Shown piece by piece: positions 1 to 64,000 of a stretch of DNA of 64,000 nt; positions within the stretch are counted from its first letter, which is position 1, and each line of letters opens with the position of its first letter. Source of the DNA: an uncultured Desulfobulbia bacterium (GTDB lineage: Bacteria > Desulfobacterota > Desulfobulbia > Desulfobulbales > S012-135). The DNA lies in contig CAYRGZ010000001.1 of the NCBI GenBank assembly GCA_964423785.1, positions 9,782-73,781 of the forward strand. The letters are read 5' to 3'. The notes beneath the pieces were generated by a model that saw only the letters and a program-made list of their open reading frames with translations, searched no databases and was not told the origin of the DNA. A program made the translations under genes and the position numbers.

Positions 1-240
1 CGGGGCCCGGCTTTTGTTCCACCATTCGCGGTTGTTGTATTTCAAGAAATGGTATCCGCGTCGCTGGCCGCTTTTCATCACTGTTGCCGGTTGCCGGGTT
101 CTGGTCAATACTTTGCTCAATTTTGTCGCCCTGCTGTGCACCCTGGGGCTGGTCCGGTCGGTCCGCTCCCGGTTTCTGGTCAATCTCCGGTTGTTGGGAT
201 GGTATCTGCGGGGCTGCCCTGATCCGAGGATGATCCAACC

Positions 241-1182
241 ATGAAAACGACAAAAATTCTCGTCGGCATCCCTGTGCTCGACAACATCGAGATGACCCGG
301 GTCTGCCTCCGGCACATGTTCGCCAATACCCAGGTCGATCGTCTGGGACTGGACGTGACCTTTTTTGTTTTGGACAACGGCTCCAGTGACGACATCGCGG
401 GGCTGTTGCGCAACGAATTCCTCGATGGTCCGTTTCCGATCCACTACCGTCGGAATCCCCGTAACCTGGGGGTGGCCATCGCCTGGAACCAGATCTTGCG
501 CTTTTCTCCGGAGCCGGTGCCGCCGCCGTCCTTTGCCTACGATTACTACGTCATCGCCAACAACGATGCCTTCGTCGGCCCCGATTGGTTGCAGCCCATG
601 GTGGAGGCCATGACGGTCGACTCCCGGATCGGCTGGATATCCTGCCTGGAGAACGGTTCGCCGGTGGCGCCGGAACTGGTGGAGGCGCATGCGATCACCC
701 GACAACACCGGGTCGATCCCAGCCGGCCGTACACCAGCGAGGCCATCAGCCGCAGTTTGGCGGAGATTTACGGCAAGTGGGGTGGGCACGAGCAGTTTTG
801 CGCCCAGATCAAGGCAAAGGAACTGCCGCTCTTTCTTCCGTTCGTCAAGGAGAACCGGTCGGCGGTCTGCTTCATGGTCCGCCCGGCCATGGTGGAGGAA
901 CTTGGTTTTTTCGACGAGGATTTCTGGCCGGTGGGTGTCGCCGAAGACCTCGAATACTTTCTACGCATCGAGGGAATCATTGCGCCACCGACGGGCGCGG
1001 TGCAGTCGGCAAGCGAAAAGTGGCTGGCCGGCTTCTGCGGCCGGAGCGTTGTGCACCACAACTGGTGCAGCACCCGCCAGGGAAAAAACTTCGACGGCCG
1101 CCGCTGGGACAAGCTGCGGGAGAAGTACTGGAAGAAGAAGTTCGGCCGCTCGAAGAAGTACTATACCAAGCTGTTGCCCTGA
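241..1182 (+). CDS. Glycosyltransferase family 2-like protein
   Basis: ATG at 241 with GAGGA a few nt upstream. The N-terminus ILVGIPVLDNIEMTRVCL...FFVLDNGSSDD is a GT-A/GT2-type nucleotide-sugar binding signature. 313 aa. Confidence 0.75.
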   Translation: MKTTKILVGIPVLDNIEMTRVCLRHMFANTQVDRLGLDVTFFVLDNGSSDDIAGLLRNEFLDGPFPIHYRRNPRNLGVAIAWNQILRFSPEPVPPPSFAYDYYVIANNDAFVGPDWLQPMVEAMTVDSRIGWISCLENGSPVAPELVEAHAITRQHRVDPSRPYTSEAISRSLAEIYGKWGGHEQFCAQIKAKELPLFLPFVKENRSAVCFMVRPAMVEELGFFDEDFWPVGVAEDLEYFLRIEGIIAPPTGAVQSASEKWLAGFCGRSVVHHNWCSTRQGKNFDGRRWDKLREKYWKKKFGRSKKYYTKLLP

Positions 1183-2354
1183 GATGCGCGCCCCTTGCCG
1201 GCGGCGATTTTCTCACAAAGGGTGATGATCGCCTCGTGATTGGCCTGCCGGGTATAGGGCTGTACCCGCAGCCGGCCGGCCCTGCCGATGCGCCGTCGTT
1301 CTGCGGCGTTGAGGAGGCGTTCCAGGAGAAGGCAGAGTTCCTCGGCATGCGGCGGATGGCTGGCCACCAGGCCGCTCGTCCCATGTTCGATGATTCCCGC
1401 CGCACCGTTGGTTTCCGTGGTCAGGACCGGAATGGCGCAGTGCATGGCCTCGAGGACCGCCAGGGAACAGGCATCGTAATACGTCGGCAAGACGAAGCCG
1501 TCTGCCACCGCATACACGCTTTCGATATCGGCCACTGGCCCGGTGAACAGGACACGGTCGTTGATCGCCAGGCGGGCCGTTAGACGGCGGAGCGCGGCAT
1601 ACGGTTCGGCGCCGACCACCAGCAGTCGGAAGTCGGCGCCGCGGTTGGCGAGCAGGGCCACGGCCCGCAGCAGCGGTTCGATCCCCTTTTTTTTCAGCTC
1701 GTAGGAAACGAAAACGAAACACACCGTCCGGTCATCGAGACCGAACCGTTGGCGGGCTGCCGGCTGCAGTTCGGCCAGGCGGTGCGGATCGAACCGCTGC
1801 GGATCGATACCGTTGTGGACGAGATGGATGGTGGCGGGATCGCACCGGAACCAGCGGGCCAGATCCCGGCGCACCAACTCGGAGATGGCGACAATGACCG
1901 GCCGGGTTGGTTGCCGGAAGGCGGCCGACTCGACCCAGTGCCGTACATGATGCTTGAGCCCGACGCAGGCCAAGAGTTGCTTGCCGAGGCGCATGACGGG
2001 GTTGGCAACCGTGTACGTCTTGCGCATGGTGGTGTACCAGTGGACGCCGCCGTGACTCTGGTAAATGTCCATGACCACGGTGTTGCCGACCCCGTAGATA
2101 ACGTCGTAACGTGTCGCCTGGATGTGTCGTCGGTGGCGCAAGGCGAAAAGGAGGATGCGCACCCAGCCGGGGACGCGGCGCGGTAGGGGGATGGGGTGGA
2201 AAACCGCCCAGCGGATGGAAGGATCCCAGCGCTCGGCATAGACGTGTACTTGCCAGTTCCGTTCGGAGAAACTGCGGGCCAGATCGACGAGGTACGATTC
2301 GGCGCCGCCGCCGCGGGCGTCGAAGTTTTCGATGGCAAAGGCGATGCTTTTCAC
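1161..2354 (-). CDS. Glycosyltransferase family 4 (GT-B, RfaG-like)
   Basis: GTG start. N-terminus MKSIAFAIENFDARGGGAESYLVDLAR and C-terminal ...FVLPTYYDACSLAVLEAMHCAIPVLTTETNGAAGII are typical of GT4/Glycos_transf_1. 397 aa. Confidence 0.8.
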   Translation of the reverse strand: MKSIAFAIENFDARGGGAESYLVDLARSFSERNWQVHVYAERWDPSIRWAVFHPIPLPRRVPGWVRILLFALRHRRHIQATRYDVIYGVGNTVVMDIYQSHGGVHWYTTMRKTYTVANPVMRLGKQLLACVGLKHHVRHWVESAAFRQPTRPVIVAISELVRRDLARWFRCDPATIHLVHNGIDPQRFDPHRLAELQPAARQRFGLDDRTVCFVFVSYELKKKGIEPLLRAVALLANRGADFRLLVVGAEPYAALRRLTARLAINDRVLFTGPVADIESVYAVADGFVLPTYYDACSLAVLEAMHCAIPVLTTETNGAAGIIEHGTSGLVASHPPHAEELCLLLERLLNAAERRRIGRAGRLRVQPYTRQANHEAIITLCEKIAAGKGRASQGNSLV

Positions 2355-2399
2355 GTAGTATTCTCGGTTTTGCTCAGCTGGGATCCCGAAACGCTATGA

Positions 2400-3260
2400 A
2401 TGTCCCAACATACCGTTTCCAGACAGGATCGCAACGGACTTGTATCCAGACAGAGAGAAAGGCTGGTGAACAAACTTCATAAAAAATCCCCATGGACCGC
2501 ACTCAGGCGCTGGTATCGGGTCGGCCGTCTTGCCCGCCAGGCCCGCCGACCTACCCCGAGGGATGGGGCGATGCTTGCGTTTTACCGGCAATTTATAGAG
2601 GCCGGAGGGTGTTGTTTCGACATCGGCGCCAATCTCGGCAACCGAACGAGAATTTTCTCCCAGTTAGTCGGGCCGACGGGACGGGTGGTGGCCGTGGAGC
2701 CCCAGTCCTTTTGCATGGCGGTGTTGCGTCGCGCCTTTGGCGGTGAGCGTAATGTCATGCTCGAACACACCGCTCTTGGGGCTGCCGAGGGAACGGCCGA
2801 GATTCGCCTGTCCAACGAGACCACGGTGGCCTCCATGGCAGCCGATTGGATCGCCGCCGTGCGGCGCACCAATCGGTTCGGCGAAGCCACCCGCTGGGAT
2901 GACACGGAAACGGTATCGGTGACCACCCTCGATCGACTCATCGTCGTCCACGGCGAGCCGCAATTCATCAAGATCGACGTGGAGGGCTTCGAAAAAGAGG
3001 TCATCGCCGGTCTTAGCCGGCCGCTTGCCACCTGCCTGTCCCTGGAGTTCACACCGGAATACCTGGATGGAACGGTTGCCTGTCTCGACCATCTCGGCCG
3101 GTTGGGAGGGATTTCCTGCAACTATTCCCTGGGCGAGTCGATGCAACTGGCCCTGGACCGGTGGTGCCCTGCTGCGGAACTCATCGAGCGGTTGGCCCGC
3201 TACCGGGACGATACCGAGGTCTTCGGCGACATTTATGTGCGGCTGTCGCCGTCCGACTGA
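2400..3260 (+). CDS. FkbM-family methyltransferase
   Basis: ATG start. CFDIGANLGNRTRIF...VVAVEP is the SAM-binding motif of FkbM-type methyltransferases. The true start may lie further downstream. Confidence 0.7.
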   Translation: MSQHTVSRQDRNGLVSRQRERLVNKLHKKSPWTALRRWYRVGRLARQARRPTPRDGAMLAFYRQFIEAGGCCFDIGANLGNRTRIFSQLVGPTGRVVAVEPQSFCMAVLRRAFGGERNVMLEHTALGAAEGTAEIRLSNETTVASMAADWIAAVRRTNRFGEATRWDDTETVSVTTLDRLIVVHGEPQFIKIDVEGFEKEVIAGLSRPLATCLSLEFTPEYLDGTVACLDHLGRLGGISCNYSLGESMQLALDRWCPAAELIERLARYRDDTEVFGDIYVRLSPSD

Positions 3261-3320
3261 GATGGTTGGTCGGGTTTATCTGAAAATCCTTCCGGCACGG
3301 CCGGTGATCGGCGGGGATTT

Positions 3321-4361
3321 TCATCCTTTCGCTGCACTCGGTGCTGCTGGGTGGGGGGTGTGCAGATACAGCGGCACCTCCTGGTGGGCGCTGATGTTTG
3401 CAAAACCGTAATAGCGCCGGTAATCGACTCGGAACCCCGCCTGCCAGCGTTCGAGGAGATGGTCGGGGTGGATGTCGCCTGCGAGGTTGTCGTTCTCCAC
3501 TTGCACCTTGTTGCAGGGAATGTTGAGCAGCCGGGATTTACGGTAACAGACGCCGAGACGGCCTTGAAACAAGGGCCGAAAGAGCTGCAGACCGTCCTCG
3601 AACGAATTGGGCGCGGTGAATCGGGCGTGGTGGGTGAGAATGGTGATCTCTCGCCGGTCAAAGATATGGCCGTCCACCGACAGGGGGTAGCCCCAGTCGT
3701 GCACCCCTTTAGACCAACGCCAGCAGAAGAATGCGTCGTCGAGATCGGGATCCGGTTTGGCGGCGGGCGGCAGCGGTTGGTCGGCCTGGAGAGTGTAACA
3801 CCGGGTGAGGTTGCAGCCGAGACGTAGGCTGGGAACGAAACGGTCGCTGTCAAGGGCGGCCAAGGGGCGGAGATCCACCGGTTCTGTGAACAACAGGTCA
3901 TCGACCAGGAAGAAGAGCCGCTCCTCGGAGAGTTCATCCAGCAGGCGTAACAGATCATCCCGGAACGACGTTCGGTTACGCTGACGGAGGAAGCGGATGC
4001 GGGGAAAAAGCTCGGCAAGTTCGTGGTAGGCCGCCGCATGTGCTGTGCTGGAACAGTCATAGAGAACATGGGTGGTCGGCGGCGGCGATACCTGTTCCTG
4101 CATCGAGGCAAGAAGGCCGTGGAGCTGCAGAGCGCGGTCCTTGGAGAAGACGATGCAGGCGATACGGCTCTCCTCCGGGGCCGGCTGGATGCCGCGGCGG
4201 CAGAGGAGGAGTTCCCGGTAGGCGTCCCTCTCGCGTACAAGGGCATCGTAGTCCCGGGAGGTGCGTACCGAAAGCCCCAGGGGCCGGAGCACGGCCTGCA
4301 GCAGGGCGCAAAGGCGGTCTCGGGTGCTCATGGCCGCGGTGCTCCGGCGAGCGGTTGACAT
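3321..4361 (-). CDS. Hypothetical protein, possible glycosyltransferase-like enzyme of the polysaccharide cluster
   Basis: Long ORF. The track start at 4391 is TTG; the first ATG is at 4361 (another at 4331). I recognise no confident family. Its position is among sugar-modifying genes. Confidence 0.45.
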   Translation of the reverse strand: MSTARRSTAAMSTRDRLCALLQAVLRPLGLSVRTSRDYDALVRERDAYRELLLCRRGIQPAPEESRIACIVFSKDRALQLHGLLASMQEQVSPPPTTHVLYDCSSTAHAAAYHELAELFPRIRFLRQRNRTSFRDDLLRLLDELSEERLFFLVDDLLFTEPVDLRPLAALDSDRFVPSLRLGCNLTRCYTLQADQPLPPAAKPDPDLDDAFFCWRWSKGVHDWGYPLSVDGHIFDRREITILTHHARFTAPNSFEDGLQLFRPLFQGRLGVCYRKSRLLNIPCNKVQVENDNLAGDIHPDHLLERWQAGFRVDYRRYYGFANISAHQEVPLYLHTPHPAAPSAAKG

Positions 4362-4403
4362 ATCGGATTCTGTTTGGCGAACCGTGACCAACAGGAGAGG
4401 TTC

Positions 4404-5942
4404 GTGCTCTTCAATTCGTACACCTATATCTTGTTTTTTTTACCGCTGGTGGTGGCGGGATATTTTTCCGTTAACCGGCGGAAGGGAGAACGCTGGGCCA
4501 TCGTCTGGCTGGTTGCCGCCTCGTTGCTGTTCTATGGTTGGTGGAAACCAGTCTATCTCCCCTTGCTCCTTTTTTCCATTGGGTTCAATTTCTGGGTTGG
4601 CTGCCATTTGCCGCGAGCGGCGGAGCGTCGGCGCCGCGCCTTGCTCAGGCTTGGCATCACGGTTAATCTGGGGCTGCTGGCCTATTTCAAGTATGCCGGC
4701 TTTGTGGTCGCCAACGTCAACACTCTGTTCGATACCGATTTCGCCGTTGGTCCCATCGTCTTGCCCCTTGCCATCTCCTTTTTCACCTTTCAGCAAGTCG
4801 CCTATCTCGTCGATTCGGCCAGGGGCTTGACCAAAGAGTACGATTTTTGGCGTTATAGCCTGTTTGTCGCCTTCTTTCCCCAGCTCATCGCCGGCCCCAT
4901 TGTTCACCATGCCGAGGTGCTGCCCCAGTTTGCCGACGAAAAACGTCACCGGAAGATAGCCGAAAATCTCGTTGTCGGCATCGTCATCTTTGTCATTGGC
5001 TTGTGGAAAAAGGTGATGGTCGCCGATACGGTGGCCGGTTACGCTACACCGGTGTTCACCGCTGTGGAACAGGGATATGGTCCGACTGTCGTTGAGGCCT
5101 GGACCGCCGCCCTTGCCTACGCCCTGCAGATCTATTTCGATTTCAGCGGCTATTCCGACATGGCCATCGGCTCTGCCCGGCTTTTTGGCATCCGTTTGCC
5201 GCTCAATTTCCACTCGCCGTACAAGGCCGATAACATCATCGAGTTCTGGCGACGTTGGCACATGACCCTGTCCCGTTTTTTACGGGATTATCTCTACATT
5301 CCCCTGGGCGGCAACCGGAAGGGAACCCTATGGCGCTTCGTCAACGTCTTCATCACCATGTTTCTCGGCGGGCTTTGGCACGGGGCCGGGTGGAACTTCA
5401 TCATCTGGGGCGTGCTCCATGCCGCCTACATGTTCGTCAACCATCTATGGCACCGGATTGTTCCCGCTGCCGGTGGGAAGCATTGGTGGAGCGTGGCGGC
5501 GGCCCGCGTCTGTACCCTGGTGGCGGTGATCGTCGCCTGGGTCTTTTTCCGGGCCGAAACGCTGGCCGGCGCGCTGCGGATGCTCAAGGGAATGGCGGGC
5601 GGTAACGGAATGGTGGTGCCCCAAAAGTACCTTGCCCGCTGGGGCGAGGTAGGGGAATGGCTCGCCGTACACGGAGTCGCTTTTCAGACAACCCGTTTTC
5701 TGACGAGCCTGACTCCATTGGTCAATCTGGTCATTCTCTTGGTGTTGTGCGCTTCGCTCCTGCCCAACACCCAGGAGATCATGGCTCGGTACGAACCGGC
5801 CCTGGGCTATGGGGGGGCTGGCCCCCGCCGCTGGTACGAGTTTTCCATCCGCCCCCTCACCGCCGTGGCCGGTGCCGGGCTGTTTCTCGTCTCCTTTTTC
5901 CACCTCACCAGGGTGTCCGCCTTTTTGTACTTCAATTTCTGA
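4404..5942 (+). CDS. MBOAT-family membrane-bound O-acyltransferase (AlgI/DltB-like)
   Basis: Contains the hallmark FWRRWHMTLSRFLRDYLYIPLGGNRKG and multiple TM segments. The track start 4374 is TTG. GTG at 4404 follows AGGAGAGG (4393-4400) and gives the canonical MLFNS.. N-terminus. Confidence 0.9.
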   Translation: MLFNSYTYILFFLPLVVAGYFSVNRRKGERWAIVWLVAASLLFYGWWKPVYLPLLLFSIGFNFWVGCHLPRAAERRRRALLRLGITVNLGLLAYFKYAGFVVANVNTLFDTDFAVGPIVLPLAISFFTFQQVAYLVDSARGLTKEYDFWRYSLFVAFFPQLIAGPIVHHAEVLPQFADEKRHRKIAENLVVGIVIFVIGLWKKVMVADTVAGYATPVFTAVEQGYGPTVVEAWTAALAYALQIYFDFSGYSDMAIGSARLFGIRLPLNFHSPYKADNIIEFWRRWHMTLSRFLRDYLYIPLGGNRKGTLWRFVNVFITMFLGGLWHGAGWNFIIWGVLHAAYMFVNHLWHRIVPAAGGKHWWSVAAARVCTLVAVIVAWVFFRAETLAGALRMLKGMAGGNGMVVPQKYLARWGEVGEWLAVHGVAFQTTRFLTSLTPLVNLVILLVLCASLLPNTQEIMARYEPALGYGGAGPRRWYEFSIRPLTAVAGAGLFLVSFFHLTRVSAFLYFNF

Positions 5943-6043
5943 TGAACTCGTAATAATTCGCAGTCGGTCCAGGTCTGACACGATAATTTAAAGGGTTACG
6001 AAGCGCGAACGCGATGAAATCGCAGTTTTTGCGATTTCATCAA
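5941..6043 (+). repeat. ~105-bp intergenic repeat family, copy A
   Basis: Carries the conserved core GCAGTCGGTCCAGGTCTGACACGATAATT and the terminal hairpin GATGAAATCGCA-gttttt-GCGATTTCATC. Flanked by CAATTTCTGA at 5933-5942 and 6041-6050. Confidence 0.85.
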
Positions 6044-6065
6044 TTTCTGAGCACCGCGAGCATCC

Positions 6066-7169
6066 ATGTCGATCCATACGCCGGAACAACGATGGCTGCG
6101 TCTGTTCTTTGTGATCGTTATGACGGGGATTTCCCTGCTATGCCTGACTAATCTGATCGTCGATCCCTTTGATATCTTTGGGGTCGGCATCCTGCCCCGG
6201 CCGCGCCTCGATAACCTGCGCTCCATCAAGATCCGCTATTTGCGGGAGCATCACGATCTCTACGACAGCTATATCTTCGGTTCGTCCCGCATTGGTATCC
6301 TCGATCCCGTTTGGCTGGAACGGTATTTGCCCGAACGGCGCTTTTACAATATGTTCGTGCCGGGTTCCTCTCCCTACGATCAGGTGCGCCATCTGCGCTA
6401 TTTTTTGCGCCAGGGATACACGGTCAAACGAATTTTTTTGCAGTACGATATCGAGCCCGAATACGCTCCGCCGCCGGACATGCTCTTCATGCGGCTGCAT
6501 CCCCTGGTTACCGGCGAGAACCCTGTCGTGGCCAAGGCCCGTTATCTTGTTCTCTTTTCGCGGGACGCCCTGGAAGCGAAGTTGCGGTACAATTTCGACC
6601 CACCGTCAGTGGTTTACTATCCGGCTAGTGGGCACATGATCGATCTTGAAAAGGAGCGGTGGATCGAAGCGCATCCGGAGGAACACCTGGCTCGGGAAGG
6701 AACATTTCATGAGAGGGTTACGCGCGAACCGGTCTTCCCTGGTTGGGTGCTCCAACAAAAGCTGGATGGCTTGTCCGAGTTTGTCGCCCTGTGCCGGCGG
6801 CACGATATCGTCCTCGACGTGGCGGTGACACCCCATAACCAGATCTATCTCGACCGTCAGAACCGGCAGGGATATCTGTACGAGTTACGTCGTCTGGCCG
6901 AGATAACCGGCGGCTACTGGGACTTCAGCGGCTACAACAGCGTTACCACCAATAATCTCAATTACTTTGAAAGTTCTCATTACCGGCCCCAAGTGGCCTT
7001 CTGGCTGCTCGCCCGTATCTACGAGCAAGAGCCGCAGTCGGTCCCGGCGGATTTCGGCCGCTATGTTACCCCGGCCAATTTGGCTGGCTATCTAGCGCGG
7101 CGCGCGGCGGAACTCGACCGGCGGGATCAGATGCTTCGTGAACAAAGAGATCAAGGATCCGTGCCATGA
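6066..7169 (+). CDS. Membrane-anchored hypothetical protein, possible DltD/SGNH-like partner of the MBOAT
   Basis: ATG start and an N-terminal TM helix. YIFGSSRIG resembles a DltD-type catalytic Ser motif. Lies immediately downstream of the MBOAT, and its stop overlaps the next gene's start (ATGA). Confidence 0.5.
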   Translation: MSIHTPEQRWLRLFFVIVMTGISLLCLTNLIVDPFDIFGVGILPRPRLDNLRSIKIRYLREHHDLYDSYIFGSSRIGILDPVWLERYLPERRFYNMFVPGSSPYDQVRHLRYFLRQGYTVKRIFLQYDIEPEYAPPPDMLFMRLHPLVTGENPVVAKARYLVLFSRDALEAKLRYNFDPPSVVYYPASGHMIDLEKERWIEAHPEEHLAREGTFHERVTREPVFPGWVLQQKLDGLSEFVALCRRHDIVLDVAVTPHNQIYLDRQNRQGYLYELRRLAEITGGYWDFSGYNSVTTNNLNYFESSHYRPQVAFWLLARIYEQEPQSVPADFGRYVTPANLAGYLARRAAELDRRDQMLREQRDQGSVP

Positions 7170-8407
7170 GCAAAGCAAGCCTTTTTGAGCGCTATCCCCG
7201 GACGACGATTTTTTTGACCGTGATCATCGGCGTCCTGCTCCTCGATGTGGTGGCCGCCAACGTGCAAAAGCACTCCTTTCGCTACCGGTTCAAGAAGTAC
7301 GACCACGAAAAGGAGTATCGGACTGCTTCGGATGTCTATCACCATGGCCTGCTGCCGAACAAGGTGGTGCCCATCACCCGGTTCGGTAATAAATTCTACT
7401 CGGTCAAGACCAACTCTCTGGGGTTTCGGGATTTTCAGCCGCGCGAGGTTCCCTTGCGCTCCGACCGGTACCGTATCCTGCTCATGGGCGACTCCTTTAC
7501 CGAAGGGGTGGGGTGCGAGTATGAAGACACCTACGCCGGTATCCTGACCCGGACCTTGGCTAAACGGGGAATCGAGGTATTGAACGGCGCTGCCGTCTCC
7601 TATTCGCCGAGCATCTACTACGCCAAGGTGCGTTACCTGCTCGAGGATGTAGGGCTCGATTTTGACGATCTGTTCGTGATGCTGGACCTGACCGACGCGG
7701 TTAACGAGGCCTGCTGGTATCGCACGGACGAGCAAGGCCGCGTGCTGACCAACGAGGAGGGGCGCCGTTGGGAAGACAGGGAGCGCGAACGGCACGAGGA
7801 GGAGTTGAAGCGGCAGCGCGATTTGTTCACCAGGATCGAGCGTATCCTGAAACGGGATTCCATCCTCCTCTACTGGACGGTCCGGAAGACTCACGACCTG
7901 TTTTTCGACAAGGATGTCTTCCAGGATTACTTCGCCATTAACAATTGGTGGGGCTTGTGGCCGTCGGATAGCAAGATTTTTGAACTTTACGGCCGGCGAG
8001 GATTAGAGGGGATGGTGCGGTATATGGACAAACTCTACGAACTGTGCCGACAGCGTGGCATTCCCTTGAGCGTTGGCATTTACCCCTGGATAGACCAGAT
8101 CGCCCGGCGGGAAACCGACAACGTTTATGTGCGAACCTGGCGGCAGTGGTGCGCTGAGCGTAACGTCACTTTCTACAACTTGTACCCGGCCTTCATCAAC
8201 GACCAGACCGACGTACGCAAGACGCTGGAAGAGAACTTCATCTACTGCGACATCCACTGGAACGAAAACGGCCACCGCCGTATCGCCGAGGCCCTGCTTC
8301 GCTTGGGGTTTCCACGGCTGCTCAAAGAGGCGGCCGGTGTCCGGCCGACGGACGGGTCTACGGAGCGGAACGCTGGTGGATTGCCGGCGGAGCGCCCGCG
8401 GCGATGA
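7166..8407 (+). CDS. SGNH/GDSL hydrolase-family protein (polysaccharide O-acyl transfer/esterase)
   Basis: N-terminal TM helix, block I ILLMGDSFTEGVG and block V DIHWNENGH. Confidence 0.75.
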   Translation: MSKASLFERYPRTTIFLTVIIGVLLLDVVAANVQKHSFRYRFKKYDHEKEYRTASDVYHHGLLPNKVVPITRFGNKFYSVKTNSLGFRDFQPREVPLRSDRYRILLMGDSFTEGVGCEYEDTYAGILTRTLAKRGIEVLNGAAVSYSPSIYYAKVRYLLEDVGLDFDDLFVMLDLTDAVNEACWYRTDEQGRVLTNEEGRRWEDRERERHEEELKRQRDLFTRIERILKRDSILLYWTVRKTHDLFFDKDVFQDYFAINNWWGLWPSDSKIFELYGRRGLEGMVRYMDKLYELCRQRGIPLSVGIYPWIDQIARRETDNVYVRTWRQWCAERNVTFYNLYPAFINDQTDVRKTLEENFIYCDIHWNENGHRRIAEALLRLGFPRLLKEAAGVRPTDGSTERNAGGLPAERPRR

Positions 8408-9545
8408 TCTTGGCTAGATGCTCGGCGATGATTCGGTTGCCGATGCTGTTGACGTGGCAAAAGTCTATGAAAATGTTGTCTTTTTTGTCGTCGAAGATGT
8501 GAGTGAGATCGTAGGCCGCCATCCCCTGTGCCCGGAGTTCCGCCACCACCTCTTGGAGCAGGGGATAGCCCACCGTAAAGGCCTTGTCCATCAGCGGTGA
8601 GTTCTTGTCGTTCAACGCAGCCACCTCGGCCAGGTCAGCGGTGCGGTGGGTGAAGTTGCCGGTGAAGAAGTTAGGCTGCAGGCAGCAGTAGAAACGGAAC
8701 CCGTACTGGTCGGCCAGGCGTTGCATCGCTTCAATGTTGCGGCGATAGATGGCGGCGGTCTGGCGGGCCTTGGCCGCCACGTTGGCGTCATCCTGCATGT
8801 TTGGCGGCACTAATCGCTTGCGCTTGAGCTGTTTGCGTTTGATCGTTTTGTAGATGTTGCGCGGCAATACCATCTCCTTGAGCCGTTTGATGCGGTATTC
8901 CCATTCCTGTTTCTTGGCGCTCGAAAACATCACCCCTTGTGGATTGTCGAAATAGATCCCCTGTAAGATGTCGTTGACCCCGTCATAGACCACGACGATG
9001 TCGGGTCGGACGCCGTTGTTCAGCTCCCACTCCAGTCGCGCCAACTCCTGGGTCGAGTTGACTGAGGTGACGCCGGCGTTGAGGACGGCAAATTTGTGTG
9101 GTTGCAACTCGTCGTTGAGCCGACTGGCGAGCAAGGAGGCCACGGTGAACTCGTCCGGTACCTCGGCGCAGTGGATGGTGGAGCCACCGAGGAGCAGCAC
9201 CGTGGTCACGCCTGGATCGAAAGGGGGGTAGCGGTTGATAGTTCGGCGGTAGGTGCTTTTGCCGAGGCGGTCGGTGTGGAAGTAGGTGCCCTGGTATTCC
9301 TTGGGGAAGACGAGGATCGTCCCCTCCGGGGTCACCCAGCCGCCGGGCGGCTGGAATTGGGCAAAGCTCTCCGACAGGAACGCTTCGGAAAAGTACGGCT
9401 CGTTGATGTAGGCCGAACTGGTGAGGCGTTCCGGATAGTTCTCGTAGGGTTTGGGGTTGTATGGAAACAGGACCCCATAGACCATGTCGACCAGATAGTA
9501 GAGGGCGATGGTGATGGCGGCGATGATGCAGATGTTCTTTTTCAT
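8358..9545 (-). CDS. SGNH hydrolase-like protein
   Basis: N-terminal TM helix, LLLGGSTIHCAE, VVVYDGVNDI and DFCHVNSIGN (SGNH blocks I, III, V). ATGA overlap with the upstream gene. Confidence 0.7.
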   Translation of the reverse strand: MKKNICIIAAITIALYYLVDMVYGVLFPYNPKPYENYPERLTSSAYINEPYFSEAFLSESFAQFQPPGGWVTPEGTILVFPKEYQGTYFHTDRLGKSTYRRTINRYPPFDPGVTTVLLLGGSTIHCAEVPDEFTVASLLASRLNDELQPHKFAVLNAGVTSVNSTQELARLEWELNNGVRPDIVVVYDGVNDILQGIYFDNPQGVMFSSAKKQEWEYRIKRLKEMVLPRNIYKTIKRKQLKRKRLVPPNMQDDANVAAKARQTAAIYRRNIEAMQRLADQYGFRFYCCLQPNFFTGNFTHRTADLAEVAALNDKNSPLMDKAFTVGYPLLQEVVAELRAQGMAAYDLTHIFDDKKDNIFIDFCHVNSIGNRIIAEHLAKIIAAGAPPAIHQRSAP

Positions 9546-10558
9546 GGCTGATCGTCGTGCATGAGGGAAGCGAGTCGGGCGGCGATTTTGGTGTGCCCCG
9601 AGGCCCGCAGATGATCATCGACGAGAAAGTAATCGTCCGGAGTGAGAAAGGTGGCGGTATCGAGGGTCGCTGTTCTGTCGGCCCGCTCTGTACGGAGGAG
9701 AACCTCTCGGAGCGCGGCGATGAAGCGGCCGTCGTTGTGGGGCTGGTCGTTGGTTTCGAAGACGATGAGCCGTGGCGCTTCGTCCCATGCCTGGAACCAA
9801 TCGAGGATGCGGACAAAAAGCGCCGCCTCCTCATGGTCGGTGATTTCGTCTTCTTGGGGAGAGAAGAACAGCTCCCGGATCGGAAAGCGAAGCATGGCGG
9901 GCAAAAGACGCAGGGTGTATTTGCCGAAAAAGTATTGCTGCCGCTGTCGGTAGTTTTGGTAGATCCGGTCGAATTCCGCTGGGCTTGAGACCGGCAGGCG
10001 GTGGTCGTTTTCCTCAAAGCTTTTGTTTTCCGGATAATCGTTGGCGCAGTACTGGATGACCAACACGCGCAGGTTGCTTCGGTCGGCCCGTTGCAAGAGG
10101 AGCAGCTCCCGTGCCGTGCCGTAGGACGATACCCCAAGATTGAGAACCTTTTTACCTGTCATTCGTTCCAGGACTTGGGCAAAAGTCTCCACTTGCCCAA
10201 CCCCCCAACCCATGGCGTAGGAATCGCCCAGCACGATGACCTCTGGTGCGGCGAGAGACTCCTCGTCGTCCCGTACGCCCAGGGAGTTGATCCGGAGTTC
10301 GGTGGCGAATTCCAGATTGACGAAGGAACAGTCGCCCGGCCGTAAAGTATAGGCCAGCTCCTTGTCGTAGCGGGCGCAGGCCGGATCGACCTGGGGAATA
10401 TTGCGGTCGTAGGCAGTGTAGTAATGGCGGATCCCAGCGAGAAAGGGGTGTGGCGCCCGGTTGGGGTGGCGGTAGAGATAGCTGCAAAGCCATTCGCTGC
10501 CGGCAAGGATGGCGGCGATGACGAGGAAATTCACGACAATGACCTTGGCCCAGCCCAT
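9542..10558 (-). CDS. SGNH/GDSL hydrolase-family protein
   Basis: VIVLGDSYAMGWG, QYCANDYPENK and DDHLRASGH motifs. ATG at 10558 lies 2 nt after the upstream stop. An alternative ATG at 10603 would overlap the upstream gene by 43 nt. Confidence 0.7.
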   Translation of the reverse strand: MGWAKVIVVNFLVIAAILAGSEWLCSYLYRHPNRAPHPFLAGIRHYYTAYDRNIPQVDPACARYDKELAYTLRPGDCSFVNLEFATELRINSLGVRDDEESLAAPEVIVLGDSYAMGWGVGQVETFAQVLERMTGKKVLNLGVSSYGTARELLLLQRADRSNLRVLVIQYCANDYPENKSFEENDHRLPVSSPAEFDRIYQNYRQRQQYFFGKYTLRLLPAMLRFPIRELFFSPQEDEITDHEEAALFVRILDWFQAWDEAPRLIVFETNDQPHNDGRFIAALREVLLRTERADRTATLDTATFLTPDDYFLVDDHLRASGHTKIAARLASLMHDDQP

Positions 10559-10560
10559 GA

Positions 10561-11436
10561 TCAGCGCCTGTTTCGTACTATGGTCCCGATTGTGGCCAGC
10601 CATCGCGCCGGCAGGGAAGGGACGGCCAAGCTGGCGGCCAGGCTCCTGGCCAACAGTCTGGCCTTGTCCCGGTTAGCTGTTTCCTGGAGCGGGCTCGGTA
10701 CCGTGCCGTCGCCGACAAAGGCAAGGGCGAGGACGTGGGCCTGGAAGGTACGGTCGGCCTGGCGGTCGAGGCGGTTGTAATAGGTGGGCGGGGTGTCGCG
10801 GAAGACGAGGAGCTTGGCGCCCAGGTTCCAGGCCGAGCCGACCGCGGCGAGCCGCAGCCACAGTTCGTAATCCTCGGCCATGTGGAGGGATTCGTTGAAC
10901 AAACCGGATCGGTCCAGCATGCTACGCCGAATGAGGACCGAGGAGACGATAAACGGATTTTCCCGTACCAGGAGACGGTAAGGGATGTGGCGATCGTTGG
11001 CCTTGCGGCCGGTGAAATAGGCTGGCGTGCTCTGGAAATCGAACGGGTGCCGGGGATCCCAGCGGTAGGCGTTGGTTCCAACCAAGGCGCAGTCGGGATG
11101 ACGGGCCATGAAGGCTACCTGGCGTTCGAGTTTTTCCGGCAGCCATCGGTCATCGTCGTCGAGAAAGGCGACGAACTCGCCGCTGCCTGCCCGGATGCCG
11201 CGGTTGCGGGGGCCGGCCGGAGCGCCGTGGTGGGGGCCGGGCAGGTAGCGGAAGCGCTTATCGGCCAGAAACGGGGCCACCGCTTGGCGAGTGGCCTCGG
11301 TTTCGCCGTCCTCGGTAATCCAGCAGGTAAAGTGCGGATAGGTCTGGTCGCGCACCGAGGCCAGGGCTTCGCACAGAATGGCCGGCCGTTTGTAGGTGGG
11401 CACCACCACGTCGATATGGATCGGTGCGCCACTCAT
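10561..11436 (-). CDS. Glycosyltransferase family 2
   Basis: MSGAPIHIDVVVPTYKRPAILCEALASVRDQTYPHF...EDG...DDDD motifs. The internal ATG at 11436 forms an ATGA overlap with the upstream GT9 stop. The longer track ORF to 11571 was rejected. Confidence 0.8.
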   Translation of the reverse strand: MSGAPIHIDVVVPTYKRPAILCEALASVRDQTYPHFTCWITEDGETEATRQAVAPFLADKRFRYLPGPHHGAPAGPRNRGIRAGSGEFVAFLDDDDRWLPEKLERQVAFMARHPDCALVGTNAYRWDPRHPFDFQSTPAYFTGRKANDRHIPYRLLVRENPFIVSSVLIRRSMLDRSGLFNESLHMAEDYELWLRLAAVGSAWNLGAKLLVFRDTPPTYYNRLDRQADRTFQAHVLALAFVGDGTVPSPLQETANRDKARLLARSLAASLAVPSLPARWLATIGTIVRNRR

Positions 11437-12530
11437 TGGTGTTTTCCGGCCGGGGCGGCGGCTTGGGTTCGGTCCAGGAGCTCGGCCGCGGCAGCGACGA
11501 CGCGGTCGGCTGGCAGGGTGGCCAGACAGCGGCTTTCCCTGCCGTCGCCGTTGCAGCCGGTCCGGCAGCAAGGAACACAGGGCGCATCGCCTTGGACGAC
11601 GCGGTGCTTGGGGCCCCGCGGCGCCCAGGTGCGGGGTGAGGAGGGGCCGTAAATCGTCACCGTCGGGGTGGCCACGGCGGCGGCAATGTGGGGCCCGGCG
11701 CTATCGACACTGATGAGGAGATCACACTGTTCGAGCAGAGCGGCATACGTGCCGAGGCTGGTGGTTCCGGCAAGGTTATGAACCCGGCCGCGGCACCGTG
11801 CTTGGAGGCGTTCCGCCCGTGGATGCTCGGCCTTTGTGCCGCAGAGGACGACGGCGGCATCCAGATTGGCTTGGAGCTGGTCGATGCAGGCGGCGAAGTT
11901 ATCTTCGCTCCACTCCTTGTACGGCCAGAGGGAAAAAGGCTGGATGGCGATGAGCGGTCGCCGTGTCGCTATGCCATGCTGCTCGAGAAGATCGCGCGCC
12001 GTTTGCCGGTAGGGGGCCGGATCGAGAAGGGGGCGATCGTTTGTGGCCGGCCGGCAGCCGAAGGCGCCAAGGAGCTGCAGGTTGTAGTCGAGGATATGGG
12101 TGTGCGGCGTGGAATCCGGGATGATGAGATGCTGGAAGCAGGCATTGCGTAGGAATTCGCCGGCCTCGAAGTAGGCGATGCGGTGGGGAGCGCCGGAAAG
12201 GCGGGCCAGGAGCGCTCCCCGGGTGCCGGTTCTGAGATCCACCACCCAGTCGAACCGTTGGCGGCGTAAGATCCGGGCCAGGGCGACGGTCTGGCGCAGT
12301 TCGCCGATTCCCCGTTGTGGGGCTACGCTGTAGACCGCTTCCAGCAACGGGCAGCAGCGGGCCAGTTCGGTGGCCTTGTCCCGCACCAGCATGGCGACCC
12401 GGACATCGGCAAACGATTCCTGAACCGCGGCCACCAGGGGCAGGCTGAGAACGACGTCGCCGATGTCGCCGAGTTGGATGAGCAGTACCCTCTTGGGCGG
12501 CTTCGCCGGTTGCGAGCCTTTCACAAACAT
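11433..12530 (-). CDS. Glycosyltransferase family 9 (heptosyltransferase-like)
   Basis: KRVLLIQLGDIGDVVLSLPLV and C-terminal ...DSAGPHIAAAVATPTVTIYGPS are GT9 signatures. ATG at 12530 was chosen, leaving a 60-nt gap to the upstream gene. Confidence 0.8.
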   Translation of the reverse strand: MFVKGSQPAKPPKRVLLIQLGDIGDVVLSLPLVAAVQESFADVRVAMLVRDKATELARCCPLLEAVYSVAPQRGIGELRQTVALARILRRQRFDWVVDLRTGTRGALLARLSGAPHRIAYFEAGEFLRNACFQHLIIPDSTPHTHILDYNLQLLGAFGCRPATNDRPLLDPAPYRQTARDLLEQHGIATRRPLIAIQPFSLWPYKEWSEDNFAACIDQLQANLDAAVVLCGTKAEHPRAERLQARCRGRVHNLAGTTSLGTYAALLEQCDLLISVDSAGPHIAAAVATPTVTIYGPSSPRTWAPRGPKHRVVQGDAPCVPCCRTGCNGDGRESRCLATLPADRVVAAAAELLDRTQAAAPAGKHQ

Positions 12531-12589
12531 ACCGGCTTGTCCCCGTGTTGTCACCGGTGCCGCCGCTCCGCCTCCCACCAGGTTCATGC

Positions 12590-14449
12590 TCAGTCGAGTT
12601 CGTAGGTCTCCTGCCACCGCTCCGTCTCGTTCCAGGCCGGTTGCCGCCGCTTGTCGAAGAGGTGGTTGTTGATCACCAGCCAGTCCATCTCGGTGCGCAT
12701 GAAGCATCGGTAGGCATCTTCCGGCGTGCAGACGATGGGCTCGCCGCGCACGTTGAAACTGGTGTTGACGATCACCCCGTAGCCGGTCAGATCTTTGAAT
12801 GTGCGGATGAGGCGCCAGTAGCGAGGATTGGTCTCCCGGTGTACGGTCTGGATGCGCGCCGTGTAGTCGACGTGGGTGACGGCCGGAATGTCGGAGCGCA
12901 GATGGTACAGGCGTTCGTAAAGGCCCATCTCGTCGTAGCCGTCGGGTAGGGGGTTACGGCGTTCTTGTCGCACCGTGTCGATGAGGAGCATGTAGGGAGA
13001 GGGACCGGAAAGATCGAAGTATTCCGCTACGTCCTCGGCCAGCACCGACGGGGCGAAGGGCCGGAACCCTTCCCGGTACTTGATCTTCAGGTTGAGTTTT
13101 TTTTGCATGTCCGGCCGGCGGGCGTCGCCGAGGATGCTGCGGTTGCCAAGCGCCCGCGGGCCGTATTCCATGCGGCCCTGGAACCAGCCGACCACCTGGC
13201 CGTCGGCGAGTAGTTGGGCCACGCGGCCAAAGAGGTCGTCGTCGGCGAGCCGTTCCGCCACTGCCCGGTAACGGCGGATGGTGCGCTCAATATCGATGTC
13301 AGAAAACGCCGGGCCGAGATAGCTGCCGGCCATGGCGTCGGAGTGGCCGGGCTGGCGCGGTTGCTCCTGCCAGATGTGGTGGGCGGCAAAAGCGGCTCCC
13401 AGGGCCCCGCCGGCATCGCCGGCCGCTGGCTGGATCCAGAGATCGTCGAAGATGGCTGCCCGCCGCAGCTTACCATTGGCGACGCAGTTGAGGGCGACGC
13501 CGCCGGCCATTACCAGATTACTGGCGCCGGTAAGCCGACGGGCGGTCTTGGCCATGCGCAGGACGGCCTCTTCGGTTACCTGCTGGACCGCCAGGGCCAT
13601 GTCCATGTACGGCTGGTCGAGGTCGGATTCCGGCTCACGACGCGGGATACCGAACAACCGCTCCCAGCGTTCGTTGTGGCACATCTTGAGGCCGGTGGCG
13701 TAATCGAAGTACTCCATGTTGCAGAGCAGGGAGCCGTCGTCTCGCAAGTCGATCAACTCATCAAGGATGTGCTTCTTGAAACGGGCCACCCGTTCGCCGT
13801 CGTTGCCGTAGGGGGCCAGGCCCATGAGTTTGTACTCGCCGCTGTTGACTTTGAAACCGCAGTAGTAGGTAAAGGCGGAGTAGAGCAGCCCGAGAGAGTG
13901 GGGAAAGTTGAGCTGCTGCAGCAGGGTGATGCAGTTGCCCTGGCCGTGGCCGATGGTGGTGGTGGCCCATTCGCCGACCCCATCGATGGTGAGGATGGCC
14001 GCCTCCTCGAATGGCGAGGGGAAGAAGGCGCTGGCGGCATGGGAAAGATGGTGCTCCGGAAAGAGCAGGGGCGGGCGGCGACGGAGCCAGCCACCGGCGA
14101 TGGTTTCGACTTCCTCCCAGACCATTTTGCGCATGAAGAGCTTTTCCTTGATCCAGACCGGCATGGCGGACAGGAAGCTGGTCAGGCCACGGGGCGCAAA
14201 AGCGTGATAGGTTTCCAGGAGACGCTCGAACTTTAGGTACGGTTTGTCGTAAAAGGCGATGGCCGCAAGGTCGGAGATATCAACCCCGCCTTCCTCCAGG
14301 ACGTACTGTACCGCCCGGGCCGGAAAGGAAGCGTCGTGCTTCTTACGGCTGAAGCGTTCCTCGTGGGCCGCGGCGCAAATCTGTCCGTCCACGAGCAAGG
14401 CGGCGGCGCTGTCGTGGTAGAAGGCGGAAATGCCGAGAATGGCGCTCAT
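12590..14449 (-). CDS. Carbamoyltransferase (NodU/CmcH family)
   Basis: MSAILGISAFYHDSAAALLVDGQICAAAHEERFSRKKHD is the typical NodU/CmcH N-terminus. 619 aa full length. Confidence 0.9.
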   Translation of the reverse strand: MSAILGISAFYHDSAAALLVDGQICAAAHEERFSRKKHDASFPARAVQYVLEEGGVDISDLAAIAFYDKPYLKFERLLETYHAFAPRGLTSFLSAMPVWIKEKLFMRKMVWEEVETIAGGWLRRRPPLLFPEHHLSHAASAFFPSPFEEAAILTIDGVGEWATTTIGHGQGNCITLLQQLNFPHSLGLLYSAFTYYCGFKVNSGEYKLMGLAPYGNDGERVARFKKHILDELIDLRDDGSLLCNMEYFDYATGLKMCHNERWERLFGIPRREPESDLDQPYMDMALAVQQVTEEAVLRMAKTARRLTGASNLVMAGGVALNCVANGKLRRAAIFDDLWIQPAAGDAGGALGAAFAAHHIWQEQPRQPGHSDAMAGSYLGPAFSDIDIERTIRRYRAVAERLADDDLFGRVAQLLADGQVVGWFQGRMEYGPRALGNRSILGDARRPDMQKKLNLKIKYREGFRPFAPSVLAEDVAEYFDLSGPSPYMLLIDTVRQERRNPLPDGYDEMGLYERLYHLRSDIPAVTHVDYTARIQTVHRETNPRYWRLIRTFKDLTGYGVIVNTSFNVRGEPIVCTPEDAYRCFMRTEMDWLVINNHLFDKRRQPAWNETERWQETYELD

Positions 14450-14470
14450 GGAAAATGCTCTTTAAGATAT

Positions 14471-14573
14471 GATGAACCCGTAAAAAGCCGCAGTCGGTGC
14501 AGGCCTGACACGATAATTTAATGGGTTACACCGTGAACTCGATAGAATCGCATTGCTTGCGATTCTATCAAAA
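14471..14573 (+). repeat. ~105-bp intergenic repeat family, copy B
   Basis: GATGAACCCGTAAAAAGCCGCAGTCGGTGCAGGCCTGACACGATAATT...GATAGAATCGCAttgcTTGCGATTCTATCAAA. The stop codon of the small gene at 14568-14570 lies in its right end. Confidence 0.85.
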
Positions 14574-14717
14574 CAGGGTGTAAACGAACGGAGCGATGGC
14601 CGAACCGCTCGTGAAGACGATGAGCACCCCGAAGAGCAGCATGGTGAGGATGATGGGAAGCAGCCAGAATTTTTTGCGGACTTTCAAAAAGCCCCACAGG
14701 TCTTTGAAAAATTGCAT
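14568..14717 (-). CDS. DUF5989-family small membrane protein (49 aa)
   Basis: Below the ORF-track cutoff; translated by hand as MQFFKDLWGFLKVRKKFWLLPIILTMLLFGVLIVFTSGSAIAPFVYTLF*. This matches my recollection of the DUF5989 pattern (..RKKFWLLPI...APFIYTLF) found next to carbamoyltransferase and SxtJ. Confidence 0.7.
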   Translation of the reverse strand: MQFFKDLWGFLKVRKKFWLLPIILTMLLFGVLIVFTSGSAIAPFVYTLF

Positions 14718-14735
14718 GGTGTCGTATGTGTTCGG

Positions 14736-15119
14736 TTAAAAGGGGTGTTCCAGATCTTTTTTTTCAAAGCGATGGTTGCGTTCCACAAAGGCGGTCAACG
14801 ACGATCCCTGCTTGAAATTGTCGCGCTGCATGGCGTCGGTGGCCCAAAACCGGCGTACGGCGCCGATGGGGGTGACGATCAGGAAAAAGACCACGCTTAA
14901 GAGAACCTTGGACATCACCGTACCGAGGGCGTGGGAGAATCCGAACCAGAGTTTTGCCGCTGGCCGGAACACAGGCGGCCAAGTCATGGTGACCACCAGC
15001 AAGGCGATGGCGGCAAGCAAAGCCCCCCGGTTGCCGGTGGCCAGGTTGACGAGCAGGCAAAAGAGGGTCAGAGCCAGGCCGGTATCCTTGGCCTGGATAT
15101 TGGGATCGGTTGGCTTCAT
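14736..15119 (-). CDS. SxtJ-family membrane protein
   Basis: ATG at 15119 (MKPTDPNIQAKDTGLALT...). About 4 hydrophobic helices. Family call rests on resemblance to SxtJ-like proteins and on the conserved neighbourhood with DUF5989 and the carbamoyltransferase. Confidence 0.6.
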   Translation of the reverse strand: MKPTDPNIQAKDTGLALTLFCLLVNLATGNRGALLAAIALLVVTMTWPPVFRPAAKLWFGFSHALGTVMSKVLLSVVFFLIVTPIGAVRRFWATDAMQRDNFKQGSSLTAFVERNHRFEKKDLEHPF

Positions 15120-15185
15120 GGTTGTGGAATGCGGGGATCGGGAAAAGGGTGTTGCGCACCCACCCATCGCCGGTCAGTCAAAACG

Positions 15186-15290
15186 GATGAACCCGTAAAA
15201 ACGCGCAGTCGGCCCAGGCCTGACACGATAATTCAAAAAGGTACAAAATGTAAGCTCGATGGAATCGCACTTTTTGCGGTTCCATCAAAA
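15186..15290 (+). repeat. ~105-bp intergenic repeat family, copy C
   Basis: GATGAACCCGTAAAAACGCGCAGTCGGCCCAGGCCTGACACGATAATTCAA...GATGGAATCGCActttttGCGGTTCCATCAAAA. Confidence 0.85.
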
Positions 15291-15358
15291 TGCGAAACAG
15301 CAATTTTAATCGATGCCGGCAGGAAATCAAGCGAAATACGTGGCGTGGCCAGCAACTT

Positions 15359-15462
15359 GATGAACCCGTAAAAACGCGCAGTCGGTCCAGGCCTGACACG
15401 GTAATTCAAAGGGTTACAAAGCGCGAACTCGATGAAATCGCTCTGTTTGCGATGTCATCAAA
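15359..15462 (+). repeat. ~105-bp intergenic repeat family, copy D
   Basis: GATGAACCCGTAAAAACGCGCAGTCGGTCCAGGCCTGACACGGTAATTCAA...GATGAAATCGCTctgtttGCGATGTCATCAAA. Confidence 0.85.
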
Positions 15463-15483
15463 CTCGGTCGCGTTTCCCAGGGG

Positions 15484-17226
15484 TTACTGCAAAGACTGGA
15501 GGGAGGCGTAAATACCGTCGATGGCCAATAACGTTTCGTGGGTGCCCTCTTCGGCGATGCGGCCATCCTGGATGACCACGATGCGGTCGGCGCTCTTGAT
15601 GGTGGACAGCCGGTGGGCGATCACCAGGGTGGTACGGTTCTGCATCAGGATCTCCAGGGCCTTTTGGACCTCGCGTTCTGACTCGGTGTCGAGTGCCGAG
15701 GTGGCCTCGTCCAGGATCAGGATCGGCGCGTCCTTGAGTAAGGCGCGGGCGATGGACAGGCGCTGCTGCTGGCCGCCGGAGAGCCGGGCGCCGGACTCAC
15801 CGATCACCGTGTCGAAGCCTTGCGGCAGGGCCATGATGAAGTCGTAGGCATTGGCAGCCTTGGCGGCGGCGATGATTTCTTCCATGGGCCGGTCCGGGTC
15901 GCCGTAGGCGATATTATTTTTCACCGTATCGTTGAACAGGATGGTTTGCTGGGTGACTATGGCGATCTGCCGCCGCAGGGATTTGACGGTCACATCGCGG
16001 ATGTCGTGGCCGTCGATGCGGATGGCGCCGCCGGTGACATCGAAAAAGCGTGGAATCAGGTTGGCGATGGTGGTCTTGCCGCCGCCGCTTGGTCCCACCA
16101 AGGCGACCACCTCTCCCCGGTTGATGACGAGGTCGATGCCGCGTAACACTTCGGTTTTGCCGTCGTAGCTGAACCGAACCTGGTCGAATTCGATCCGGTC
16201 GTGGAAGGGAGGCAGGTCCTCGGCGTTCGGTTTGTCGGTGATATCAGGTTCGATATCCAGGAGCCCGAAGATGCGGCCGGCGGCGGCCATCCCTTGCTGC
16301 ACCGGGCTGTTGATGTTGGCCACTCCCTTGATGGGGTCGTAAATCATAATGAGCGCGGTGAGAAAAGCGATGAAGCTGCCCGGGGTCGAATCGCCGGCGA
16401 TCACCTGATGGCCGCCGTACCAGATCACCGCCGCCATGGCCAGGCCACCGATGAATTCCATGGTGGGGTGTTGCAGGCTATTGATGCGGATGTCCCGGAC
16501 GATTACGCTGAACAAATCGTCCACTGTGTGGGAGAACCGTTTCGCTTCGTATTCCTCCATGCCGAAGGCCTTGACGATCCGGTGGCCGGTGATGGTTTCA
16601 TGCAGCAGGTTGGAAACCCGGGCCACGGTCTGCTGGTTGGTGATGGAGAGCTTGCGGAACTTGCGGCCGAAATGGGCCACGGGGATGGCGGCGAGCGGCA
16701 AGACCAGCAGCGACAGGAGGGCCAGTTTCCAGTTCAGGTAGAAGATGACCCCCAGAAGGCCGACTACCTGAAAGGCATCTTTGAGCACCCCCACCAGGGC
16801 GCGCGACACAGCCATCTGGATAAGGGTGGCGTCGTTGACCACCCGGGCGATGAGTTCGCCGGTCGGGGTGTGATGGAAAAAGGAGATCGGCAGGGCGTGG
16901 ATGTGGTTGAAAACCTGTTTTCGCAGGTCCCGGACGATGGCCTGGCCGGTGGTGTCGAGGATGGAGGTGTAGAGATAGTAGAAGACTCCCTTGAGGAGAA
17001 AAACGCCGATCAAGGCCGCCGGTAGCAGGTTGAGCATGAAGGCGTCCTTGTTGATGAAGATCTTGTCGATGAGTGGCTTGATGATGTAGGCCTGCACCGA
17101 TCCCATGGCCGACACCAGGACCATACTGATCATGGAGATGATCAGCTGGCGGCGGTAGGGCCGCACCAGCGCAAAAATCCGCTTGATGAGGGTGCGGTCG
17201 CGTATGGGAACGAGCGGCGATTCCAT
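15484..17226 (-). CDS. msbA: ABC transporter permease/ATP-binding protein, lipid A/LPS flippase MsbA-like
   Basis: N-terminal 6-TM domain plus an NBD with GPSGGGKTT, LSGGQQQRLSIARALL and ILILDEATSALD. Sits directly downstream of waaF. ATG at 17226 lies 8 nt after the upstream stop. Confidence 0.8.
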   Translation of the reverse strand: MESPLVPIRDRTLIKRIFALVRPYRRQLIISMISMVLVSAMGSVQAYIIKPLIDKIFINKDAFMLNLLPAALIGVFLLKGVFYYLYTSILDTTGQAIVRDLRKQVFNHIHALPISFFHHTPTGELIARVVNDATLIQMAVSRALVGVLKDAFQVVGLLGVIFYLNWKLALLSLLVLPLAAIPVAHFGRKFRKLSITNQQTVARVSNLLHETITGHRIVKAFGMEEYEAKRFSHTVDDLFSVIVRDIRINSLQHPTMEFIGGLAMAAVIWYGGHQVIAGDSTPGSFIAFLTALIMIYDPIKGVANINSPVQQGMAAAGRIFGLLDIEPDITDKPNAEDLPPFHDRIEFDQVRFSYDGKTEVLRGIDLVINRGEVVALVGPSGGGKTTIANLIPRFFDVTGGAIRIDGHDIRDVTVKSLRRQIAIVTQQTILFNDTVKNNIAYGDPDRPMEEIIAAAKAANAYDFIMALPQGFDTVIGESGARLSGGQQQRLSIARALLKDAPILILDEATSALDTESEREVQKALEILMQNRTTLVIAHRLSTIKSADRIVVIQDGRIAEEGTHETLLAIDGIYASLQSLQ

Positions 17227-17234
17227 AGTCGAGA

Positions 17235-18278
17235 TCAGTGCGTTGCCAAGAGATCGAGGACGGCGCTCGCCACCTCGTTCGGTTCGATGGCGAGCATGCA
17301 TTCGAAGCCGTGCTTGCACGTTGGTCGCAGGCAGGGCGAGCAAGATAGTGGCCGGCGGATGATGCGTGCCTTCTTAGAAAACGGCCCGGTGGCCTCGGGA
17401 TCGGTGGAGCCGAAGATGGCGACGAGCGGGACGCCGGCGGCGGCGGCGACGTGCATGAGGCCGGAGTCGTTGGTTACGAAGCAGTCACACAGGGCAATGG
17501 CCGCCAGGGCCTGGGCCAACGTGGTCCGGCCGCAGAGATCCAGGGTCTCCGGCACCGCCCTGGTGATGACATCGGCTGCCTCGCGATCGGCTTTCGTCCC
17601 GAAGATGACCGGCGTGCCGCCGAGTTGCCGGTGTAGTCGTTGGGCCAGGGTGGCGTACCGCTCCGCCGGCCACCGTTTGGCCGGCCCGTAGGCGGCGCCG
17701 GGATTGAGGCCGATGAGCGGCCGCGACCGGTCGGCGAATGTCTTTTCCGCCCAGGTCCTCGCCTCGTTTGATAGCGGCAAGTACAGATCGTTCTTTCCCG
17801 GTGTGAGCCCCAGTTGGGCGAGTAGATCCTGATAGTAATATACCTGGTGCGCCCGGCGGATCGCCGGTCGGATTGGTACCGGGTGGGTGAGGAGCGGCCG
17901 CCGGCCGTCGCGGCTGTAGCCGGCGATCACGGGAATGCCGGCCAGCCGGGCGATGACTGCCGCCTCGAAGGCGTTTTGTAGAAGAATGGCCATGTCGAAT
18001 CCCTGGCGGCGCAACTGGCGACCCAGCCGGTACATACCGCGCACCCCCCGGTGTTCCGATCGTTTTCGGTACTCGATCACCGTATCGACGTGCAGATTGG
18101 CGGTAAAGATGTCCGCCACCCACGGCTGCGCCAATACCGAGATATGGGCGGCTGGAAAGTTTTGCCGGATGGTGCGGACCGCCGGTAGGGTCATGATGGC
18201 GTCGCCGACCCAGTTGGTGGCCCGGATCAGGATGCGGGCCGGCCGCAGCCCGGTTATGGTCGTCTGTTTCCGTCGCAT
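17235..18278 (-). CDS. waaF: ADP-heptose:LPS heptosyltransferase II (GT9)
   Basis: ILIRATNWVGDAIMTLPAVRTIRQNFP...VTNDSGLMHVAAAAGVPLVAIFGSTDP is a typical RfaF/WaaF pattern. Confidence 0.8.
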   Translation of the reverse strand: MRRKQTTITGLRPARILIRATNWVGDAIMTLPAVRTIRQNFPAAHISVLAQPWVADIFTANLHVDTVIEYRKRSEHRGVRGMYRLGRQLRRQGFDMAILLQNAFEAAVIARLAGIPVIAGYSRDGRRPLLTHPVPIRPAIRRAHQVYYYQDLLAQLGLTPGKNDLYLPLSNEARTWAEKTFADRSRPLIGLNPGAAYGPAKRWPAERYATLAQRLHRQLGGTPVIFGTKADREAADVITRAVPETLDLCGRTTLAQALAAIALCDCFVTNDSGLMHVAAAAGVPLVAIFGSTDPEATGPFSKKARIIRRPLSCSPCLRPTCKHGFECMLAIEPNEVASAVLDLLATH

Positions 18279-18343
18279 CGTGAAACGACGAAGCTAAACC
18301 GATTTCTGGCCGGTCGTCAACCGTGGTTTGGCCGTTGCGGATA

Positions 18344-18428
18344 TTTTGATTCCATCGAGTTCACGGTGGGTAACCCGTCGAATTCCCGTGTCAGACCTGC
18401 GCCGACTGCGCGTTTTTACGGGATCGTC
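18344..18428 (-). repeat. ~105-bp intergenic repeat family, copy E (hairpin-deleted)
   Basis: Reverse orientation: TTTTGATTCCATCGAGTTCACGGTGGGTAACCCGTCGAATTCCCGTGTCAGACCTGCGCCGACTGCGCGTTTTTACGGGATCGTC. One hairpin arm is missing. Confidence 0.75.
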
Positions 18429-18474
18429 ATGTTTTCCGGTTTACGGTTGCGGGTTTCCAGTTTAGAGTAGGCAG

Positions 18475-18570
18475 TTTTGATGGAATCGCAAAAAATGCGA
18501 TTCCATCAGGTTCACGGTGTGTAACCCGTTGAATTGCCGTGTCAGGCCTGGACCGGCTGCGATTTTTTAC
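18475..18570 (-). repeat. ~105-bp intergenic repeat family, copy F
   Basis: Reverse orientation with an intact hairpin GATGGAATCGCAaaaaaTGCGATTCCATC and core CGTGTCAGGCCTGGACCGGCTGCG. Confidence 0.85.
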
Positions 18571-18571
18571 G

Positions 18572-18710
18572 AGGCCATCAGTTTTGATGGAATCGTAACA
18601 ATTCCGATCGGTCATTCGCTGCGCTCACCACCTCCATCGAGTTCACGGTTTGTAACCATTTGAATTATCGTGTCAGGCCTGGGCCGACTGCGAGTTTTTG
18701 CGGGTTCATC
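18572..18710 (-). repeat. ~105-bp intergenic repeat family, copy G (with ~45-nt insertion in hairpin)
   Basis: Reverse orientation. The hairpin is interrupted by ...CGATCGGTCATTCGCTGCGCTCACCACCT..., and the core TATCGTGTCAGGCCTGGGCCGACTGCGAG is retained. Confidence 0.8.
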
Positions 18711-18751
18711 AGTTTTCCGGAATCATTTCGAACCAACTAAGGAATAACGCG

Positions 18752-19906
18752 ATGCAGTTCATCGACCTCGCCGCCCAGCAGCGGCGTATCCGTTCGGCCA
18801 TCGAGGCGCGGATCGCCCGGGTCCTCGACCACGGTCGTTACGTTCTCGGACCGGAGAACGAGGAATTGGAAGAGCGCCTGGCCGGTTATGTGGGGGTCGC
18901 CCATGCACTGGGCTGTTCCAGCGGTACCGATGCGTTGCTCCTCGGCCTGATGGCCATGGGCGTCGGGCCGGGCGATGCAGTATTCACCACCCCCTTCACC
19001 TTTGTGGCTACCGCCGAGGCCATCGCCCTCACCGGCGCTATCCCGGTATTCGTCGATATCGATCCGCGGACGTTCAACCTCGATCCGGCACAGCTGGCGC
19101 GGGCCGTGGAGGCGGTTCGGACCGGCGACGCCGCTGCCCATCCCCTGCCGCGCCAGGCCTGGGAGGGGCGGCTCGTGCCCCGGGGCGTCATTGCCGTCGA
19201 TCTCTTCGGGGTGCCGGCGGATTACGACCGGATCATGGCCGTGGCCGCGGCACACGATCTGTTCGTCATCGAGGATGCGGCCCAGAGTTTCGGGGCCGAG
19301 TACCGTGGCCGTCGGGCCGGCAGCCTCGGACATTTGGCCGCCACCAGTTTCTTCCCCGCCAAGCCGCTGGGCGGCTACGGAGACGGCGGCATGGTCTTCA
19401 CCGATGATGCCGAGCTGGCCGCGGCCATCCGCTCGATCCGCGTCCACGGTCAGGGCCGCGATCGTTATCAAAACGTGCGTCTCGGGCTCAACGCCCGGTT
19501 GGATACCCTGCAGGCGGCGGTATTGCTTTGCAAGTTCGATATGTTCCCGGAGGAGCTCGATCGGCGTCAGCAGGTTGCGGCAGCCTATGGGGAGCGGATC
19601 GCCGCGGCCTGCCTGGCCGTAACGACGCCCCACGTGCCGTCGGATTGCCGGTCGGCCTGGGCCCAGTATTCCGTCTTGGCCGATAACCGGCAGCGCTATC
19701 TCGACCGTCTGACCGCAGCCGGTATCCCGTACGCCATCTACTATCCGGTTCCCTTGCATCTCCAGGAGGCCTTCCGGTATCTTGGCTACCAGCCGGGCGC
19801 CATGCCGGTTGCGGAGGCCGTGGCCGACCGCATCTTCAGCCTGCCTATGCATCCGTATCTCGATGAGGCGGACATCGACCGGGTGGTCGCCGCCCTGGCC
19901 GGTTGA
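18752..19906 (+). CDS. DegT/DnrJ/EryC1/StrS-family PLP-dependent sugar aminotransferase
   Basis: ATG at 18752 follows AAGGAA. MQFIDLAAQQRRIRSAIEARIARVLDHGRYVLGPENEELE..., and SFFPAKPLGGYGDGG contains the PLP lysine motif. Confidence 0.88.
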   Translation: MQFIDLAAQQRRIRSAIEARIARVLDHGRYVLGPENEELEERLAGYVGVAHALGCSSGTDALLLGLMAMGVGPGDAVFTTPFTFVATAEAIALTGAIPVFVDIDPRTFNLDPAQLARAVEAVRTGDAAAHPLPRQAWEGRLVPRGVIAVDLFGVPADYDRIMAVAAAHDLFVIEDAAQSFGAEYRGRRAGSLGHLAATSFFPAKPLGGYGDGGMVFTDDAELAAAIRSIRVHGQGRDRYQNVRLGLNARLDTLQAAVLLCKFDMFPEELDRRQQVAAAYGERIAAACLAVTTPHVPSDCRSAWAQYSVLADNRQRYLDRLTAAGIPYAIYYPVPLHLQEAFRYLGYQPGAMPVAEAVADRIFSLPMHPYLDEADIDRVVAALAG

Positions 19907-19979
19907 GGTCCCTTGCCGGTCCGGCGGATCGCAGGCGGCTTTACCCTGTGTCGTTCACGGCCCGCTTTTCGGCGGACTG

Positions 19980-20942
19980 TCAGGCATGGTAGCGGAGCTT
20001 GAGTTCCCAGGGATGGGGACGCAGGTAGTACTGGTCGGAAAGATCGTGCCGGCGGTATTTGCGCGCGTAGTGCTCGAGCAGGGTCACCGGCACGATGAGC
20101 GGCACGAGGCCGGCCCGGTACCGTTCGACGATCTCCCGGAGTTCTCGTCTTTCGTCGGCCGTGAGATTCTTCTTGAGATAGCCCAGGCAACGGTGCAGGA
20201 CTCTCGCGTGCTTGGCCACGGTGGCCTTGCGTTTGAGGGCTGCAAAAAGGAGCTCGGTGTAGCGGGGCAGGAGTTCGTCGAGGGGAAGGCTCCCGGCCAC
20301 CAGCCGGTCCAGGGCCCGGTAATGTTCGACGCTGTGGGCCATGACCAGGAGTTTGTGGCGGCTGTGGAAGAGGACGAGGTCCCTTTTGGTGGGGATCAGA
20401 TGGAGCAGCCGGTGCATGATGAAGACCCGTTCGATGAAGTTTTCGCGGCGTTCGATGTCGTACAGGCCGCTTTCTTCTTCCACCGGCAACAAGGGAAAGC
20501 GCTCCATGAATCGGCGGGCGAAGATGCCGACGCCGGTGCGCCGCACCTTGCCGTCCTCTCCGTGCACCTTGACCCGCGTCATGCCCGACGACGGGGATTT
20601 GCTTTTGAAAATGAAACCGCAGAGCCCCCTCCTGGCCAGCGCCTCGAGCCGGGCGGTGGCCCAGGTGTGCATCCGTTCGGTGTGGTCGATGCCCGATTCC
20701 CGGCCCACCAGACGGGGATTTTGCGGGTCGCCCACGAGGTGGATGGGTTCCCGCGGCACTCCCATGTCGCATTCCACTTCCGGACAGACCGGAACGAATT
20801 CGAAGAACCGGCCCAGGACGTCGGCAATGTAGGGGTCCCGCCGATGGTTGCCGTCGTAGCGGACCTTGTTGCCAAGCAGACAGGAACTGACCCCGATCCG
20901 GATTCGGTCTTCCGGTGAGGTCATCGATTTTCTCGGATCCAT
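19980..20942 (-). CDS. DUF523/DUF1722 domain protein (YbgA/YbbK-like)
   Basis: IRIGVSSCLLGNKVRYDGNH is DUF523-like, and the C-terminal half resembles DUF1722. The alternative ATG at 20924 is equally plausible. Confidence 0.65.
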   Translation of the reverse strand: MDPRKSMTSPEDRIRIGVSSCLLGNKVRYDGNHRRDPYIADVLGRFFEFVPVCPEVECDMGVPREPIHLVGDPQNPRLVGRESGIDHTERMHTWATARLEALARRGLCGFIFKSKSPSSGMTRVKVHGEDGKVRRTGVGIFARRFMERFPLLPVEEESGLYDIERRENFIERVFIMHRLLHLIPTKRDLVLFHSRHKLLVMAHSVEHYRALDRLVAGSLPLDELLPRYTELLFAALKRKATVAKHARVLHRCLGYLKKNLTADERRELREIVERYRAGLVPLIVPVTLLEHYARKYRRHDLSDQYYLRPHPWELKLRYHA

Positions 20943-21089
20943 CTTTCGGCTAGCAGTGTGGTGATGCCGAAGAAAGCAGCGCAGCTCCGCGGTGCCCGCC
21001 GGTTATCTGGCATCCATGAGCGTCTGTTCGTGCGCCAAGTACGCGAAGACGAGGGCTGGATATAATACGGAGGTTGCCGATAAGGTACG

Positions 21090-21137
21090 TGGCGCGCCAG
21101 GGAGGATTCGAACCCCCGACCTACGGATTAGAAGTCC
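21090..21137 (-). repeat. attL: 48-bp duplicate of the tRNA-Arg 3' end (island boundary)
   Basis: TGGCGCGCCAGGGAGGATTCGAACCCCCGACCTACGGATTAGAAGTCC is identical to 33080-33127. Identity stops at position 49 (A vs G). Confidence 0.9.
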
Positions 21138-21248
21138 ATTCTGACGTGATTTTGCGTGATTTCGCGTGAAGCAATAACCCTTGAACTTGTCGTCGTTTTC
21201 TGCTATTCTTTCTTCATGCGACATCACTGAAAATCACCCCTCCACACG

Positions 21249-21277
21249 GTAAAAAGTGGGGACAGAGTGGGGACTGG
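21249..21277 (+). promoter_or_regulatory. Putative integrase arm-type binding site (left)
   Basis: The 29-bp GTAAAAAGTGGGGACAGAGTGGGGACTGG is identical to 32994-33022 and contains two GTGGGGAC half-sites. It lies ~110 bp inside attL, just upstream of int. Confidence 0.5.
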
Positions 21278-21356
21278 CGGGCGAAAACGGATTCGCGTTT
21301 TCATGGAATCCGTAGGTTTCCGTCCTGGGCCGAACCCCCGAGGAGACGACGGCAGC

Positions 21357-22592
21357 ATGCCCCGGTGGAAACCCACGAAGTACGAGGGCGTCCGATACCG
21401 TGAACACCCTACACGAAAGCACGGTATCCGTCCAGACCGTTACTTTGCCATCCGGCTCCAGATAAATGGTCGCCGCCACGAGGAAGGCGTGGGCTGGGAG
21501 AGCGAAGGCTGGACGGCTTCCAAGGCTGCCACCCTCCGGGCCGAACTGAAGCGAGCGGCCACCACCGGCGACGGCCCCGTGGCCCTGGCCGAGAAGCGGC
21601 GGCTGGCCGAGGAACGACGGCAACGGGAAGAGGCTGAGCGGCGACGGCGGGAACTGGAAGAAGTCACTTTTGCCGAATTCTTCCAGGACAATTACTTGCC
21701 GTGGACCACCGGCAACGGCAAGTCGGCCCGGTCGCTCCAGCGTGAACGCTCCCTTTTCCGGCTGTGGCTTGCCCCCGTGATCGGCGACCTTCTTTTCGGC
21801 GAAATCTCCCCCTTCCACATAGAAAAGATTAAGGCAACGATGCTGAAGGCCGGCCGGGCTCTTCGTTCGGTGCAGTATGCTCTGGCCCTGGTGCGGCAGG
21901 TGTGGAACCGGGCGCGGGATGCCGGCATCCACGACCTCCCGTGCCCGACCAGGAAGGTGAAGCTGGACACGAAGAAGCACGACAACCGCCGGATCAAGTT
22001 CTTGACCCGCGAGGAAGCGGCGGCCCTACTTGCGGAATGCCGGCGGCGAAGTGCAAACCTGCACGACATGGCCTTGTTGTCCCTGCATTGCGGGCTGCGG
22101 GCCGGGGAGATTTTCGGCCTGACCTGGGCCGACGTGGACATCACCCACGGCTTGGTCGTCCTGCGGGACACCAAGAGCGGCCGGACCCGTTCGGTGCCCA
22201 TGACCGAGGCGGTACGGACCATGTTCTGCGGCCGGGAACGGGGTAAGCCGACGGACCTTGTTTTCCCGGCGCGGGATGGTGGTCGGATCGAGCAGATTTC
22301 AAACGCCTTTGACCAGGCGGTGAAGGCCCTTGGTCTGAACGAGGGTGTCACGGACCGGCGACAGCGGGTTGTCTTTCACACCCTGCGCCACACCTACGCT
22401 TCTTGGCTTGTGGCGGCCGGGACCGACCTGTACACGGTGCAGCGGCTCCTGGGGCACCAGAGCATTGCCCTGACCGAGCGGTATGCCCACCTTGCCCCGG
22501 ACACGTTGAAGGCCGCGACACAAGCGCTGGAGCAGTACGTCAACGATACGCCGCCACGGCTGAACGTCGTCCCTGGAGGCCGGGGACGATGA
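21357..22592 (+). CDS. int: Tyrosine-type site-specific integrase
   Basis: ATG at 21357 follows GAGGAG. C-terminal catalytic motifs ...GLRAGEIFGLTWADV..., HTLRHTYASWLVAAGTDLYTVQRLLGHQSIALTERYAHL (R, HxxR, Y). The longer track ORF from 21267 was rejected. Confidence 0.9.
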   Translation: MPRWKPTKYEGVRYREHPTRKHGIRPDRYFAIRLQINGRRHEEGVGWESEGWTASKAATLRAELKRAATTGDGPVALAEKRRLAEERRQREEAERRRRELEEVTFAEFFQDNYLPWTTGNGKSARSLQRERSLFRLWLAPVIGDLLFGEISPFHIEKIKATMLKAGRALRSVQYALALVRQVWNRARDAGIHDLPCPTRKVKLDTKKHDNRRIKFLTREEAAALLAECRRRSANLHDMALLSLHCGLRAGEIFGLTWADVDITHGLVVLRDTKSGRTRSVPMTEAVRTMFCGRERGKPTDLVFPARDGGRIEQISNAFDQAVKALGLNEGVTDRRQRVVFHTLRHTYASWLVAAGTDLYTVQRLLGHQSIALTERYAHLAPDTLKAATQALEQYVNDTPPRLNVVPGGRGR

Positions 22593-22777
22593 AGGTCCGG
22601 GACATTATCCGGCTGATCGAGCAAGAGGGATGGGTGCAGGTACGCCAGCGGGGAAGCCATCGGCAATTCAAGCACCCTTCCCGGCCGGGGCTGGTGACCA
22701 TTGCCGGCCATCCCGGTGACGACCTGGCCCCTGGAACCTTGAAGAGCATCTTGAGACAAGCGGGGATCGAATCATGA
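22589..22777 (+). CDS. hicA: HicA-family toxin (type II TA, mRNA interferase)
   Basis: MKVRDIIRLIEQEGWVQVRQRGSHRQFKHPSRPGLVTIAGHPGDDLAPGTLKSILRQAGI is the canonical HicA/YcfA pattern. Its ATG overlaps the integrase stop (ATGA at 22589-22592). Confidence 0.88.
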   Translation: MKVRDIIRLIEQEGWVQVRQRGSHRQFKHPSRPGLVTIAGHPGDDLAPGTLKSILRQAGIES

Positions 22778-22989
22778 GAAACTTCGTGGTCATCATCGAG
22801 CAAGCAGAAGGCAACCTGTCCGCCTACGTGCCCGACCTGCCGGGCTGTGTCGCTACCGGCGCGACCGAGGACGAGGTGTTGCACAACATCAAAGAGGCCA
22901 TCGAGTTCCACCTTGAAGGTCTTGCCCTGGCAGGGATGCCCGTCCCTTCCAGCCGGGCCGTTGTCCGGGAGGTGGAGGTGGCGGCGTAG
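22774..22989 (+). CDS. hicB: HicB-family antitoxin (short form, 71 aa)
   Basis: MRNFVVIIEQAEGNLSAYVPDLPGCVATGATEDEVLHNIKEAIEFHLEG is the HicB/UPF0150 fold signature. ATGA overlap with hicA. Confidence 0.85.
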   Translation: MRNFVVIIEQAEGNLSAYVPDLPGCVATGATEDEVLHNIKEAIEFHLEGLALAGMPVPSSRAVVREVEVAA

Positions 22990-23287
22990 GGCTTGTCTGC
23001 GTTTGTTATAGGCCGAAGTTCCCTCGGTAAAAAACAAAACCTCTTCATGATTGTCGAACAACATCGAGGCCAGCGCCTAGCGCATGTGTCATTTCACGTA
23101 GTACGCCAGCAGGCAGAGGAGATGTTCGGTTGAGGACATGTTCGATATCATGGGTACTGAACTTTACAGAGTTGAGGCTGCCAATGGTTTAATTCGGTGA
23201 AATAACAACATTAAACGCAAAACCCTTCCATCCTTGGTATACTGAGCTTGCAAAATTATCCAATAATTCCAAGGAGGAATGGTCTAA

Positions 23288-23785
23288 ATGTACGATATCA
23301 GCAACCTCGAAAAGCTGGCAGCAATTCATTTGAACAACAGGATTGATACGTTCTTTGACAACTTCCGCCTCGGCACCCTGCTCAACCGAGCGGGTATCCG
23401 TAAGCTCCGGGGCGTTTCGCTGGTCAAGCTGTTCAAGGCCATATTCATGCTGGCCTTCATCCGGGAGAACTTCTTCCGCGGTATCGTCCAGCAGGATCAG
23501 GGGTTCGGCAAGGATGCCGCCTACGCTCTGCTCCAAGGGGCCAACTACAACTGGCGCAAACTGCTGTTGCTACTGGCGGCCAAGCTCTGCGCGGCTTTCT
23601 ACCTGCTGACCGAGAAGGACAAGCGGAAAGTCCTGATGATCGATGATGCCACCTACGAGCGGCCTTATTCGCGGAAGGTAGAGTTGGTGGCGCGCGTCCA
23701 TGACAACTGCCGTAAACGGTTCACCAGGGGATTCAAAATGCTGACCCTGGTCTTGTCGGATGGAGTCAGGACGGGAACTTTCTGA
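23288..23785 (+). pseudogene. IS4-family (DDE) transposase, N-terminal fragment
   Basis: ...KVLMIDDATYERPYSRKVELVARVHDNCRKRFTRGFKMLTLVLSDG matches the first-Asp region of IS4-type DDE transposases. The ORF stops after 165 aa, before the rest of the catalytic domain. The flanking DNA is AT-rich. Confidence 0.6.
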
Positions 23786-23836
23786 TATCATGGAGAATTC
23801 CCTTCAGTCCCATCCTATTTGTTCGGGAACTTCGGG

Positions 23837-26701
23837 TTAGATGTTCTCCACGCTGGATCGGTAGAGCCTTGCCAAATCCTCGTCCGATGCGCTTGGCGGC
23901 GCGAGCACGGTGCGGCTTAGCCGGCGCTTGCTTTCCAGCAAGGCGTGCAGGTTCTTGTCGAAGCTGTGCTGGCCGAAGCGTGGATGGATCGCCAGTGGCA
24001 GATGCACGTGGACGGTGCGCATCTGTCCGATCCGGTAAACGCGGTCCGTGCATTGGTCCTCGACCGCAGGATTCCACCAGCGCGTGAGATGGATCACATG
24101 ATTCGCCGCGGTGAGGGTGAGGCCCACCCCTCCAGCCTTGGGCGAGAGTAACATCACATCGAACTCCCCTGCGGCACCAGCCTGGAATTCATCGATCCGT
24201 GCTTGACGCCGGTGCCCGCTCACCGTGCCACTGATTCGTAGCGGCGGTCGTGAAAGTCCGTAGCGGCGTTGGAGATACGGAATGAGAACCTCTTGCATGT
24301 CGAGGAACTCCACAAAGAGCAAGGCCTTCTCGCCGGCCTCGGCAATGTCGTCGAGGACCCGCATCGTTGCCGAGAGACGGGCCGAGCGTGCCACGTCGGC
24401 ATCCGTCAATCCCTCGGCCCCGAGTTCACCTGCCAGCAAGGAGATCCGCCGCAGCCGGTGCAACACCTCCAGCATCATACCTCGTTGACCTTTACTATGC
24501 GCAGCGAGGCGCAGCGCCTCCTCGTAGGCGGATGCTTGTTCCGGCGGCATCAGTTCCTCGATTACCGATTCGCGTTTCTCCGGGAGGCCGTGAAGATGGT
24601 CTTCCTTCATGCGTCGCAACATCAGAGGCGGACGGGTATCTCGAGTGAGCTTTCCCGCCAGAGGCGCGGCCGCCTCAGGTGTGTTGAAGGCGGGCTTCTC
24701 GTAGTCCTGGTGGAAGTCCTTGAGTGCGCCAAGAAAACCGGGGCGTATCGCGTCCACGATGGACCAGAGATCGGCCAGTCGGTTTTCCACCGGCGTTCCC
24801 GTGAGAGCGAGAGTGAAATCGGCCTTTATCGATTTGGCCATTTCCGTCAGCCGGGCCGCTGGATTTTTGATTTTCTGCGCCTCGTCCAGCACCAGCACGC
24901 CCCAGTCGACGCTGAGGAAGATACGAATCCGGTCCCGTAGCGTCTCATAGGTGGTGAGCACCCAGTCGGCCTCGAACAACTTCTGCGTCTGTTCTCGGCG
25001 TGTCGCATGTAACAAGCGTTTGAGATGGGGGCCATACGCCCGTACCAGGATGCCGAGCCCCGGGGAGGCGAGGTGTTTGCGGCTTTCGGCCTCCCAGTTC
25101 TTGAGGAGACCCGTGGGGGCCACCACAAGGAACGGCTTGCGAGGCCAGGCATTACGAGCCATTTGTTCTTGAACCCAGGCGAGAAATCCAAGGGTCTGCA
25201 GCGTTTTTCCGAGACCCATGTCGTCGGCCAGAAGCGCCCCCGAACTCCCTGAGGCCCAATGGGTTTGGAGCCACTCGAGTCCTTCCGTCTGGTGTGGATA
25301 GAGTTGGACCTCGTGCAGCGGAGCCGGTATGCCGCCTATCTCTCCTCGGCGCGGAACAGGACTGGTTTCGAAACCGAGTTCCTCAAGGTTATCGATGATC
25401 ACCGGCACCAAGGCCGGGGCCTGTTTTTCCTTCCCGTCTGATGTGTTCTCCCTGGTGGACTTCGGTGAGCCGCCCACCACCCGCGCGAAGGCCTCCAGCG
25501 TCTCGTCGTCAACGAGGATTCGTTGGCCGCCGAATTCGATCTCTTGCTCTCCTCGTTCCCGCGCGTTGTGCAATTTTTCGATGATTTTGGGGAGGTCCTT
25601 GATCTGCACCTGATAAATGGCTCCTCCAGCCGGGACGCCGAGGAGGAGATCCTCTGGGGGCAGCCAAGTCTGCCGGGAGGGCATGATATAGGCGCAGACC
25701 TTGGGCCGCCATTTACCGAGGTGCCGCACCCGCGCGCTCAAAAATTCGGGCGTCTCCTGGAAGAGCACTTCGAGGTCGTCTTCCGCAAGGTCGTCGGCGA
25801 GACGTTCGGCCAGTATCGCCTGGGGGTTTGCGGCAAAAGCCCGTTGCTCTACCAGCGGACGGTCCTGGTATTCGCGTACCACCTTCAGAGCCTTGTGCAG
25901 GTGTTCGCCGATCACCACGTACCATCCGCCTTCAACGACGTAGCGACGTTGCGCTACAGGGAGGCGATGGAAGCGCTCGACGAAACTCGCTTGCGGTTCC
26001 GGCGGTAAAGATTGGTCGAAGGGGGTAGGTGGTTCCTCCGATGGTTCCTGCCGCTGGCCCCGGGAAAGCAGCACAGGATGGAAGGTCCCGTTGTCCGTGA
26101 AATCGAGGGTAAAGGCGTCGGAACGCACGATATTCATCGTGCGGAGGTGTTCGTCGATCACCGCATCTGCCGGTAGATGCCGCTTAAGCTCGGCCCAGAT
26201 GGTGAAACGTTCGTCGAGGTCCGCCGGCGGCGTTTCGTTGAAGGTATCCATGCCCGTGATCAGGGAGAACAGGGGGTCCAGCAGGGTATACCTCCTGTTT
26301 CCCACAGCGAGCAGGGGACCCTCTCGCTGCGCTCCCAGTACCGGCCGGCCGTCGTCGGTCAGGAGTTGGTAGTGGAAGCGGAAGCTCGGACTTGAAAGAA
26401 GCCCGGCCCCGCGGATACAGAGCCGGTAAGGGGCGGGGGGCGGGAGTCCCAGGCGTGCGAGCTCTATGGCATCTAGAGCGGCGATCTGAGAGGAGTTCAA
26501 CACCACCTCTTCGTGTTGCGTGGTATGCGCGGTCTCGTCCGCGATAAGGGCAAGCAGATGGCCAACGGACGCGGGCCCCCGTTTTCCATGCAACACGGAT
26601 GCACCCCACTCCTTGATCGGGACCCTGGAGCCGTCCCCCCTTTCGACCCAAAATCGTACGCTTCCTTGGTCGGATTGCCAATGTAGCCGTAGATCGTTCA
26701 T
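23837..26701 (-). CDS. zorD: ZorD, SNF2-family helicase/ATPase of type I Zorya
   Basis: SNF2 motifs LADDMGLGKTLQT (I), LVLDEAQKIKNP (II, DEAQ), LTGTPVENRLADLWS (III) and LLSPKAGGVGLTLTAANHVIHLTRWWNPAVEDQCTDRVYRIGQ (V/VI). ATG at 26701 overlaps the zorC stop (TAATG). The track ORF extends to a GTG at 26776. Confidence 0.85.
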   Translation of the reverse strand: MNDLRLHWQSDQGSVRFWVERGDGSRVPIKEWGASVLHGKRGPASVGHLLALIADETAHTTQHEEVVLNSSQIAALDAIELARLGLPPPAPYRLCIRGAGLLSSPSFRFHYQLLTDDGRPVLGAQREGPLLAVGNRRYTLLDPLFSLITGMDTFNETPPADLDERFTIWAELKRHLPADAVIDEHLRTMNIVRSDAFTLDFTDNGTFHPVLLSRGQRQEPSEEPPTPFDQSLPPEPQASFVERFHRLPVAQRRYVVEGGWYVVIGEHLHKALKVVREYQDRPLVEQRAFAANPQAILAERLADDLAEDDLEVLFQETPEFLSARVRHLGKWRPKVCAYIMPSRQTWLPPEDLLLGVPAGGAIYQVQIKDLPKIIEKLHNARERGEQEIEFGGQRILVDDETLEAFARVVGGSPKSTRENTSDGKEKQAPALVPVIIDNLEELGFETSPVPRRGEIGGIPAPLHEVQLYPHQTEGLEWLQTHWASGSSGALLADDMGLGKTLQTLGFLAWVQEQMARNAWPRKPFLVVAPTGLLKNWEAESRKHLASPGLGILVRAYGPHLKRLLHATRREQTQKLFEADWVLTTYETLRDRIRIFLSVDWGVLVLDEAQKIKNPAARLTEMAKSIKADFTLALTGTPVENRLADLWSIVDAIRPGFLGALKDFHQDYEKPAFNTPEAAAPLAGKLTRDTRPPLMLRRMKEDHLHGLPEKRESVIEELMPPEQASAYEEALRLAAHSKGQRGMMLEVLHRLRRISLLAGELGAEGLTDADVARSARLSATMRVLDDIAEAGEKALLFVEFLDMQEVLIPYLQRRYGLSRPPLRISGTVSGHRRQARIDEFQAGAAGEFDVMLLSPKAGGVGLTLTAANHVIHLTRWWNPAVEDQCTDRVYRIGQMRTVHVHLPLAIHPRFGQHSFDKNLHALLESKRRLSRTVLAPPSASDEDLARLYRSSVENI

Positions 26702-28140
26702 TATGGCATCAGCATCCGGTGCCACATACGGATACCGGTATTCCGGCGGATGAGATCGGCGAGGGTCGCTTGCCACCTGCCGTTCTCGGCGCCGTGGTGC
26801 ACTCCTTCGTGGTCGGCCCCTAGGATGAGGTCCTCGCGGCTGTATTCACGCCGATAAGGACTCGGAATATATCGATCTGGCCCCCCTTCGTCCACCCAAA
26901 CGCGGTATTTCCCCATGTGGTTCCATTCGGTGATGACCAGGTTTCCGACACGCAGCAGCAGCGCCGCATGATCGGCCTGGATGCCGGGGCCGCGTTTGAG
27001 TCGCCCGTATCGGTTGGAGTCCCCCCCGAGCATCCGGCTCGCTTCGGGCACGATTTTAGGGTGTAAGACGACCCAGGCATCCCGGATATGGCCGGCCCGC
27101 AGATAAGCGGTCCAGAAAGCCTTACGGTACTTCCAGTGCCGCCTTGCGGTCTCGTCCGTCCTGGCTACGTACTCCAGCAGAAGAAAAAAGTCGTCCAAGG
27201 TTTCCTTTACCAGCCAACTCTGCACGACCGCTCGTGCTTCGCTCGAGACGCCCACCCATCCTCCAGCCCCGAGCCGTGGGTCTCCGAAATAGGCGAGCAC
27301 GAACTCCTTGATCTGTTTTCGAAAGGGGTCTGGAAGGGTGCGTCGGGTGAAGGGCAGGAGTAAAGCGTGGGCTAGGCCGACCTTGAGGGCAGGCTGCTTG
27401 AAACGCAGTTCGTTCCCCGCAGCATTGGGAACCAGCGCAAAGGCAAGAAGCCTTTCGAGACGCTCCAGTCCGAAGTCGGCAAGACCCAGGCGCTGCTCGC
27501 AAAGGGCAAGGCCCCGCTCGAAGGCGGCCTCCACCAAACCCTGGCGGGAGAGGTGCCCAGTCAAGGTGGCTGCGGCGAGGTGTTTGTCGATCGAGGCCGT
27601 GCTGTCCAGAAGTTCGGTAATCAGTTTTTCTGGAGCGTCAGCGGCAAGAATGCCGAAACGTTCGTCCGCCTCGACGAGTCTCCTGCAACGCCGTTGTGTA
27701 GAGCCCGCGAGGAGCGTACGCACCCTCGAACGGACCGGATCGAAGATAGACGTTCCACGTGGATAGGCCTTCAGGAAGGCCTGGCAAAGGGCGATGATAA
27801 CGTCAGGGATGGCTTCCTGGGTGACACGCTCAAGGTACGCTCGCAACAGTGACTCGTGTAGAGCAAGGGGATGTTGTCCATTCCAGTTTTCGAAGATTAC
27901 CCAGGCCGCGAGACGCAGCTCCAGCCGGCTGAAATCTTGAAGGGACCTCTTTCGCTGTGCCACATCCTGCAACATCCGCCAAATTTCGTCCAGGTCCTGC
28001 CGAGAAGGGATCCTTACGGGGACTTCGGAAAACTGCGCGATGATCTGTTGGTGGGCCTGGGCGAGCTTTTTCGGCTCCCTGGGGACCGGTTCTCGGAATG
28101 GGAGACGCCAGTAGTGTAGTTGCTCCTTCAAGCTCGTCAC
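26701..28140 (-). CDS. zorC: ZorC-like protein (expected EH-signature domain) of type I Zorya
   Basis: 479-aa soluble protein in the third position of a zorA-zorB-X-SNF2 operon, with a GTGA overlap with zorB. I cannot verify the EH_Signature domain by eye, so the call rests on synteny and size. Confidence 0.65.
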   Translation of the reverse strand: MTSLKEQLHYWRLPFREPVPREPKKLAQAHQQIIAQFSEVPVRIPSRQDLDEIWRMLQDVAQRKRSLQDFSRLELRLAAWVIFENWNGQHPLALHESLLRAYLERVTQEAIPDVIIALCQAFLKAYPRGTSIFDPVRSRVRTLLAGSTQRRCRRLVEADERFGILAADAPEKLITELLDSTASIDKHLAAATLTGHLSRQGLVEAAFERGLALCEQRLGLADFGLERLERLLAFALVPNAAGNELRFKQPALKVGLAHALLLPFTRRTLPDPFRKQIKEFVLAYFGDPRLGAGGWVGVSSEARAVVQSWLVKETLDDFFLLLEYVARTDETARRHWKYRKAFWTAYLRAGHIRDAWVVLHPKIVPEASRMLGGDSNRYGRLKRGPGIQADHAALLLRVGNLVITEWNHMGKYRVWVDEGGPDRYIPSPYRREYSREDLILGADHEGVHHGAENGRWQATLADLIRRNTGIRMWHRMLMP

Positions 28141-28940
28141 AATCGTTTTTCCAGCTGTCGTATCACGGTGAGATCGGTACGAGGAGGTGTCATGATGAAC
28201 CGTAGGTCGATGCGACGATTGGCCGCATCGGGAGTCGGTACCGGGTGGGGATGGCGTGGTCGCCCTTCCCCATAGCCGACGACACCGAATACCGGGAACC
28301 CATTCTGGTTCCGAAGCTCAGCAAGAGTTGGTTGCATGGCCAACACCATGGTGCGGTAGGTATACATGGCGCGTTGGGCTGAGAGGTCCCAATTGTCGCG
28401 ATAGCGTCCCCTCGTATAAGGGACATTGTCGGTATGGCCCTCAATGAAGACTGATTCCAACCTGCCCGCGTAGCGTTCGTCACATCTTTGTGGAGGAGTT
28501 GGTGCCGCCGCGTAACATGGGAGGATATCTTCGAGAACCGCAGCGATTACGGCCAATTTGCGCTTTTCAGGAGGCGGCAGTTCAGCTTTTCCACTCGGGA
28601 AGTGGATCGCCTGTTCGGTCAGGTGCAAGATGCCGTGCTCGGTGTCTACCTCCACCTGAATTCCTTGGGCCTCTAGTCGATGGCGAATGAGGCTCAACAT
28701 ATCGGCACGAAGGGCTCGGGTATTGGTCATATACTCAAGAGTTTTCGCCAATCGATCCCGCTCCTGCATCGTTTTGGCCGTCTCTTTTTCGTGCATGGCG
28801 GTCGCCCTTTGAAAGCTTAGAACAAAGGCCATGAGAGTAATAATGAAGATAAAGAGCAGTGAAGCCATCAAGTCGCTGATAGATATGAAGTAGTTTGCCT
28901 CTTCGCCTTCTGATAATGTTTGCTCCACGACTTCCTTCAT
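28137..28940 (-). CDS. zorB: ZorB, MotB/OmpA-like stator subunit of Zorya
   Basis: Single N-terminal TM helix with a conserved Asp (ISISDLMASLLFIFII) and a C-terminal OmpA/MotB peptidoglycan-binding motif (FIEGHTDNVPY...NWDLSAQRA). ATGA overlap with zorA. Confidence 0.85.
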   Translation of the reverse strand: MKEVVEQTLSEGEEANYFISISDLMASLLFIFIITLMAFVLSFQRATAMHEKETAKTMQERDRLAKTLEYMTNTRALRADMLSLIRHRLEAQGIQVEVDTEHGILHLTEQAIHFPSGKAELPPPEKRKLAVIAAVLEDILPCYAAAPTPPQRCDERYAGRLESVFIEGHTDNVPYTRGRYRDNWDLSAQRAMYTYRTMVLAMQPTLAELRNQNGFPVFGVVGYGEGRPRHPHPVPTPDAANRRIDLRFIMTPPRTDLTVIRQLEKRL

Positions 28941-30715
28941 CGCTCAGTCCTCTGAATGGGCCATTGTCGCTGCCAGTCCAGTTTCGACACGGTTTGCTGC
29001 AAACGCGAGACCGCCTCAGTGAGATCCTCGCCTCCATCTCCAATCTCTTTGGCAACCCCAGCCAGCGTGGAGCTGATTTCCGCCATATAGCCACTCACCT
29101 TCGCCAAGAATTCTTCCCCTGCCTGGTGATAACCGTCCAACCATTCTTGCAATTCCCGGAAGGTGTGGGCCAAGGATTCGTCCACTTTGTCGAAACGGGC
29201 CTCATAGTTTTGCCAATTGGCCGTGAGTTGGTCTGCAATCTGCCGATAATCCTGCACAGCCCTTGCGATGGAGCCTGCCGCCTGCTCCACTTCCTTAACG
29301 ACTTCCCGGGCTTGGTTGACCGCCCCCTGGGCCTTTTCCGCTGCCTCGCAAAAAGCGGCAGCCGTCCGCTCCAGTGTGCCGTGAGACCGTTTACTGGAGG
29401 CGATCAGTTGATCAAGGTACTCCATGAGTTCCGTGGCGTTGCTCAGAACCGCTTGGATATCATCTGCGGAGTTGGAAAGATTGCCTACCGTTTCTTTGAA
29501 CGTTTCGGTGGTTTTGTCGAGTTCCTCGGCCATCCTACCCACGGAGGCATCAAGCCGGGAGAACATTTTTTCGACCGAATCCGTGAATTCCTTCCGCAGT
29601 GTTGTAGCACTTTCCTCAAGGAGTTCGGCCATGCTTTGCGCAGAGTCTTCGGATTGCCGACGCATCTGCTCTTGTTGCTCGGTTACCGTTTCGATCTGCC
29701 GGGTAAGTATGGTCGAGAGGCCTTTGATGGTATCGGCCAGATCATGAAGTTCCTCCCCAGCGATTCCGTGGAGAGCCGTTATGAACTCGGTGGACAAGGT
29801 GCGCAAGCTCTCCTCGTCGGCCTGGGCTTGCTGGCGGCCAAATTCCTCGACCGCTTTCCACACCTTGTCGAGAGCCTTTGTTAATGGCGCAGTTACCGAA
29901 GCGTCTAACGTGCCAGGCATGGCGCTGGCGATGGCCTTCTCTAGAGATTCCTTGAGCTGGAAAGAAAGTTGTTCGGTGAACTGCTCCAACACCAACGATT
30001 GCTGTCGGCTTTGGCTCAGCATGTTCTGACTCAGCTGCTCAAGGGTGATTCTGCGTAGGCGCTTGTGCAGACCACTCACCCATTCCTGACGTAATCTACC
30101 AAAACGGTATAATCGGCGCTTCTCGAACCCCGAAAAGAGAAGCGATGTGATGAGTCCAACGATGGAGGTCAAGAAGGCCAACGAGGCTCCTCCCAGCAGG
30201 TGTTGCAAGGCTACGTGCGCCAGTTGCGGCTTTGCGAGACCATTGCCAGCGAGATGAATACCCCCAGCAAGGCCCACGAATGTTCCCAGAATACCGACAC
30301 CGGTTAAGAGGTTGGGAAGCGCATTGTAATATCGAAGATTGATCTGACTGCGCAACAGAGCATCCTCGGAGAAGAAGGCCGCTGCGCTCTGGGAATGGTA
30401 GATCACGGTTTCAGGATCGACCGCCGTTGGAAATAGCAAGGTCTCCCTGAACTCATTCCATGAATTCCGTAAAAAATCCATTTTGCTAATACTTTCATCT
30501 AATTCATGGAATCGTATAGCCATGTCATTCGCATCATCAAATTTTTCAAGTATGCTATTTGCTTCTCTCATGCAATGAAGAATAGGGTCGAAGATGTTTT
30601 TGAATCGCCAACGTGAATAGATAAACCATAAAAATATAATAATACAAAATATTAGGATGCCCCATAGAGAGGTGACTGCTCTCGCAAGAAAATCGATGAT
30701 GTCGAGGAAAATCAT
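28937..30715 (-). CDS. zorA: ZorA, MotA/ExbB/TolQ-like proton-channel subunit with long coiled-coil tail (Zorya)
   Basis: N-terminal TM helix, then MotA/ExbB-type helices (LPNLLTGVGILGTFVGLAGG; ASLAFLTSIVGLITSLLFSG), followed by ~370 aa of heptad-rich, E/Q/A/L-rich sequence. 592 aa. Confidence 0.85.
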   Translation of the reverse strand: MIFLDIIDFLARAVTSLWGILIFCIIIFLWFIYSRWRFKNIFDPILHCMREANSILEKFDDANDMAIRFHELDESISKMDFLRNSWNEFRETLLFPTAVDPETVIYHSQSAAAFFSEDALLRSQINLRYYNALPNLLTGVGILGTFVGLAGGIHLAGNGLAKPQLAHVALQHLLGGASLAFLTSIVGLITSLLFSGFEKRRLYRFGRLRQEWVSGLHKRLRRITLEQLSQNMLSQSRQQSLVLEQFTEQLSFQLKESLEKAIASAMPGTLDASVTAPLTKALDKVWKAVEEFGRQQAQADEESLRTLSTEFITALHGIAGEELHDLADTIKGLSTILTRQIETVTEQQEQMRRQSEDSAQSMAELLEESATTLRKEFTDSVEKMFSRLDASVGRMAEELDKTTETFKETVGNLSNSADDIQAVLSNATELMEYLDQLIASSKRSHGTLERTAAAFCEAAEKAQGAVNQAREVVKEVEQAAGSIARAVQDYRQIADQLTANWQNYEARFDKVDESLAHTFRELQEWLDGYHQAGEEFLAKVSGYMAEISSTLAGVAKEIGDGGEDLTEAVSRLQQTVSKLDWQRQWPIQRTER

Positions 30716-31089
30716 ACCGTCAGTCCGTAAACTTTCACGTTGTCGGCTATCCGATGGGCGGCTGGGTTCGACAGTTCCAGCTAGTCCTGGGTTTTCGGCC
30801 GAAAATCAAGACCCCGGCGCAATCCCGCTTCTGGCGTGGGGTTCGGCTGGCACGATTTTTTCGCGTGTGCCTACGTCATTGCACCTGTTTTCTGCACTCG
30901 GTCATTCGCTCCGCTCACCACCTGCTGAATCCCGAAAACCCGCTTGGGGAGCGGGATTGCGAGCGATTTGAGCAAGCTGACCGCCCCCTTGGGCAGCTCG
31001 TTTGCCTGAATTGCGTATTCCGATGAAAATGATCACCCATTCCGACGAAATCGATCACCGTGCGGAGCGAAGCGGCGCTGGTGGAAAAA

Positions 31090-31467
31090 TCATACCGTCA
31101 AGTGATCGTTTTCAGCAAGTGGCGACCGTATCTTCCGTTGTGAGTCTCCCTTGAGTTTCAGCCGATGGGCGTTGTGAATGATCCGGTCAAGGATAGCATC
31201 GGCGAGAGTGGGGTCTGGTATGCGCTGGTGCCACTCGGCCACCGGTACCTGGGTCACCAGGGCGGTGGAGTTCACGTTGTAGCGATCATCGAAAATTTCA
31301 AGGAGATCCCTTGCCTGGGCGGCTGAGAGTGGATCTCGCAGCCAGTCGTCGATGATGAGGAGGTTGAACTTGGCCAGTGTGTTGAGCAGCTTTGGGTAGG
31401 ACCCGTCGGCGTGACTCTGGGTCAGCTCCTGGATGAGTCGCGATGTCCGGGCATACCGGACGGTGAG
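31090..31467 (-). pseudogene. IS21-family IstB helper ATPase, C-terminal fragment
   Basis: ...FNLLIIDDWLRDPLSAAQARDLLEIFDDRYNVNSTALVTQVPVAEWHQRIPDPTLADAILDRIIHNAHRLKLKGDSQR carries the IstB Walker-B to C-terminus region. It is fused in frame to an unrelated transposase in the 563-aa track ORF. Two ~20-bp tandem repeats lie downstream (about 31017-31060: TTCCGATGAAAATGATCACC / TTCCGACGAAATCGATCACC), like IS21 multiple terminal repeats. Confidence 0.7.
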
Positions 31468-32879
31468 TCCTTGGCGGCAGGCGGCCTGGCGTTCCATCAT
31501 GCGCTCCAGCAAGAGGGCCAGGACGCAGATTTTCACATGGGCCTCGATACGCCGGGGAAGCCAGTGGTAGACCGGCATGATCTTCAGCTGGGTGCGCTTG
31601 AGCGACCGAAAACACCGCTCGATCACCATGAGCGAGCGGTAGCCTGTGGCCGCATCCTCCACCGTGAGCGTGGGGTCGTTGGTTTCAACCACCCACTTGC
31701 CGTCGTACCGCTTCGCATCCTGGACCGCTTTGCGGTCAATCCGGAGCTTGCCCTTGTCGGTCACCGTGAGATAGGGACCGAAGCGGCGGGAGGCCAGCAG
31801 CTCCACCGCCCACTTGCGGGAGGCATCCCGGTCCTTGTGCCGGGCGAGCTCTTCTTCGAGCAGATGGACGATCTCCGCCCGGTGCTCCTGCTGCCGCTTG
31901 GCCTCCTGCGGGTTGAAGCACAGGACGTAACGCTTGCCTGTGCTCACGACGACTTCCTTGGCGAACAGGTTCTCGCTGATCTTCCGGTACCGGCCCGGGG
32001 CGGAGAGGACTTCGTCTCCGATCTCCTTGACGCTGCGCATCCGGCTGGCCAGGAGATAGGTGCCGCACGCCTTGGCGAGTTCCTTGCGGTTCCCCGCCGA
32101 GTTCATGCCGGCGTCGGCCACGAACAAGGCCCGTCCCAGGTTCCAGCCGCGCAGGTCCTTCTTGACGGTTTCGACCGTCGTGAAATCGGACGTATTGCCG
32201 GGGAACACCCAACTCTTGACCGGGAACCCCTCGCGGGTGACAGCCAGGGCCACGACCACCTGGGGCGCCCAGAAGCCCTCCTTGGCATGACCATACCGGC
32301 GCAGTTCGTCTTCCTCGTCCACCATGAACGAGACCGTGGTGGTGTCGTAGAAGATCACGTCCACGGTGAGGTTCATCAGGTTTGCAACCTGAAAGAAGAT
32401 CTCCCGCTCGATCTCGGCCGCATGCTCGGCCAGTACGTTCATGGCCTCGTACATCTGCCGCAGCTTCAGGTCCTGACACTCCGGCAAGTACACCGTATCG
32501 AGCCACCGCTCCCAGACGCCGAGCTTCGATTCCGGCTGACAGAGCCGATTGGCCACCATGGCCAAGAGCGCCTTGTCGTACGGCACGTTCTTGCTCCGGG
32601 AAAGCCGACGTATGGTCTTGCCGATACCGAGGCGTTCCCAGAGGACCGCCGTAGCCACGACCGTGCCGTACTCCAGGGTCCTCTTGAGCTTGACGTCCTT
32701 GGGCAGGCAGCCCGCTCGCAGTCCTCGTCCTTGGCAGGGTCGATCACCTCGACACCGCAGACCCGGGCGATGGAGCGGCAAAGCCGGACCAAGGCCTCGC
32801 GGTCCAACTGATCGGCGCGGCCGAAGTTGCGGAACTTTCTATCCGGTTGAAACGACGAGAAAAAATTTCGCGGCCCCAT
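31468..32879 (-). pseudogene. IS1634-family (IS4-like) transposase, frameshifted and 3'-truncated
   Basis: The body ...FYDTTTVSF...ALFVADAGMNS...YRSLMVIERCFRSLKRTQLKIMPVYHWLPRRIEAHVKICVLALLLERMMERQ is IS1634-type. The N-terminus (MGPRNFFSSFQPDRKFRNFGRADQLDREALVRLCRSIARVCG...) lies in another frame (ORF 32466-32879). The C-terminus is replaced by the istB fragment. Confidence 0.7.
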
Positions 32880-32946
32880 AAAAGTCGACCTACAAACCGA
32901 AAACTCTGGCCAAACCGAAAACTCCGGCCGGACAAGGACAAAGTAT

Positions 32947-32982
32947 AGCCCCTCTCGGTGATACCGGAAGGGGCTTTTTTTG
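32947..32982 (+). terminator. Possible Rho-independent terminator (orphan)
   Basis: AGCCCCTctCGGTgatACCGgaAGGGGCT followed by TTTTTTT. No intact plus-strand gene lies upstream, so it may be a relic of island cargo. Confidence 0.35.
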
Positions 32983-32993
32983 GTTTTCGTGCC

Positions 32994-33022
32994 GTAAAAA
33001 GTGGGGACAGAGTGGGGACTGG
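32994..33022 (+). promoter_or_regulatory. Putative integrase arm-type binding site (right)
   Basis: 29 bp identical to 21249-21277, located ~60 bp inside attR. Confidence 0.5.
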
Positions 33023-33079
33023 GGACCGAAAAGGCGAAAAGTCCTTAGCGGAATAGGGCTGCTAACTCCTTGATTTTAT

Positions 33080-33156
<77 letters not shown>

Positions 33157-33246
33157 GCGTCGGTCGGCAGTGCAGGACGACGAAACGCTCAACTACTAGC
33201 ACGCCGCCGGGGAATTTGCAACTGCAAGCATCGCCGGCGTGGAAGA

Positions 33247-34068
33247 TTACCGTTGGCAGGAAGGACAAAAGAATGTGGATCGGCCGGCGAGTCGTATGCG
33301 CGCAACCGGTTGGCCGCAGGCAGGGCAGGGGGCGTCGTGGCGACCGTAGACCGCCAGGGTGAGCTGGAAATAGCCCGGACGGCCGCTGGCATCAACGAAG
33401 TCGGCAATAGTGGTGCCTCCCTGGTCGATGGCCGCCTGGAGCACTCGGCGGGTGTGGCGCACGAGACGCTGCCATTCACGGTCGTCGATGTCGCTTACTG
33501 GCCGGGTCGGTGCGATCCCGGCGGCATGGAGGATCTCGCAGGCATAGATGTTGCCGATGCCGGCTACCACCCGGCCGTCCATGAGAAAGCTTTTTACCGG
33601 CTGGCGGCGGCCGGCGGCGCGTGCCTGCAAATAAGCGGCTGTGAAATCCGCCGCCAGTGGTTCGGGGCCGAGATCAGAGAAGAGTGCCTGCCAGTCGTCC
33701 CCTGGGGGAACCAGGCGGAGGGAACCGAAGCGGCGGGGATCGGAAAAGCGTAGTTCCATGCCGTTGTCGAGTTTGATGCGGCAATGTTCGTGTGCCAGGC
33801 GTTTGGCCGAGGCCGGGAGCACGCCGAGCCGTCCCGTCATGCCGAGATGGATGATGAGCACGGCGCCGTTGTCGAAAAAGAGGAGCAGGTTCTTGCCCCG
33901 GCGGCCGGTATCCTGGCAGCGGCCACCGATCAGCCAGCGGCGGATGGCCGTCCGGGGCACCGGCAGTCGCAGCCGCTTGTTGGAAAACCCTATTCCGCGC
34001 ACCACTCGGTTGGCAATCAGGGGATCGATCCCCCGGCGCACTACCTCTACTTCGGGCAGTTCCGGCAT
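33247..34068 (-). CDS. mutM: Formamidopyrimidine-DNA glycosylase (Fpg/MutM)
   Basis: MPELPEVEVVRRGI... N-terminus (catalytic Pro2) and a C-terminal zinc finger CPACG...CPSCQR. ATG at 34068; the longer track ORF was rejected. Confidence 0.92.
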   Translation of the reverse strand: MPELPEVEVVRRGIDPLIANRVVRGIGFSNKRLRLPVPRTAIRRWLIGGRCQDTGRRGKNLLLFFDNGAVLIIHLGMTGRLGVLPASAKRLAHEHCRIKLDNGMELRFSDPRRFGSLRLVPPGDDWQALFSDLGPEPLAADFTAAYLQARAAGRRQPVKSFLMDGRVVAGIGNIYACEILHAAGIAPTRPVSDIDDREWQRLVRHTRRVLQAAIDQGGTTIADFVDASGRPGYFQLTLAVYGRHDAPCPACGQPVARIRLAGRSTFFCPSCQR

Positions 34069-34111
34069 CGGTTGCTCCCACTTCGTCGTTGCCGAATATC
34101 GCAAGGATACA

Positions 34112-34156
34112 AGTAAAAACACCCCGGCTGGGAAAAGCAACCCGCCGGGGTGTTTC
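34112..34156 (-). terminator. Rho-independent terminator downstream of the cytochrome c gene
   Basis: Minus strand: AACACCCCGGC-gggttgcttttccca-GCCGGGGTGTT followed by TTTTACTT. The stem is 11 bp and GC-rich. Confidence 0.65.
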
Positions 34157-34175
34157 GTTTCCGTACGAGACGCGT

Positions 34176-34496
34176 TCACTCTTTGCCGAGGCTTTGGATA
34201 TACATCTTGAGCGATCGCATTTCCACTTTGCGGCCGTCGATTTTCTGACCTCCTAAGGGGCCGGTGATGCACCGGTTGATCATTTTGGAGAGGTTTTTCT
34301 TGCTGCCGGCGTGTTCCAATCCCTTGCCGTTTTCATGGCAGCTGTTGCAACTTTTTTCATTTGTGGAGCCACCAAGAGTTGAATCGTTGAAGAGTTTCTT
34401 GCCCAGTTCTACGGATGATTCGGCACACAGGCCAGGGACTGCCGTGCCGATACCTAAGGCAATGAAGCCAGTTATGGCGACCAGTTTCTTGTTCAT
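34176..34496 (-). CDS. Monoheme c-type cytochrome, secreted
   Basis: ATG at 34496 follows a strong AGGAGGA. Signal peptide MNKKLVAITGFIALGIGTAVPGLCA and a single CXXCH motif (CNSCH). Confidence 0.8.
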   Translation of the reverse strand: MNKKLVAITGFIALGIGTAVPGLCAESSVELGKKLFNDSTLGGSTNEKSCNSCHENGKGLEHAGSKKNLSKMINRCITGPLGGQKIDGRKVEMRSLKMYIQSLGKE

Positions 34497-34706
34497 AGAC
34501 TTCCTCCTTTGGGCTGAATGAAATGAAGGGGTTATCAAGAATTATGATAGGCGATGCCCTTGAAAAAGGCAAATGAAAAACCTGATCAAGGAGTTCTCCA
34601 ACCCCTAAAGAGTGACATGATGGTTCTGGAAGAATGGCGCTTTCTGGGAAGCGGAAAATTCCGCAAAACCGGATTCGCAAAACCGGAAAGGGAAGGGCGG
34701 AGACGG

Positions 34707-35270
34707 CTACAGGTTGAAATGGTGATGGAGTTCTTGGGAGATGGTGTTGTCGACAAAGGAAAGTCCGGCCCGATACCGGCCGCTTTCTCGATCCGGAATA
34801 CTCCAGCGCACCTCGCCGATGCCGGAGAACCGTTTATTGTGCTGGGGAGAGAGAAGTTGGAAGTGCAGGACTCGCGCGAGGGGCAGTTTTTTTGCGCTTT
34901 GCAGGCCGAGTCCTCCAAGGCTGAGATCAATGGTGATCGCGTCGCTGTCGATGATGTCCACCGGCTTGCCGTGGGCGTCGCAGCTGGAGAGGACGAGGGG
35001 GAGTCGATTGCGATGACGGGGAAAATGCCGGCGGCTGTCCTGGATCGCCTCTTCTCTCGCTGTCTGCCTGAGTAGTTGGCGGCCGCGGAGATACTGCTGG
35101 CATTCGGGGAAACGGGGCGTCTTGCAGAACTCCTCCATGTGTTCCGGCAGCGGGATGTATAAACCACCTTTGGTCATCGTGCAGGTTCCGTCACTGACCG
35201 TTTGGAAGTAAGGGCAATTGTTCTGTTTCATCGAGGAGCGTGGATTAGACGGTTGAAGACTGGCAAACAT
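34707..35270 (-). CDS. PilZ domain protein with Cys-rich N-terminal domain
   Basis: PilZ motifs RRHFPRHRNR...DLSLGGLGL. The N-terminus has 4 Cys (CPYF..C..-..C..PEC). The start is uncertain (ATG at 35270 or 35231; the track start 35282 is TTG). Confidence 0.7.
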   Translation of the reverse strand: MFASLQPSNPRSSMKQNNCPYFQTVSDGTCTMTKGGLYIPLPEHMEEFCKTPRFPECQQYLRGRQLLRQTAREEAIQDSRRHFPRHRNRLPLVLSSCDAHGKPVDIIDSDAITIDLSLGGLGLQSAKKLPLARVLHFQLLSPQHNKRFSGIGEVRWSIPDRESGRYRAGLSFVDNTISQELHHHFNL

Positions 35271-35340
35271 GCCAGCATGCAAGCGGAGGGCGTTGGCCCG
35301 TTCGCATATTCTTGCAGGATATGGACGTGTATTTTATTCC

Positions 35341-35356
35341 AGCAAGGTTTGTGCCG
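35341..35356 (-). promoter_or_regulatory. Candidate sigma-54 (-24/-12) promoter upstream of the PilZ gene
   Basis: Minus strand reads CGGCAC-AAACC-TTGCT, against the consensus TGGCAC-N5-TTGCW. It starts 4 nt after the stop of the adjacent sigma-54 activator gene. Confidence 0.5.
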
Positions 35357-35359
35357 GTC

Positions 35360-36859
35360 TCAACTCTTCATCTCCCTGGGAGATATCCCGTACCGCTTCA
35401 TCTTGGCGTAAAGGGCGGTTTTGCCGATCTGCAGGGCTTGCGTAACCGCCTGGACGTTACCGTTGTGCAGCCGTAGGGCTCCGGCGATGATTTTACTCTC
35501 CAGGATGGCGAGCGATTCCTTGATGGGTTGAGCGAGCATTGCCGGAGTGATGGCAGCGAGTTCTTTGTTCAATATGCGGTTCTGGGTCGAGAAGTCCAGA
35601 TCTCGTACGGAGAGCGTGTTGGTTTTGGCCATGAGGACGGCGCGCTGGATGACGTTCTCCAACTCGCGAATATTGCCCGGCCAATCGTGTCGCAAGAGAA
35701 GATCGAGAATGTCGTTGGGGATGAATTCGATCTCCTTTTTGAAGGCGGTTCGGTACTTGCGGATGAAATGGGTGGTGAGTGGAATGATGTCTTCCTTGCG
35801 TTCGCGTAAGGGAGGCAGCCGCAGGTTGATGACATTGAGTCGGTAGAAGAGATCCCGGCGAAATCGGCCCTCCTCCACTGCGGCCATGAGATCGGCGTTG
35901 GTGGCGGCGATTACCCGAACGTCGACCTTGATGGGCGTGGTGCCGCCGACCCGGATGATCTCGCCGTTTTGCAGAACGCGCAAGAGAGCTGCCTGCATTT
36001 TGGGGCTGATGTCGCCGATTTCGTCCAGAAAGATGGTGCCGCCGTCAGCAATCTCGAATTTACCCTTGCGGCAGGTGACCGCACCGGTGAAGGCCCCTTT
36101 TTCGTAACCGAAGAGATCGCTTTCCAGCAGGCTCTCCGACACGGCGGCACAGTTGAATTTTAGATAGGTGCGGTTGGCCCGCGAGCTGTGCCGGTGGATG
36201 AGATCGGCGACTAATTCCTTGCCGGTGCCGGATTCGCCGGTGATGAGGACGGTGGCGTTGGTGTCTGCCACCTGGTAGATCATTTCCCGTAATTCGCGGA
36301 TGGCCTTGCTTTCGCCGACCATCTCGTCCGGTTTCTGGATTCGGCTGAGCTCTTTTTTCAGGATTGAGATTTCCTGGACGAGCAGGTCGCGGGTCTGTTC
36401 GCTCTCCTTCAGATCGCGAATTTTTTGTTCCAGAATCCGTTCGATGTTGGTGTTGAACTCGGCGATCTCGAGTTCATGCTGCTTGCGGGTGGTGATGTTG
36501 CGCATCGCCATCATCACCAGGGTGTCCCCCTGGTACCCCTCGAAGGGCGCGAAGGTGTATTCGACGTAGATGTCGCCGATCTTTTTCTCGATGAGTTCGT
36601 TATTCGTCTTTCCCTGCCGGCTGAGGTGGACCGGACAAACAGTGTCGCACGGCTCCCGCCGGTGGTGCATGACCTCGAAACATCGTTTGCCGCGCCAGTC
36701 GCCGAAGGTGTCGATGGCGCTCTTGTTCATATCCTCGATGATATAGTCTCCCCGGATCAGGAAGAACATGTCGGACATGATTTCGTAGAACGCCGCCCGG
36801 TTCCGGATCACCCGGTTCAGTTCATCCTTCGTCTTTTGGAGTTCCTGATGCGGATCCAT
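35360..36859 (-). CDS. Sigma-54-dependent transcriptional regulator (PAS sensor, AAA+, Fis-type HTH)
   Basis: [19 protein letters not shown] (Walker A), [15 protein letters not shown] (GAFTGA loop), C-terminal HTH ...[19 protein letters not shown] and an N-terminal PAS-like region. The first ATG is at 36859; the track start is TTG. Confidence 0.88.
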
Positions 36860-37128
36860 GCGATTCAGAGGCCAGAGAGTAGTATGGGTAGGAGACGGGA
36901 AATGGAAACCCGATATTTGCTGCCGGGTTGGGGACGTACCTTTCTTTTTGTTTATAGCGGATTTTTGTCGTTGGGACAATTGTAATTTCCGAAAAAACGG
37001 AAAAATTGATGATGCGTTTGGAGGAATCGCTATCAGTTGCCGGCTTGGGGCAGAAATACAAAGGGCCCTGATAGCCCGTTGAAAACGGCCGTCATGGCAT
37101 GGAGTTTTCGTCGGCCGGAAGCGGGATG

Positions 37129-38451
37129 CTAAGCCTGGACGATTTTGTCGTCGTCGGCAACCTGGTGGTAGACGCCGCGGGTATCGACGATGAGGCGGGC
37201 GTGACGGCGGATGAATTCGTAGTCGTAGGCCGAATGATCGGTGGCGATGAGCACGCAGTCGGCTCTTTCGATATTTTCCGCCGTGAGCGGCGTGCTCTCG
37301 TCAGTGTAGGAGTAGCGTCGGCCGGGCCAGAGGCGCGGAATGTGGGGATCGTTGTAGAGTACGGTGGCACCCTTGGCGGCCAAGAGATCCATCAGCTTGA
37401 AGGATGGCGATTCGCGTGGATCGTCGACATCCTTTTTGTAGGCGACACCGAGCAAGAGGATAGTTGCTCCCTTGATAGAGCGGCCTTGCTGATTCAGGGC
37501 CTCCATGGTGCGTTCCACCACGTAGTAGGGCATGGCGGTGTTGATCTCGCCGGCCAGCTCGATGAACCGGGTGGTGAAGTCGTACTCCCGCGCCTTGGAG
37601 GTGAGATAGAAGGGGTCGATGGGGATGCAGTGACCGCCGAGGCCGGGACCGGGGTAGAAGGGCATGTACCCGAAGGGCTTGGTGCTGGCCGCCTCGATGA
37701 CTTCGAAGACGTCGATGCCCATCCGGTGGCAGAGGATCTTAAGCTCGTTGACCAGGGCGATGTTGACAGAGCGGAAGATGTTTTCGAGCAGTTTGGTGAG
37801 CTCCGCCGCCTGGGTGGAAGAGACCGGCACCACCCGTTCCAGAGCGGTGCGATACAGCGCGGCGGCGAGGTCGGTGGAGTGCGGTCCGACCCCGCCCACC
37901 ACCTTGGGGATATTGGCGGTGGCGAATTTGGGGTTGCCGGGATCTTCCCGTTCCGGCGAGTAGGCGAGGGCGAAATCGACCTCCGCCGTAAGGCCGGCCG
38001 CCTCGAGGATCGGCTGCAAGACCTCCACCGTGGTGCCCGGGTAGGTGGTGCTCTCCAGGGTGACGAGCTGCCCCGGCCGCAGTACCTCGGCAATGGCCTT
38101 GGCGGTGGCCTCGACGTACTGCAGGTCGGGTTCGCGGTTCTTGGTAAGCGGGGTGGGCACGCAGATGAGCAGCGCGTCCGGTTCGCGCAATCGGGCAAAA
38201 TCGCTGGTGGCTGCAAATTTTCCCTCTTGCACGAAGCCGAACAGTTCGTCGGCCGGGATGTGCTTGATGTAGGACTCGCCCCGGTGGAGCTTTTCCACTT
38301 TGCCCCCGTCGAGGTCGAAACCGAGGACCGACACCCCTTTGCGTAAAAAGGTGAGCGACAGGGGAAGCCCCACATAGCCGAGACCGATGACGCCGAGAAG
38401 AAAGTCCCTGGATTCGATTTTCTTTGCCAGCGTGTCGAGGGGAGAAGTCAT
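37129..38451 (-). CDS. Nucleotide-sugar dehydrogenase (UDP-GlcNAc/ManNAc 6-dehydrogenase family, WbpA/TviB/WecC-like)
   Basis: N-terminal Rossmann motif [12 protein letters not shown] and full-length 440-aa UDPG_MGDP_dh architecture. Confidence 0.82.
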
Positions 38452-38500
38452 GGAGCAGCCTCCGGTTGGGAAGTGTGGGAGTCGTGAGAGTGAGAACCGA

Positions 38501-39460
38501 TCAACCCGCTCGGTCGCAATGCCAGGCCAGTGTCTTGGCGATGCCGGCCGTCAGGTCGTGGGCGGGGGCGAAACCGAGTTCTTGCCTGGCTTTGTCGATG
38601 ACGAGACAACTGCGCCGGATGTCGCCGGGCCGGGCCGGACCGCGGCCTGGGTTGCCGAGCTCGGCCGGGATGCTGGGTCGAGCCTCGCGTACGGCCTGGA
38701 AAATGATATCGAAGAGATCGGCGGTGCGGGTCGCCACGCCGGTGCCGATGTTGTACGCCTCACCCGAGCCCCGTTCCAGGGCCAGGAGGTTGGCCTGTAC
38801 CACATCGCCGACGAAGCAGTAGTCCCGGCTCATGCCGCGCGGCTCCTCGGGATAGTGGTAGATGGTGCACGGCTTGCCGGCCAACAGTCGGTCCATGAAC
38901 AGAGAGACGACGCCGGCCTCGCCGTGCGGCACCTGGCGGGGCCCGTAGACGTTGGCATAGCGCAGCACCGTGTAGTCGAGGCCGTACTGGTGCCGGTAGA
39001 AGGCGAGATACTGTTCCGAGACCGCCTTGGTGATCGCGTAAGGAGACAAAGGACGGGGCGGAGCGGCTTCGCTGGTTGGGTACTCGTCCGCCTCCCCGTA
39101 AATGGCGCCGCCCGAGGAGATGAAGATCACCTTGCTCACCCCGGTCTTGCGGCTTGCTTCCAGCAAGTTGATGAGTCCACGGACGTTGACGTCGGCGTCG
39201 AAGTCCGGGTCATCCACCGACGCGGGCACCGACATCTGGGCCGCGTGGTGGTTGACCACATCGAACCGTTCCCGTTCGAATACCTTGTGGATTTCGGAGG
39301 CCCGCACGTCCATGAGATAGAACCGGGCGCGGGGGGTGATGTTTTCCCACTTGCCGGTGAACAGGTTGTCGATGACCACTACCTGGTGGCCGGCCTCGAT
39401 GTAGGCATCGACGACGTTGGAGCCGATGAAGCCGGCGCCGCCGGTAACGAGAATTTTCAT
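38501..39460 (-). CDS. NAD-dependent nucleotide-sugar epimerase/dehydratase (SDR)
   Basis: MKILVTGGAGFIGSNVVDAYIEAGHQVVVIDNL... plus the SDR catalytic YxxxK region (SPYAITK). Confidence 0.85.
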   Translation of the reverse strand: MKILVTGGAGFIGSNVVDAYIEAGHQVVVIDNLFTGKWENITPRARFYLMDVRASEIHKVFERERFDVVNHHAAQMSVPASVDDPDFDADVNVRGLINLLEASRKTGVSKVIFISSGGAIYGEADEYPTSEAAPPRPLSPYAITKAVSEQYLAFYRHQYGLDYTVLRYANVYGPRQVPHGEAGVVSLFMDRLLAGKPCTIYHYPEEPRGMSRDYCFVGDVVQANLLALERGSGEAYNIGTGVATRTADLFDIIFQAVREARPSIPAELGNPGRGPARPGDIRRSCLVIDKARQELGFAPAHDLTAGIAKTLAWHCDRAG

Positions 39461-39487
39461 GGTTTGTCTCCGCTTACTGCCCTGTTG

Positions 39488-41323
39488 CTATTCCACGGTC
39501 ACCGATTTTGCCAGGTTGCGCGGCTGGTCCACGTCGCAGCCGCGGCGGTTGGCGATCTGGTAGGCGAGGAGTTGCAGGGGGAGGACGTAGAGAATGGGGT
39601 TCAAGTCCTCGTGGATGGCCGGCAAGGTGATGGTGGCCTCGGCGAGTTGGTCGAGTTTGGCATCCCCCTCGGTGCCCACCAGGATGAGCCGACCGCGGCG
39701 GGCCTTGACCTCTTCGACGTTGGAAATGATCTTCTGGTAGACACTGTCGCGGGGCACGAGAGCCAAGACCGGCATGTCGCGGTCGATGAGGGCGATGGGA
39801 CCGTGTTTGAGTTCGCCGGCTGCGTATCCTTCGGCGTGGATGTAGGAGATCTCTTTCAGTTTCAGGGCCCCTTCCAGAGCGATGGGAAAATTGCAGCCCC
39901 GGCCGAGATAGAGAAAATCCCGGCAATGCATGTAGGTTTCGGCAAGTTCTTCCACCTTGTCTTCCAGGCGGGGCAGTTCCTCCTCGAGGATCTGGGGCAG
40001 GTCGAGGAGCTGGTCGGCGAGCGTTTTACGGGTGGCGGTGTCCAGGGTGCCGCGCTCTTGGGCAAGAAACAGGGTGAGGAGGAAGAGAGCGGTGAGCTGG
40101 CTGGTGAATGCCTTGGTGGATGCCACGCCGATCTCGGGGCCGGCATGGGTGTAGATCGTACCATGCGCCTCCCGGGTGATGGTGGAGCCCACCACGTTGC
40201 AGATGCCAACGATCTTGGCGCCGAGGTCCTTTGCTAATCGAAGGCCGGCCAGAGTGTCCGCCGTTTCTCCGGATTGGGAGATGGGAATTACCAAGGTGGA
40301 GGAATCGACGAGCAGGGTGCGGTAACGGAATTCCGAGGCGATATCCACTTCCACCGGAATACGGGCGTATTTCTCGATCCAGTATTTGCCGACGAGGGCG
40401 GCATGCCAGGAGGTGCCGCAGGCGACGAAGGCGATGCGCGAAATTTTCTTGAGTTCGTCCGGAGAGAGACCGATTTCCGGCAATTGTACCTCTCCGGTCT
40501 CCGGATCAAGCCGGCCCCGGAAGGTGTTGAGTACCGCCTGAGGCTGCTCGTGGATCTCCTTGAGCATGAAATGCTTGTAGCCGGCCTTCTCGGCCATGCC
40601 GGCGCTCCATTCGATGGTGGTCGGCTTTTTCGTCACCGGCGTGCCGCTTGCAGCTTCCAATACCATGATACGGCCTGCCTCAAGGATGGCGAGTTCCCCG
40701 TCGTCGAGAAAGATCACCTCGCGGGTGTACGGTAACAGGGCCGGAATATCCGAGGCCAGGAACGATGCCTTGTCGCTGATGCCGAGCACGAGCGGGCTCT
40801 GGTGGCGGACCGCCACCAGCCGGTCGGGGCAATCGGCGGCGATCACCCCCAGGGCGTAGGAGCCCTCCACCCGGGCGACGGCGGCCCGCACGGCGGCCAC
40901 CAAGTCGGTGGTGAAATGTTCTTCGATGAGGTGGGCCAGGACCTCGGTATCGGTATCCGAGCTGAACCGGTGGCCACGATCCATGAGTTCCTGACGCAGG
41001 GAATGATAGTTTTCGATGATGCCGTTGTGGACGATGACCAGACGGCCGGTGCAGTCGGCGTGCGGATGGGCATTGTCCTCGCACGGGGCGCCGTGGGTGG
41101 CCCAACGGGTATGGCCGAGCCCGAGGGTGGCGCGGGTTTCCACCTCGTCCATCCGTTCTTCCAGATTGGCGAGCTTTCCCGCGCACCGGTAGCGGTGGAG
41201 TTCACCGTGTTCGAAAAAAACGATACCGGCGGAGTCGTACCCCCGGTACTCGAGTCGTTTGAGCCCTTCGAGGAGCACGGGAACCGCCCGGCGATTGCCG
41301 ATATAGCCAACGATGCCGCACAT
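39488..41323 (-). CDS. glmS: Glutamine--fructose-6-phosphate aminotransferase
   Basis: MCGIVGYIG N-terminal nucleophile Cys, two SIS domains and the C-terminal ...PRNLAKSVTVE. 611 aa. Confidence 0.95.
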   Translation of the reverse strand: MCGIVGYIGNRRAVPVLLEGLKRLEYRGYDSAGIVFFEHGELHRYRCAGKLANLEERMDEVETRATLGLGHTRWATHGAPCEDNAHPHADCTGRLVIVHNGIIENYHSLRQELMDRGHRFSSDTDTEVLAHLIEEHFTTDLVAAVRAAVARVEGSYALGVIAADCPDRLVAVRHQSPLVLGISDKASFLASDIPALLPYTREVIFLDDGELAILEAGRIMVLEAASGTPVTKKPTTIEWSAGMAEKAGYKHFMLKEIHEQPQAVLNTFRGRLDPETGEVQLPEIGLSPDELKKISRIAFVACGTSWHAALVGKYWIEKYARIPVEVDIASEFRYRTLLVDSSTLVIPISQSGETADTLAGLRLAKDLGAKIVGICNVVGSTITREAHGTIYTHAGPEIGVASTKAFTSQLTALFLLTLFLAQERGTLDTATRKTLADQLLDLPQILEEELPRLEDKVEELAETYMHCRDFLYLGRGCNFPIALEGALKLKEISYIHAEGYAAGELKHGPIALIDRDMPVLALVPRDSVYQKIISNVEEVKARRGRLILVGTEGDAKLDQLAEATITLPAIHEDLNPILYVLPLQLLAYQIANRRGCDVDQPRNLAKSVTVE

Positions 41324-41350
41324 ACGAGGGTGTCCTTTTTGGTGTCCTTT

Positions 41351-42253
41351 TTATCGTGAAGAGGTTGCTGGAGCAGTGTACGTGTCGCTACTGTAGTAGC
41401 CGTAACCGTAATAGCCGTAATAGCCCTTTTTGTAAAGGGCGCGATCAAGGCTGCTCAACTGGTAGGCATTGAAAACGACGCCGAGGATCTTGTCCCGGCC
41501 GATGCTTTCCACCAGGGTTTTCACCTGCTCGCGGCCGGATTTTCCCCAGCGGACCACCAGGATCACTGCATCGACGTGCCGGGCCAGGACCGCGGTTTCG
41601 GCTGCCGCCTGGGCCGGGGGGCTGTCGAAGAAGAGGTAGCGGTCCGGGTAGCGGGCCGCCATCTCCATGATCGTGTGTTGCATGACCGTGGAATCGAGGA
41701 GTTCCGCCGGGTTGGGGACCGTGGGACCGCTGGGGATGACCGACAGCTTCGGCTGACCGGTCTTGTGGATGAGGGCAGCGAGCGGCGTCTCTCCCCGCAG
41801 ATAATTGGAGAGCCCCTTGTCGTTGGGGAGGCCGAACAGGGAGGCCAGGGTCGGCCGCCGCAAATCGCAATCGACCAGCAGGCAGTGTTGCTCCAGTCCT
41901 TGCGCGAGGTTGATACCCAGGTTGGCGCAAATAAAACTTTTCCCTTCTTCCGGCACGGCACTGGTCACCAGGATGGTGCGGGGCGGTTGGCCGGAAGGCG
42001 GGTGCAGGATGGCGTTGCGTACCTTGCGGAAACTTTCCGATGCCGCGGACAGGGGTTTGCTGGCAAGCCGCAACCGGGCGTCCCACCGTTCCACGGTGGT
42101 GGCCGGTGGCGGTTGGGCCGCGCCGGCGGCCGGTTGCGGCCTCGGAGACGGGGGCGGGGGCGCCGGTTGCTCGGTATCGGGTTGCGGTGGAGATGAAGCC
42201 GGGGCGACGGGGGTACCGGTCGCCTTGGCGAGAGCCTGATCTATTTTGCCCAT
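41351..42253 (-). CDS. Polysaccharide-biosynthesis tyrosine autokinase (BY-kinase, EpsG/CapB-like)
   Basis: Walker A VTSAVPEEGKSF, Walker A' LLVDCDLRRP, Walker B YLFFDSPP and a C-terminal Tyr cluster YKKGYYGYYGYGYYSSDTY. Confidence 0.85.
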   Translation of the reverse strand: MGKIDQALAKATGTPVAPASSPPQPDTEQPAPPPPSPRPQPAAGAAQPPPATTVERWDARLRLASKPLSAASESFRKVRNAILHPPSGQPPRTILVTSAVPEEGKSFICANLGINLAQGLEQHCLLVDCDLRRPTLASLFGLPNDKGLSNYLRGETPLAALIHKTGQPKLSVIPSGPTVPNPAELLDSTVMQHTIMEMAARYPDRYLFFDSPPAQAAAETAVLARHVDAVILVVRWGKSGREQVKTLVESIGRDKILGVVFNAYQLSSLDRALYKKGYYGYYGYGYYSSDTYTAPATSSR

Positions 42254-42311
42254 GGGTTCTCCAACAAAAGTTGGTTGAAAGAAAGGGTGCCGTTACCGCG
42301 GTGTCAGTGGG

Positions 42312-43886
42312 TCAGAGAAGGAGAATACCCTTTTTCCAGAGGAAGAAGGCGGCGCCCACGAGTCCGCCGGCGCTGGCGGCGAATACCACGAACCAGAGGA
42401 TGCCGACCAGTCTGGCCTGGCGCTGTTCGCTCTCTGTGGCGATCAGCGGCACCGAGCAGACGATGGGCAACTCCAGGTACGATTCCAGGTCGTAGGCGTC
42501 CTTGAACGAGGTGTCGAGGGACTCGAGCCCGAAGGCGATACCGCCGCCGAGCCCGAGCCCGAGGGCAACGGCCACGGCCATGATCTTGAGCAAGTCGGGT
42601 TTGAAGGGTTTTTCCGGCAGGCGGGCCGGGTCGACGATGCGGAACTGGCTGCCCTTCTGCCGTTGTTCGATGTTTTTTATCGATTCGGCCTCGAGGCTCC
42701 GCGACACCAGTTCCTGGTAATACTTGTTCAGTTGTTCGTAATCGCGGGTCAGGGCGGCCCATTCCGCCTCCCGGACCGGCGCGGCGGCGATCCATTGCTG
42801 ATAGGTCTCGATCTGTTTGCGGATCGCGGCGGCCTCTTTCTTGAGCTGGGCCATGCTGATGTCGATGTCTTTCAGCTGCAGCTCGAGCTGGGTGAGTTGG
42901 GTGTCCGCCGGCGGGTTGGTTGGGATACCCTCCGTCTGGTCGCCGGCCGAGGGAACCAGGGCCTTGAGCTTGGCCTCCAGTGCGGCGATGGTCTTGCGGG
43001 TCCGCTTGACCTCGGGATGTTCCTCGGTGTAGCGGGCCAGAAGACCGGCGAGGTCGGCCTGGAGCCGCTCCAGTTCCCGTCGGGTCTGGGCGTAGGTCCT
43101 CGCCTGTTCATCTTCTGTGGCGGGCAAATCGGCCAGGAGGGGCTGACGGAGCAGATTTTTACGCAAGGTTATTTGCTCCTGGACCATGATCTTGGTCCGC
43201 TCCAGTTCCTGCATACTGGCCTGGATATTCTGGTAGGAGTTCTGCAGGGCGTTCAGGCGACTGATATTGGTCTGCCGCTGCTCCGGCATCTCGTTGTAGT
43301 ATTTCAGCTTGTAGTCGCGCATGGCCGCTTCCTTTTCCTGCAGGGCCTTCTTGGCCATGGCGAGTTCATCCTTGATGTAGGCCGTGGTCTCCGTGGCCCG
43401 TTCCTCCCGGTAGCGCAGGTTTTCCTCGACGAACTTGGCGGCCAGCTCGTTTGCCACCCGCATCACCGTGCGGGGATCACTGCCCTGGTAGGAGACCTTG
43501 AAGGTGTCGCCCCGATCGACCTTGATCTCGATATGCTTCGAGCGCATGATGTCGATGACGTCCTCGAGGGGCAGCTGCTGGAGGGTCTCCTGGTAGAGCC
43601 CGTACTTCTTGATGATCGCCTCCAGGTTGGTGCGGCTCAAGACCTGTTCCTGCAGGGTGGAGACGATTTCCTTGGTGCGGGAGACTACGTCCGGCGACAT
43701 CTTGGCCGGGTTGATCTTCTGGCGCTGGTAGACCAGCAGAGCGGTGGCCTGGTACACCTTGGGCGTGATGGCATAGAAGGCCAGGCCGCCCGCCAGGGCG
43801 ACGAGCAGGCAGGCGACGATGGTCTTTTTCCAGCGCAGGACGATATCGAGGTAGCGTTTGATCTGTTGCTGTTGGCGCGGGTCCAT
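42312..43886 (-). CDS. Polysaccharide chain-length determinant (Wzz/PCP, EpsF-like)
   Basis: N-terminal Wzz motif plus TM helix (WKKTIVACLLVALAGGLAFYAITP), a long coiled-coil periplasmic region and a C-terminal TM helix. Confidence 0.8.
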   Translation of the reverse strand: MDPRQQQQIKRYLDIVLRWKKTIVACLLVALAGGLAFYAITPKVYQATALLVYQRQKINPAKMSPDVVSRTKEIVSTLQEQVLSRTNLEAIIKKYGLYQETLQQLPLEDVIDIMRSKHIEIKVDRGDTFKVSYQGSDPRTVMRVANELAAKFVEENLRYREERATETTAYIKDELAMAKKALQEKEAAMRDYKLKYYNEMPEQRQTNISRLNALQNSYQNIQASMQELERTKIMVQEQITLRKNLLRQPLLADLPATEDEQARTYAQTRRELERLQADLAGLLARYTEEHPEVKRTRKTIAALEAKLKALVPSAGDQTEGIPTNPPADTQLTQLELQLKDIDISMAQLKKEAAAIRKQIETYQQWIAAAPVREAEWAALTRDYEQLNKYYQELVSRSLEAESIKNIEQRQKGSQFRIVDPARLPEKPFKPDLLKIMAVAVALGLGLGGGIAFGLESLDTSFKDAYDLESYLELPIVCSVPLIATESEQRQARLVGILWFVVFAASAGGLVGAAFFLWKKGILLL

Positions 43887-43932
43887 GCTTGGTTACGGGG
43901 TGAGGGTTGGGAATGGTCGGCCGTCTGCCGGT

Positions 43933-45204
43933 CTAGCCTTTCCAGAGATCCTTGCTGAACGACACGGTTAGATAGAGCCGATGGTCAGTGTAGTCGTTGA
44001 ACGGCTGGTCGGCATCCACCTTGCGGTAGGCGTACCGCAGGCCCAGGGAGTGCCAGCGGCCCGCCTGCCAGGTGAGACCGGCCTTCCCTTCGTAGGTGGT
44101 TTCTTTCTCGGCCGGCGTTCGCTCCAGGTAATCATCCACCCGCACGGCCACCCCGGCATCTCCGGTCAGCCGCCGGGCCAGCTCCAGGTTGATGTTGCCG
44201 GTCAGGGACCAGAAGCGGGTGATGCCGTCGTTGTCGCCGTTGAATTCCTGCCCGGTGAAACCGCCCTCGCCGGTCAGGGTCAGCGATCCCTGGACCAGGG
44301 CGCGATCGAGGGACAGCCGGTAGGAGAAGGAGTCGTCATCGGTCCCGGCGGTCCGGTCGGTGGCCGACCAGCCCACCGCCGCCGTCAAGGAGGTGGTGGC
44401 CGAAATCTGCGCCTGGTAGCCGAGATGCCCCCTTGTGGTGCTGTAGTCGATACGACTGCCGTCGTAATCGGTGACGGTTCGTGACAGTTCGGCGAAGAGT
44501 TGGCGGTGGGGATCGAGGTGGTAGAAGAGACCGGCGGTGGTCTCGTGCCGGACCAAATCGTCGCCTTGATCGAAATCGCCCACGGTGTGGGCAACGGTCA
44601 ACCGGCCGCTCCACTGCGGATTCCAGCGGTAGTTCAGGACCAGGTACGGTTCGTGGCGCTGGTAGTCGCTGTCGGCAAAGGCCCGGTTGTCGAGGATCGT
44701 GTGCCGGTAGCCGACCTCCAGGCTGGTGTCGCGTTCCAGCTCCCAGGTGACGGCTAGGTCGAGGGCGTTGTGCCAGTAGGTGCGTCGCTGCCGGTTGTCG
44801 GTAAGGGTCGGCTGGCCGTCGGCGGCGAGTTCTTGTTGCGCCAGCGTGGTATCGTCCGTCTTGGTGTACGCCTCCCGGACAGCGAGCCGGATGGTACGGC
44901 TGGCGGCGAGCCCAGCCGCCGCCGACAACCGGTGTTCCATGTGCGAGTCGTCGAGGCGGTGGTTGTAAACCAGGCTCGGAGCGTACCGCAACTCCAGGGT
45001 CCGGGTCGGGGCGGAGTATCGGAGACGTAGGAAGGGTTCCAGGGCCGTGGTCCATTCCGTGGTCTCGCTCGCCGCCGTCCGCTCGATGTTGGAGTCGAAT
45101 CCCTGGCGCAGGGTGAGCCCGCCGGAGAGCACGTTCGTACCGGCGGCGGCGGGCGGAATGGTCAACAGTAGGCAGGTTGCGGCAGAGACGATCGTTTTTT
45201 TCAT
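43933..45204 (-). CDS. Putative outer-membrane beta-barrel protein of the EPS locus (EpsL-like)
   Basis: ATG at 45204 with signal peptide MKKTIVSAATCLLLTIPPAAA. Alternating-residue beta-strand pattern throughout, with a C-terminal aromatic (..LYLTVSFSKDLWKG). Confidence 0.6.
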   Translation of the reverse strand: MKKTIVSAATCLLLTIPPAAAGTNVLSGGLTLRQGFDSNIERTAASETTEWTTALEPFLRLRYSAPTRTLELRYAPSLVYNHRLDDSHMEHRLSAAAGLAASRTIRLAVREAYTKTDDTTLAQQELAADGQPTLTDNRQRRTYWHNALDLAVTWELERDTSLEVGYRHTILDNRAFADSDYQRHEPYLVLNYRWNPQWSGRLTVAHTVGDFDQGDDLVRHETTAGLFYHLDPHRQLFAELSRTVTDYDGSRIDYSTTRGHLGYQAQISATTSLTAAVGWSATDRTAGTDDDSFSYRLSLDRALVQGSLTLTGEGGFTGQEFNGDNDGITRFWSLTGNINLELARRLTGDAGVAVRVDDYLERTPAEKETTYEGKAGLTWQAGRWHSLGLRYAYRKVDADQPFNDYTDHRLYLTVSFSKDLWKG

Positions 45205-45238
45205 GGCGATTTCCAAGCGCGGCTCAAGGGAAAGGCGG

Positions 45239-45796
45239 TCATGGAACGACAATGGTGTCGCCGGGGGCCACGATCAGGTTCTGGCCCGGATTGGCACCCT
45301 TGATCACTGCTTCGTAGTTGAAGGGCAAAAGCTGCTCGCGGTCTCCGGTGCGCCGCACGATGACGATCCGGTCCTTCTTGGCCCATTCCTGGAAGCCGCC
45401 GGCCTTGGCGATGGCCTGCAGGACGGTGATCGGATAGTCGATGGCGAATTCACCCGGCTGGTTGACCATACCGATGACGTAGTAGCGGCGGCTGGTGCTC
45501 TCCACCAGGATCACCGACACCGCCGGTTCGGTGATGTATTTCGTGAGCCGTTCCTTGATGGCGACCGCCACCTCGTCGGGGGTGCGACCGGCGGCCTGGA
45601 TATCGCCCACCAGCGGCAGGGAGATCCGGCCGTCCAGGCGAACCTTGACCTGGCGAGAGAGGTCCGGCTCCTTCCAGACCTGCACCTCGATGACGTCGCC
45701 GAGGCCGATGCGGTACGGTTCAAGCGTAGTAGTCGCCGTCAAGCCCTGTGATGTAAGCAATACGAGTGCCAGCACCAAAAAAACGATTGATTTCAC
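45239..45796 (-). CDS. Polysaccharide export protein (Wza/EpsE-like, Poly_export + SLBB)
   Basis: GTG start preceded by AAGGAGG. A signal peptide, then PYRIGLGDVIEVQVWKEPDLSRQVKVRLDGRISLPLVGDIQAAGRTPDEV. Confidence 0.82.
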   Translation of the reverse strand: MKSIVFLVLALVLLTSQGLTATTTLEPYRIGLGDVIEVQVWKEPDLSRQVKVRLDGRISLPLVGDIQAAGRTPDEVAVAIKERLTKYITEPAVSVILVESTSRRYYVIGMVNQPGEFAIDYPITVLQAIAKAGGFQEWAKKDRIVIVRRTGDREQLLPFNYEAVIKGANPGQNLIVAPGDTIVVP

Positions 45797-46028
45797 TTTA
45801 TTGCCTCCTTCGGAACGGCGAGGAGACCGGAGGGCGTTCGGAAAGCCGGATTTTTTTGTTCAAAAAAACGGAATAACGCAAATGCCCTTTGTCTCCGGAT
45901 TGGTAACCCACCAGAATCAAAAAGTGGTGTCCCATTATAACCCAAATCTGTTATCATGTGTCGTACTAGGGTGCAATCGGTTTGTGGGGTATCTGCGGCA
46001 TGTTACTATTTTATGAGAGGGAGCAACG

Positions 46029-48314
46029 ATGGTGCAAAGAAATTTTTTCGGGAACCTGATTCTTCTCGTCGGCGTGCTCTGTCTCCTGGCTGCCTGCGCG
46101 AGTCCGGAGAAGAAGAAACAGGCCTATTACCGTAAGGGCATCGAATACGCCGAGAAGGGGGAGATCAAGGCGGCGGTCCTGGAACTCAAAAACGCCATCC
46201 AGATCGACCCCAAGTACGCCGATGCTCGTTACCAGCTCGGCTTGCTCTACCTGCAGGCCGGTGAGCTGGGAGCCGCGCTCAAGGAACTGCAGCGGGTGGT
46301 AAGTCTCTCGCCGGACAATGACGACGCCCGTTTGAAGCTGGCCGAGCTGTACTTCCTCGCCCGCAAGATCGACGACAGCCGCACTGAGGTGGAAAAACTC
46401 CTCGAGCGTGATCCGGACAACGCCGCCGCCCTGTCGTTGGCCGCCAACATAGCGCTGGCCGATGGCGATACCGGCAAGGCCCGTACGATGATCGACAAGG
46501 CCATTGCCGCCGAACCCGATACTTACCGTTTTTACCTCGTTCGCTCCCGGGTTGCCTTGGCCGAGAGTGACCCCGACGGGGCGGAGGCCGATCTGCGCAA
46601 AGCCCTTTCGTTGGCGCCCAAGGAAATGGCTGTTCACAAGGCCCTGGTGTCGTTCTATCTGCGCACCGGTGACGGCGCGGCGGCCGAGCGACAACTCCAG
46701 ACGATGATCGAAACTTTTCCGGACAACCCGAGGCCCCATTTCGAACTTGCCGCTTTCTACCTGAAGAGCAAGCGCCCCGCCGATGCCGAGCGCGCCATGC
46801 TGGAAGGGGTGGCGGTGGATCCAGACAACGCCGCCCTGTACGTCGCCCTGGCTGGTTTCTATAAGCAGCAGCGGCGGCCCGACGACGCCATCACCGCCTT
46901 TCGCCAGGCCATGGCCAAGAGTGACGATCCGGCGGTCGTTCAGGCGATGCTGGCCGACTACCTGTTCGATCTCCAGCGGTTCGAGGCGGCAAAAAAGGAA
47001 ATGGAAGAAGTGTTGGCCGCCAACGCCAAACAGCCGCAGGCCAACTTGGTGAAGGCCAAATTCCTAATGCGCGAGGGTAAGAATACCGAAGCCCTGGATA
47101 TCCTAACAAAATTGGTTGCCGATCAGCCGCGCTGGGGAGCGGCCCATCTGCAGAAAGCCCTTGCCCACCTCGCCCTCGGGGATACTGAGCTTTCCTACAA
47201 GGAGACCGAGGCGGCGGTACGGACTGATCCTCGCAGTTCCAAGGCCCATACTCTGCTCGCCCACCATCTGCTTCTCAAGCGCGATTTTGCCGGCGCCAAG
47301 AAGGAGGCGGTGATCGCCTTGCAGTTGCGGCCGGACAATATCCGGGCCGCTATCACCGCCGGGAAAGCCATGCTCCAGAATAACGAGGTGGACGAGGCCC
47401 TGAAACTTTTTTCCCGCATGGAAGAGGTCCTGCCCGACAATCTGGAGATCCTGCACTACAAGGGGGTGGCCTTGCTGGCCAAGGGACGCTTTGAGGAGGC
47501 CCGGCCCCTCTTCGAGCGCATTCTCGGCGAAAAGCCGGCCGCCGTGCCGGCCCTGGCGGTGCTTGTCTCCTTGGATGTCAAAAACGGCGCTCGCGATCGG
47601 GCCATTGAGCGGGTTCGGCGCCAGATCGAACAGATGCCGGACATCGCCGCCTATCACCAGTTACTCGGCTCGCTGCTGGCCAAAGAAAAGCGGTACGATG
47701 AGGCCCTCGCCGCCCTGCGCCGGGCCCGCGACCTGGATCCCAACAACCCGCAATACTACATGGCCATCGCCGGCATCCTCCATACCCTTGGCCGACTGGA
47801 TGCAGCCATTGCCGAATACCAGCAGTTGACCCAGACGAAGCCGGATTTCGTGCCCGGCTGGATGGGGCTCGGTACCCTGTACGACAAGCAGGGCAACCAT
47901 ACTGAGGCGGCCAAGGCCTATCGGGCCGCGTTGGACCGTGATCCCAAGTTCGCGCCGGCGGCCAACAACCTGGCCTGGTTGCTCGCCAACGAAGAGCAGC
48001 CCGATCTCGGCGAGGCACTGCGACTCGCCCTCATCGCCAAGGAGAAGCTGCCCGAAGACCCGCACATCGCCGATACCCTGGGCTGGATTCACTATATGCG
48101 CGAGGCGTACGATCTGGCCCTGTCACAGTTCACCTTGGCCACAGACAAGGAACCCGCCAATCCCACCATCCGCTACCACCTGGCCCTGGCCCTCGACAAG
48201 CTCGGCCGCAAGGACGAGGCCCGCACCGAACTCGCGCGCTGCCTTGAGCAGGAGGATGAGTTTCCGGAACGTGAGCAGGCCCGGGCGTTGCTTGCCTTCC
48301 TCGAGCACGGATGA
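46029..48314 (+). CDS. TPR-repeat lipoprotein, PEP-CTERM-system PrsT-like
   Basis: Lipobox LLAAC at the N-terminus and ~20 TPR repeats across 761 aa. Transcribed divergently from the EPS export genes. Confidence 0.7.
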   Translation: MVQRNFFGNLILLVGVLCLLAACASPEKKKQAYYRKGIEYAEKGEIKAAVLELKNAIQIDPKYADARYQLGLLYLQAGELGAALKELQRVVSLSPDNDDARLKLAELYFLARKIDDSRTEVEKLLERDPDNAAALSLAANIALADGDTGKARTMIDKAIAAEPDTYRFYLVRSRVALAESDPDGAEADLRKALSLAPKEMAVHKALVSFYLRTGDGAAAERQLQTMIETFPDNPRPHFELAAFYLKSKRPADAERAMLEGVAVDPDNAALYVALAGFYKQQRRPDDAITAFRQAMAKSDDPAVVQAMLADYLFDLQRFEAAKKEMEEVLAANAKQPQANLVKAKFLMREGKNTEALDILTKLVADQPRWGAAHLQKALAHLALGDTELSYKETEAAVRTDPRSSKAHTLLAHHLLLKRDFAGAKKEAVIALQLRPDNIRAAITAGKAMLQNNEVDEALKLFSRMEEVLPDNLEILHYKGVALLAKGRFEEARPLFERILGEKPAAVPALAVLVSLDVKNGARDRAIERVRRQIEQMPDIAAYHQLLGSLLAKEKRYDEALAALRRARDLDPNNPQYYMAIAGILHTLGRLDAAIAEYQQLTQTKPDFVPGWMGLGTLYDKQGNHTEAAKAYRAALDRDPKFAPAANNLAWLLANEEQPDLGEALRLALIAKEKLPEDPHIADTLGWIHYMREAYDLALSQFTLATDKEPANPTIRYHLALALDKLGRKDEARTELARCLEQEDEFPEREQARALLAFLEHG

Positions 48315-48979
48315 GGACCTGCGCCATTGGCGACATTCACGGTTGCCACCGGGAGTTGTGCGCCCTTCTCGAGCGGTTGACACCGCAGCGGGGGGACCGT
48401 CTCGTCTTTCTCGGGGATTTCGTGGATCGGGGCCCCCACTCCCGGCTGGTGGTGGAGGAGATCATCGGTTTGCAGCGGGCCGGTATCGAGGTCATTCCCC
48501 TCATGGGCAACCACGAGGAGGTGTTGCTCTCCTTTCTCGCCGGCCGTGACCGGGAGTTCTATCTCGCCATCGGCGGCCGCCAGACCCTGGCGAGTTATGG
48601 CTGCCGGGAGCCCTTCGAGTACGGGGCCTGCGCCGTCCGTATCCCGGATCACCATCTGGAATTTTTTCAAGGTCTTTTGCCCTACTGGCATGACGACGAG
48701 AACATCTATGTCCATGCCGGGTTGCAGCCTGGCGTCCATCTGAGCCTGCAGTCGCCCGACTGGCTGTACTGGGGAGCCGGTGGCCGCTTCCTCGCCCGGC
48801 CGTTCGATTTCGGCAAAAGAGTCATCTTCGGCCACAGCGTCCAGTCCCGCCCATTGGTGGAGCCAACCCGTATCGGCGTCGACACCGGTGCCGTCTACGG
48901 AGGGGCGCTCACCTGCCTGGTGCTGCCCTCCTTCGAGTTCATTCAGGTGCCATCGAAGAAATACTGGCCCGAGGAGTGA
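48311..48979 (+). CDS. Metallophosphoesterase / Ser-Thr protein phosphatase family (PrpA/ApaH-like)
   Basis: GDIHGC, FLGDFVDRGP and GNHE motifs. ATGA overlap with the stop of the TPR gene. Confidence 0.82.
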   Translation: MRTCAIGDIHGCHRELCALLERLTPQRGDRLVFLGDFVDRGPHSRLVVEEIIGLQRAGIEVIPLMGNHEEVLLSFLAGRDREFYLAIGGRQTLASYGCREPFEYGACAVRIPDHHLEFFQGLLPYWHDDENIYVHAGLQPGVHLSLQSPDWLYWGAGGRFLARPFDFGKRVIFGHSVQSRPLVEPTRIGVDTGAVYGGALTCLVLPSFEFIQVPSKKYWPEE

Positions 48980-49027
48980 GCGCAACCGGCCGCGATGTGC
49001 GCGTGGATCTCCTCTTTGGACGGGTCG

Positions 49028-49651
49028 CTAGCCCAGCAGCAGGTTGTTGGCAAACGAGATGATCGGCATGATCAGTCGCGGCAGGATGCCGGTAAAGAAC
49101 AGGGCCAGCAGGATGAGGAAGCCGAATGGCTCCAGCTTGGCGAATTGGTGCGCCTGGCGGGGCGGCAACAGGCCGGCGAGGATTTTGCTCCCGTCCAGGG
49201 GCGGGATGGGAACCAGGTTGAAGACCGCCAGCATGATGTTGATCCACACTCCGGCAACCAGCATCTTGAGCAGCGGCCAGAGCAGGAAGGCAGGCAGCAG
49301 GCCGCCGACGAACAAAAGCAACTTGGCGATCACGGCGCAGGCCACGGCGAGGACGAGATTGGCCACCGGTCCGGCCAGGGAGACATACAGCATCATGCGG
49401 ACGGGGTCCGCAAAGTAGCGGGGATCCACCGGTACCGGCTTGGCCCAGCCGATTTTCATGATCACGAAGGCAAGGGCCCCCAGGGGATCGATGTGCTTCA
49501 GGGGGTTGAGGGTCAACCGGCCCAGGCGCTTGGCGGTTGGGTCTCCGAAGCGGTAGGCGACGTAGCCGTGCGCCACCTCGTGGACGGTGAGGGCAAAAAG
49601 AAAGGGCGGTGCGAAGATGGCGATTTCCTGCACCAGGTGATGGATGTTCAT
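49028..49651 (-). CDS. Site-2 protease family (peptidase M50) membrane protein
   Basis: HEVAHG (HExxH) in the first TM region and multiple TM helices. ATGA overlap with the upstream gene. Confidence 0.8.
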
Positions 49652-52293
49652 GCCTCTCTCTCCAGTGGATAATGGGTGCGGATGAAGGCCTCCTCCTCGG
49701 CCCGGCTGTGCACTTCACCGTCCAGGCGGGCCTCCAACAGGCGGTCCAGCATTTTCTTGAACTGCGGGCCCGGCCGGTAGCCCAGGGCGATGAGGTCCTT
49801 GCCGCCCAGGGCCGGCCGGATGTGGCGCAGGTGGGTGACGTAGAGAGAAACCGCCTTCTTGCCCGATTGTTTGCGGGTCAGGGCCATAAGATAAAGTAAG
49901 GCTTCGTGGGAGAGTCCGTTGAGCAGCCAATAGATCTCGCTGTTCTTCACCAGGGTGCGCCCGTCGAGCAGGCGGGCGATCTTGCCCGCCGCCCCCTTCT
50001 CCTTCAGTAAGGTCGGCCAGTAGCGTTCCGGCACCTCGAAGGTTTTCAGGAATTCGAGCACCTGTTTGCCGGGAAAACTGGAGACCAGGCCCATGAGATA
50101 GACGAGCCACTGGCGGCACCGCTGTTCGAGATAAAGAAGTTTGTGCCAGGCCAGCGCCCGTTGGCATTCCTCTAGCAAACGCCACCGCCGATCGTCGAGT
50201 TGCAGGCCGGGAATGAAGAAGTCGAGCAGGCCGAAGCCGGCCATCCGCTCGAGGGCGGGCAGGGGATTGTCTTCTTCAAGGATGAGGCGCAGCTCGTTGA
50301 AGAACCGCCGGCCGGCGAACTTTCCGAACATCTTCATCTTGACCGCGTTCTTGATCAGCTTCTCGGTATGCTTGCCGATGGAGAACCCCATCCGCTGTTC
50401 CAGGCGGATGGCCCGCAGGATGCGGGTGGGGTCCTCGACGAAGCTCAGGTTGTGCAGGATGCGGATCTGGCGGTCCCGGATGTCGTTCTGGCAGTTGAAG
50501 TAGTCCACCAAAGTGCCGAACCGGTCCGGGTTCAGGTGGATGGCCATGGCGTTGATGGTGAAGTCCCGGCGGTAGAGATCGAGTTTTAGGGAACTCAATT
50601 CCACCGTCGGCATGGCGGCAGGCGATTCGTAGTATTCGAGCCGGGCGGTGGCCACGTCGATCTTGCGGCCGTCGGGCAGCACCACCACTGCGGTGGCGAA
50701 CTTCTCGTGCGGTCGTACCTTGCCGCCCAGGGTGGCGGCCAACTTTCTGGCAAAGGCGATGCCGTCACCCTCGATGACGATGTCGATGTCGAGGTTGGGG
50801 ACGTGCAGGAGCAGGTCGCGGACGAAACCGCCCACGACAAAGGCCCGGAACCCGCACCGCTCGGCCACCTCGCCGATGGTCCGCAGCAGGACGATGGTGT
50901 CGCGGTCCAGGGAGTCGGTCATGAGGCCGGCGAGGTTCCGGTGCCGTTCGATGGAGGGCAGGAGATCCTCCCGGCCCAGAAGGTTGCGCGGCAGGTTGGC
51001 CGGGTCGTTGACCAGCAGGTTCAAGAGATCGGTACGGGTGATGACCCCCTTGACCGTGCCGTCCTCGACCACGGGGATGAATCGTTGCCGGTGCTCGATG
51101 ATCAGTTCCTGGATGTCGGCCAGGGTGGCGGTGGGCGGCAGGGTGGCGAAGTCGGTGGTCATGTAGTCGGCCACCGGCTGGTCGCCGAGGCCGTGATAGA
51201 TCGCCTTTTCGCACACCCGCCGCGAGATGATGCCGAGCAACCGTTTGCCGTCCTCCAGGACCGGCAGCACGGTGAGGTTGTAGCGGGTCAGGGTCTGGTT
51301 CGCATCAACGATCGAGATGTCCGGCCGCACGTAGATCACCGGCGCCGACATGATCTCGCGGGCCACCGCCCGGGGCCGGACGTGTTTGTGGAGCATTTGC
51401 AGCAGCCGTTCCTCCGCCTCGATGAGGGTATAGCCCTTCACCGCAGCCGAGGCGGCCGAGGCGTGGCCGCCGCCGCCGAACTCGGCGGCGATGGCACCGG
51501 CGTTGACCTCCGGGATGCGGCTGCGGGCGATGAGGTAGATCTTGTCCGCCATGCGGGCCAGCGCGAACAGGCAGTCGAGGTTCTCCATGGTCATGAAGCG
51601 GCGCACCAGCAGGGCGAATTCGTCCACGTACTTGGGGGTGGAGATGGTGGCGACCACGATGTCGATTCCCTGGATCGTATAGGTGCGGGCCGCCCGGATG
51701 AGTTCGTGCAGGAGCGATACTTCGATGGTGGACAGGTCCTGGGAGATGAACTGGGAGATGGTCTGCAGGTTGGCGCCTTGCTCCAGGAGCCAGGCCATGG
51801 CGGCGAGATCCTCCGGGGTGGTGGTATCGAAGGTGAAGGATCCGGTGTCCTCGTAGATCGCCATGCCGAGAATGGTGGCGTCCTGGGCCGAGACAGGGAT
51901 GTTCTTTTGCCGCAACAGATCGGTGAAGATGGTGGCGGTGGAGCCCACCCGCCGGATCACCTCGAGATCTCCGTCGATGTCTCCTTCCGCCTTCGGGTGG
52001 TGGTCGTAGATGTGGACCTCGATGTCCGGGTTGTCCAGGCATCTGGCCAACTTACCGATCCGGGCCGGCGAGCGGGTGTCCACCAGGATGAGGCGGCGAA
52101 CCTGGTCGAGGGGGATGTTTTTCAGCCGCTGGAAGTCGTAGAGGTACTCGGTGGACTGCAGGAAGAATTCCCGGATGTTGCGTTCCTGGGAGCCGGAAAA
52201 GACCATGACCGCCTCGGGGTAGAGTTTCTTGGCGGCGATCATCGAGGCCATACCGTCGAAGTCGGCGTGCTGGTGGGTGGTGATGACCTGCAT
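49648..52293 (-). CDS. Fusion protein: DHH/DHHA1 phosphoesterase + tandem CBS + poly(A) polymerase/CCA-adding nucleotidyltransferase
   Basis: N-terminal [11 protein letters not shown] (DHH), [10 protein letters not shown] (DHHA1), two CBS modules, then [24 protein letters not shown] (PolyA_pol head domain). 881 aa. Confidence 0.8.
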
Positions 52294-52319
52294 ACGGGCT
52301 CCGGTGGCGGTTTGCGCGG

Positions 52320-53198
52320 TCAGCCGCGGGGATGAAACCGCTTGTGAATTGCTTTCAGCCGCTCGCCCTCCACGTGGGTGTAGATCTGGGTGGTGGCGAT
52401 GTCGGCGTGGCCGAGCATCTCCTGCACCGCCCGCAGGTCGGCGCCGTGGGCGAGCAGGTGGGTGGCGAAGGAATGGCGCAGCACATGGGGCGAGAGGGGC
52501 TTGTCGATGCCGGCCCGCAGGGCGGTGGCGCGGATGATCTGCCAGAAGCGGGTGCGGGTCATGGGCTGGCCCCGATTGGTGACGAACAGGATGGCGCTGC
52601 GGCGTTTGCCGAGCAAGCGCGGCCGCGCTTCGGCGAGATAGCGGCGGACGAGATCCCGGGCCCGCTCGCCCATGGGGACCACCCGCTCCTTGCTGCCCTT
52701 ACCCACCACCCGCACGAAGCCGCGGTCGAGATGGACGGCGGCCACCGGCAGACCAACCAGCTCGCTGACCCGCAGGCCGCAGGCATACAGAGTGTGTAAC
52801 ATGGCGCTGTTGCGTAGGCCGATGGCGTCGCCGGTGTCGGCGGCGTCGAGCAAGCGGTCCACCTCGTCGAGGTTCAGGTGGTCGGGAAGGTGGCGGCCCA
52901 GTTTCGGCTGCTGCAGGAGCACGGTGGGGTCGTGTTCCACGACCCCTTCGGCGGCGAGAAATCGGAAAAAACTGCGCAGGGCGGAGAGCCGCCGGGCGAT
53001 GGACCGGGACGATAGGCCGGAGCGCCGCAACCGTTCGAGATGGCGCCGGATGTCTTCCGGGCCGATGGCCGTGGGCGGCCGGCGTTGCTGGCGGAGAAAC
53101 GACCCGATATCGGAGGCGTAGGCCGCCACCGTGTGGGCGGCGAGCCGGCGTTCCACCGTCAGGTGCTGGAGAAAGAAATCGAGATGATCGGTGTGCAA
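52320..53198 (-). CDS. Tyrosine recombinase, XerC/XerD family
   Basis: N-terminal SAM-like domain ([26 protein letters not shown]) and C-terminal [39 protein letters not shown]. The only available start is TTG. XerC and XerD cannot be distinguished by eye. Confidence 0.8.
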
Positions 53199-53224
53199 CG
53201 GTGGCGGGACGAGGGCGACGGAGG

Positions 53225-53419
53225 CTACTGCCGCTCCATCCGCATCATGATCTTGCGCAGCTTGCGCTGGGATTCCGCTTTCTTGCGGCGGCGGCGGACA
53301 CTGGGCTTCTCGTAGTACTCGCGGCGCTTCAGCTCCTTCTTGATGCCGTTGAGCTGCAGTTTTTTCTTCAGTTGCCGGATGGCGTATTCGATATCACCCT
53401 TGACCTCTACCTCAATCAT
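53225..53419 (-). CDS. rpsU: 30S ribosomal protein S21
   Basis: The internal ATG at 53419 gives the 64-aa [56 protein letters not shown]... The longer 132-aa track ORF was rejected. Confidence 0.9.
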
Positions 53420-53502
53420 AATACACCGTTTTCTTGTTGCGGTTTGTGGAAATGGGCCCGGCGGACGACCGCCGCGCCCACGATTCTTGACCAGAAACCG
53501 CC

Positions 53503-53532
53503 AATATATGCGGCCGAATCGGGAGTTGTCAA
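53503..53532 (-). promoter_or_regulatory. Candidate sigma-70 promoter for rpsU
   Basis: Minus strand TTGACA-18 nt-TATATT, ~85 nt upstream of the rpsU ATG. The -35 box overlaps the glcD-like stop codon. Confidence 0.4.
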
Positions 53533-54920
53533 GAGTTTTCTGCCGAAGAGGGTGGAAAGATTTTTCCAGGGTTGAGAATATTCTTCGGGTCCAGGGTGTG
53601 CTTGATGGCCCGCATGACCGCAAGGCTCGTCTCGTCGAGCTCCAGGGAAAGAAAGGGGGCCTTGGTGAGGCCGATACCGTGTTCGCCGGACAGGGTGCCG
53701 CCGAGCTCCAAGGTTTTCTGGAAGATGCGTTTCTTGGCGGTGGCGGCCCGCTCCTCCTCGGCCGGCCGTGTCTTGTCGTGCATGATGTTGACGTGGATGT
53801 TGCCGTCGCCGGCGTGGCCGAAGGTGAAGATGGGGAGATCCAGTTCTCTCGCTAGTTCTTCGGCAAAGGTCACGAGGGCGGCGATCCGGTTGCGTGGCAC
53901 CACCACGTCTTCGCTGAGCTTGTGGGGCCGCAGGGAGAAGGCGGCCGGCGACACCGCCCGCCGCGCCTGCCAGAGGGCGGCCGTCTCCTCGGTGTCCGCC
54001 GCCCGCATTACTGTGAGGGCCGGGCCGTTCGAAAGGAAATCGGCCAGCATGTCGGCCTGGCGGCTGACGATCTCTGATTGGCCGTCCACCTCGATGAGGA
54101 GGAGGGCGCCGGCCTCGGCGGGAATCGGGACCGGCAGACCGGCGCGGACGATATCGATGGCGGTGCGATCCATGTATTCCAGGGTGCAGGGCGCGAAACG
54201 ATCGACAAGGGCCGGTACCAGGCCGGTGGCGGTGCCGATGGAGTCGAAGAGGGCGAGGACCGTGGCGCGGGCCGGCGGCAGCGGCACGAGGCGCAGGGCG
54301 ATGCGGGTGATGATCCCCAGGGTGCCCTCGGCGCCGACGAACAGGCGGGTGAGATCGTAGCCCACCACCCCCTTGGCGGTGCGTTCGCCGGTGGTGAGGA
54401 CGCGACCGTCGGCCAGCACCACAGTGAGGGCGCGGACGTAGTCGCGGGTGACACCGTATTTCACCGCCGAGGGGCCGCCGGCGTTTTCGGCCACGTTGCC
54501 GCCGATGGTGCAGAACTCGGCACTGGCCGGATCGGGGGGGTAGAACAGGCCGTGGGCGCGGACCGCCGCCTTCAGGTCGCCGTTCAGCACGCCGGGCTCC
54601 ACCACGGCGAGGTGGTTTTCGGTATCGATTTCCAGGATGCGGTTGCAGCGGCTCATGGCGAGGACGATGGCACCGGGCACCGGCACGGCGCCGCCGGTCA
54701 TGCCAGTTCCTGCACCGCGGACCACCACCGGAATGGTGTGTTGCCAGGCAAGCGTCATTATCCGGCTTACCTCGTCGGTGGAGGCGGGCAGGAGCACCAG
54801 GGCCGGTTCGCAGGTGAGCCCGGAACCGTCATGGGCGTAGCATAGCCGTTCCTCCCGGCCAGAGAGGCAGTTTTCCGGGCCGACGATGGCGGCGAGTTGC
54901 TGGACGATGGCGTCGTTCAT
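53529..54920 (-). CDS. FAD-binding oxidoreductase (GlcD/D-lactate dehydrogenase family)
   Basis: FAD_binding_4 N-terminal domain (PVVVRGAGTGMTGGAVP) and a C-terminal GEHGIGLTK motif. 463 aa. Confidence 0.82.
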   Translation of the reverse strand: MNDAIVQQLAAIVGPENCLSGREERLCYAHDGSGLTCEPALVLLPASTDEVSRIMTLAWQHTIPVVVRGAGTGMTGGAVPVPGAIVLAMSRCNRILEIDTENHLAVVEPGVLNGDLKAAVRAHGLFYPPDPASAEFCTIGGNVAENAGGPSAVKYGVTRDYVRALTVVLADGRVLTTGERTAKGVVGYDLTRLFVGAEGTLGIITRIALRLVPLPPARATVLALFDSIGTATGLVPALVDRFAPCTLEYMDRTAIDIVRAGLPVPIPAEAGALLLIEVDGQSEIVSRQADMLADFLSNGPALTVMRAADTEETAALWQARRAVSPAAFSLRPHKLSEDVVVPRNRIAALVTFAEELARELDLPIFTFGHAGDGNIHVNIMHDKTRPAEEERAATAKKRIFQKTLELGGTLSGEHGIGLTKAPFLSLELDETSLAVMRAIKHTLDPKNILNPGKIFPPSSAENS

Positions 54921-55007
54921 GCCAGTTTGCGCTTTACGGTCGACCGGTTACGGTTTACGGTTGCAACAGGCTCAGAGCAAGGAAAACAACCGACGAGGAG
55001 GTACGCC

Positions 55008-55952
55008 ATGAACCGGTTACGGTTGGCACTCATTGCCGGTGGTCGGTCCGGCGAGCGCGAAGTCTCCTTGGCCGGCGCCCGCGAGGTGGAACAGGCCCTC
55101 GATCCGGCCCGGTACGAGGTGCGGCGCTACGACCCGGCCACCGATCTCGCCCGCCTGGCGGCCGATGCGGATATGATCGACGTCGCCTTCATCCTGTTGC
55201 ACGGCCCCCTGGGTGAGGACGGCACCATGCAGGGATTCCTCGATCTGTTGGGTATCCCGTACCAAGGGGCCGGGGTGCTGGGCAGCGCCTTGGCCATGGA
55301 CAAGCAGGTGGCCAAGATTCTCTACCGGCAGGCGGGACTGCTGGTGCCGGACTGGCGCATGGTCAGCGATGCGGAGCCGGCCACCGTCGAGGCCCTGGTG
55401 GCGGAGTTCGGTCTGCCGCTCGTCATCAAGCCCAAGGCCCAGGGGTCGAGTCTCGGCATGAGCATTCCGCATACCGAGGCCGATTGCGCCGCCGGCCTGG
55501 CGGCGGCCCTGGCCTACGGCGGCGAGGTGATGGTGGAGCGCTTCGTGCGCGGCCGCGAGATCACCGGCGGCGTCATCGGCAACCGGGAACTCACCGCCCT
55601 GCCCCTGGTGGAGATCGTGCCGGGCGAGGAGTTCACGTTCTTCGACTATACCGCCAAGTACACGCCGGGTGCCAGCCGCGAGATCTGCCCGGCTCCCCTC
55701 GATGCCGATATCACCCGCCGGGCCCAGGCCATTGCCGTCGCCGCCCACCAGGCCCTGCACCTGCGGGGCTACAGCCGTACCGACATGATCGTCACCGACG
55801 AGGGCGACATCTACGTCCTGGAGACCAACACCATCCCCGGCATGACACCCACCAGTCTGCTACCCCAGGCGGCGGCCGCCGCCGGGCTGCCCTTCGCCGC
55901 TTTGCTCGACCGGTTGATCGAACTGGCGCTGGAGGATGGGGGGCAACGGTAG
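55008..55952 (+). CDS. ddl: D-alanine--D-alanine ligase
   Basis: ATG at 55008 follows GAGGAGG. LALIAGGRSGEREVSLAGAREV..., ATP-grasp core ...LPLVIKPKAQGSSLGM... and LETNTIPGMTPTSLLP. Confidence 0.9.
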   Translation: MNRLRLALIAGGRSGEREVSLAGAREVEQALDPARYEVRRYDPATDLARLAADADMIDVAFILLHGPLGEDGTMQGFLDLLGIPYQGAGVLGSALAMDKQVAKILYRQAGLLVPDWRMVSDAEPATVEALVAEFGLPLVIKPKAQGSSLGMSIPHTEADCAAGLAAALAYGGEVMVERFVRGREITGGVIGNRELTALPLVEIVPGEEFTFFDYTAKYTPGASREICPAPLDADITRRAQAIAVAAHQALHLRGYSRTDMIVTDEGDIYVLETNTIPGMTPTSLLPQAAAAAGLPFAALLDRLIELALEDGGQR

Positions 55953-55964
55953 ATCGGTTGCCAC

Positions 55965-57233
<1,269 letters not shown>

Positions 57234-57364
57234 TTAATCTAGCAGTTCACGGTTGAGTCACGTTCAGAATGCACCAACTGGCAACGGTCAACCGGCAACG
57301 GCTGACCGTCAACCGTTCTAGCATGGCCGCTCCCGGAACGCAAGGGGCTGGCCAGGAGGAGGGA

Positions 57365-57643
57365 ATGGCAAAAAAGACCGAAAAGCGACCCAAGGCGGTG
57401 GCCCTGGCCTACGAACCGGGCCGGCACCGGGCTCCGGTGGTGGTGGCCAAGGGCATGGGGGAGATCGCCGCCCGGATCATGGCCATCGCCCGGGAGCACG
57501 GCATTCCGATCCATGAGGATGCCGATCTGGTCGAGATCCTGAGCAAGCTCGACATTCATCGGGAAATTCCGCCCGAGACCTATGTGGTGGTTGCCGAAAT
57601 CCTCGCCTTCCTCTACCAGTCCAACGCCTCGTATGGCGATTGA
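57365..57643 (+). CDS. FlhB C-terminal-domain-like protein (EscU/YscU/HrcU family, YlqH-like)
   Basis: ATG follows AGGAGGAGGG. KAVALAYEPGRHRAPVVVAKGMGEIAARIMAIAREHGIPIHEDADLVEIL is typical of small FlhB-C homologues. Confidence 0.75.
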   Translation: MAKKTEKRPKAVALAYEPGRHRAPVVVAKGMGEIAARIMAIAREHGIPIHEDADLVEILSKLDIHREIPPETYVVVAEILAFLYQSNASYGD

Positions 57644-57690
57644 CCGGCCGCCAACCAGCCGGTAAAACCTGCCCGTCGACCGTCAAAATT

Positions 57691-57790
57691 GTACGACCCG
57701 GAAAACATTGCCGGCGGTCCAGGCCTGACACGATAATTCAACGACTTACGGGTGAACTCGATGGAATCGTATGGTTGCGATTCCGTCAAA
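57691..57790 (+). repeat. ~105-bp intergenic repeat family, copy H (diverged left end)
   Basis: ...GGCGGTCCAGGCCTGACACGATAATTCAACGACTTACGGGTGAACTCGATGGAATCGTAtggTTGCGATTCCGTCAAA. Flanked by CGTCAAAATT (57681-57690) and CGTCAAAAATT (57784-57794). Confidence 0.8.
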
Positions 57791-57873
57791 AATTCCGACG
57801 GGATTGCCGACGCCTTTGCCTTCCTTGTTTCTTTATTCCTTTGATTCCAACATGTTGTGTTGATTTTTGTGCG

Positions 57874-57889
57874 TGGCACGGTGGTTGCT
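57874..57889 (+). promoter_or_regulatory. Sigma-54 promoter upstream of flgF
   Basis: TGGCAC-GGTGG-TTGCT is an exact match to TGGCAC-N5-TTGCW. It lies 27 nt upstream of the flgF ATG, with the AAGGAGAG RBS in between. Confidence 0.7.
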
Positions 57890-57915
57890 TCCTTGTTGTG
57901 GCAAGGAGAGCCGCC

Positions 57916-58647
57916 ATGTGGATTCAGAACCGTCTCGGCATGATCGAGGGGATCGAGGCCATGCGCGCCCAGGAGGAGCGCATGAACCAGATCGCCAACA
58001 ACCTGGCCAACGTCGATACCGTCGGCTACAAGCGGGAAGAGGTCACCTTCTGGGAGATGCTCTTCGACACCGCTGACCGTCGGCCTCGGGTGGGCAAGGC
58101 CCTGCGGGTGATCACCGATGGGCGGCAAGGGCCGACGGTCCACACCGGCAATCCCTTCGACCTGTTGATCGACGGCGAGGGATTTTTTCGAGTGCAGACC
58201 CCCAACGGGGTCCGCTACACCCGGGCCGGCAATTTCACCACCGATGCCACCGGCCAGCTCGTCACCCAGGACGGTTACCCGGTGCTTGGAACCGCCGGCA
58301 CCATTGTCGTCGGCCACCGGGATTTCACCGTCGATAGCAACGGCGATGTGCGCATTGACGGTGAGCTGGTCAACCGGCTGGAGGTAGTGGCCTTCGACGA
58401 TCCGACCTCCCTGGAAAAGGAAGGAGGCAATCTCTTTCGGCCGGCCGCCGGGGGGGCCGCCGAACGTCCCGCCGCCGATTACCAGGTCATCCAAGGAGCC
58501 CTGGAGCAGTCCAACGTCAACACCGCCATCGAGATGACCGAGATGATCGACCTGCAGCGGGCCTACCAGGCCCAGCAGAAGGTCATCCACACTATCGACG
58601 AGATCGACGGCCTGGCGGTGAACCGGGTCGGCAAGCTCAATACCTAA
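57916..58647 (+). CDS. flgF: Flagellar basal-body rod protein FlgF
   Basis: ATG at 57916 follows AAGGAGAG. ...QIANNLANVDTVGYKRE is the rod-protein N-terminal motif, with C-terminal ...LEQSNVNTAIEMTEMIDLQRAYQ. The longer track ORF from 57640 runs through the repeat and was rejected. Confidence 0.85.
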   Translation: MWIQNRLGMIEGIEAMRAQEERMNQIANNLANVDTVGYKREEVTFWEMLFDTADRRPRVGKALRVITDGRQGPTVHTGNPFDLLIDGEGFFRVQTPNGVRYTRAGNFTTDATGQLVTQDGYPVLGTAGTIVVGHRDFTVDSNGDVRIDGELVNRLEVVAFDDPTSLEKEGGNLFRPAAGGAAERPAADYQVIQGALEQSNVNTAIEMTEMIDLQRAYQAQQKVIHTIDEIDGLAVNRVGKLNT

Positions 58648-58658
58648 GGAGAGCAATC

Positions 58659-59441
58659 ATGATACGCGCCCTTTTTTCCGCCCGTACCGGCATGATCGGC
58701 CAGCAACTGCAGCTCGACACCATCTCGAACAACCTGGCCAACGTCAATACCACCGGGTTCAAGAAGTCCCGGGTTCAGTTCGAGGATCTATTTTATCAAA
58801 ATGTCCGGGCCATGGGGGTGGAGACCGCCGGCGGCGGCCAGGTGCCCACCGGTTTGCAGGTCGGCATGGGGACCCGGCCGGTATCGACCCAGAAGATCTT
58901 CACGCAAGGGGAATTCGTCCAGACCGGCAACGAACTCGACTGGGCCATCGAGGGACGCGGGTTCTTTCAGGTGGTGCGGGACGGCCGGGTCTATTACACC
59001 CGGGCCGGTTCGTTCAAGATCGACGGCAACGGCTACATCGTCACCGCCAACGGCGACCGTTTGCAGCCGGAGTTCACCGTACCGGCCGGTACGGTCAGCA
59101 TCGACATCGATTCCGGCGGCCTGCTGACCGCCCTGGATGAGAACAACAATACTCTGGCCACGGCTCAGGTGACCCTGTTCGATTTCATCAATCCGGCCGG
59201 CCTCAAGGCGGTGGGCCACAACCTGTTCCTGGAGACCGACGCCTCCGGTGCTGCCGTGGAGGCCAATCCCGGCACCGAGGGTCTGGGCACCATCGCCCAG
59301 CGGTTCCTCGAGACTTCTAACGTCGACGTGGCCGAGGAGATCGTCAACATGATCGTCACCCAGCGGGCCTTCGAGGTCAATTCCAAGGCGGTCACCACCG
59401 CCGATACCCTGCTGGAGATCGCCAACAACCTGGTGCGTTGA
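58659..59441 (+). CDS. flgG: Flagellar basal-body rod protein FlgG
   Basis: MIRALFSARTGMIGQQLQLDTISNNLANVNTTGFKKSR... and the C-terminal ...LETSNVDVAEEIVNMIVTQRAFEVNSK. 260 aa. Confidence 0.92.
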   Translation: MIRALFSARTGMIGQQLQLDTISNNLANVNTTGFKKSRVQFEDLFYQNVRAMGVETAGGGQVPTGLQVGMGTRPVSTQKIFTQGEFVQTGNELDWAIEGRGFFQVVRDGRVYYTRAGSFKIDGNGYIVTANGDRLQPEFTVPAGTVSIDIDSGGLLTALDENNNTLATAQVTLFDFINPAGLKAVGHNLFLETDASGAAVEANPGTEGLGTIAQRFLETSNVDVAEEIVNMIVTQRAFEVNSKAVTTADTLLEIANNLVR

Positions 59442-59443
59442 GT

Positions 59444-60151
59444 ATGGTACGGCGCTGGTCGTGGCTTGTGCTGTTGCTGGTGGTCGCCATGCCCGCCACG
59501 GGCGGTGCCCGACAACTCGGGCCGGAATATTTCCAGGATCTGTTTGCGGCCATCGTCCGTCAGTATCTGGTGGTGCCGGGGCTGGACCTGGAGGTGGCTA
59601 ACGTCGTTGCCCGGCCGGCCGTCATGGAGGTGCCCGATGGCGTGCTCGGCTATCGGTTGGTATCGCCGGCCAAGGGACTGGAAGCCGGCCGCCGAAGTCT
59701 GGCGGTGGTGCTCACCGTCGATGGTCGGGATGTCGGTCCGGTGCGGCTGGTGGGGGATATCGGTCTCTACCGGCGGGTAGTCTGCCTCAAGCGGCGGCTG
59801 GCCCGCGGCACGGTGGTCGGGGGCGATGATCTCGTCATGGTGCGGAAGAATGTCGCGCTCCTGGGCGAAAACCCGGTCGTCCGGATCGAGGCCGCCAGCG
59901 GCCGCCGGTTGACCACCAGCCGACCGGCGGGGGCGGTGCTGTATGAATCCATGCTGGAGGAGCCGCCGCTCGTCCACCGGAACGATCGGGTGACCATCGT
60001 CGCCGATACCGGCCGGCTGCGGATAACGGTGCCGGGCCTGGTGCGGGCGCCGGGGCGCCGCGGCGCCTTGGTGCCGGTGAAGAATTTGATGAGCCGCAAG
60101 GTGATTCATGCCCGCGTGCGGGATGCCCATACCGTGGAGGTGGACCTGTGA
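59444..60151 (+). CDS. flgA: Flagellar basal-body P-ring formation chaperone FlgA
   Basis: Signal peptide MVRRWSWLVLLLVVAMPATGGA and a C-terminal SAF-like region (RRLARGTVVGGDDL...RVTIVADTGRLRITVPG). Positioned between flgG and flgH. The track start 59438 is TTG. Confidence 0.78.
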   Translation: MVRRWSWLVLLLVVAMPATGGARQLGPEYFQDLFAAIVRQYLVVPGLDLEVANVVARPAVMEVPDGVLGYRLVSPAKGLEAGRRSLAVVLTVDGRDVGPVRLVGDIGLYRRVVCLKRRLARGTVVGGDDLVMVRKNVALLGENPVVRIEAASGRRLTTSRPAGAVLYESMLEEPPLVHRNDRVTIVADTGRLRITVPGLVRAPGRRGALVPVKNLMSRKVIHARVRDAHTVEVDL

Positions 60152-60879
60152 AGACGAAGACCACGTTCGTTGGCGGTATGACCGGTTTCGTCCTTGTCGC
60201 CCTCATGCTGCCGCTCCTTGCCGGTTGCATTGGCGGCGCCGGCGGGGGGCAACCGGTGGCGGCGGCGATCCCGGAACGGGTGGCGTTGCCCGCCCCGCCG
60301 AAGGCACCGGTACCGGCCCGGGAGGGTACCATCTTCCGGCTCGACCAATCCGATCTCTACCAGGATCACCGGGCCCGCCGGGTGGGGGATATCCTGATGG
60401 TCAAGATCGTCGAGACGGCCAGTGGGTCCAAGAAGGCGACCACCAAGACCAAGCGTGAATCGAAGCTCTCCGGCGGCATCGCCTCCCTGTTCGGCTTTGA
60501 AACCTGGCTCAAGAACCACAACGCCAATTTCACTCCTTCTTCCACCAGCCTCAGCACCAATTTCAAGAATGAATTCGACGGGTCCGGCGAGACCAAGCGT
60601 GACAGCACGGTGACGGCGACCATCTCGGTTCGGGTGGTGGACACCACGCCGCAAGGCAACCTGGTGATCCGCGGTATCCGAGAGATCCGCCTCAACAACG
60701 AAACCCAGCACATCATTCTTTCGGGACTGGTGCGGCCCGAAGATATTGCGCCGGACAACTCCATCCTCTCCACCCACATCGCCGATGCCCGTATCGACTA
60801 TGCCGGCACCGGTACCGTCTCCGACCGGCAGCGACCGGGCTGGCTGGCCCGCGGCCTCGATCTCATCTGGCCCTTTTGA
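60148..60879 (+). CDS. flgH: Flagellar L-ring lipoprotein FlgH
   Basis: GTG start with a GTGA overlap with flgA. Lipobox LLAGC. Also ...LYQDHRARRVGDILMVKIVE... and ...NLVIRGIREIRLNNETQHIILSGLVRPEDI. Confidence 0.9.
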   Translation: MKTKTTFVGGMTGFVLVALMLPLLAGCIGGAGGGQPVAAAIPERVALPAPPKAPVPAREGTIFRLDQSDLYQDHRARRVGDILMVKIVETASGSKKATTKTKRESKLSGGIASLFGFETWLKNHNANFTPSSTSLSTNFKNEFDGSGETKRDSTVTATISVRVVDTTPQGNLVIRGIREIRLNNETQHIILSGLVRPEDIAPDNSILSTHIADARIDYAGTGTVSDRQRPGWLARGLDLIWPF

Positions 60880-60940
60880 GGCGTTTCCTCAAGAGGGTTG
60901 ACGGGGGGAAATTTGTCGCAACACCTCGCCCCGTAAGGAT

Positions 60941-61051
60941 GGTAAGAGACCGCAGGGTGCCGCAGATACGCGAAAGAGGGCTGTTCGCTATAGTAAACCT
61001 ATGCGGACTGCCCGATGACAAAGTAGATGCGGTGCCCTGCGATCTCTTACC
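60941..61051. repeat. 111-nt imperfect long inverted repeat / hairpin
   Basis: GGTAAGAGACCGCAGGGTGCCGCA (60941-60964) pairs with TGCGGTGCCCTGCGATCTCTTACC (61028-61051) at about 21 of 24 positions. The 63-nt interior itself contains short stems (GCGAA/TTCGC, ATAG/CTAT). Confidence 0.6.
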
Positions 61052-61181
61052 CCGGCAAAATCTTCCCGGTTGACCTAGGCCGGATTTGCCGGTGGCCGGC
61101 GTGCTGGTCGCCGGCGTTTTGTATCTGATTGAAATAGAAGAGAAAAGCAGAAGCAGCGATTGCCCGGCCGCGGTGATTTCT

Positions 61182-61197
61182 TGGCACCGCTCTTGCT
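61182..61197 (+). promoter_or_regulatory. Sigma-54 promoter upstream of flgI
   Basis: TGGCAC-CGCTC-TTGCT is an exact consensus match, 310 nt upstream of the flgI ATG. Two repeat copies lie between the promoter and the gene. Confidence 0.65.
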
Positions 61198-61280
61198 CAT
61201 GAAGAGAAGCAGACAAGAAATGCTGGTCCAGGAGATCCGGTCGGCGGAACCGGCATGGTTTTGTGGCAAGCAACGAAAGA

Positions 61281-61388
61281 TGATGGACCCGTAAAAACTC
61301 GCAGTCGGTGCAGGCCTGACACGGTAATTCAACGGGTTACACACGGTGAACTCGATGGAATCGCACTTTTTGCGATTCCATCAAAGAT
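61281..61388 (+). repeat. ~105-bp intergenic repeat family, copy I
   Basis: TGATGGACCCGTAAAAACTCGCAGTCGGTGCAGGCCTGACACGGTAATTCAA...GATGGAATCGCActttttGCGATTCCATCAAAGA. Confidence 0.85.
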
Positions 61389-61492
61389 GTACAACTCGTA
61401 AAAAGTTGCAGTCGGCCCAGGCCTGGCGATAATTCAATAGGTTACACACCGCGAACTCGATGGAATCGCACTTTTTGCGATTCCATCAAAGA
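61389..61492 (+). repeat. ~105-bp intergenic repeat family, copy J (tandem to I)
   Basis: TGTACAACTCGTAAAAAGTTGCAGTCGGCCCAGGCCTGGCGATAATTCAA...GATGGAATCGCActttttGCGATTCCATCAAAGA. Confidence 0.85.
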
Positions 61493-61506
61493 TCGGGGGG
61501 ACGACG

Positions 61507-62559
61507 ATGACACGATGGCAGCGGTGGCTGATGGTGGCCATTCTCATTCTGGCGAGCGGCCAGCCGGCCTTCGGGGTGCGGCTCAAGGATCTGGCCCGGG
61601 TCAGTGGCGTGCGGACCAACCAGCTGGTCGGCTACGGCCTGGTGGTGGGGCTCGATGGCACGGGAGACGGCAAGCAGGCGGCCTTCACCAACCAGAGCCT
61701 GGTCAACGTCCTCACCAATCTCGGCATCAAGGTGAACAAGGAGGACGTCAACGTCAAGAACGTGGCCAGCGTGATGATCACGGCCCAGTTGCCTCCCTTT
61801 GCCAAGGTGGGGCAGACCATCGACGTGGTGCTCTCCTCGATGGGAGATGCCTCCTCCCTCAAGGGCGGTACCCTGATCCCCACGCCCCTGAAAGGGCTCG
61901 ACGGCCGCGTCTACGCCATGGCCCAGGGGCCGGTGAGCATCGGCGGCTTCGAGATTCCGGGCCAGACCGCCGGCCGCCAGCGGAACCATCTCACCGTGGC
62001 CCGGATCCCGAACGGCGCCACGGTGGAACGCGAGGTGCCACTCGCCATCACCGGCCGTGACCGGTTTTCCTTGAGCCTGACGAAAGCGGATTTCACCACC
62101 GCCCGGCGGGTGGTGCAGGCGGTCAACGACTATCTGGGCGGCGTGTTCGCCCGGGCGGTGGACGGCGGCACCGTGGAGGTGACCGTGCCCGAATCGTACC
62201 GGGGGGACGAGGTGGCGTTGCTGGCCGCCATCGAGAATCTCGATGTGACGCCCGACGGCGTAGCCCGGGTGGTGCTGGACGAACGGACCGGCACGGTGGT
62301 CATGGGCGGGGAAGTGACGGTGGAGCCCATTGCCCTTGCCCACGGCGACTTGAGCCTGCAGATCGCCAAGTTGCCGGCGGAAATCCGTGACCAGGCGGGC
62401 GCCGACGGCGGCCGGCTGGTCAATCTGCCCGGAGCCACCACCCTTGGCGAGGTGGTGCGGGCGCTGAACGCCATGGGAGTGGCTCCCCGTGACCTGATCG
62501 CCATCCTGCAGGCGGTCAAGGCGGCCGGTGCCCTGCATGCCGAATTGGAGATCATGTGA
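61507..62559 (+). CDS. flgI: Flagellar P-ring protein FlgI
   Basis: A signal peptide, then RLKDLARVSGVRTNQLVGYGLVVGLDGTGD... and the C-terminal ...LIAILQAVKAAGALHAELEIM. 350 aa. Confidence 0.93.
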   Translation: MTRWQRWLMVAILILASGQPAFGVRLKDLARVSGVRTNQLVGYGLVVGLDGTGDGKQAAFTNQSLVNVLTNLGIKVNKEDVNVKNVASVMITAQLPPFAKVGQTIDVVLSSMGDASSLKGGTLIPTPLKGLDGRVYAMAQGPVSIGGFEIPGQTAGRQRNHLTVARIPNGATVEREVPLAITGRDRFSLSLTKADFTTARRVVQAVNDYLGGVFARAVDGGTVEVTVPESYRGDEVALLAAIENLDVTPDGVARVVLDERTGTVVMGGEVTVEPIALAHGDLSLQIAKLPAEIRDQAGADGGRLVNLPGATTLGEVVRALNAMGVAPRDLIAILQAVKAAGALHAELEIM

Positions 62560-62858
62560 TGCGGATCGACACCCTGACACCTCAGTTCAAGCCCGGCCCC
62601 GCCGATGCCGATAAACAAAATGATGGGCGGCTGCTACAGGCCTGCCGGGATTTCGAGGGGTTGCTCCTCGAGCAGATGCTTGCCTCCATGCGCCGGAGCG
62701 TGCCGAAAAGCGGCCTGTTCGGCGACAGTCCGGCAAGCGAGATCTACGAATCGATGCGCGACGAACAGCTCGCGAGAGACTTGGCCGCCCGGGGCGGCCT
62801 GGGGTTTGCCGACGCGCTTTATCACCAGTTGTCCCGGCCCGACAAGTCGGGTCGTTGA
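62559..62858 (+). CDS. flgJ: Rod-binding protein (FlgJ N-terminal domain-like)
   Basis: ACRDFEGLLLEQMLASMRRSVP...YESMRDEQLARDLAARGGLGFADALYHQL is the Rod_binding domain. There is no muramidase domain (about 100 aa in total). An alternative GTG start lies at 62556. Confidence 0.75.
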   Translation: MRIDTLTPQFKPGPADADKQNDGRLLQACRDFEGLLLEQMLASMRRSVPKSGLFGDSPASEIYESMRDEQLARDLAARGGLGFADALYHQLSRPDKSGR

Positions 62859-62869
62859 CAGGAGGTCCC

Positions 62870-63358
62870 ATGCAAGCGAAACAGCTCGACTCCCTTTTTG
62901 CCCTCCTGGATCGTCAGCTGCAGCTGGCCGACGCCCTCCTGCATCTTCTCGACCGGGAACAACATGTGCTGCTTGCCGCCGACGTCGAGGGTATCGCCGC
63001 GGTCAGTCGGGAAAAAACGCGTCTGGTGGAAGAAATCGGCGGCCTCGATCGGCGGCTTGCCGAACTGCTGGACAGCGCCGACCGGACCGACGGTCAGACG
63101 ACCATCGACCTTTCCTCCCTCGCCGACCGTCTTTCGGATGATGCAGCCGCTTGCCGCCTGCGTTCCTACCGGGACCGGTTGCGGGCCAAGCGGGGGCGGA
63201 TCCGGGACGCCAACGCGATCAACCAGCGGTTGGTCTCCGAGACCCTGGCGTTTTTGAACGACGCGGTGGATCTGTTGGTCGGCGGCGGCTCCGGTTATCC
63301 GGTCCGGTCCGGCCGCCGGCCGCACAAGGGGCCGGCGTTCATTTCGCGGGAGGTGTGA
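62870..63358 (+). CDS. flgN: FlgN-family flagellar export chaperone
   Basis: ATG at 62870 follows AGGAGG. LDSLFALLDRQLQLADALLHLLDREQHVLLAADVEGIAAVSREKTRLVEEI is FlgN-like. It sits directly upstream of flgK. The track start 62855 is TTG. Confidence 0.65.
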   Translation: MQAKQLDSLFALLDRQLQLADALLHLLDREQHVLLAADVEGIAAVSREKTRLVEEIGGLDRRLAELLDSADRTDGQTTIDLSSLADRLSDDAAACRLRSYRDRLRAKRGRIRDANAINQRLVSETLAFLNDAVDLLVGGGSGYPVRSGRRPHKGPAFISREV

Positions 63359-63362
63359 CCTC

Positions 63363-64000
63363 ATGGCCGGCATCTCCGACGTCCTCAATATCGCCAAGCA
63401 GGCGATCCTCGCCCACCAGATGTCCATCCAGGTGGCGGGGCACAACGTCGCCAATGTCGATACGCCGGGGTATACCCGCCAGACCCTGCTCCTCGAGCCG
63501 TCCCTGCCGAATCCGTCGCCGGTGGGCCCTGTTGGCAACGGCGTCGAGGCGACGCGCATCCTGCGCCAGTACGACAGTTTTGCCACCCAGCGTATCATGC
63601 AGGCCGAGTCGAATATCAAGAACCTCGATGCCCAGAACCAGGCGATGCGGATGGTGGAGGCGGCCTTCAACGAGGCACCGGGACTGGCCCTGAACGATCT
63701 GCTCAGCAAATTCTGGGATGCCTGGCAGGAGGTGGCCGACAATCCGGAGTCCCTGCCCTCTCGCCAAAGTCTGGTCCAGCAGGCCGAGTTGCTCGCCTCC
63801 CAGTTGCAGTCGATGAGCAACGAGATCGACCGGACCCGCAACGACATCGGCATCAACCTGAAGGCGGCCATCGATGAGGCCAATTCTCTCATCAACCAGC
63901 TCGCCCGTCTCAACGGCGAGATCTCCGCCACCGAGACCCCGCTCAAGAAGGCCAACGACATGCGCGACCAGCGTGACACGGTCTTGAAACAACTCTCCGG
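63363..64000 (+). CDS. flgK: Flagellar hook-associated protein 1 FlgK (5' partial, runs off window)
   Basis: Absent from the ORF track because there is no stop in the window. Hand translation from ATG 63363 gives MAGISDVLNIAKQAILAHQMSIQVAGHNVANVDTPGYTRQTLLLEPS..., the canonical FlgK N-terminus. Confidence 0.85.
   Translation, partial: MAGISDVLNIAKQAILAHQMSIQVAGHNVANVDTPGYTRQTLLLEPSLPNPSPVGPVGNGVEATRILRQYDSFATQRIMQAESNIKNLDAQNQAMRMVEAAFNEAPGLALNDLLSKFWDAWQEVADNPESLPSRQSLVQQAELLASQLQSMSNEIDRTRNDIGINLKAAIDEANSLINQLARLNGEISATETPLKKANDMRDQRDTVLKQLS

Follow-up and report, generated by a model that had tools for sequence, protein, structure and literature searches.

The 64-kb window (i.e., the whole stretch of DNA that was analysed) contains ten copies of a repeat which, with a rough probability of 0.62, constitute an old and decayed family of MITE-type transposons: non-autonomous, non-coding and moved by a transposase encoded elsewhere. 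The copies have the size, the inverted termini, the flanking duplications and the dispersed positions of MITEs. The element has so far been seen only in one uncultured Thermodesulfobacteriota species (Desulfobulbales-like, sulfate-reducer-type). The initial annotation had described it as MITE/REP-like; this is supported, the MITE half being better backed than the REP half.

The census was obtained by scanning the window with a covariance model, filters off; a repeat finder and alignments agree with it. The ten repeats of ~105 bp previously listed are all recovered, at positions that agree overall, but the boundary between copies F and G had been misplaced by about 9-15 nt. No additional fragment is detected in the window by the unfiltered scan. 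The core pattern CGGNNCAGGYCTGACACGRNAATT has 9 matches in the window vs. 0.01 expected by chance. An eleventh copy (copy K) is localized ~8.5 kb past the window edge, on a contig of the same organism. The 11 copies (10 in the window plus K) represent eight separate loci, spanning at least 64 kb. The copies of the window, with their covariance-model scores and their contexts, are the following:

Copy A: 5941-6041, plus strand, 101 bp, complete, 125.8 bits; between an MBOAT gene (4374-5942) and ORF 6066-7169.
Copy B: 14471-14569, plus strand, 99 bp, complete, 118.1 bits; between a DUF5989/SxtK-like gene and a carbamoyltransferase gene (12590-14449), both on the minus strand, thus antisense to transcription.
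Copy C: 15186-15286, plus strand, 101 bp, 115.8 bits; msbA-sxtJ spacer of a minus-strand operon, antisense to transcription.
Copy D: 15359-15459, plus strand, 101 bp, 118.9 bits; msbA-sxtJ spacer, 72 nt from C.
Copy E: 18348-18428, minus strand, 81 bp, truncated, 63 bits; proximal member of the three-copy array (E, F, G) in the divergent waa (heptosyltransferase) / degT spacer.
Copy F: 18479-18579, minus strand, 101 bp, complete, 129.8 bits; same array.
Copy G: 18586-18710, minus strand, 125 bp, complete with an insertion, 78.9 bits; same array.
Copy H: 57691-57787, plus strand, 97 bp, 98.3 bits; extends from 48 nt past an flhB-like gene to 87 nt before the sigma-54 promoter of flgF (57874-57889).
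Copy I: 61282-61382, plus strand, 101 bp, 127.6 bits; flgI 5' UTR, downstream of the sigma-54 promoter 61182-61197.
Copy J: 61389-61487, plus strand, 99 bp, 100.4 bits; head-to-tail with I, ends 19 nt ahead of the flgI ATG.

All copies are intergenic and are found in both orientations relative to transcription; the tandem arrays are head-to-tail. The earlier description as strictly intergenic thus holds, the first two bases of copy A completing the TGA stop of the upstream MBOAT gene. The family is real, with some corrections to the earlier description: copy E is truncated (hairpin loop and right arm absent), copy G has a 24-nt insertion within the left arm of the hairpin and the core of copy J is short by 2 nt. 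The decayed right end of copy K coincides with the AAGGAG ribosome-binding site of polA.

A full unit is ~101 bp long, with a GC content of 45-54% vs. 61% in the genome. It comprises: (i) a left terminus of 16 bp, GATGAACCCGTAAAAA; (ii) a conserved core of ~45 nt, GCAGTCGGnnCAGGCCTGACACGrnAATTCAA..GGTTAC; (iii) a second copy of the terminal motif, facing inward, GATGGAATCGCA; (iv) the right terminus, inverted, TGCGATTCCATC. The inward motif pairs with the right terminus, forming a 12-bp hairpin. The termini are TIR-like, as proposed: of the nine hairpin-bearing copies, eight have 9-13 identities out of 16 between the left terminus and the reverse-complemented right one, and copy H has 7. As for chance, agreement with the left terminus at 12 or more of 16 positions is seen in only 0.017% (1.7e-4 per position) of the 16-mers of the window. 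The inverted termini are imperfect and the left end is not constant, since H and J begin with GTAC and not with GATG; H, with the variant GTACGACCCGGAAAAC, is the most divergent copy.

The 12-bp-stem hairpin annotated at the right end is real. Its pairing is kept by compensated variants in copy A (GATGAAAT/ATTTCATC) and copy B (GATAGAAT/ATTCTATC), i.e., by at least two independent compensatory changes; pairing in a single-stranded nucleic acid is therefore favoured over two protein half-sites. The palindrome represents 29 bp of the ~101-bp unit. In the alignment, the other 72 nt, which are not palindromic, show the same degree of conservation as the hairpin, and the conservation of the internal core equals or exceeds that of the termini. 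The bodies (81-125 bp) are too short for a transposase and, judged by eye, only contain reading frames of 3-5 codons.

The direct repeats reported around the copies are all present. Identical flanks are observed for copy A (AATTTCT at 5934-5940 and 6042-6048, 7/7), for copies F (AAAACT at 18473-18478 and 18580-18585, 6/6) and G (AAAACT at 18711-18716 and 18580-18585, 6/6), which have the repeat at 18580-18585 in common, and for copies I (AAAGAT at 61276-61281 and 61383-61388, 6/6) and J (AAAGAT at 61383-61388 and 61488-61493, 6/6), which have that at 61383-61388 in common. The match is partial for E (AAAACAT/AAAATAT, 6/7), C (AAAACG/AAAATG, 5/6), H (AAAATT/AAAAATT, 5/6) and D (CAACTT/AAACTC, 4/6); the flanks of B (AAGATAT/AAAACAG) and K do not match. 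These 6-7-bp A-rich repeats are alike within a locus and unlike between loci (AATTTCT, AAAACT, AAAGAT, AAAATT). A permutation test of cognate vs. non-cognate flanks on 9 independent units is significant at length 6 (p about 0.005); the same test at fixed length 7 is not (p 0.09). The background match is already 3.4/6 because all flanks are A-rich, and the duplication signal therefore depends on 2-3 variable bases per locus and on copy A. We regard the repeats, with moderate confidence, as target-site duplications differing between loci.

Relatives whose flanking proteins are 79-88% identical have no copy at the orthologous spacers. In the 79% relative, the flgI 5' UTR keeps its sigma-54 promoter and is 107 nt long. 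The flgI UTR of the window is ~97 nt after subtraction of I, J and two duplications, a length compatible with an empty site. The relatives examined gave no clean empty site; their spacers are too diverged for an alignment at base level. The sole other strain seen carries the same I and J copies.

According to the MITE reading, a transposase encoded elsewhere in the genome would recognise the inverted termini and cut an A-rich target (consensus about AAAAnT, typically adjoining gene ends) with a 6-7-bp stagger, and insertion of the element would duplicate this target. Since each insertion would regenerate the target on both sides, later insertions could take place at the same site, leading to head-to-tail arrays with a common duplicated 6-mer. 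The family would be old, its activity being no longer obvious; the hairpin may have been retained because it is needed for propagation, or through templated correction within the palindrome. Copies localized in operons and UTRs would place the same stable hairpin in mRNA, in either orientation, and if this affected the processing or stability of transcripts, the effect would be incidental and not a designed function. The ~94 kb visible yielded no transposase with such termini. They contain a single transposase remnant, in which an IS1634/IS4-like DDE domain is joined to an IstB fragment (31090-32781), with no terminal motif nearby. Against the MITE reading, it must be noticed that the conserved core is not obviously needed by a purely parasitic element.

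It is unlikely, though not negligibly so, that the element was spread by transposition but kept by selection as a host-recruited cis element, i.e., an IHF-type or nucleoid-protein platform, or an RNA element for LPS and flagellar transcripts. The core is nearly invariant though the copies are 72-90% alike, and ATTCAAnnnnTTR, which has one mismatch to the E. coli IHF core consensus, is found at the same position in 7 of the 11 copies (background expectation: 0.03 per element). However, this motif is broken at key positions in four copies and the matches are not independent, because the copies have a common ancestry. The positions of I and J past the flgI sigma-54 promoter, of H upstream of that of flgF, and of the right end of K over the polA ribosome-binding site would suit such a role; Correia elements offer a precedent, with a functional IHF site and cleavage by RNase III (PMC10969869). 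On the contrary, the placement as a whole is inconsistent (sense, antisense, upstream and downstream of promoters, within operons), a stem of 12 bp is short for an RNase III substrate, neither strand folds better than the other, real covariation support is limited to the terminal hairpin, and the same operons run without the element in related species.

A REP/BIME-like origin is rather improbable. In this scenario the 29-bp hairpin would be the functional unit: a RAYT (IS200/IS605-like Y1 transposase) whose gene lies elsewhere would recognise it in single-stranded DNA, with the rest hitch-hiking. As in REP, BIME and REPIN sequences (PMC3116915), a short extragenic palindrome with pairing kept by compensatory changes is found in arrays and would be present in transcripts in either orientation; moreover, the hairpin is equally stable on both strands. 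Nevertheless, REPs are themselves imperfect palindromes of 20-40 bp, whereas the present unit has four times the length of a REP and is for the most part not palindromic; the hairpin makes up only about a quarter of it, and the remainder is equally conserved. The arrays are direct, whereas REPINs and BIMEs form inverted doublets (PMC3116915), and the covariance-model scan detects no solitary hairpin in the window. The cognate-specific flanking duplications are not produced by Y1-mediated REP or IS200/605 insertion. Finally, no RAYT was seen in the ~94 kb, and the Pfam results for its scanned genes contain no Y1 domain.

We give a low probability to a composite version, according to which hairpin, true target duplications and arrays due to self-target re-insertion would denote a MITE whose undescribed transposase targets the element's own end or junction; the host would then have co-opted the core as a module that binds protein or RNA in its LPS and sigma-54 flagellar operons.

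The eventuality that the copies are local segmental or tandem duplications restricted to this region, and not a dispersed family, is very improbable. Clusters do exist (three copies at 18.3-18.7 kb, two at 15.2-15.5 kb, two at 61.3-61.5 kb), and no copy was found in public genome and metagenome scans outside the source organism; this absence says little, because the scanned collections missed even the organism's own JGI contig. However, pairwise identity among copies is 72-90%, and tandem neighbours (F-G 82%, I-J 85%, C-D 84%) are no closer than distant copies, the closest pair being F-I (90%, 43 kb apart). The arrays are thus not local duplications, since tandem neighbours are not each other's nearest relatives. 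In addition, the sequence around the copies is unrelated from locus to locus, and copy K is outside the window. Copies A and D, at different loci, form one subfamily (87% identical, with AAGCGCGAAC and GATGAAAT in common), and the derived variants they have in common include a compensated hairpin pair; such a dispersed subfamily is the structure expected from copying. Three short-read contigs of the organism, from another assembly, were checked, and all of them end within a copy (A, B and J), as expected of a multi-copy sequence. The first 41 nt of copy A contain variants absent from all other window copies in the alignment, and these private variants, together with the contig break inside copy A, hint at further copies elsewhere.

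A small RNA gene family or a riboswitch-like cis-regulatory leader, transcribed from the element's own strand, is hardly credible: folding z-scores are -3 to -4.6 in several copies and, in two predicted internal helices, G-U pairs would speak for the plus strand of the element, but the z-scores are nearly all due to the single hairpin, the opposite strand scores the same, the unit has no conserved promoter or terminator, orientation is independent of the neighbouring genes, the arrays are head-to-tail with flanking duplications, and Rfam gives no match even at E up to 10. The initial annotation did not recognise a known RNA family, and indeed Rfam 15 yields only a tRNA over the window at the gathering score; for copies I and J with E up to 10, the best result is a noise-level miRNA match (13.6 bits vs. 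a 61-bit threshold). No sequence match was found in Rfam, in phage or plasmid records, in viral contigs or in the literature searched. The sequence family, which comes from a poorly sampled uncultured lineage, appears to be undescribed.

Two other identities were rejected. (i) Intrinsic terminator: downstream of the hairpin, the element strand reads AAA(A) and the opposite strand GAGTTC; the absence of a U-tract after any copy had already led to the view that these are not simple terminators, and the terminator scan agrees, calling the 12-bp hairpin in no copy. (ii) Integron attC/VCR cassette array: there is no intI and the sole integrase belongs to a tRNA-Arg island; the spacing is irregular across core LPS and flagellar genes, with mixed orientation to the genes, and tandem copies have no cassette between them (the RYYYAAC...GTTRRRY core sites were judged by eye only).

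Prokaryotic MITEs are shorter than ~500-800 bp, with TIRs of roughly 4-30 bp, TSDs of 2-10 bp and no transposase; they are AT-rich, intergenic and stem-loop-forming (PMC10969869, PMC11602168). In the same manner, the present element is non-coding and ~101 bp long, and has imperfect 16-bp inverted termini and 6-7-bp flanking duplications in an A-rich target; its AT content exceeds that of the genome, and its multiple intergenic copies include subfamilies and truncated members. Typical MITEs fold end to end, whereas here a doubling of the right terminus creates a local 12-bp hairpin; the element also has no known parent IS, shows unusual conservation of its core, and forms head-to-tail arrays with a duplicated target in common. 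Apart from its apparently new sequence, this is an ordinary case of a familiar class of genomic parasites.

Correia elements (NEMIS) of Neisseria have 26-bp TIRs, a TA duplication, and TIRs paired end to end into a long stem. The present element has no sequence similarity to them and differs by its 6-7-bp duplication, its imperfect TIRs of ~16 bp and its local 12-bp hairpin. It resembles them by its size (~100-150 bp for Correia elements), intergenic position, high density, frequent co-transcription with neighbouring genes and central IHF-type motif, which here agrees with the consensus only if one mismatch is allowed. Geobacter and Desulfobulbales were both once placed in the old Deltaproteobacteria. 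The MITE Chunjie of Geobacter uraniireducens is described as a recently active element of 178-235 bp with conserved TIRs and direct repeats (PMC10969869, citing Chen et al. 2008). Like the present family, Chunjie lies between operon genes without breaking operon structure and has many partial or decayed copies beside full ones; the present family differs in being ~101 bp long and old (72-90% identity).

RUP is linked to IS630-Spn1 and has a TA duplication. As the ERIC/IRU and RUP/BOX repeats (PMC3184786, PMC3049150), the present element has a unit of ~100-130 bp, is intergenic, lineage-restricted and transcribed with flanking genes, and its mobilising enzyme is uncertain. It has no sequence similarity to these repeats, and ERIC differs from it in being a long imperfect palindrome from end to end.

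Ten copies in 64 kb correspond to a local density of 156 per Mb for the window, and over the ~94 kb seen the figure is about 117 per Mb; the top genome-wide MITE density in a census of 183,232 genomes is ~123 per Mb (PMC11602168). Were the whole genome populated at this density, the family would have a major part in shaping the intergenic space and would cause assembly breaks. It would also be usable as a strain marker, and would provide a natural experiment in which stable hairpins are inserted into LPS and flagellar operons. As a minor observation, the 25-nt stretch 18608-18632, which spans the insertion of copy G, is found again at 30898-30922.

The repeat family is recovered directly from the window by a repeat finder, and the alignment of ten sequences gives a unit of ~101-105 nt with 38 invariant columns. 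The core pattern CGGNNCAGGYCTGACACGRNAATT has 9 matches in the window vs. 0.01 expected from shuffles; copy J, the tenth one, carries a 2-nt deletion there and is missed by this pattern. A covariance model trained on eight complete copies and run over the whole window with filters off returns exactly ten copies, the remaining matches being only antisense to the palindromic hairpin. These are the same ten as in the initial annotation, whose F/G boundary is ~9-15 nt off; its other observations are all borne out by the sequence. The view beyond the window extends over ~10 kb on the left and 8.5 kb on the right, and the same model finds there an 11th copy (K), on a contig of the same organism (L011). 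The family is real and is an apparently undescribed MITE-type repeat of an uncultured Desulfobulbales-like bacterium.

Copies of the repeat: body, setting and flanks (left / right, with number of matches)
Copy A: 5941-6041 (+), refined body; between two plus-strand genes, sense; AATTTCT / AATTTCT, 7/7
Copy B: 14471-14569 (+), refined body; in a minus-strand LPS operon (msbA, sxtJ-like, DUF5989, carbamoyltransferase), antisense; AAGATAT / AAAACAG, no match
Copy C: 15186-15286 (+), refined body; same operon, antisense; AAAACG / AAAATG, 5/6
Copy D: 15359-15459 (+), refined body; same operon, antisense; CAACTT / AAACTC, 4/6
Copy E: 18348-18428 (-), without hairpin loop and right arm; between divergent waa and degT, same strand as waa; AAAACAT / AAAATAT, 6/7
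Copy F: 18479-18579 (-), refined body; same spacer and strand as E; in array AAAACT-G-AAAACT-F-AAAACT (6-mer three times)
Copy G: 18586-18710 (-), 24-nt insertion in the hairpin; same spacer and strand as E; in array with F
Copy H: 57691-57787 (+), starts with GTAC, not GATG; ends 87 nt upstream of the exact sigma-54 promoter of flgF, sense; AAAATT / AAAAATT, 5/6, or 6/6 with a one-base shift
Copy I: 61282-61382 (+), refined body; flgI 5' UTR, downstream of an exact sigma-54 promoter, sense; in array AAAGAT-I-AAAGAT-J-AAAGAT (6-mer three times)
Copy J: 61389-61487 (+), starts with GTAC, not GATG; same UTR as I, sense; in array with I
Copy K: L011:18546-18654, ~8.5 kb past the window; flgM-polA spacer, sense to polA; GAAAAAA / AAGGAGT, no match

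In the alignment, the unit reads from left to right: left terminus GATGAACCCGTAAAAA; three variable bases; the core, i.e., GCAGTCGGnnCAGGCCTGACACGrnAATTCAA, a short variable stretch and GGTTAC; a second variable stretch; GTGAACTC; and the hairpin GATGGAATCGCA / 5-nt loop / TGCGATTCCATC. The TIR-like termini proposed previously are borne out: when the 16-nt left end is compared with the reverse-complemented 16-nt right end, 9-13 positions agree in eight of nine hairpin-bearing copies, the lowest value being that of copy H (7/16). A match of at least 12/16 to the left terminus is found in 0.017% of the 16-mers of the window. From these terminal matches the terminal motif is present three times, i.e., at the left end, in the inner hairpin arm (same orientation) and at the right end (inverted). 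The bodies have 45-54% GC (58% for the truncated E) vs. 61% for the window. In copy K the right hairpin arm is degenerate, and this is where the ribosome-binding site of polA (AAGGAG) lies.

The 12-bp hairpin at the right end is the only well-supported helix, with 92-93% of cells paired. The initial annotation had called for a test of compensatory changes, and pairing is maintained by double changes at three positions: A-U replaces G-C in A and D, and also at the adjacent position in B, while U-A replaces C-G in the inner helix. Further RNA structure (two internal and one long-range candidate helices) was rejected, the variation being almost all one-sided or pair-breaking and no candidate having more than one compensatory cell. 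Folding is as good on one strand as on the other, and it is the hairpin that accounts for the z-scores of -3 to -4.6. The compensation may come from a requirement for propagation, from selection on a transcript, or from template-switch correction within quasi-palindromes, an established phenomenon.

The statements that the unit is neither a terminator nor a known RNA family also stand: no terminator is called in any copy, and there is no Rfam match at gathering score, nor for I and J at E up to 10. A sigma-70 promoter inside the unit was rejected too, since 9/12 matches are sporadic, occur in single copies and have the rate of shuffled sequence.

Pairwise identities range from 72 to 90%, and the closest pair (F-I, 90%) is 43 kb apart. 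Local duplication, the alternative foreseen in the initial annotation, does not describe the copies: tandem neighbours are no closer to each other (F-G 82%, I-J 85%, C-D 84%) than distant copies, and flanks are unrelated. A and D, 9 kb apart and with unrelated flanks, have derived variants in common, namely AAGCGCGAAC and the hairpin in its compensated form GATGAAAT...TCATC, and the GTAC left end is found in both H and J. Judged from the sequences, these shared variants are subfamily structure produced by copying and not by local duplication. The three contigs checked in a Logan assembly all end within a copy (L002 in B, L010 in A, L012 in J), as a de Bruijn assembler behaves at multi-copy sequence.

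For the flanks, the body was taken as GATG to CATC and 6-7 nt on each side were compared. Non-cognate pairs already match at 3.4/6 because all flanks are A-rich. Cognate flanks beat permuted pairings, with p ~0.005 at length 6 and p 0.09 at fixed length 7 (nine independent units; G and I were dropped, the shared 6-mers being otherwise counted twice). The direct repeats suspected earlier are thus found again, as 7/7 in A, as the 6-mers of the G-F and I-J arrays and as this cognate excess. Copy A is the clearest case of duplication because its flank is not an A-run; deleting it in silico with one repeat gives ...TTCAATTTCTGAGC..., and the position of the MBOAT stop codon is unchanged. It must be added that a solitary motif similar to the left end of the H type (...CCGGAAAAC/A) directly precedes G (18711-18727, minus strand), E (18429-18445, minus strand) and K (L011:18532-18548), which suggests that these copies inserted beside or into older terminal fragments.

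The prokaryotic MITE definition was applied (PMC10969869, PMC11602168). The repeat is assigned to it because it is small and non-coding, with inverted termini and cognate-specific 6-7-bp duplications in an A-rich target, and because it forms dispersed subfamilies with truncated or rearranged copies, is AT-rich and is strictly intergenic. The last property, claimed earlier for the window, holds for 11/11 copies, whose orientation is not linked to transcription. Recruitment of the core by the host is possible: its conservation equals that of the termini, and in 7/11 copies the IHF core consensus of E. coli is matched, with one mismatch, at one position. This match is kept as a lead; the seven copies share ancestry in this respect, and the motif is broken in the other four. 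A REP/REPIN element is improbable; the compensated hairpin fits it, whereas the long non-palindromic conserved unit, the duplications and the head-to-tail arrays do not (PMC3116915). A strand-specific RNA function is unlikely given the mixed orientation, the single supported helix and the lack of an Rfam match. The attC, IS200/IS605-type and Tn7-type architectures are ruled out on anatomy.

With 156 copies per Mb in the window, or ~117 per Mb over 94 kb, the local density of this MITE-type repeat equals the top genome-wide MITE densities reported, ~123 per Mb (PMC11602168), the figures for the repeat being local only. The arrays sharing a duplicated target and the strongly conserved core are unusual and may repay a genome-wide look.

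The best named MsbA homologues (65-81% identity) belong to Thermodesulfobacteriota, Desulfobulbaceae, Desulfurivibrionaceae and Desulfobacterales MAGs. The organism of the window is also present in JGI metagenome 3300009408 (L001, L009, L011), Logan assembly SRR5189948 (L002, L010, L012) and JGI 3300023444 (L013). L013 (FlgI 97% identical) was rejected as a close strain: it is essentially the same sequence, with differences clustered at one contig end, and is thus uninformative on insertion polymorphism. The exact core 19-mer has three chance matches, in unrelated coding or non-repeat sequence, among 185,579 species-representative genomes and JGI contigs; this silence is weak evidence since the organism's own JGI contig, which contains the 19-mer, was not returned. 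No match was found in viral contigs (exact pattern) or in phage and plasmid records (BLAST). The literature gave no match to the diagnostic sequence strings of the repeat and no relevant MITE report for Desulfobulbales.

The covariance model finds no copy in L006 (21.7 kb of a MAG whose MsbA is 81% identical), in the contigs L007 and L008 of a relative whose MsbA is 88% identical, or in L014 and L015 (23 kb of a relative whose FlgI is 79% identical). No base-level empty site is obtained vs. L006, L007 and L014, the spacers being too diverged to align. In the flgH-flgI spacer of L014 the sigma-54 promoter of flgI is kept and the UTR has 107 nt; that of the window has 310 nt, and ~97 nt after removal of I, J and two 6-mers. 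The L014 UTR contains a weak match, CCGTTGAACGGTGGAATCGCA (p ~0.005-0.01 before correction for six tests). A match in its flgM-polA spacer was rejected as an element, being conserved flgM leader sequence. The left terminal motif TGATGAACTCGTAAAAA occurs without the core in the orthologous degT-waa spacer of L007 (p<0.005), a hint that this relative has elements with such termini. At L007:2677-2705 the motif, read as GGATGATGAACTCGTAAAAAAGCCATCATCC, folds into its own small hairpin, and the same 570-nt spacer has several more hairpin-forming sequences (e.g., GTTGAAAAAGCCAGGGACGGCTTTTTCAAC). In both species, small elements seem to accumulate in this spacer.

E, F and G lie upstream of a promoter-like block conserved in a relative. 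B, C and D fill nearly all the non-coding spacers around the SxtJ-like gene set (12590-15167, minus strand), in which a carbamoyltransferase, a DUF5989 protein and an SxtJ-like protein stand together inside the LPS core cluster; this set mirrors the SxtI-J-K trio of saxitoxin clusters. Downstream of msbA, the two closest relatives have different genes.

The exact sigma-54 consensus TGGCAC-N5-TTGCT has three matches in the window, at 57874-57889 (+, flgF), 61182-61197 (+, flgI) and 45756-45771 (-), and a sigma-54 activator gene is located at 35360-36979. A long near-perfect hairpin, GGTAAGAGACCGCAGGGTGCCGCAGA / TGCGGTGCCCTGCGATCTCTTACC, with arms ~60 nt apart, lies in the 400-nt stretch that separates flgH from copy I and is followed by a GC-rich stem and a T-tract (61087-61122; whole region 60885-61125, plus strand). 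The fold z-score of this region is -7.1, its left arm occurs once in the window and Rfam gives no match to it. Possible identities are the terminator region of flgH, a small RNA and a further inverted-repeat element.

From G to H (18.7-57.7 kb) the covariance model detects no copy over 39 kb, a stretch that includes a ~12-kb genomic island at tRNA-Arg(TCT). The IS1634/IS4-like + IstB ORF of this island was rejected as the parent element, with no terminal motif nearby and unrelated ends; it is the only transposase remnant in the ~94 kb visible, where no IS has matching ends.

Features of the tRNA-Arg island (21090-33156)
21090-21140: 51-nt copy of the 3' half of tRNA-Arg
21249-21287 and 32994-33032: 39-nt repeat
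21267-22592: tyrosine integrase
23837-26776: SNF2 helicase, Zorya-like set
26701-28140: EH_Signature, Zorya-like set
28137-28940: OmpA-like, Zorya-like set
28937-30715: 592-aa ORF in the ZorA slot of the Zorya-like set by gene order only, no family above the Pfam cutoff
31090-32781 (-): 563-aa ORF, IS1634/IS4-type DDE domain fused in frame to the C-terminal half of IstB
33080-33156 (-): tRNA-Arg(TCT)

The four-gene set resembles, by its Pfam matches, the Zorya anti-phage system. IstB is the helper ATPase of IS21, and the DDE-IstB ORF probably represents an IS remnant that a second one has truncated or become fused to. By coordinate mapping, the end of a JGI contig of the organism falls near 30.7 kb, in keeping with multi-copy IS sequence here. 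The 25-nt region of the insert of copy G (GGTGGTGAGCGCAGCGAATGACCGA, 18608-18632, minus strand) recurs with one mismatch at 30898-30922 (-), ~170 nt downstream of the IstB remnant; this insert may represent a further small repeat, or else the end of a different mobile element, left behind after it struck G.

Follow-up and report, generated by a model that had tools for sequence, protein, structure and literature searches.

A probable type I Zorya anti-phage system with compact components on a tRNA-Arg island of an uncultured Desulfobulbales-like bacterium

Four minus-strand genes at 23837–30715 of the window (the whole stretch of 64,000 nucleotides of DNA that was analysed) raise the question of whether a type I Zorya anti-phage system is encoded here, as the original prediction held, and how closely such a system would resemble those studied by experiment. 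The analysis indicates with high confidence that the four genes represent an intact type I Zorya system carried as cargo on an island in a tRNA-Arg gene, its mechanism being taken by homology and its activity presumed. In the ORF list, zorA (28937–30715, 592 aa) and zorB (28137–28940, 267 aa) begin with ATG and zorC (26701–28140, 479 aa) with GTG, while zorD (23837–26701) is read as 954 aa from an ATG at 26701 on the basis of its ORF and an alignment of homologues. The ORF of zorD is open over 23837–26776, with an upstream GTG start which would give 979 aa, and public gene calls give a protein of 919 aa with a later start. The overlapping ATG is favoured because ZorD homologues begin to align at residues 1–6 of the 954-aa form. 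The overlapping arrangement that had been described for the block was borne out, with ORF coordinates giving a 4-nt overlap of zorA and zorB (ATGA) and an overlap of zorB and zorC (GTGA), and with the zorC/zorD overlap (TAATG, 26699–26703) being read directly in the sequence. All of the peptide motifs quoted at that stage were found in the translations.

ZorA is composed of a MotA/ExbB-like motor domain (residues ~1–222) followed by an all-helical cytoplasmic tail (residues ~223–580), the tip of which (residues ~500–570) is conserved in the conservation profile. The protein carries the motifs LPNLLTGVGILGTFVGLAGG at residue 133 and ASLAFLTSIVGLITSLLF at residue 177, a conserved Glu88/Glu91 pair equivalent to the Ca-site Glu86/Glu89 of the Escherichia coli protein, and an invariant Thr145 and Ser184. 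In the AF2 model, residues 1–220 have pLDDT values above 90 and residues 225–578 are helical. Its best PADLOC model is ZorA1 (1e-40), PF28082 (ZorA-like_t1) is on record for an identical protein, and its PDB sequence matches are 8vvn_C and 8qyd_A, with Shewanella 8VVN being the better (2e-17). The original prediction of a MotA/ExbB/TolQ-type channel with a long tail is thus upheld by AF2, Foldseek and PADLOC, the helical tail in the model being ~370 residues long. As to whether the protein might be only a generic ExbB, the best Foldseek matches of the model were the solved ZorA structures 8qyh, 8qyd, 8qyk, 8qyy and 8vvn (E-values of 5e-9 to 1e-5, with 19–23% identity in the fold alignments), while TolQ and ExbB gave E-values of 0.04–1.

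ZorB has one N-terminal transmembrane helix carrying Asp23, within the motif SDLMASLLF at residue 22, and a C-terminal OmpA-type peptidoglycan-binding domain (GHTDN...NWDLSAQRA). This matches the MotB-like helix and OmpA-type domain that had been expected for the second gene; the best PADLOC model is ZorB1 (5e-88), Pfam OmpA scores 32.3 bits (cut-off 27.2), and the protein aligns with Shewanella ZorB (8vvn_B, 1.3e-20) across the SDLM motif. A single-sequence PDB search with ZorB did not reach the E. coli protein.

A channel protein paired with an OmpA-type protein could in principle be a housekeeping stator of the MotAB, ExbBD or TolQR type lying beside an unrelated SNF2 helicase. The distant relationship of the ZorA motor domain to TolQ/ExbB noted above and the MotB-like OmpA domain of ZorB would fit such a reading, as would a flagellated host, which is indicated by flg genes at 57.6–62.6 kb of the window. 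It is nevertheless effectively refuted, since MotA, ExbB and TolQ have no equivalent of the ~370-residue helical tail, the best sequence and fold matches are all to Zorya, the four genes overlap and are co-conserved, and they lie on an integrase island, outside any flagellar or Tol locus.

The product of the third gene, for which the question had been whether an EH-signature or ZorC match exists, is an EH-signature protein (Glu405, His448) consisting of the core domain only. Pfam PF15611 (EH_Signature) is matched at 131.5 bits (6.7e-38), over its cut-off of 27.5, and the best PADLOC model is ZorC1 (4e-117), matched end to end over its 462 positions. A single-sequence search of the PDB with ZorC found no match, and a profile of 21 ZorC homologues was needed to reach E. 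coli ZorC (8r68_A, 1.2e-8), with Glu405 aligned to Glu400 of that protein. The spacing of Glu405 and His448 is 43 residues, as for Glu400 and His443 in E. coli, and His408 and His448 are invariant among the 21 homologues. The AF2 model (pLDDT 88.5) has 8r68 as its sole PDB fold match, at 16% identity.

ZorD has an N-terminal domain of ~450 aa followed by an SNF2-type ATPase. The SNF2 helicase motifs attributed to the fourth gene were located at residues 496 (GLGKT), 606 (DEAQ) and 634 (TGTPVEN), with motif VI at residue 883, and Pfam SNF2-rel_dom and Helicase_C both score above their gathering thresholds. The best PADLOC model is ZorD1 (1019 bits, residues 52–977 of the 979-aa ORF), and E. coli ZorD (8qy7_A) is matched at 2.8e-80. 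A fragment of an IS4-family transposase adjoins the 3′ end of zorD, and truncation of ZorD by this element was considered and rejected, as homologues and E. coli ZorD align to within 3–16 residues of the C-terminus.

Taken as a set, the four proteins have PADLOC type I models as their best matches, with Pfam, PDB and fold matches in agreement, and the predicted folds of ZorA and ZorC match only the solved Zorya structures of E. coli and Shewanella. Residues that mutation had shown to be essential in E. coli are present. All four scored below the NCBIfam curated cut-offs: ZorA_1 at 127.5 (cut-off 190), ZorA1 at 85.8 (750), ZorB1 at 22.8 (400), ZorC at 22.3 (490) and ZorD at 337 (1500). With such scores, the system is divergent from those studied experimentally; the NCBIfam Zorya models have the enterobacterial branch as their centre. 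Type II (ZorABE) and type III (ZorABFG) Zorya share the tailed ZorAB motor; these types were rejected, since their ZorE, ZorF and ZorG genes are absent here and the PADLOC ZorA2 and ZorA3 models match ZorA far more weakly than ZorA1 does (1.7e-15 and 1e-7).

Conservation of the operon was counted over the 67 related loci whose flanking DNA was long enough. In 62 of these, zorC and zorD lie after zorA in the order seen here, and zorB was also detectable in 48, the loci with conserved order coming from Gammaproteobacteria, Latescibacterota, Acidobacteriota, Poribacteria and other groups. The four genes are thus co-conserved as a block, and the outcome on each point that the original prediction had set for its own refutation (an EH-signature match, a ZorA rather than ExbB identity, and this co-conservation) favours Zorya. 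In a scan of genome contigs, the best ZorA matches were 32–38% identical. By its sequence, the locus belongs to a compact branch with a ZorA of ~580 aa, a ZorC of ~470 aa made up of the EH core alone and a ZorD of ~950 aa. The nearest named relatives are loci of Thioalkalivibrio, Thiohalocapsa, Deferrisomatales, Vibrio and Salinisphaera with the same component sizes and order, in which NCBI annotates an 'anti-phage ZorAB system protein ZorA'; identities to them are 31–43% for ZorA, 34–46% for ZorC and 48–56% for ZorD. We know of no experimental study of a system from this compact clade.

The type I system of E. coli (PMC11946911) shares with the present locus the order zorA-zorB-zorC-zorD, the ZorA motor with its Ca-site glutamates, long helical tail and homologous tip, the transmembrane Asp and OmpA-like domain of ZorB, the Glu-to-His spacing of the ZorC EH domain, and the SNF2 core of ZorD with its DEAQ motif. 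Sequence identity to the E. coli components is low, with E. coli ZorB and ZorC both missed by single-sequence searches. Among PDB sequences, both ZorA and ZorB are closest to the ZorAB complex of Shewanella sp. ANA-3 (8VVN; Mariano et al., 2025, PMC11890865), in which Asp24 of the SDLM motif corresponds to Asp23 here and the peptidoglycan-binding motif GHTD...NW.LS..RA is shared.

The components also differ in size from those of these systems. E. coli ZorA has 729 aa with a tail of 507 residues (PMC11946911) and Shewanella ZorA has 696 aa with a tail at 236–696 (461 aa; PMC11890865), compared to 592 aa and ~370 residues here; by scaling, the tail would measure roughly 51 nm, against 70 nm in E. 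coli. E. coli ZorD has 1080 aa, against 954 aa here, with the difference in length falling in the N-terminal half. The comparatively short ZorA that had been pointed out is therefore confirmed with respect to both solved systems, but not within its own clade, where the median length is 583 aa (interquartile range 568–607, n = 254). The further suggestion that this copy would be specially informative about tail length does not stand, because 592 aa is typical of the clade, and the copy is no more informative than the clade as a whole.

A second difference, which had not been noticed in the original prediction, concerns ZorC. The E. coli protein has 560 aa, with its core modelled to Pro478, while the protein here ends at 479 aa, at the equivalent of the core end, and has neither the linker nor the C-terminal globular domain, as judged by the PADLOC profiles and the comparison with 8r68. 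The ZorC proteins of most related loci end within ~10 aa of the same point. PADLOC has ZorC profiles of two lengths, ~460 and ~560 positions; the protein matches the short ones end to end and the long ones only in part. The C-terminal globular domain characterises the E. coli branch, and neither PADLOC nor Pfam relies on it in defining the family. E. coli ZorC needs it both to bind DNA and to act in defence (PMC11946911).

These observations raise the possibility that the compact branch is a functionally distinct variant of type I Zorya, in which a core-only ZorC engages DNA or recruits effectors in a manner unlike that of E. coli and the shorter tail is co-adapted with its partners; the missing contact could come, for example, from the ZorC core alone, the N-terminal domain of ZorD or the tip of the ZorA tail. 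The end point shared by ZorC and its relatives, the separate short and long PADLOC profiles and the reduced tail all point this way, and the compact form is widely conserved, which speaks for a working system. The difference may, however, matter little should the core by itself prove adequate for binding DNA, and the rest of the machinery is shared with the studied systems, down to all of the catalytic and ion-path residues. We therefore hold this reading only tentatively, at somewhat less than even probability. The same degree of reserve applies to the more specific proposal that the compact branch works without the ZorC C-terminal DNA-binding module and with a tail about one quarter shorter, which we would sooner doubt than accept. 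If it were true, neither the C-terminal module of ZorC nor the longer tail would be a universal requirement of Zorya, and tail length would not be fixed but co-adapted to the set of effectors. This locus, or any member of the clade, would then offer a natural minimal type I Zorya for dissecting the recruitment of ZorC and ZorD by the tail tip.

Returning to the reading as a type I Zorya system, a mechanism can be proposed by homology with the E. coli and the Shewanella/Serratia systems (PMC11946911, PMC11890865). Five copies of ZorA and two of ZorB would form an ion-driven rotary motor in the inner membrane. Perturbation of the envelope upon phage entry would lead the OmpA-like domains of ZorB to anchor to peptidoglycan, and ions passing along a pathway of ZorB Asp23 and the ZorA Thr and Ser residues would then turn the ZorA pentamer together with its ~370-residue helical tail. 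At the tip of the tail, the DNA-binding protein ZorC and ZorD, an SNF2-type ATPase/nuclease, would be recruited and activated, and these would degrade the incoming phage DNA close to its site of entry. Each of these steps, as well as the 5:2 assembly, the activity and the targeting of phages, is presumed from the studied systems. It should be noted that the Shewanella motor was modelled with Na+ (PMC11890865), and the choice of Na+ or H+ cannot be read from the sequence here.

The system would be called automatically by PADLOC or DefenseFinder, and finding it is in itself no discovery. The Zorya systems gain with it a further member, from a phylum and host in which defence is little studied, carried on a mobile island of 12 kb with clear boundaries. 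It is of use chiefly for comparison, as it belongs to a set of natural type I systems with ~370-residue tails and a core-only ZorC, and this compact clade bears on the published conclusions that Zorya cannot do without an intact tail and the C-terminal domain of ZorC.

Intactness of the genes leaves the question of their expression. A 374-bp intergenic region upstream of zorA (30716–31089, minus strand) is presumed to hold the promoter and is bounded by insertion sequence debris, an IS1634-family transposase fused in frame to the C-terminal half of IS21 IstB (31090–32781, minus strand; Pfam DDE_Tnp_1 and IstB_IS21, NCBIfam NF033559 at 6e-107 and NF038214 at 1e-36). On the other side, 52 bp from the zorD stop codon, lies the IS4-family fragment mentioned above, an N-terminal piece at 23288–23785 (plus strand) covering positions 2–149 of the 449 of NCBIfam NF049925 (3.4e-45). 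It could be suspected from these insertions that the promoter or terminator has been removed and that the operon, intact on paper, is a silent or decaying passenger. When the operon was scanned for promoters and terminators, no signal exceeded what shuffled sequence would give, and the only upstream sigma-70-like match overlaps the zorA start codon, so that no good promoter of this type was found; such a scan, based on a sigma-70-like consensus, is nevertheless weak in a non-enterobacterial host. All four ORFs are full length and retain their conserved essential residues, the sequence of the locus is identical in three independent samples, and the 374-bp upstream region has been kept. A silent passenger is accordingly regarded as quite improbable.

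The operon is the cargo of a 12-kb integrase-bearing island inserted in a tRNA-Arg gene of an uncultured Desulfobulbales-like host, a bacterium of the sulfur cycle whose lineage was deduced from relatives of the seryl-tRNA synthetase. Related metagenome contigs (L002–L004) were searched for an island-free allele, but none of them spans the insertion site, each breaking off within the tRNA repeat or an IS. The 3′ 48 bp (33080–33127) of tRNA-Arg(TCT) (33080–33156, minus strand) form the proximal att repeat, and an exact direct copy of them at 21090–21137 forms the distal one. Next to the latter is a tyrosine integrase gene (21357–22592, plus strand; Pfam Phage_integrase, 2.4e-32), which encodes 411 aa in public assemblies and whose ORF is open from 21267. 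Its stop codon is overlapped by a hicAB toxin-antitoxin pair, hicA (22589–22777, 62 aa) and hicB (22774–22989, 71 aa), both on the plus strand, for which Pfam HicA_toxin and HicB_lk_antitox are on record for an identical contig. The 48-bp repeat, the integrase, HicA/HicB and the IS4, IS1634 and IS21 fragments together substantiate the tRNA-integrated island with a toxin-antitoxin module and IS debris that had been described. The host belongs to Thermodesulfobacteriota, unlike the nearest named relatives, and this difference of phylum would fit a horizontal spread of the system with the island.

The four co-directional ORFs zorABCD, located on the minus strand within 23837–30715, belong to the known type I Zorya family, as originally predicted, with PADLOC-DB, Pfam, PDB sequence matches and predicted folds all in agreement. 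The best PADLOC-DB models were ZorA1 (1e-40), ZorB1 (5e-88), ZorC1 (4e-117, with its profile of 462 positions covered end to end) and ZorD1 (1019 bits), with ZorA scoring far lower against the ZorA2 and ZorA3 models. The EH-signature domain expected of ZorC was detected (Pfam EH_Signature, 131.5 bits; cut-off 27.5), OmpA, SNF2-rel_dom and Helicase_C were likewise above their Pfam cut-offs and public assemblies list the identical protein under a newer family, PF28082 (ZorA-like_t1). All four proteins score below the curated cut-offs of NCBIfam. By sequence, ZorA matched Shewanella 8VVN (2e-17) and E. coli 8QYD (7e-16) in the PDB, ZorB matched 8VVN chain B (1.3e-20) and ZorD matched E. coli 8QY7 (2.8e-80); the match of ZorC to E. 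coli 8R68 (1.2e-8) required a profile built from 21 sequences. The ZorC model (pLDDT 88.5) had 8R68 as its sole significant PDB fold match. The predicted structure of ZorA consists of a motor domain (residues 1–220, pLDDT >90) followed by a helical tail; its significant fold matches were ZorA chains only, and TolQ and ExbB matched only at E>0.04, which argues against a generic ExbB protein.

The genes zorA (28937–30715, 592 aa, ATG start), zorB (28137–28940, 267 aa, ATG start) and zorC (26701–28140, 479 aa, GTG start) are joined by 4-nt overlaps, ATGA between zorA and zorB and GTGA between zorB and zorC, as implied by their coordinates. The ORF of zorD is open over 23837–26776 and encodes 954 aa from an ATG at 26701, the junction with zorC being TAATG (26699–26703). 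Gene callers of the public assemblies begin zorD 35 codons later, giving 919 aa (26596–26701 affected). The start overlapping zorC is better supported, as alignments of ZorD relatives reach residues 1–6 of the 954-aa form. It should also be noted that G+C content is 0.50–0.55 in zorA, zorB and the upstream spacer (28000–31000) compared to approximately 0.61 in zorC, zorD and the remainder of the window.

To examine the conservation of the four genes as a block, a ZorA alignment was used to scan one genome per GTDB species, yielding 80 loci. Of these, 67 had 6.5 kb or more of sequence downstream from zorA, and in 62 of the 67 zorC and then zorD followed in the same order and strand, with zorB also detected by tblastn in 48 of the loci possessing zorC and zorD. 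Loci without a detected zorB were mostly those of Poribacteria, in which a ZorB-sized gap is retained. The loci come from members of Gammaproteobacteria, Thermodesulfobacteriota, Latescibacterota, Acidobacteriota, Gemmatimonadota, Poribacteria and Bacillota.

The peptide motifs quoted in the original prediction were all found in the translated ORFs, with ZorD containing GLGKT, DEAQ, TGTPVEN and motif VI. Glu86/Glu89 of the E. coli Ca site align with ZorA Glu88/Glu91, and the channel-helix residues Thr145 and Ser184 are invariant among 50 homologues. The SDLM motif of Shewanella ZorB aligns with that of ZorB, which contains Asp23. E. coli Glu400 corresponds to ZorC Glu405, and the invariant His448 lies 43 residues beyond it, the same spacing as E. 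coli His443. If the published model (PMC11946911, PMC11890865) is extended to these homologues, envelope perturbation would be sensed by an ion-driven ZorA5B2 motor, with ZorB as the link anchoring it to peptidoglycan. The ZorA tail would then turn and recruit ZorC and the autoinhibited ZorD nuclease, leading to destruction of incoming phage DNA.

ZorA was also proposed to be comparatively short. This holds against E. coli (729 aa) and Shewanella (696 aa), but its length is ordinary among its 254 nearest homologues (median 583 aa, interquartile range 568–607). The tail begins at approximately residue 223 and comprises approximately 370 residues compared to 507 in E. coli; should the published E. 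coli length of 70 nm scale linearly, it would measure approximately 51 nm. Conservation is seen in the motor core and at the tip of the tail (approximately 500–570, with Arg507, Phe508 and Asp512 invariant), the tip aligning with E. coli ZorA residues 645–727, and the mid-tail is variable in length and sequence. Approximately the last 22 residues (571–592, RLQQTVSKLDWQRQWPIQRTER; 28937–29002) are absent from most relatives in the clade, the alignment showing 70% gaps at this position. ZorC ends at the end point of the E. coli core domain and therefore lacks the linker and C-terminal globular domain of E. coli ZorC, the latter found by Hu et al. (PMC11946911) to be needed for DNA binding and defence. 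This end point is common to most clade relatives within approximately 10 residues, and PADLOC holds distinct ZorC profiles of approximately 460 and 560 positions. ZorD is approximately 125 aa shorter than its E. coli counterpart, with the shortfall in the N-terminal half. No experimental tests of Zorya from this compact clade were found in the literature searched, and its architecture represents the one mildly new angle of the locus.

As had been suggested, the operon lies on a tRNA-integrated island; this spans approximately 12 kb, with an exact 48-bp direct repeat of the tRNA-Arg(TCT) 3′ end at both boundaries (21090–21137 and, within the tRNA gene, 33080–33127). The suggested toxin-antitoxin and IS neighbours are also present. 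Read from the left, the island starts with a tyrosine integrase, whose stop codon is overlapped by the hicA and hicB pair; these are followed by an IS4-family transposase fragment (23288–23785, plus strand), zorDCBA (minus strand) and an IS1634-family transposase fused in frame to an IstB fragment (31090–32781, minus strand). The IS4-family ORF (165 aa) represents the N-terminal third of a transposase, and its end is separated from the zorD stop by 52 bp, with zorD intact and not truncated. The fused ORF (563 aa) contains an almost complete IS1634-family transposase (profile positions 35–472 of 483), the remainder being the C-terminal half of the IS21 helper ATPase IstB; the arrangement resembles an insertion of one IS element into another that is read through. 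Just inside both island ends lies a 39-nt direct repeat (21249–21287 and 32994–33032, 92% identical), one copy just upstream of the integrase gene. Each copy contains two AGTGGGGAC units 11 bp apart, and this 9-mer occurs nowhere else in the window, its four occurrences comparing with a chance expectation of 0.63. Given the copy near the integrase gene, they may be arm-type integrase binding sites. Two 18-bp tandem units (CAAACCGAAAACTCYGGC) occur at 32893–32928, between the tRNA and the IS debris. The chromosomal sequence at one end of the island carries a 2-thiouracil desulfurase gene and LPS genes, and that at the other end carries mutM.

Metagenome assemblies and a single NCBI MAG were the only records with identical sequence. 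The seryl-tRNA synthetase, 76–79% identical to its relatives in Desulfobulbaceae MAGs, Thiovibrio and Desulfolithobacter, places the host among Desulfobulbales-like Thermodesulfobacteriota. The closest ZorA shares only 43% identity and the closest named relatives belong to Gammaproteobacteria, consistent with horizontal acquisition. A flagellar basal-body cluster (57640–62559, plus strand) encodes two FlgE/F/G-type rod proteins (flgF/flgG-like), flgA, flgH and flgI; this makes the host probably motile, with genuine MotAB stators to be expected besides ZorAB. An exopolysaccharide-type cluster (35360–48314) includes a sigma-54 activator, UDP-glucose dehydrogenase, an epimerase, a GlmS-like amidotransferase, a ParA/MinD-like ATPase, a Wzz/GNVR chain-length protein, a beta-barrel porin and a 761-aa TPR protein. 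An 881-aa protein (49648–52293, minus strand) combines DHH and two CBS domains with a poly(A) polymerase/CCA-adding head domain and its RNA-binding domain.
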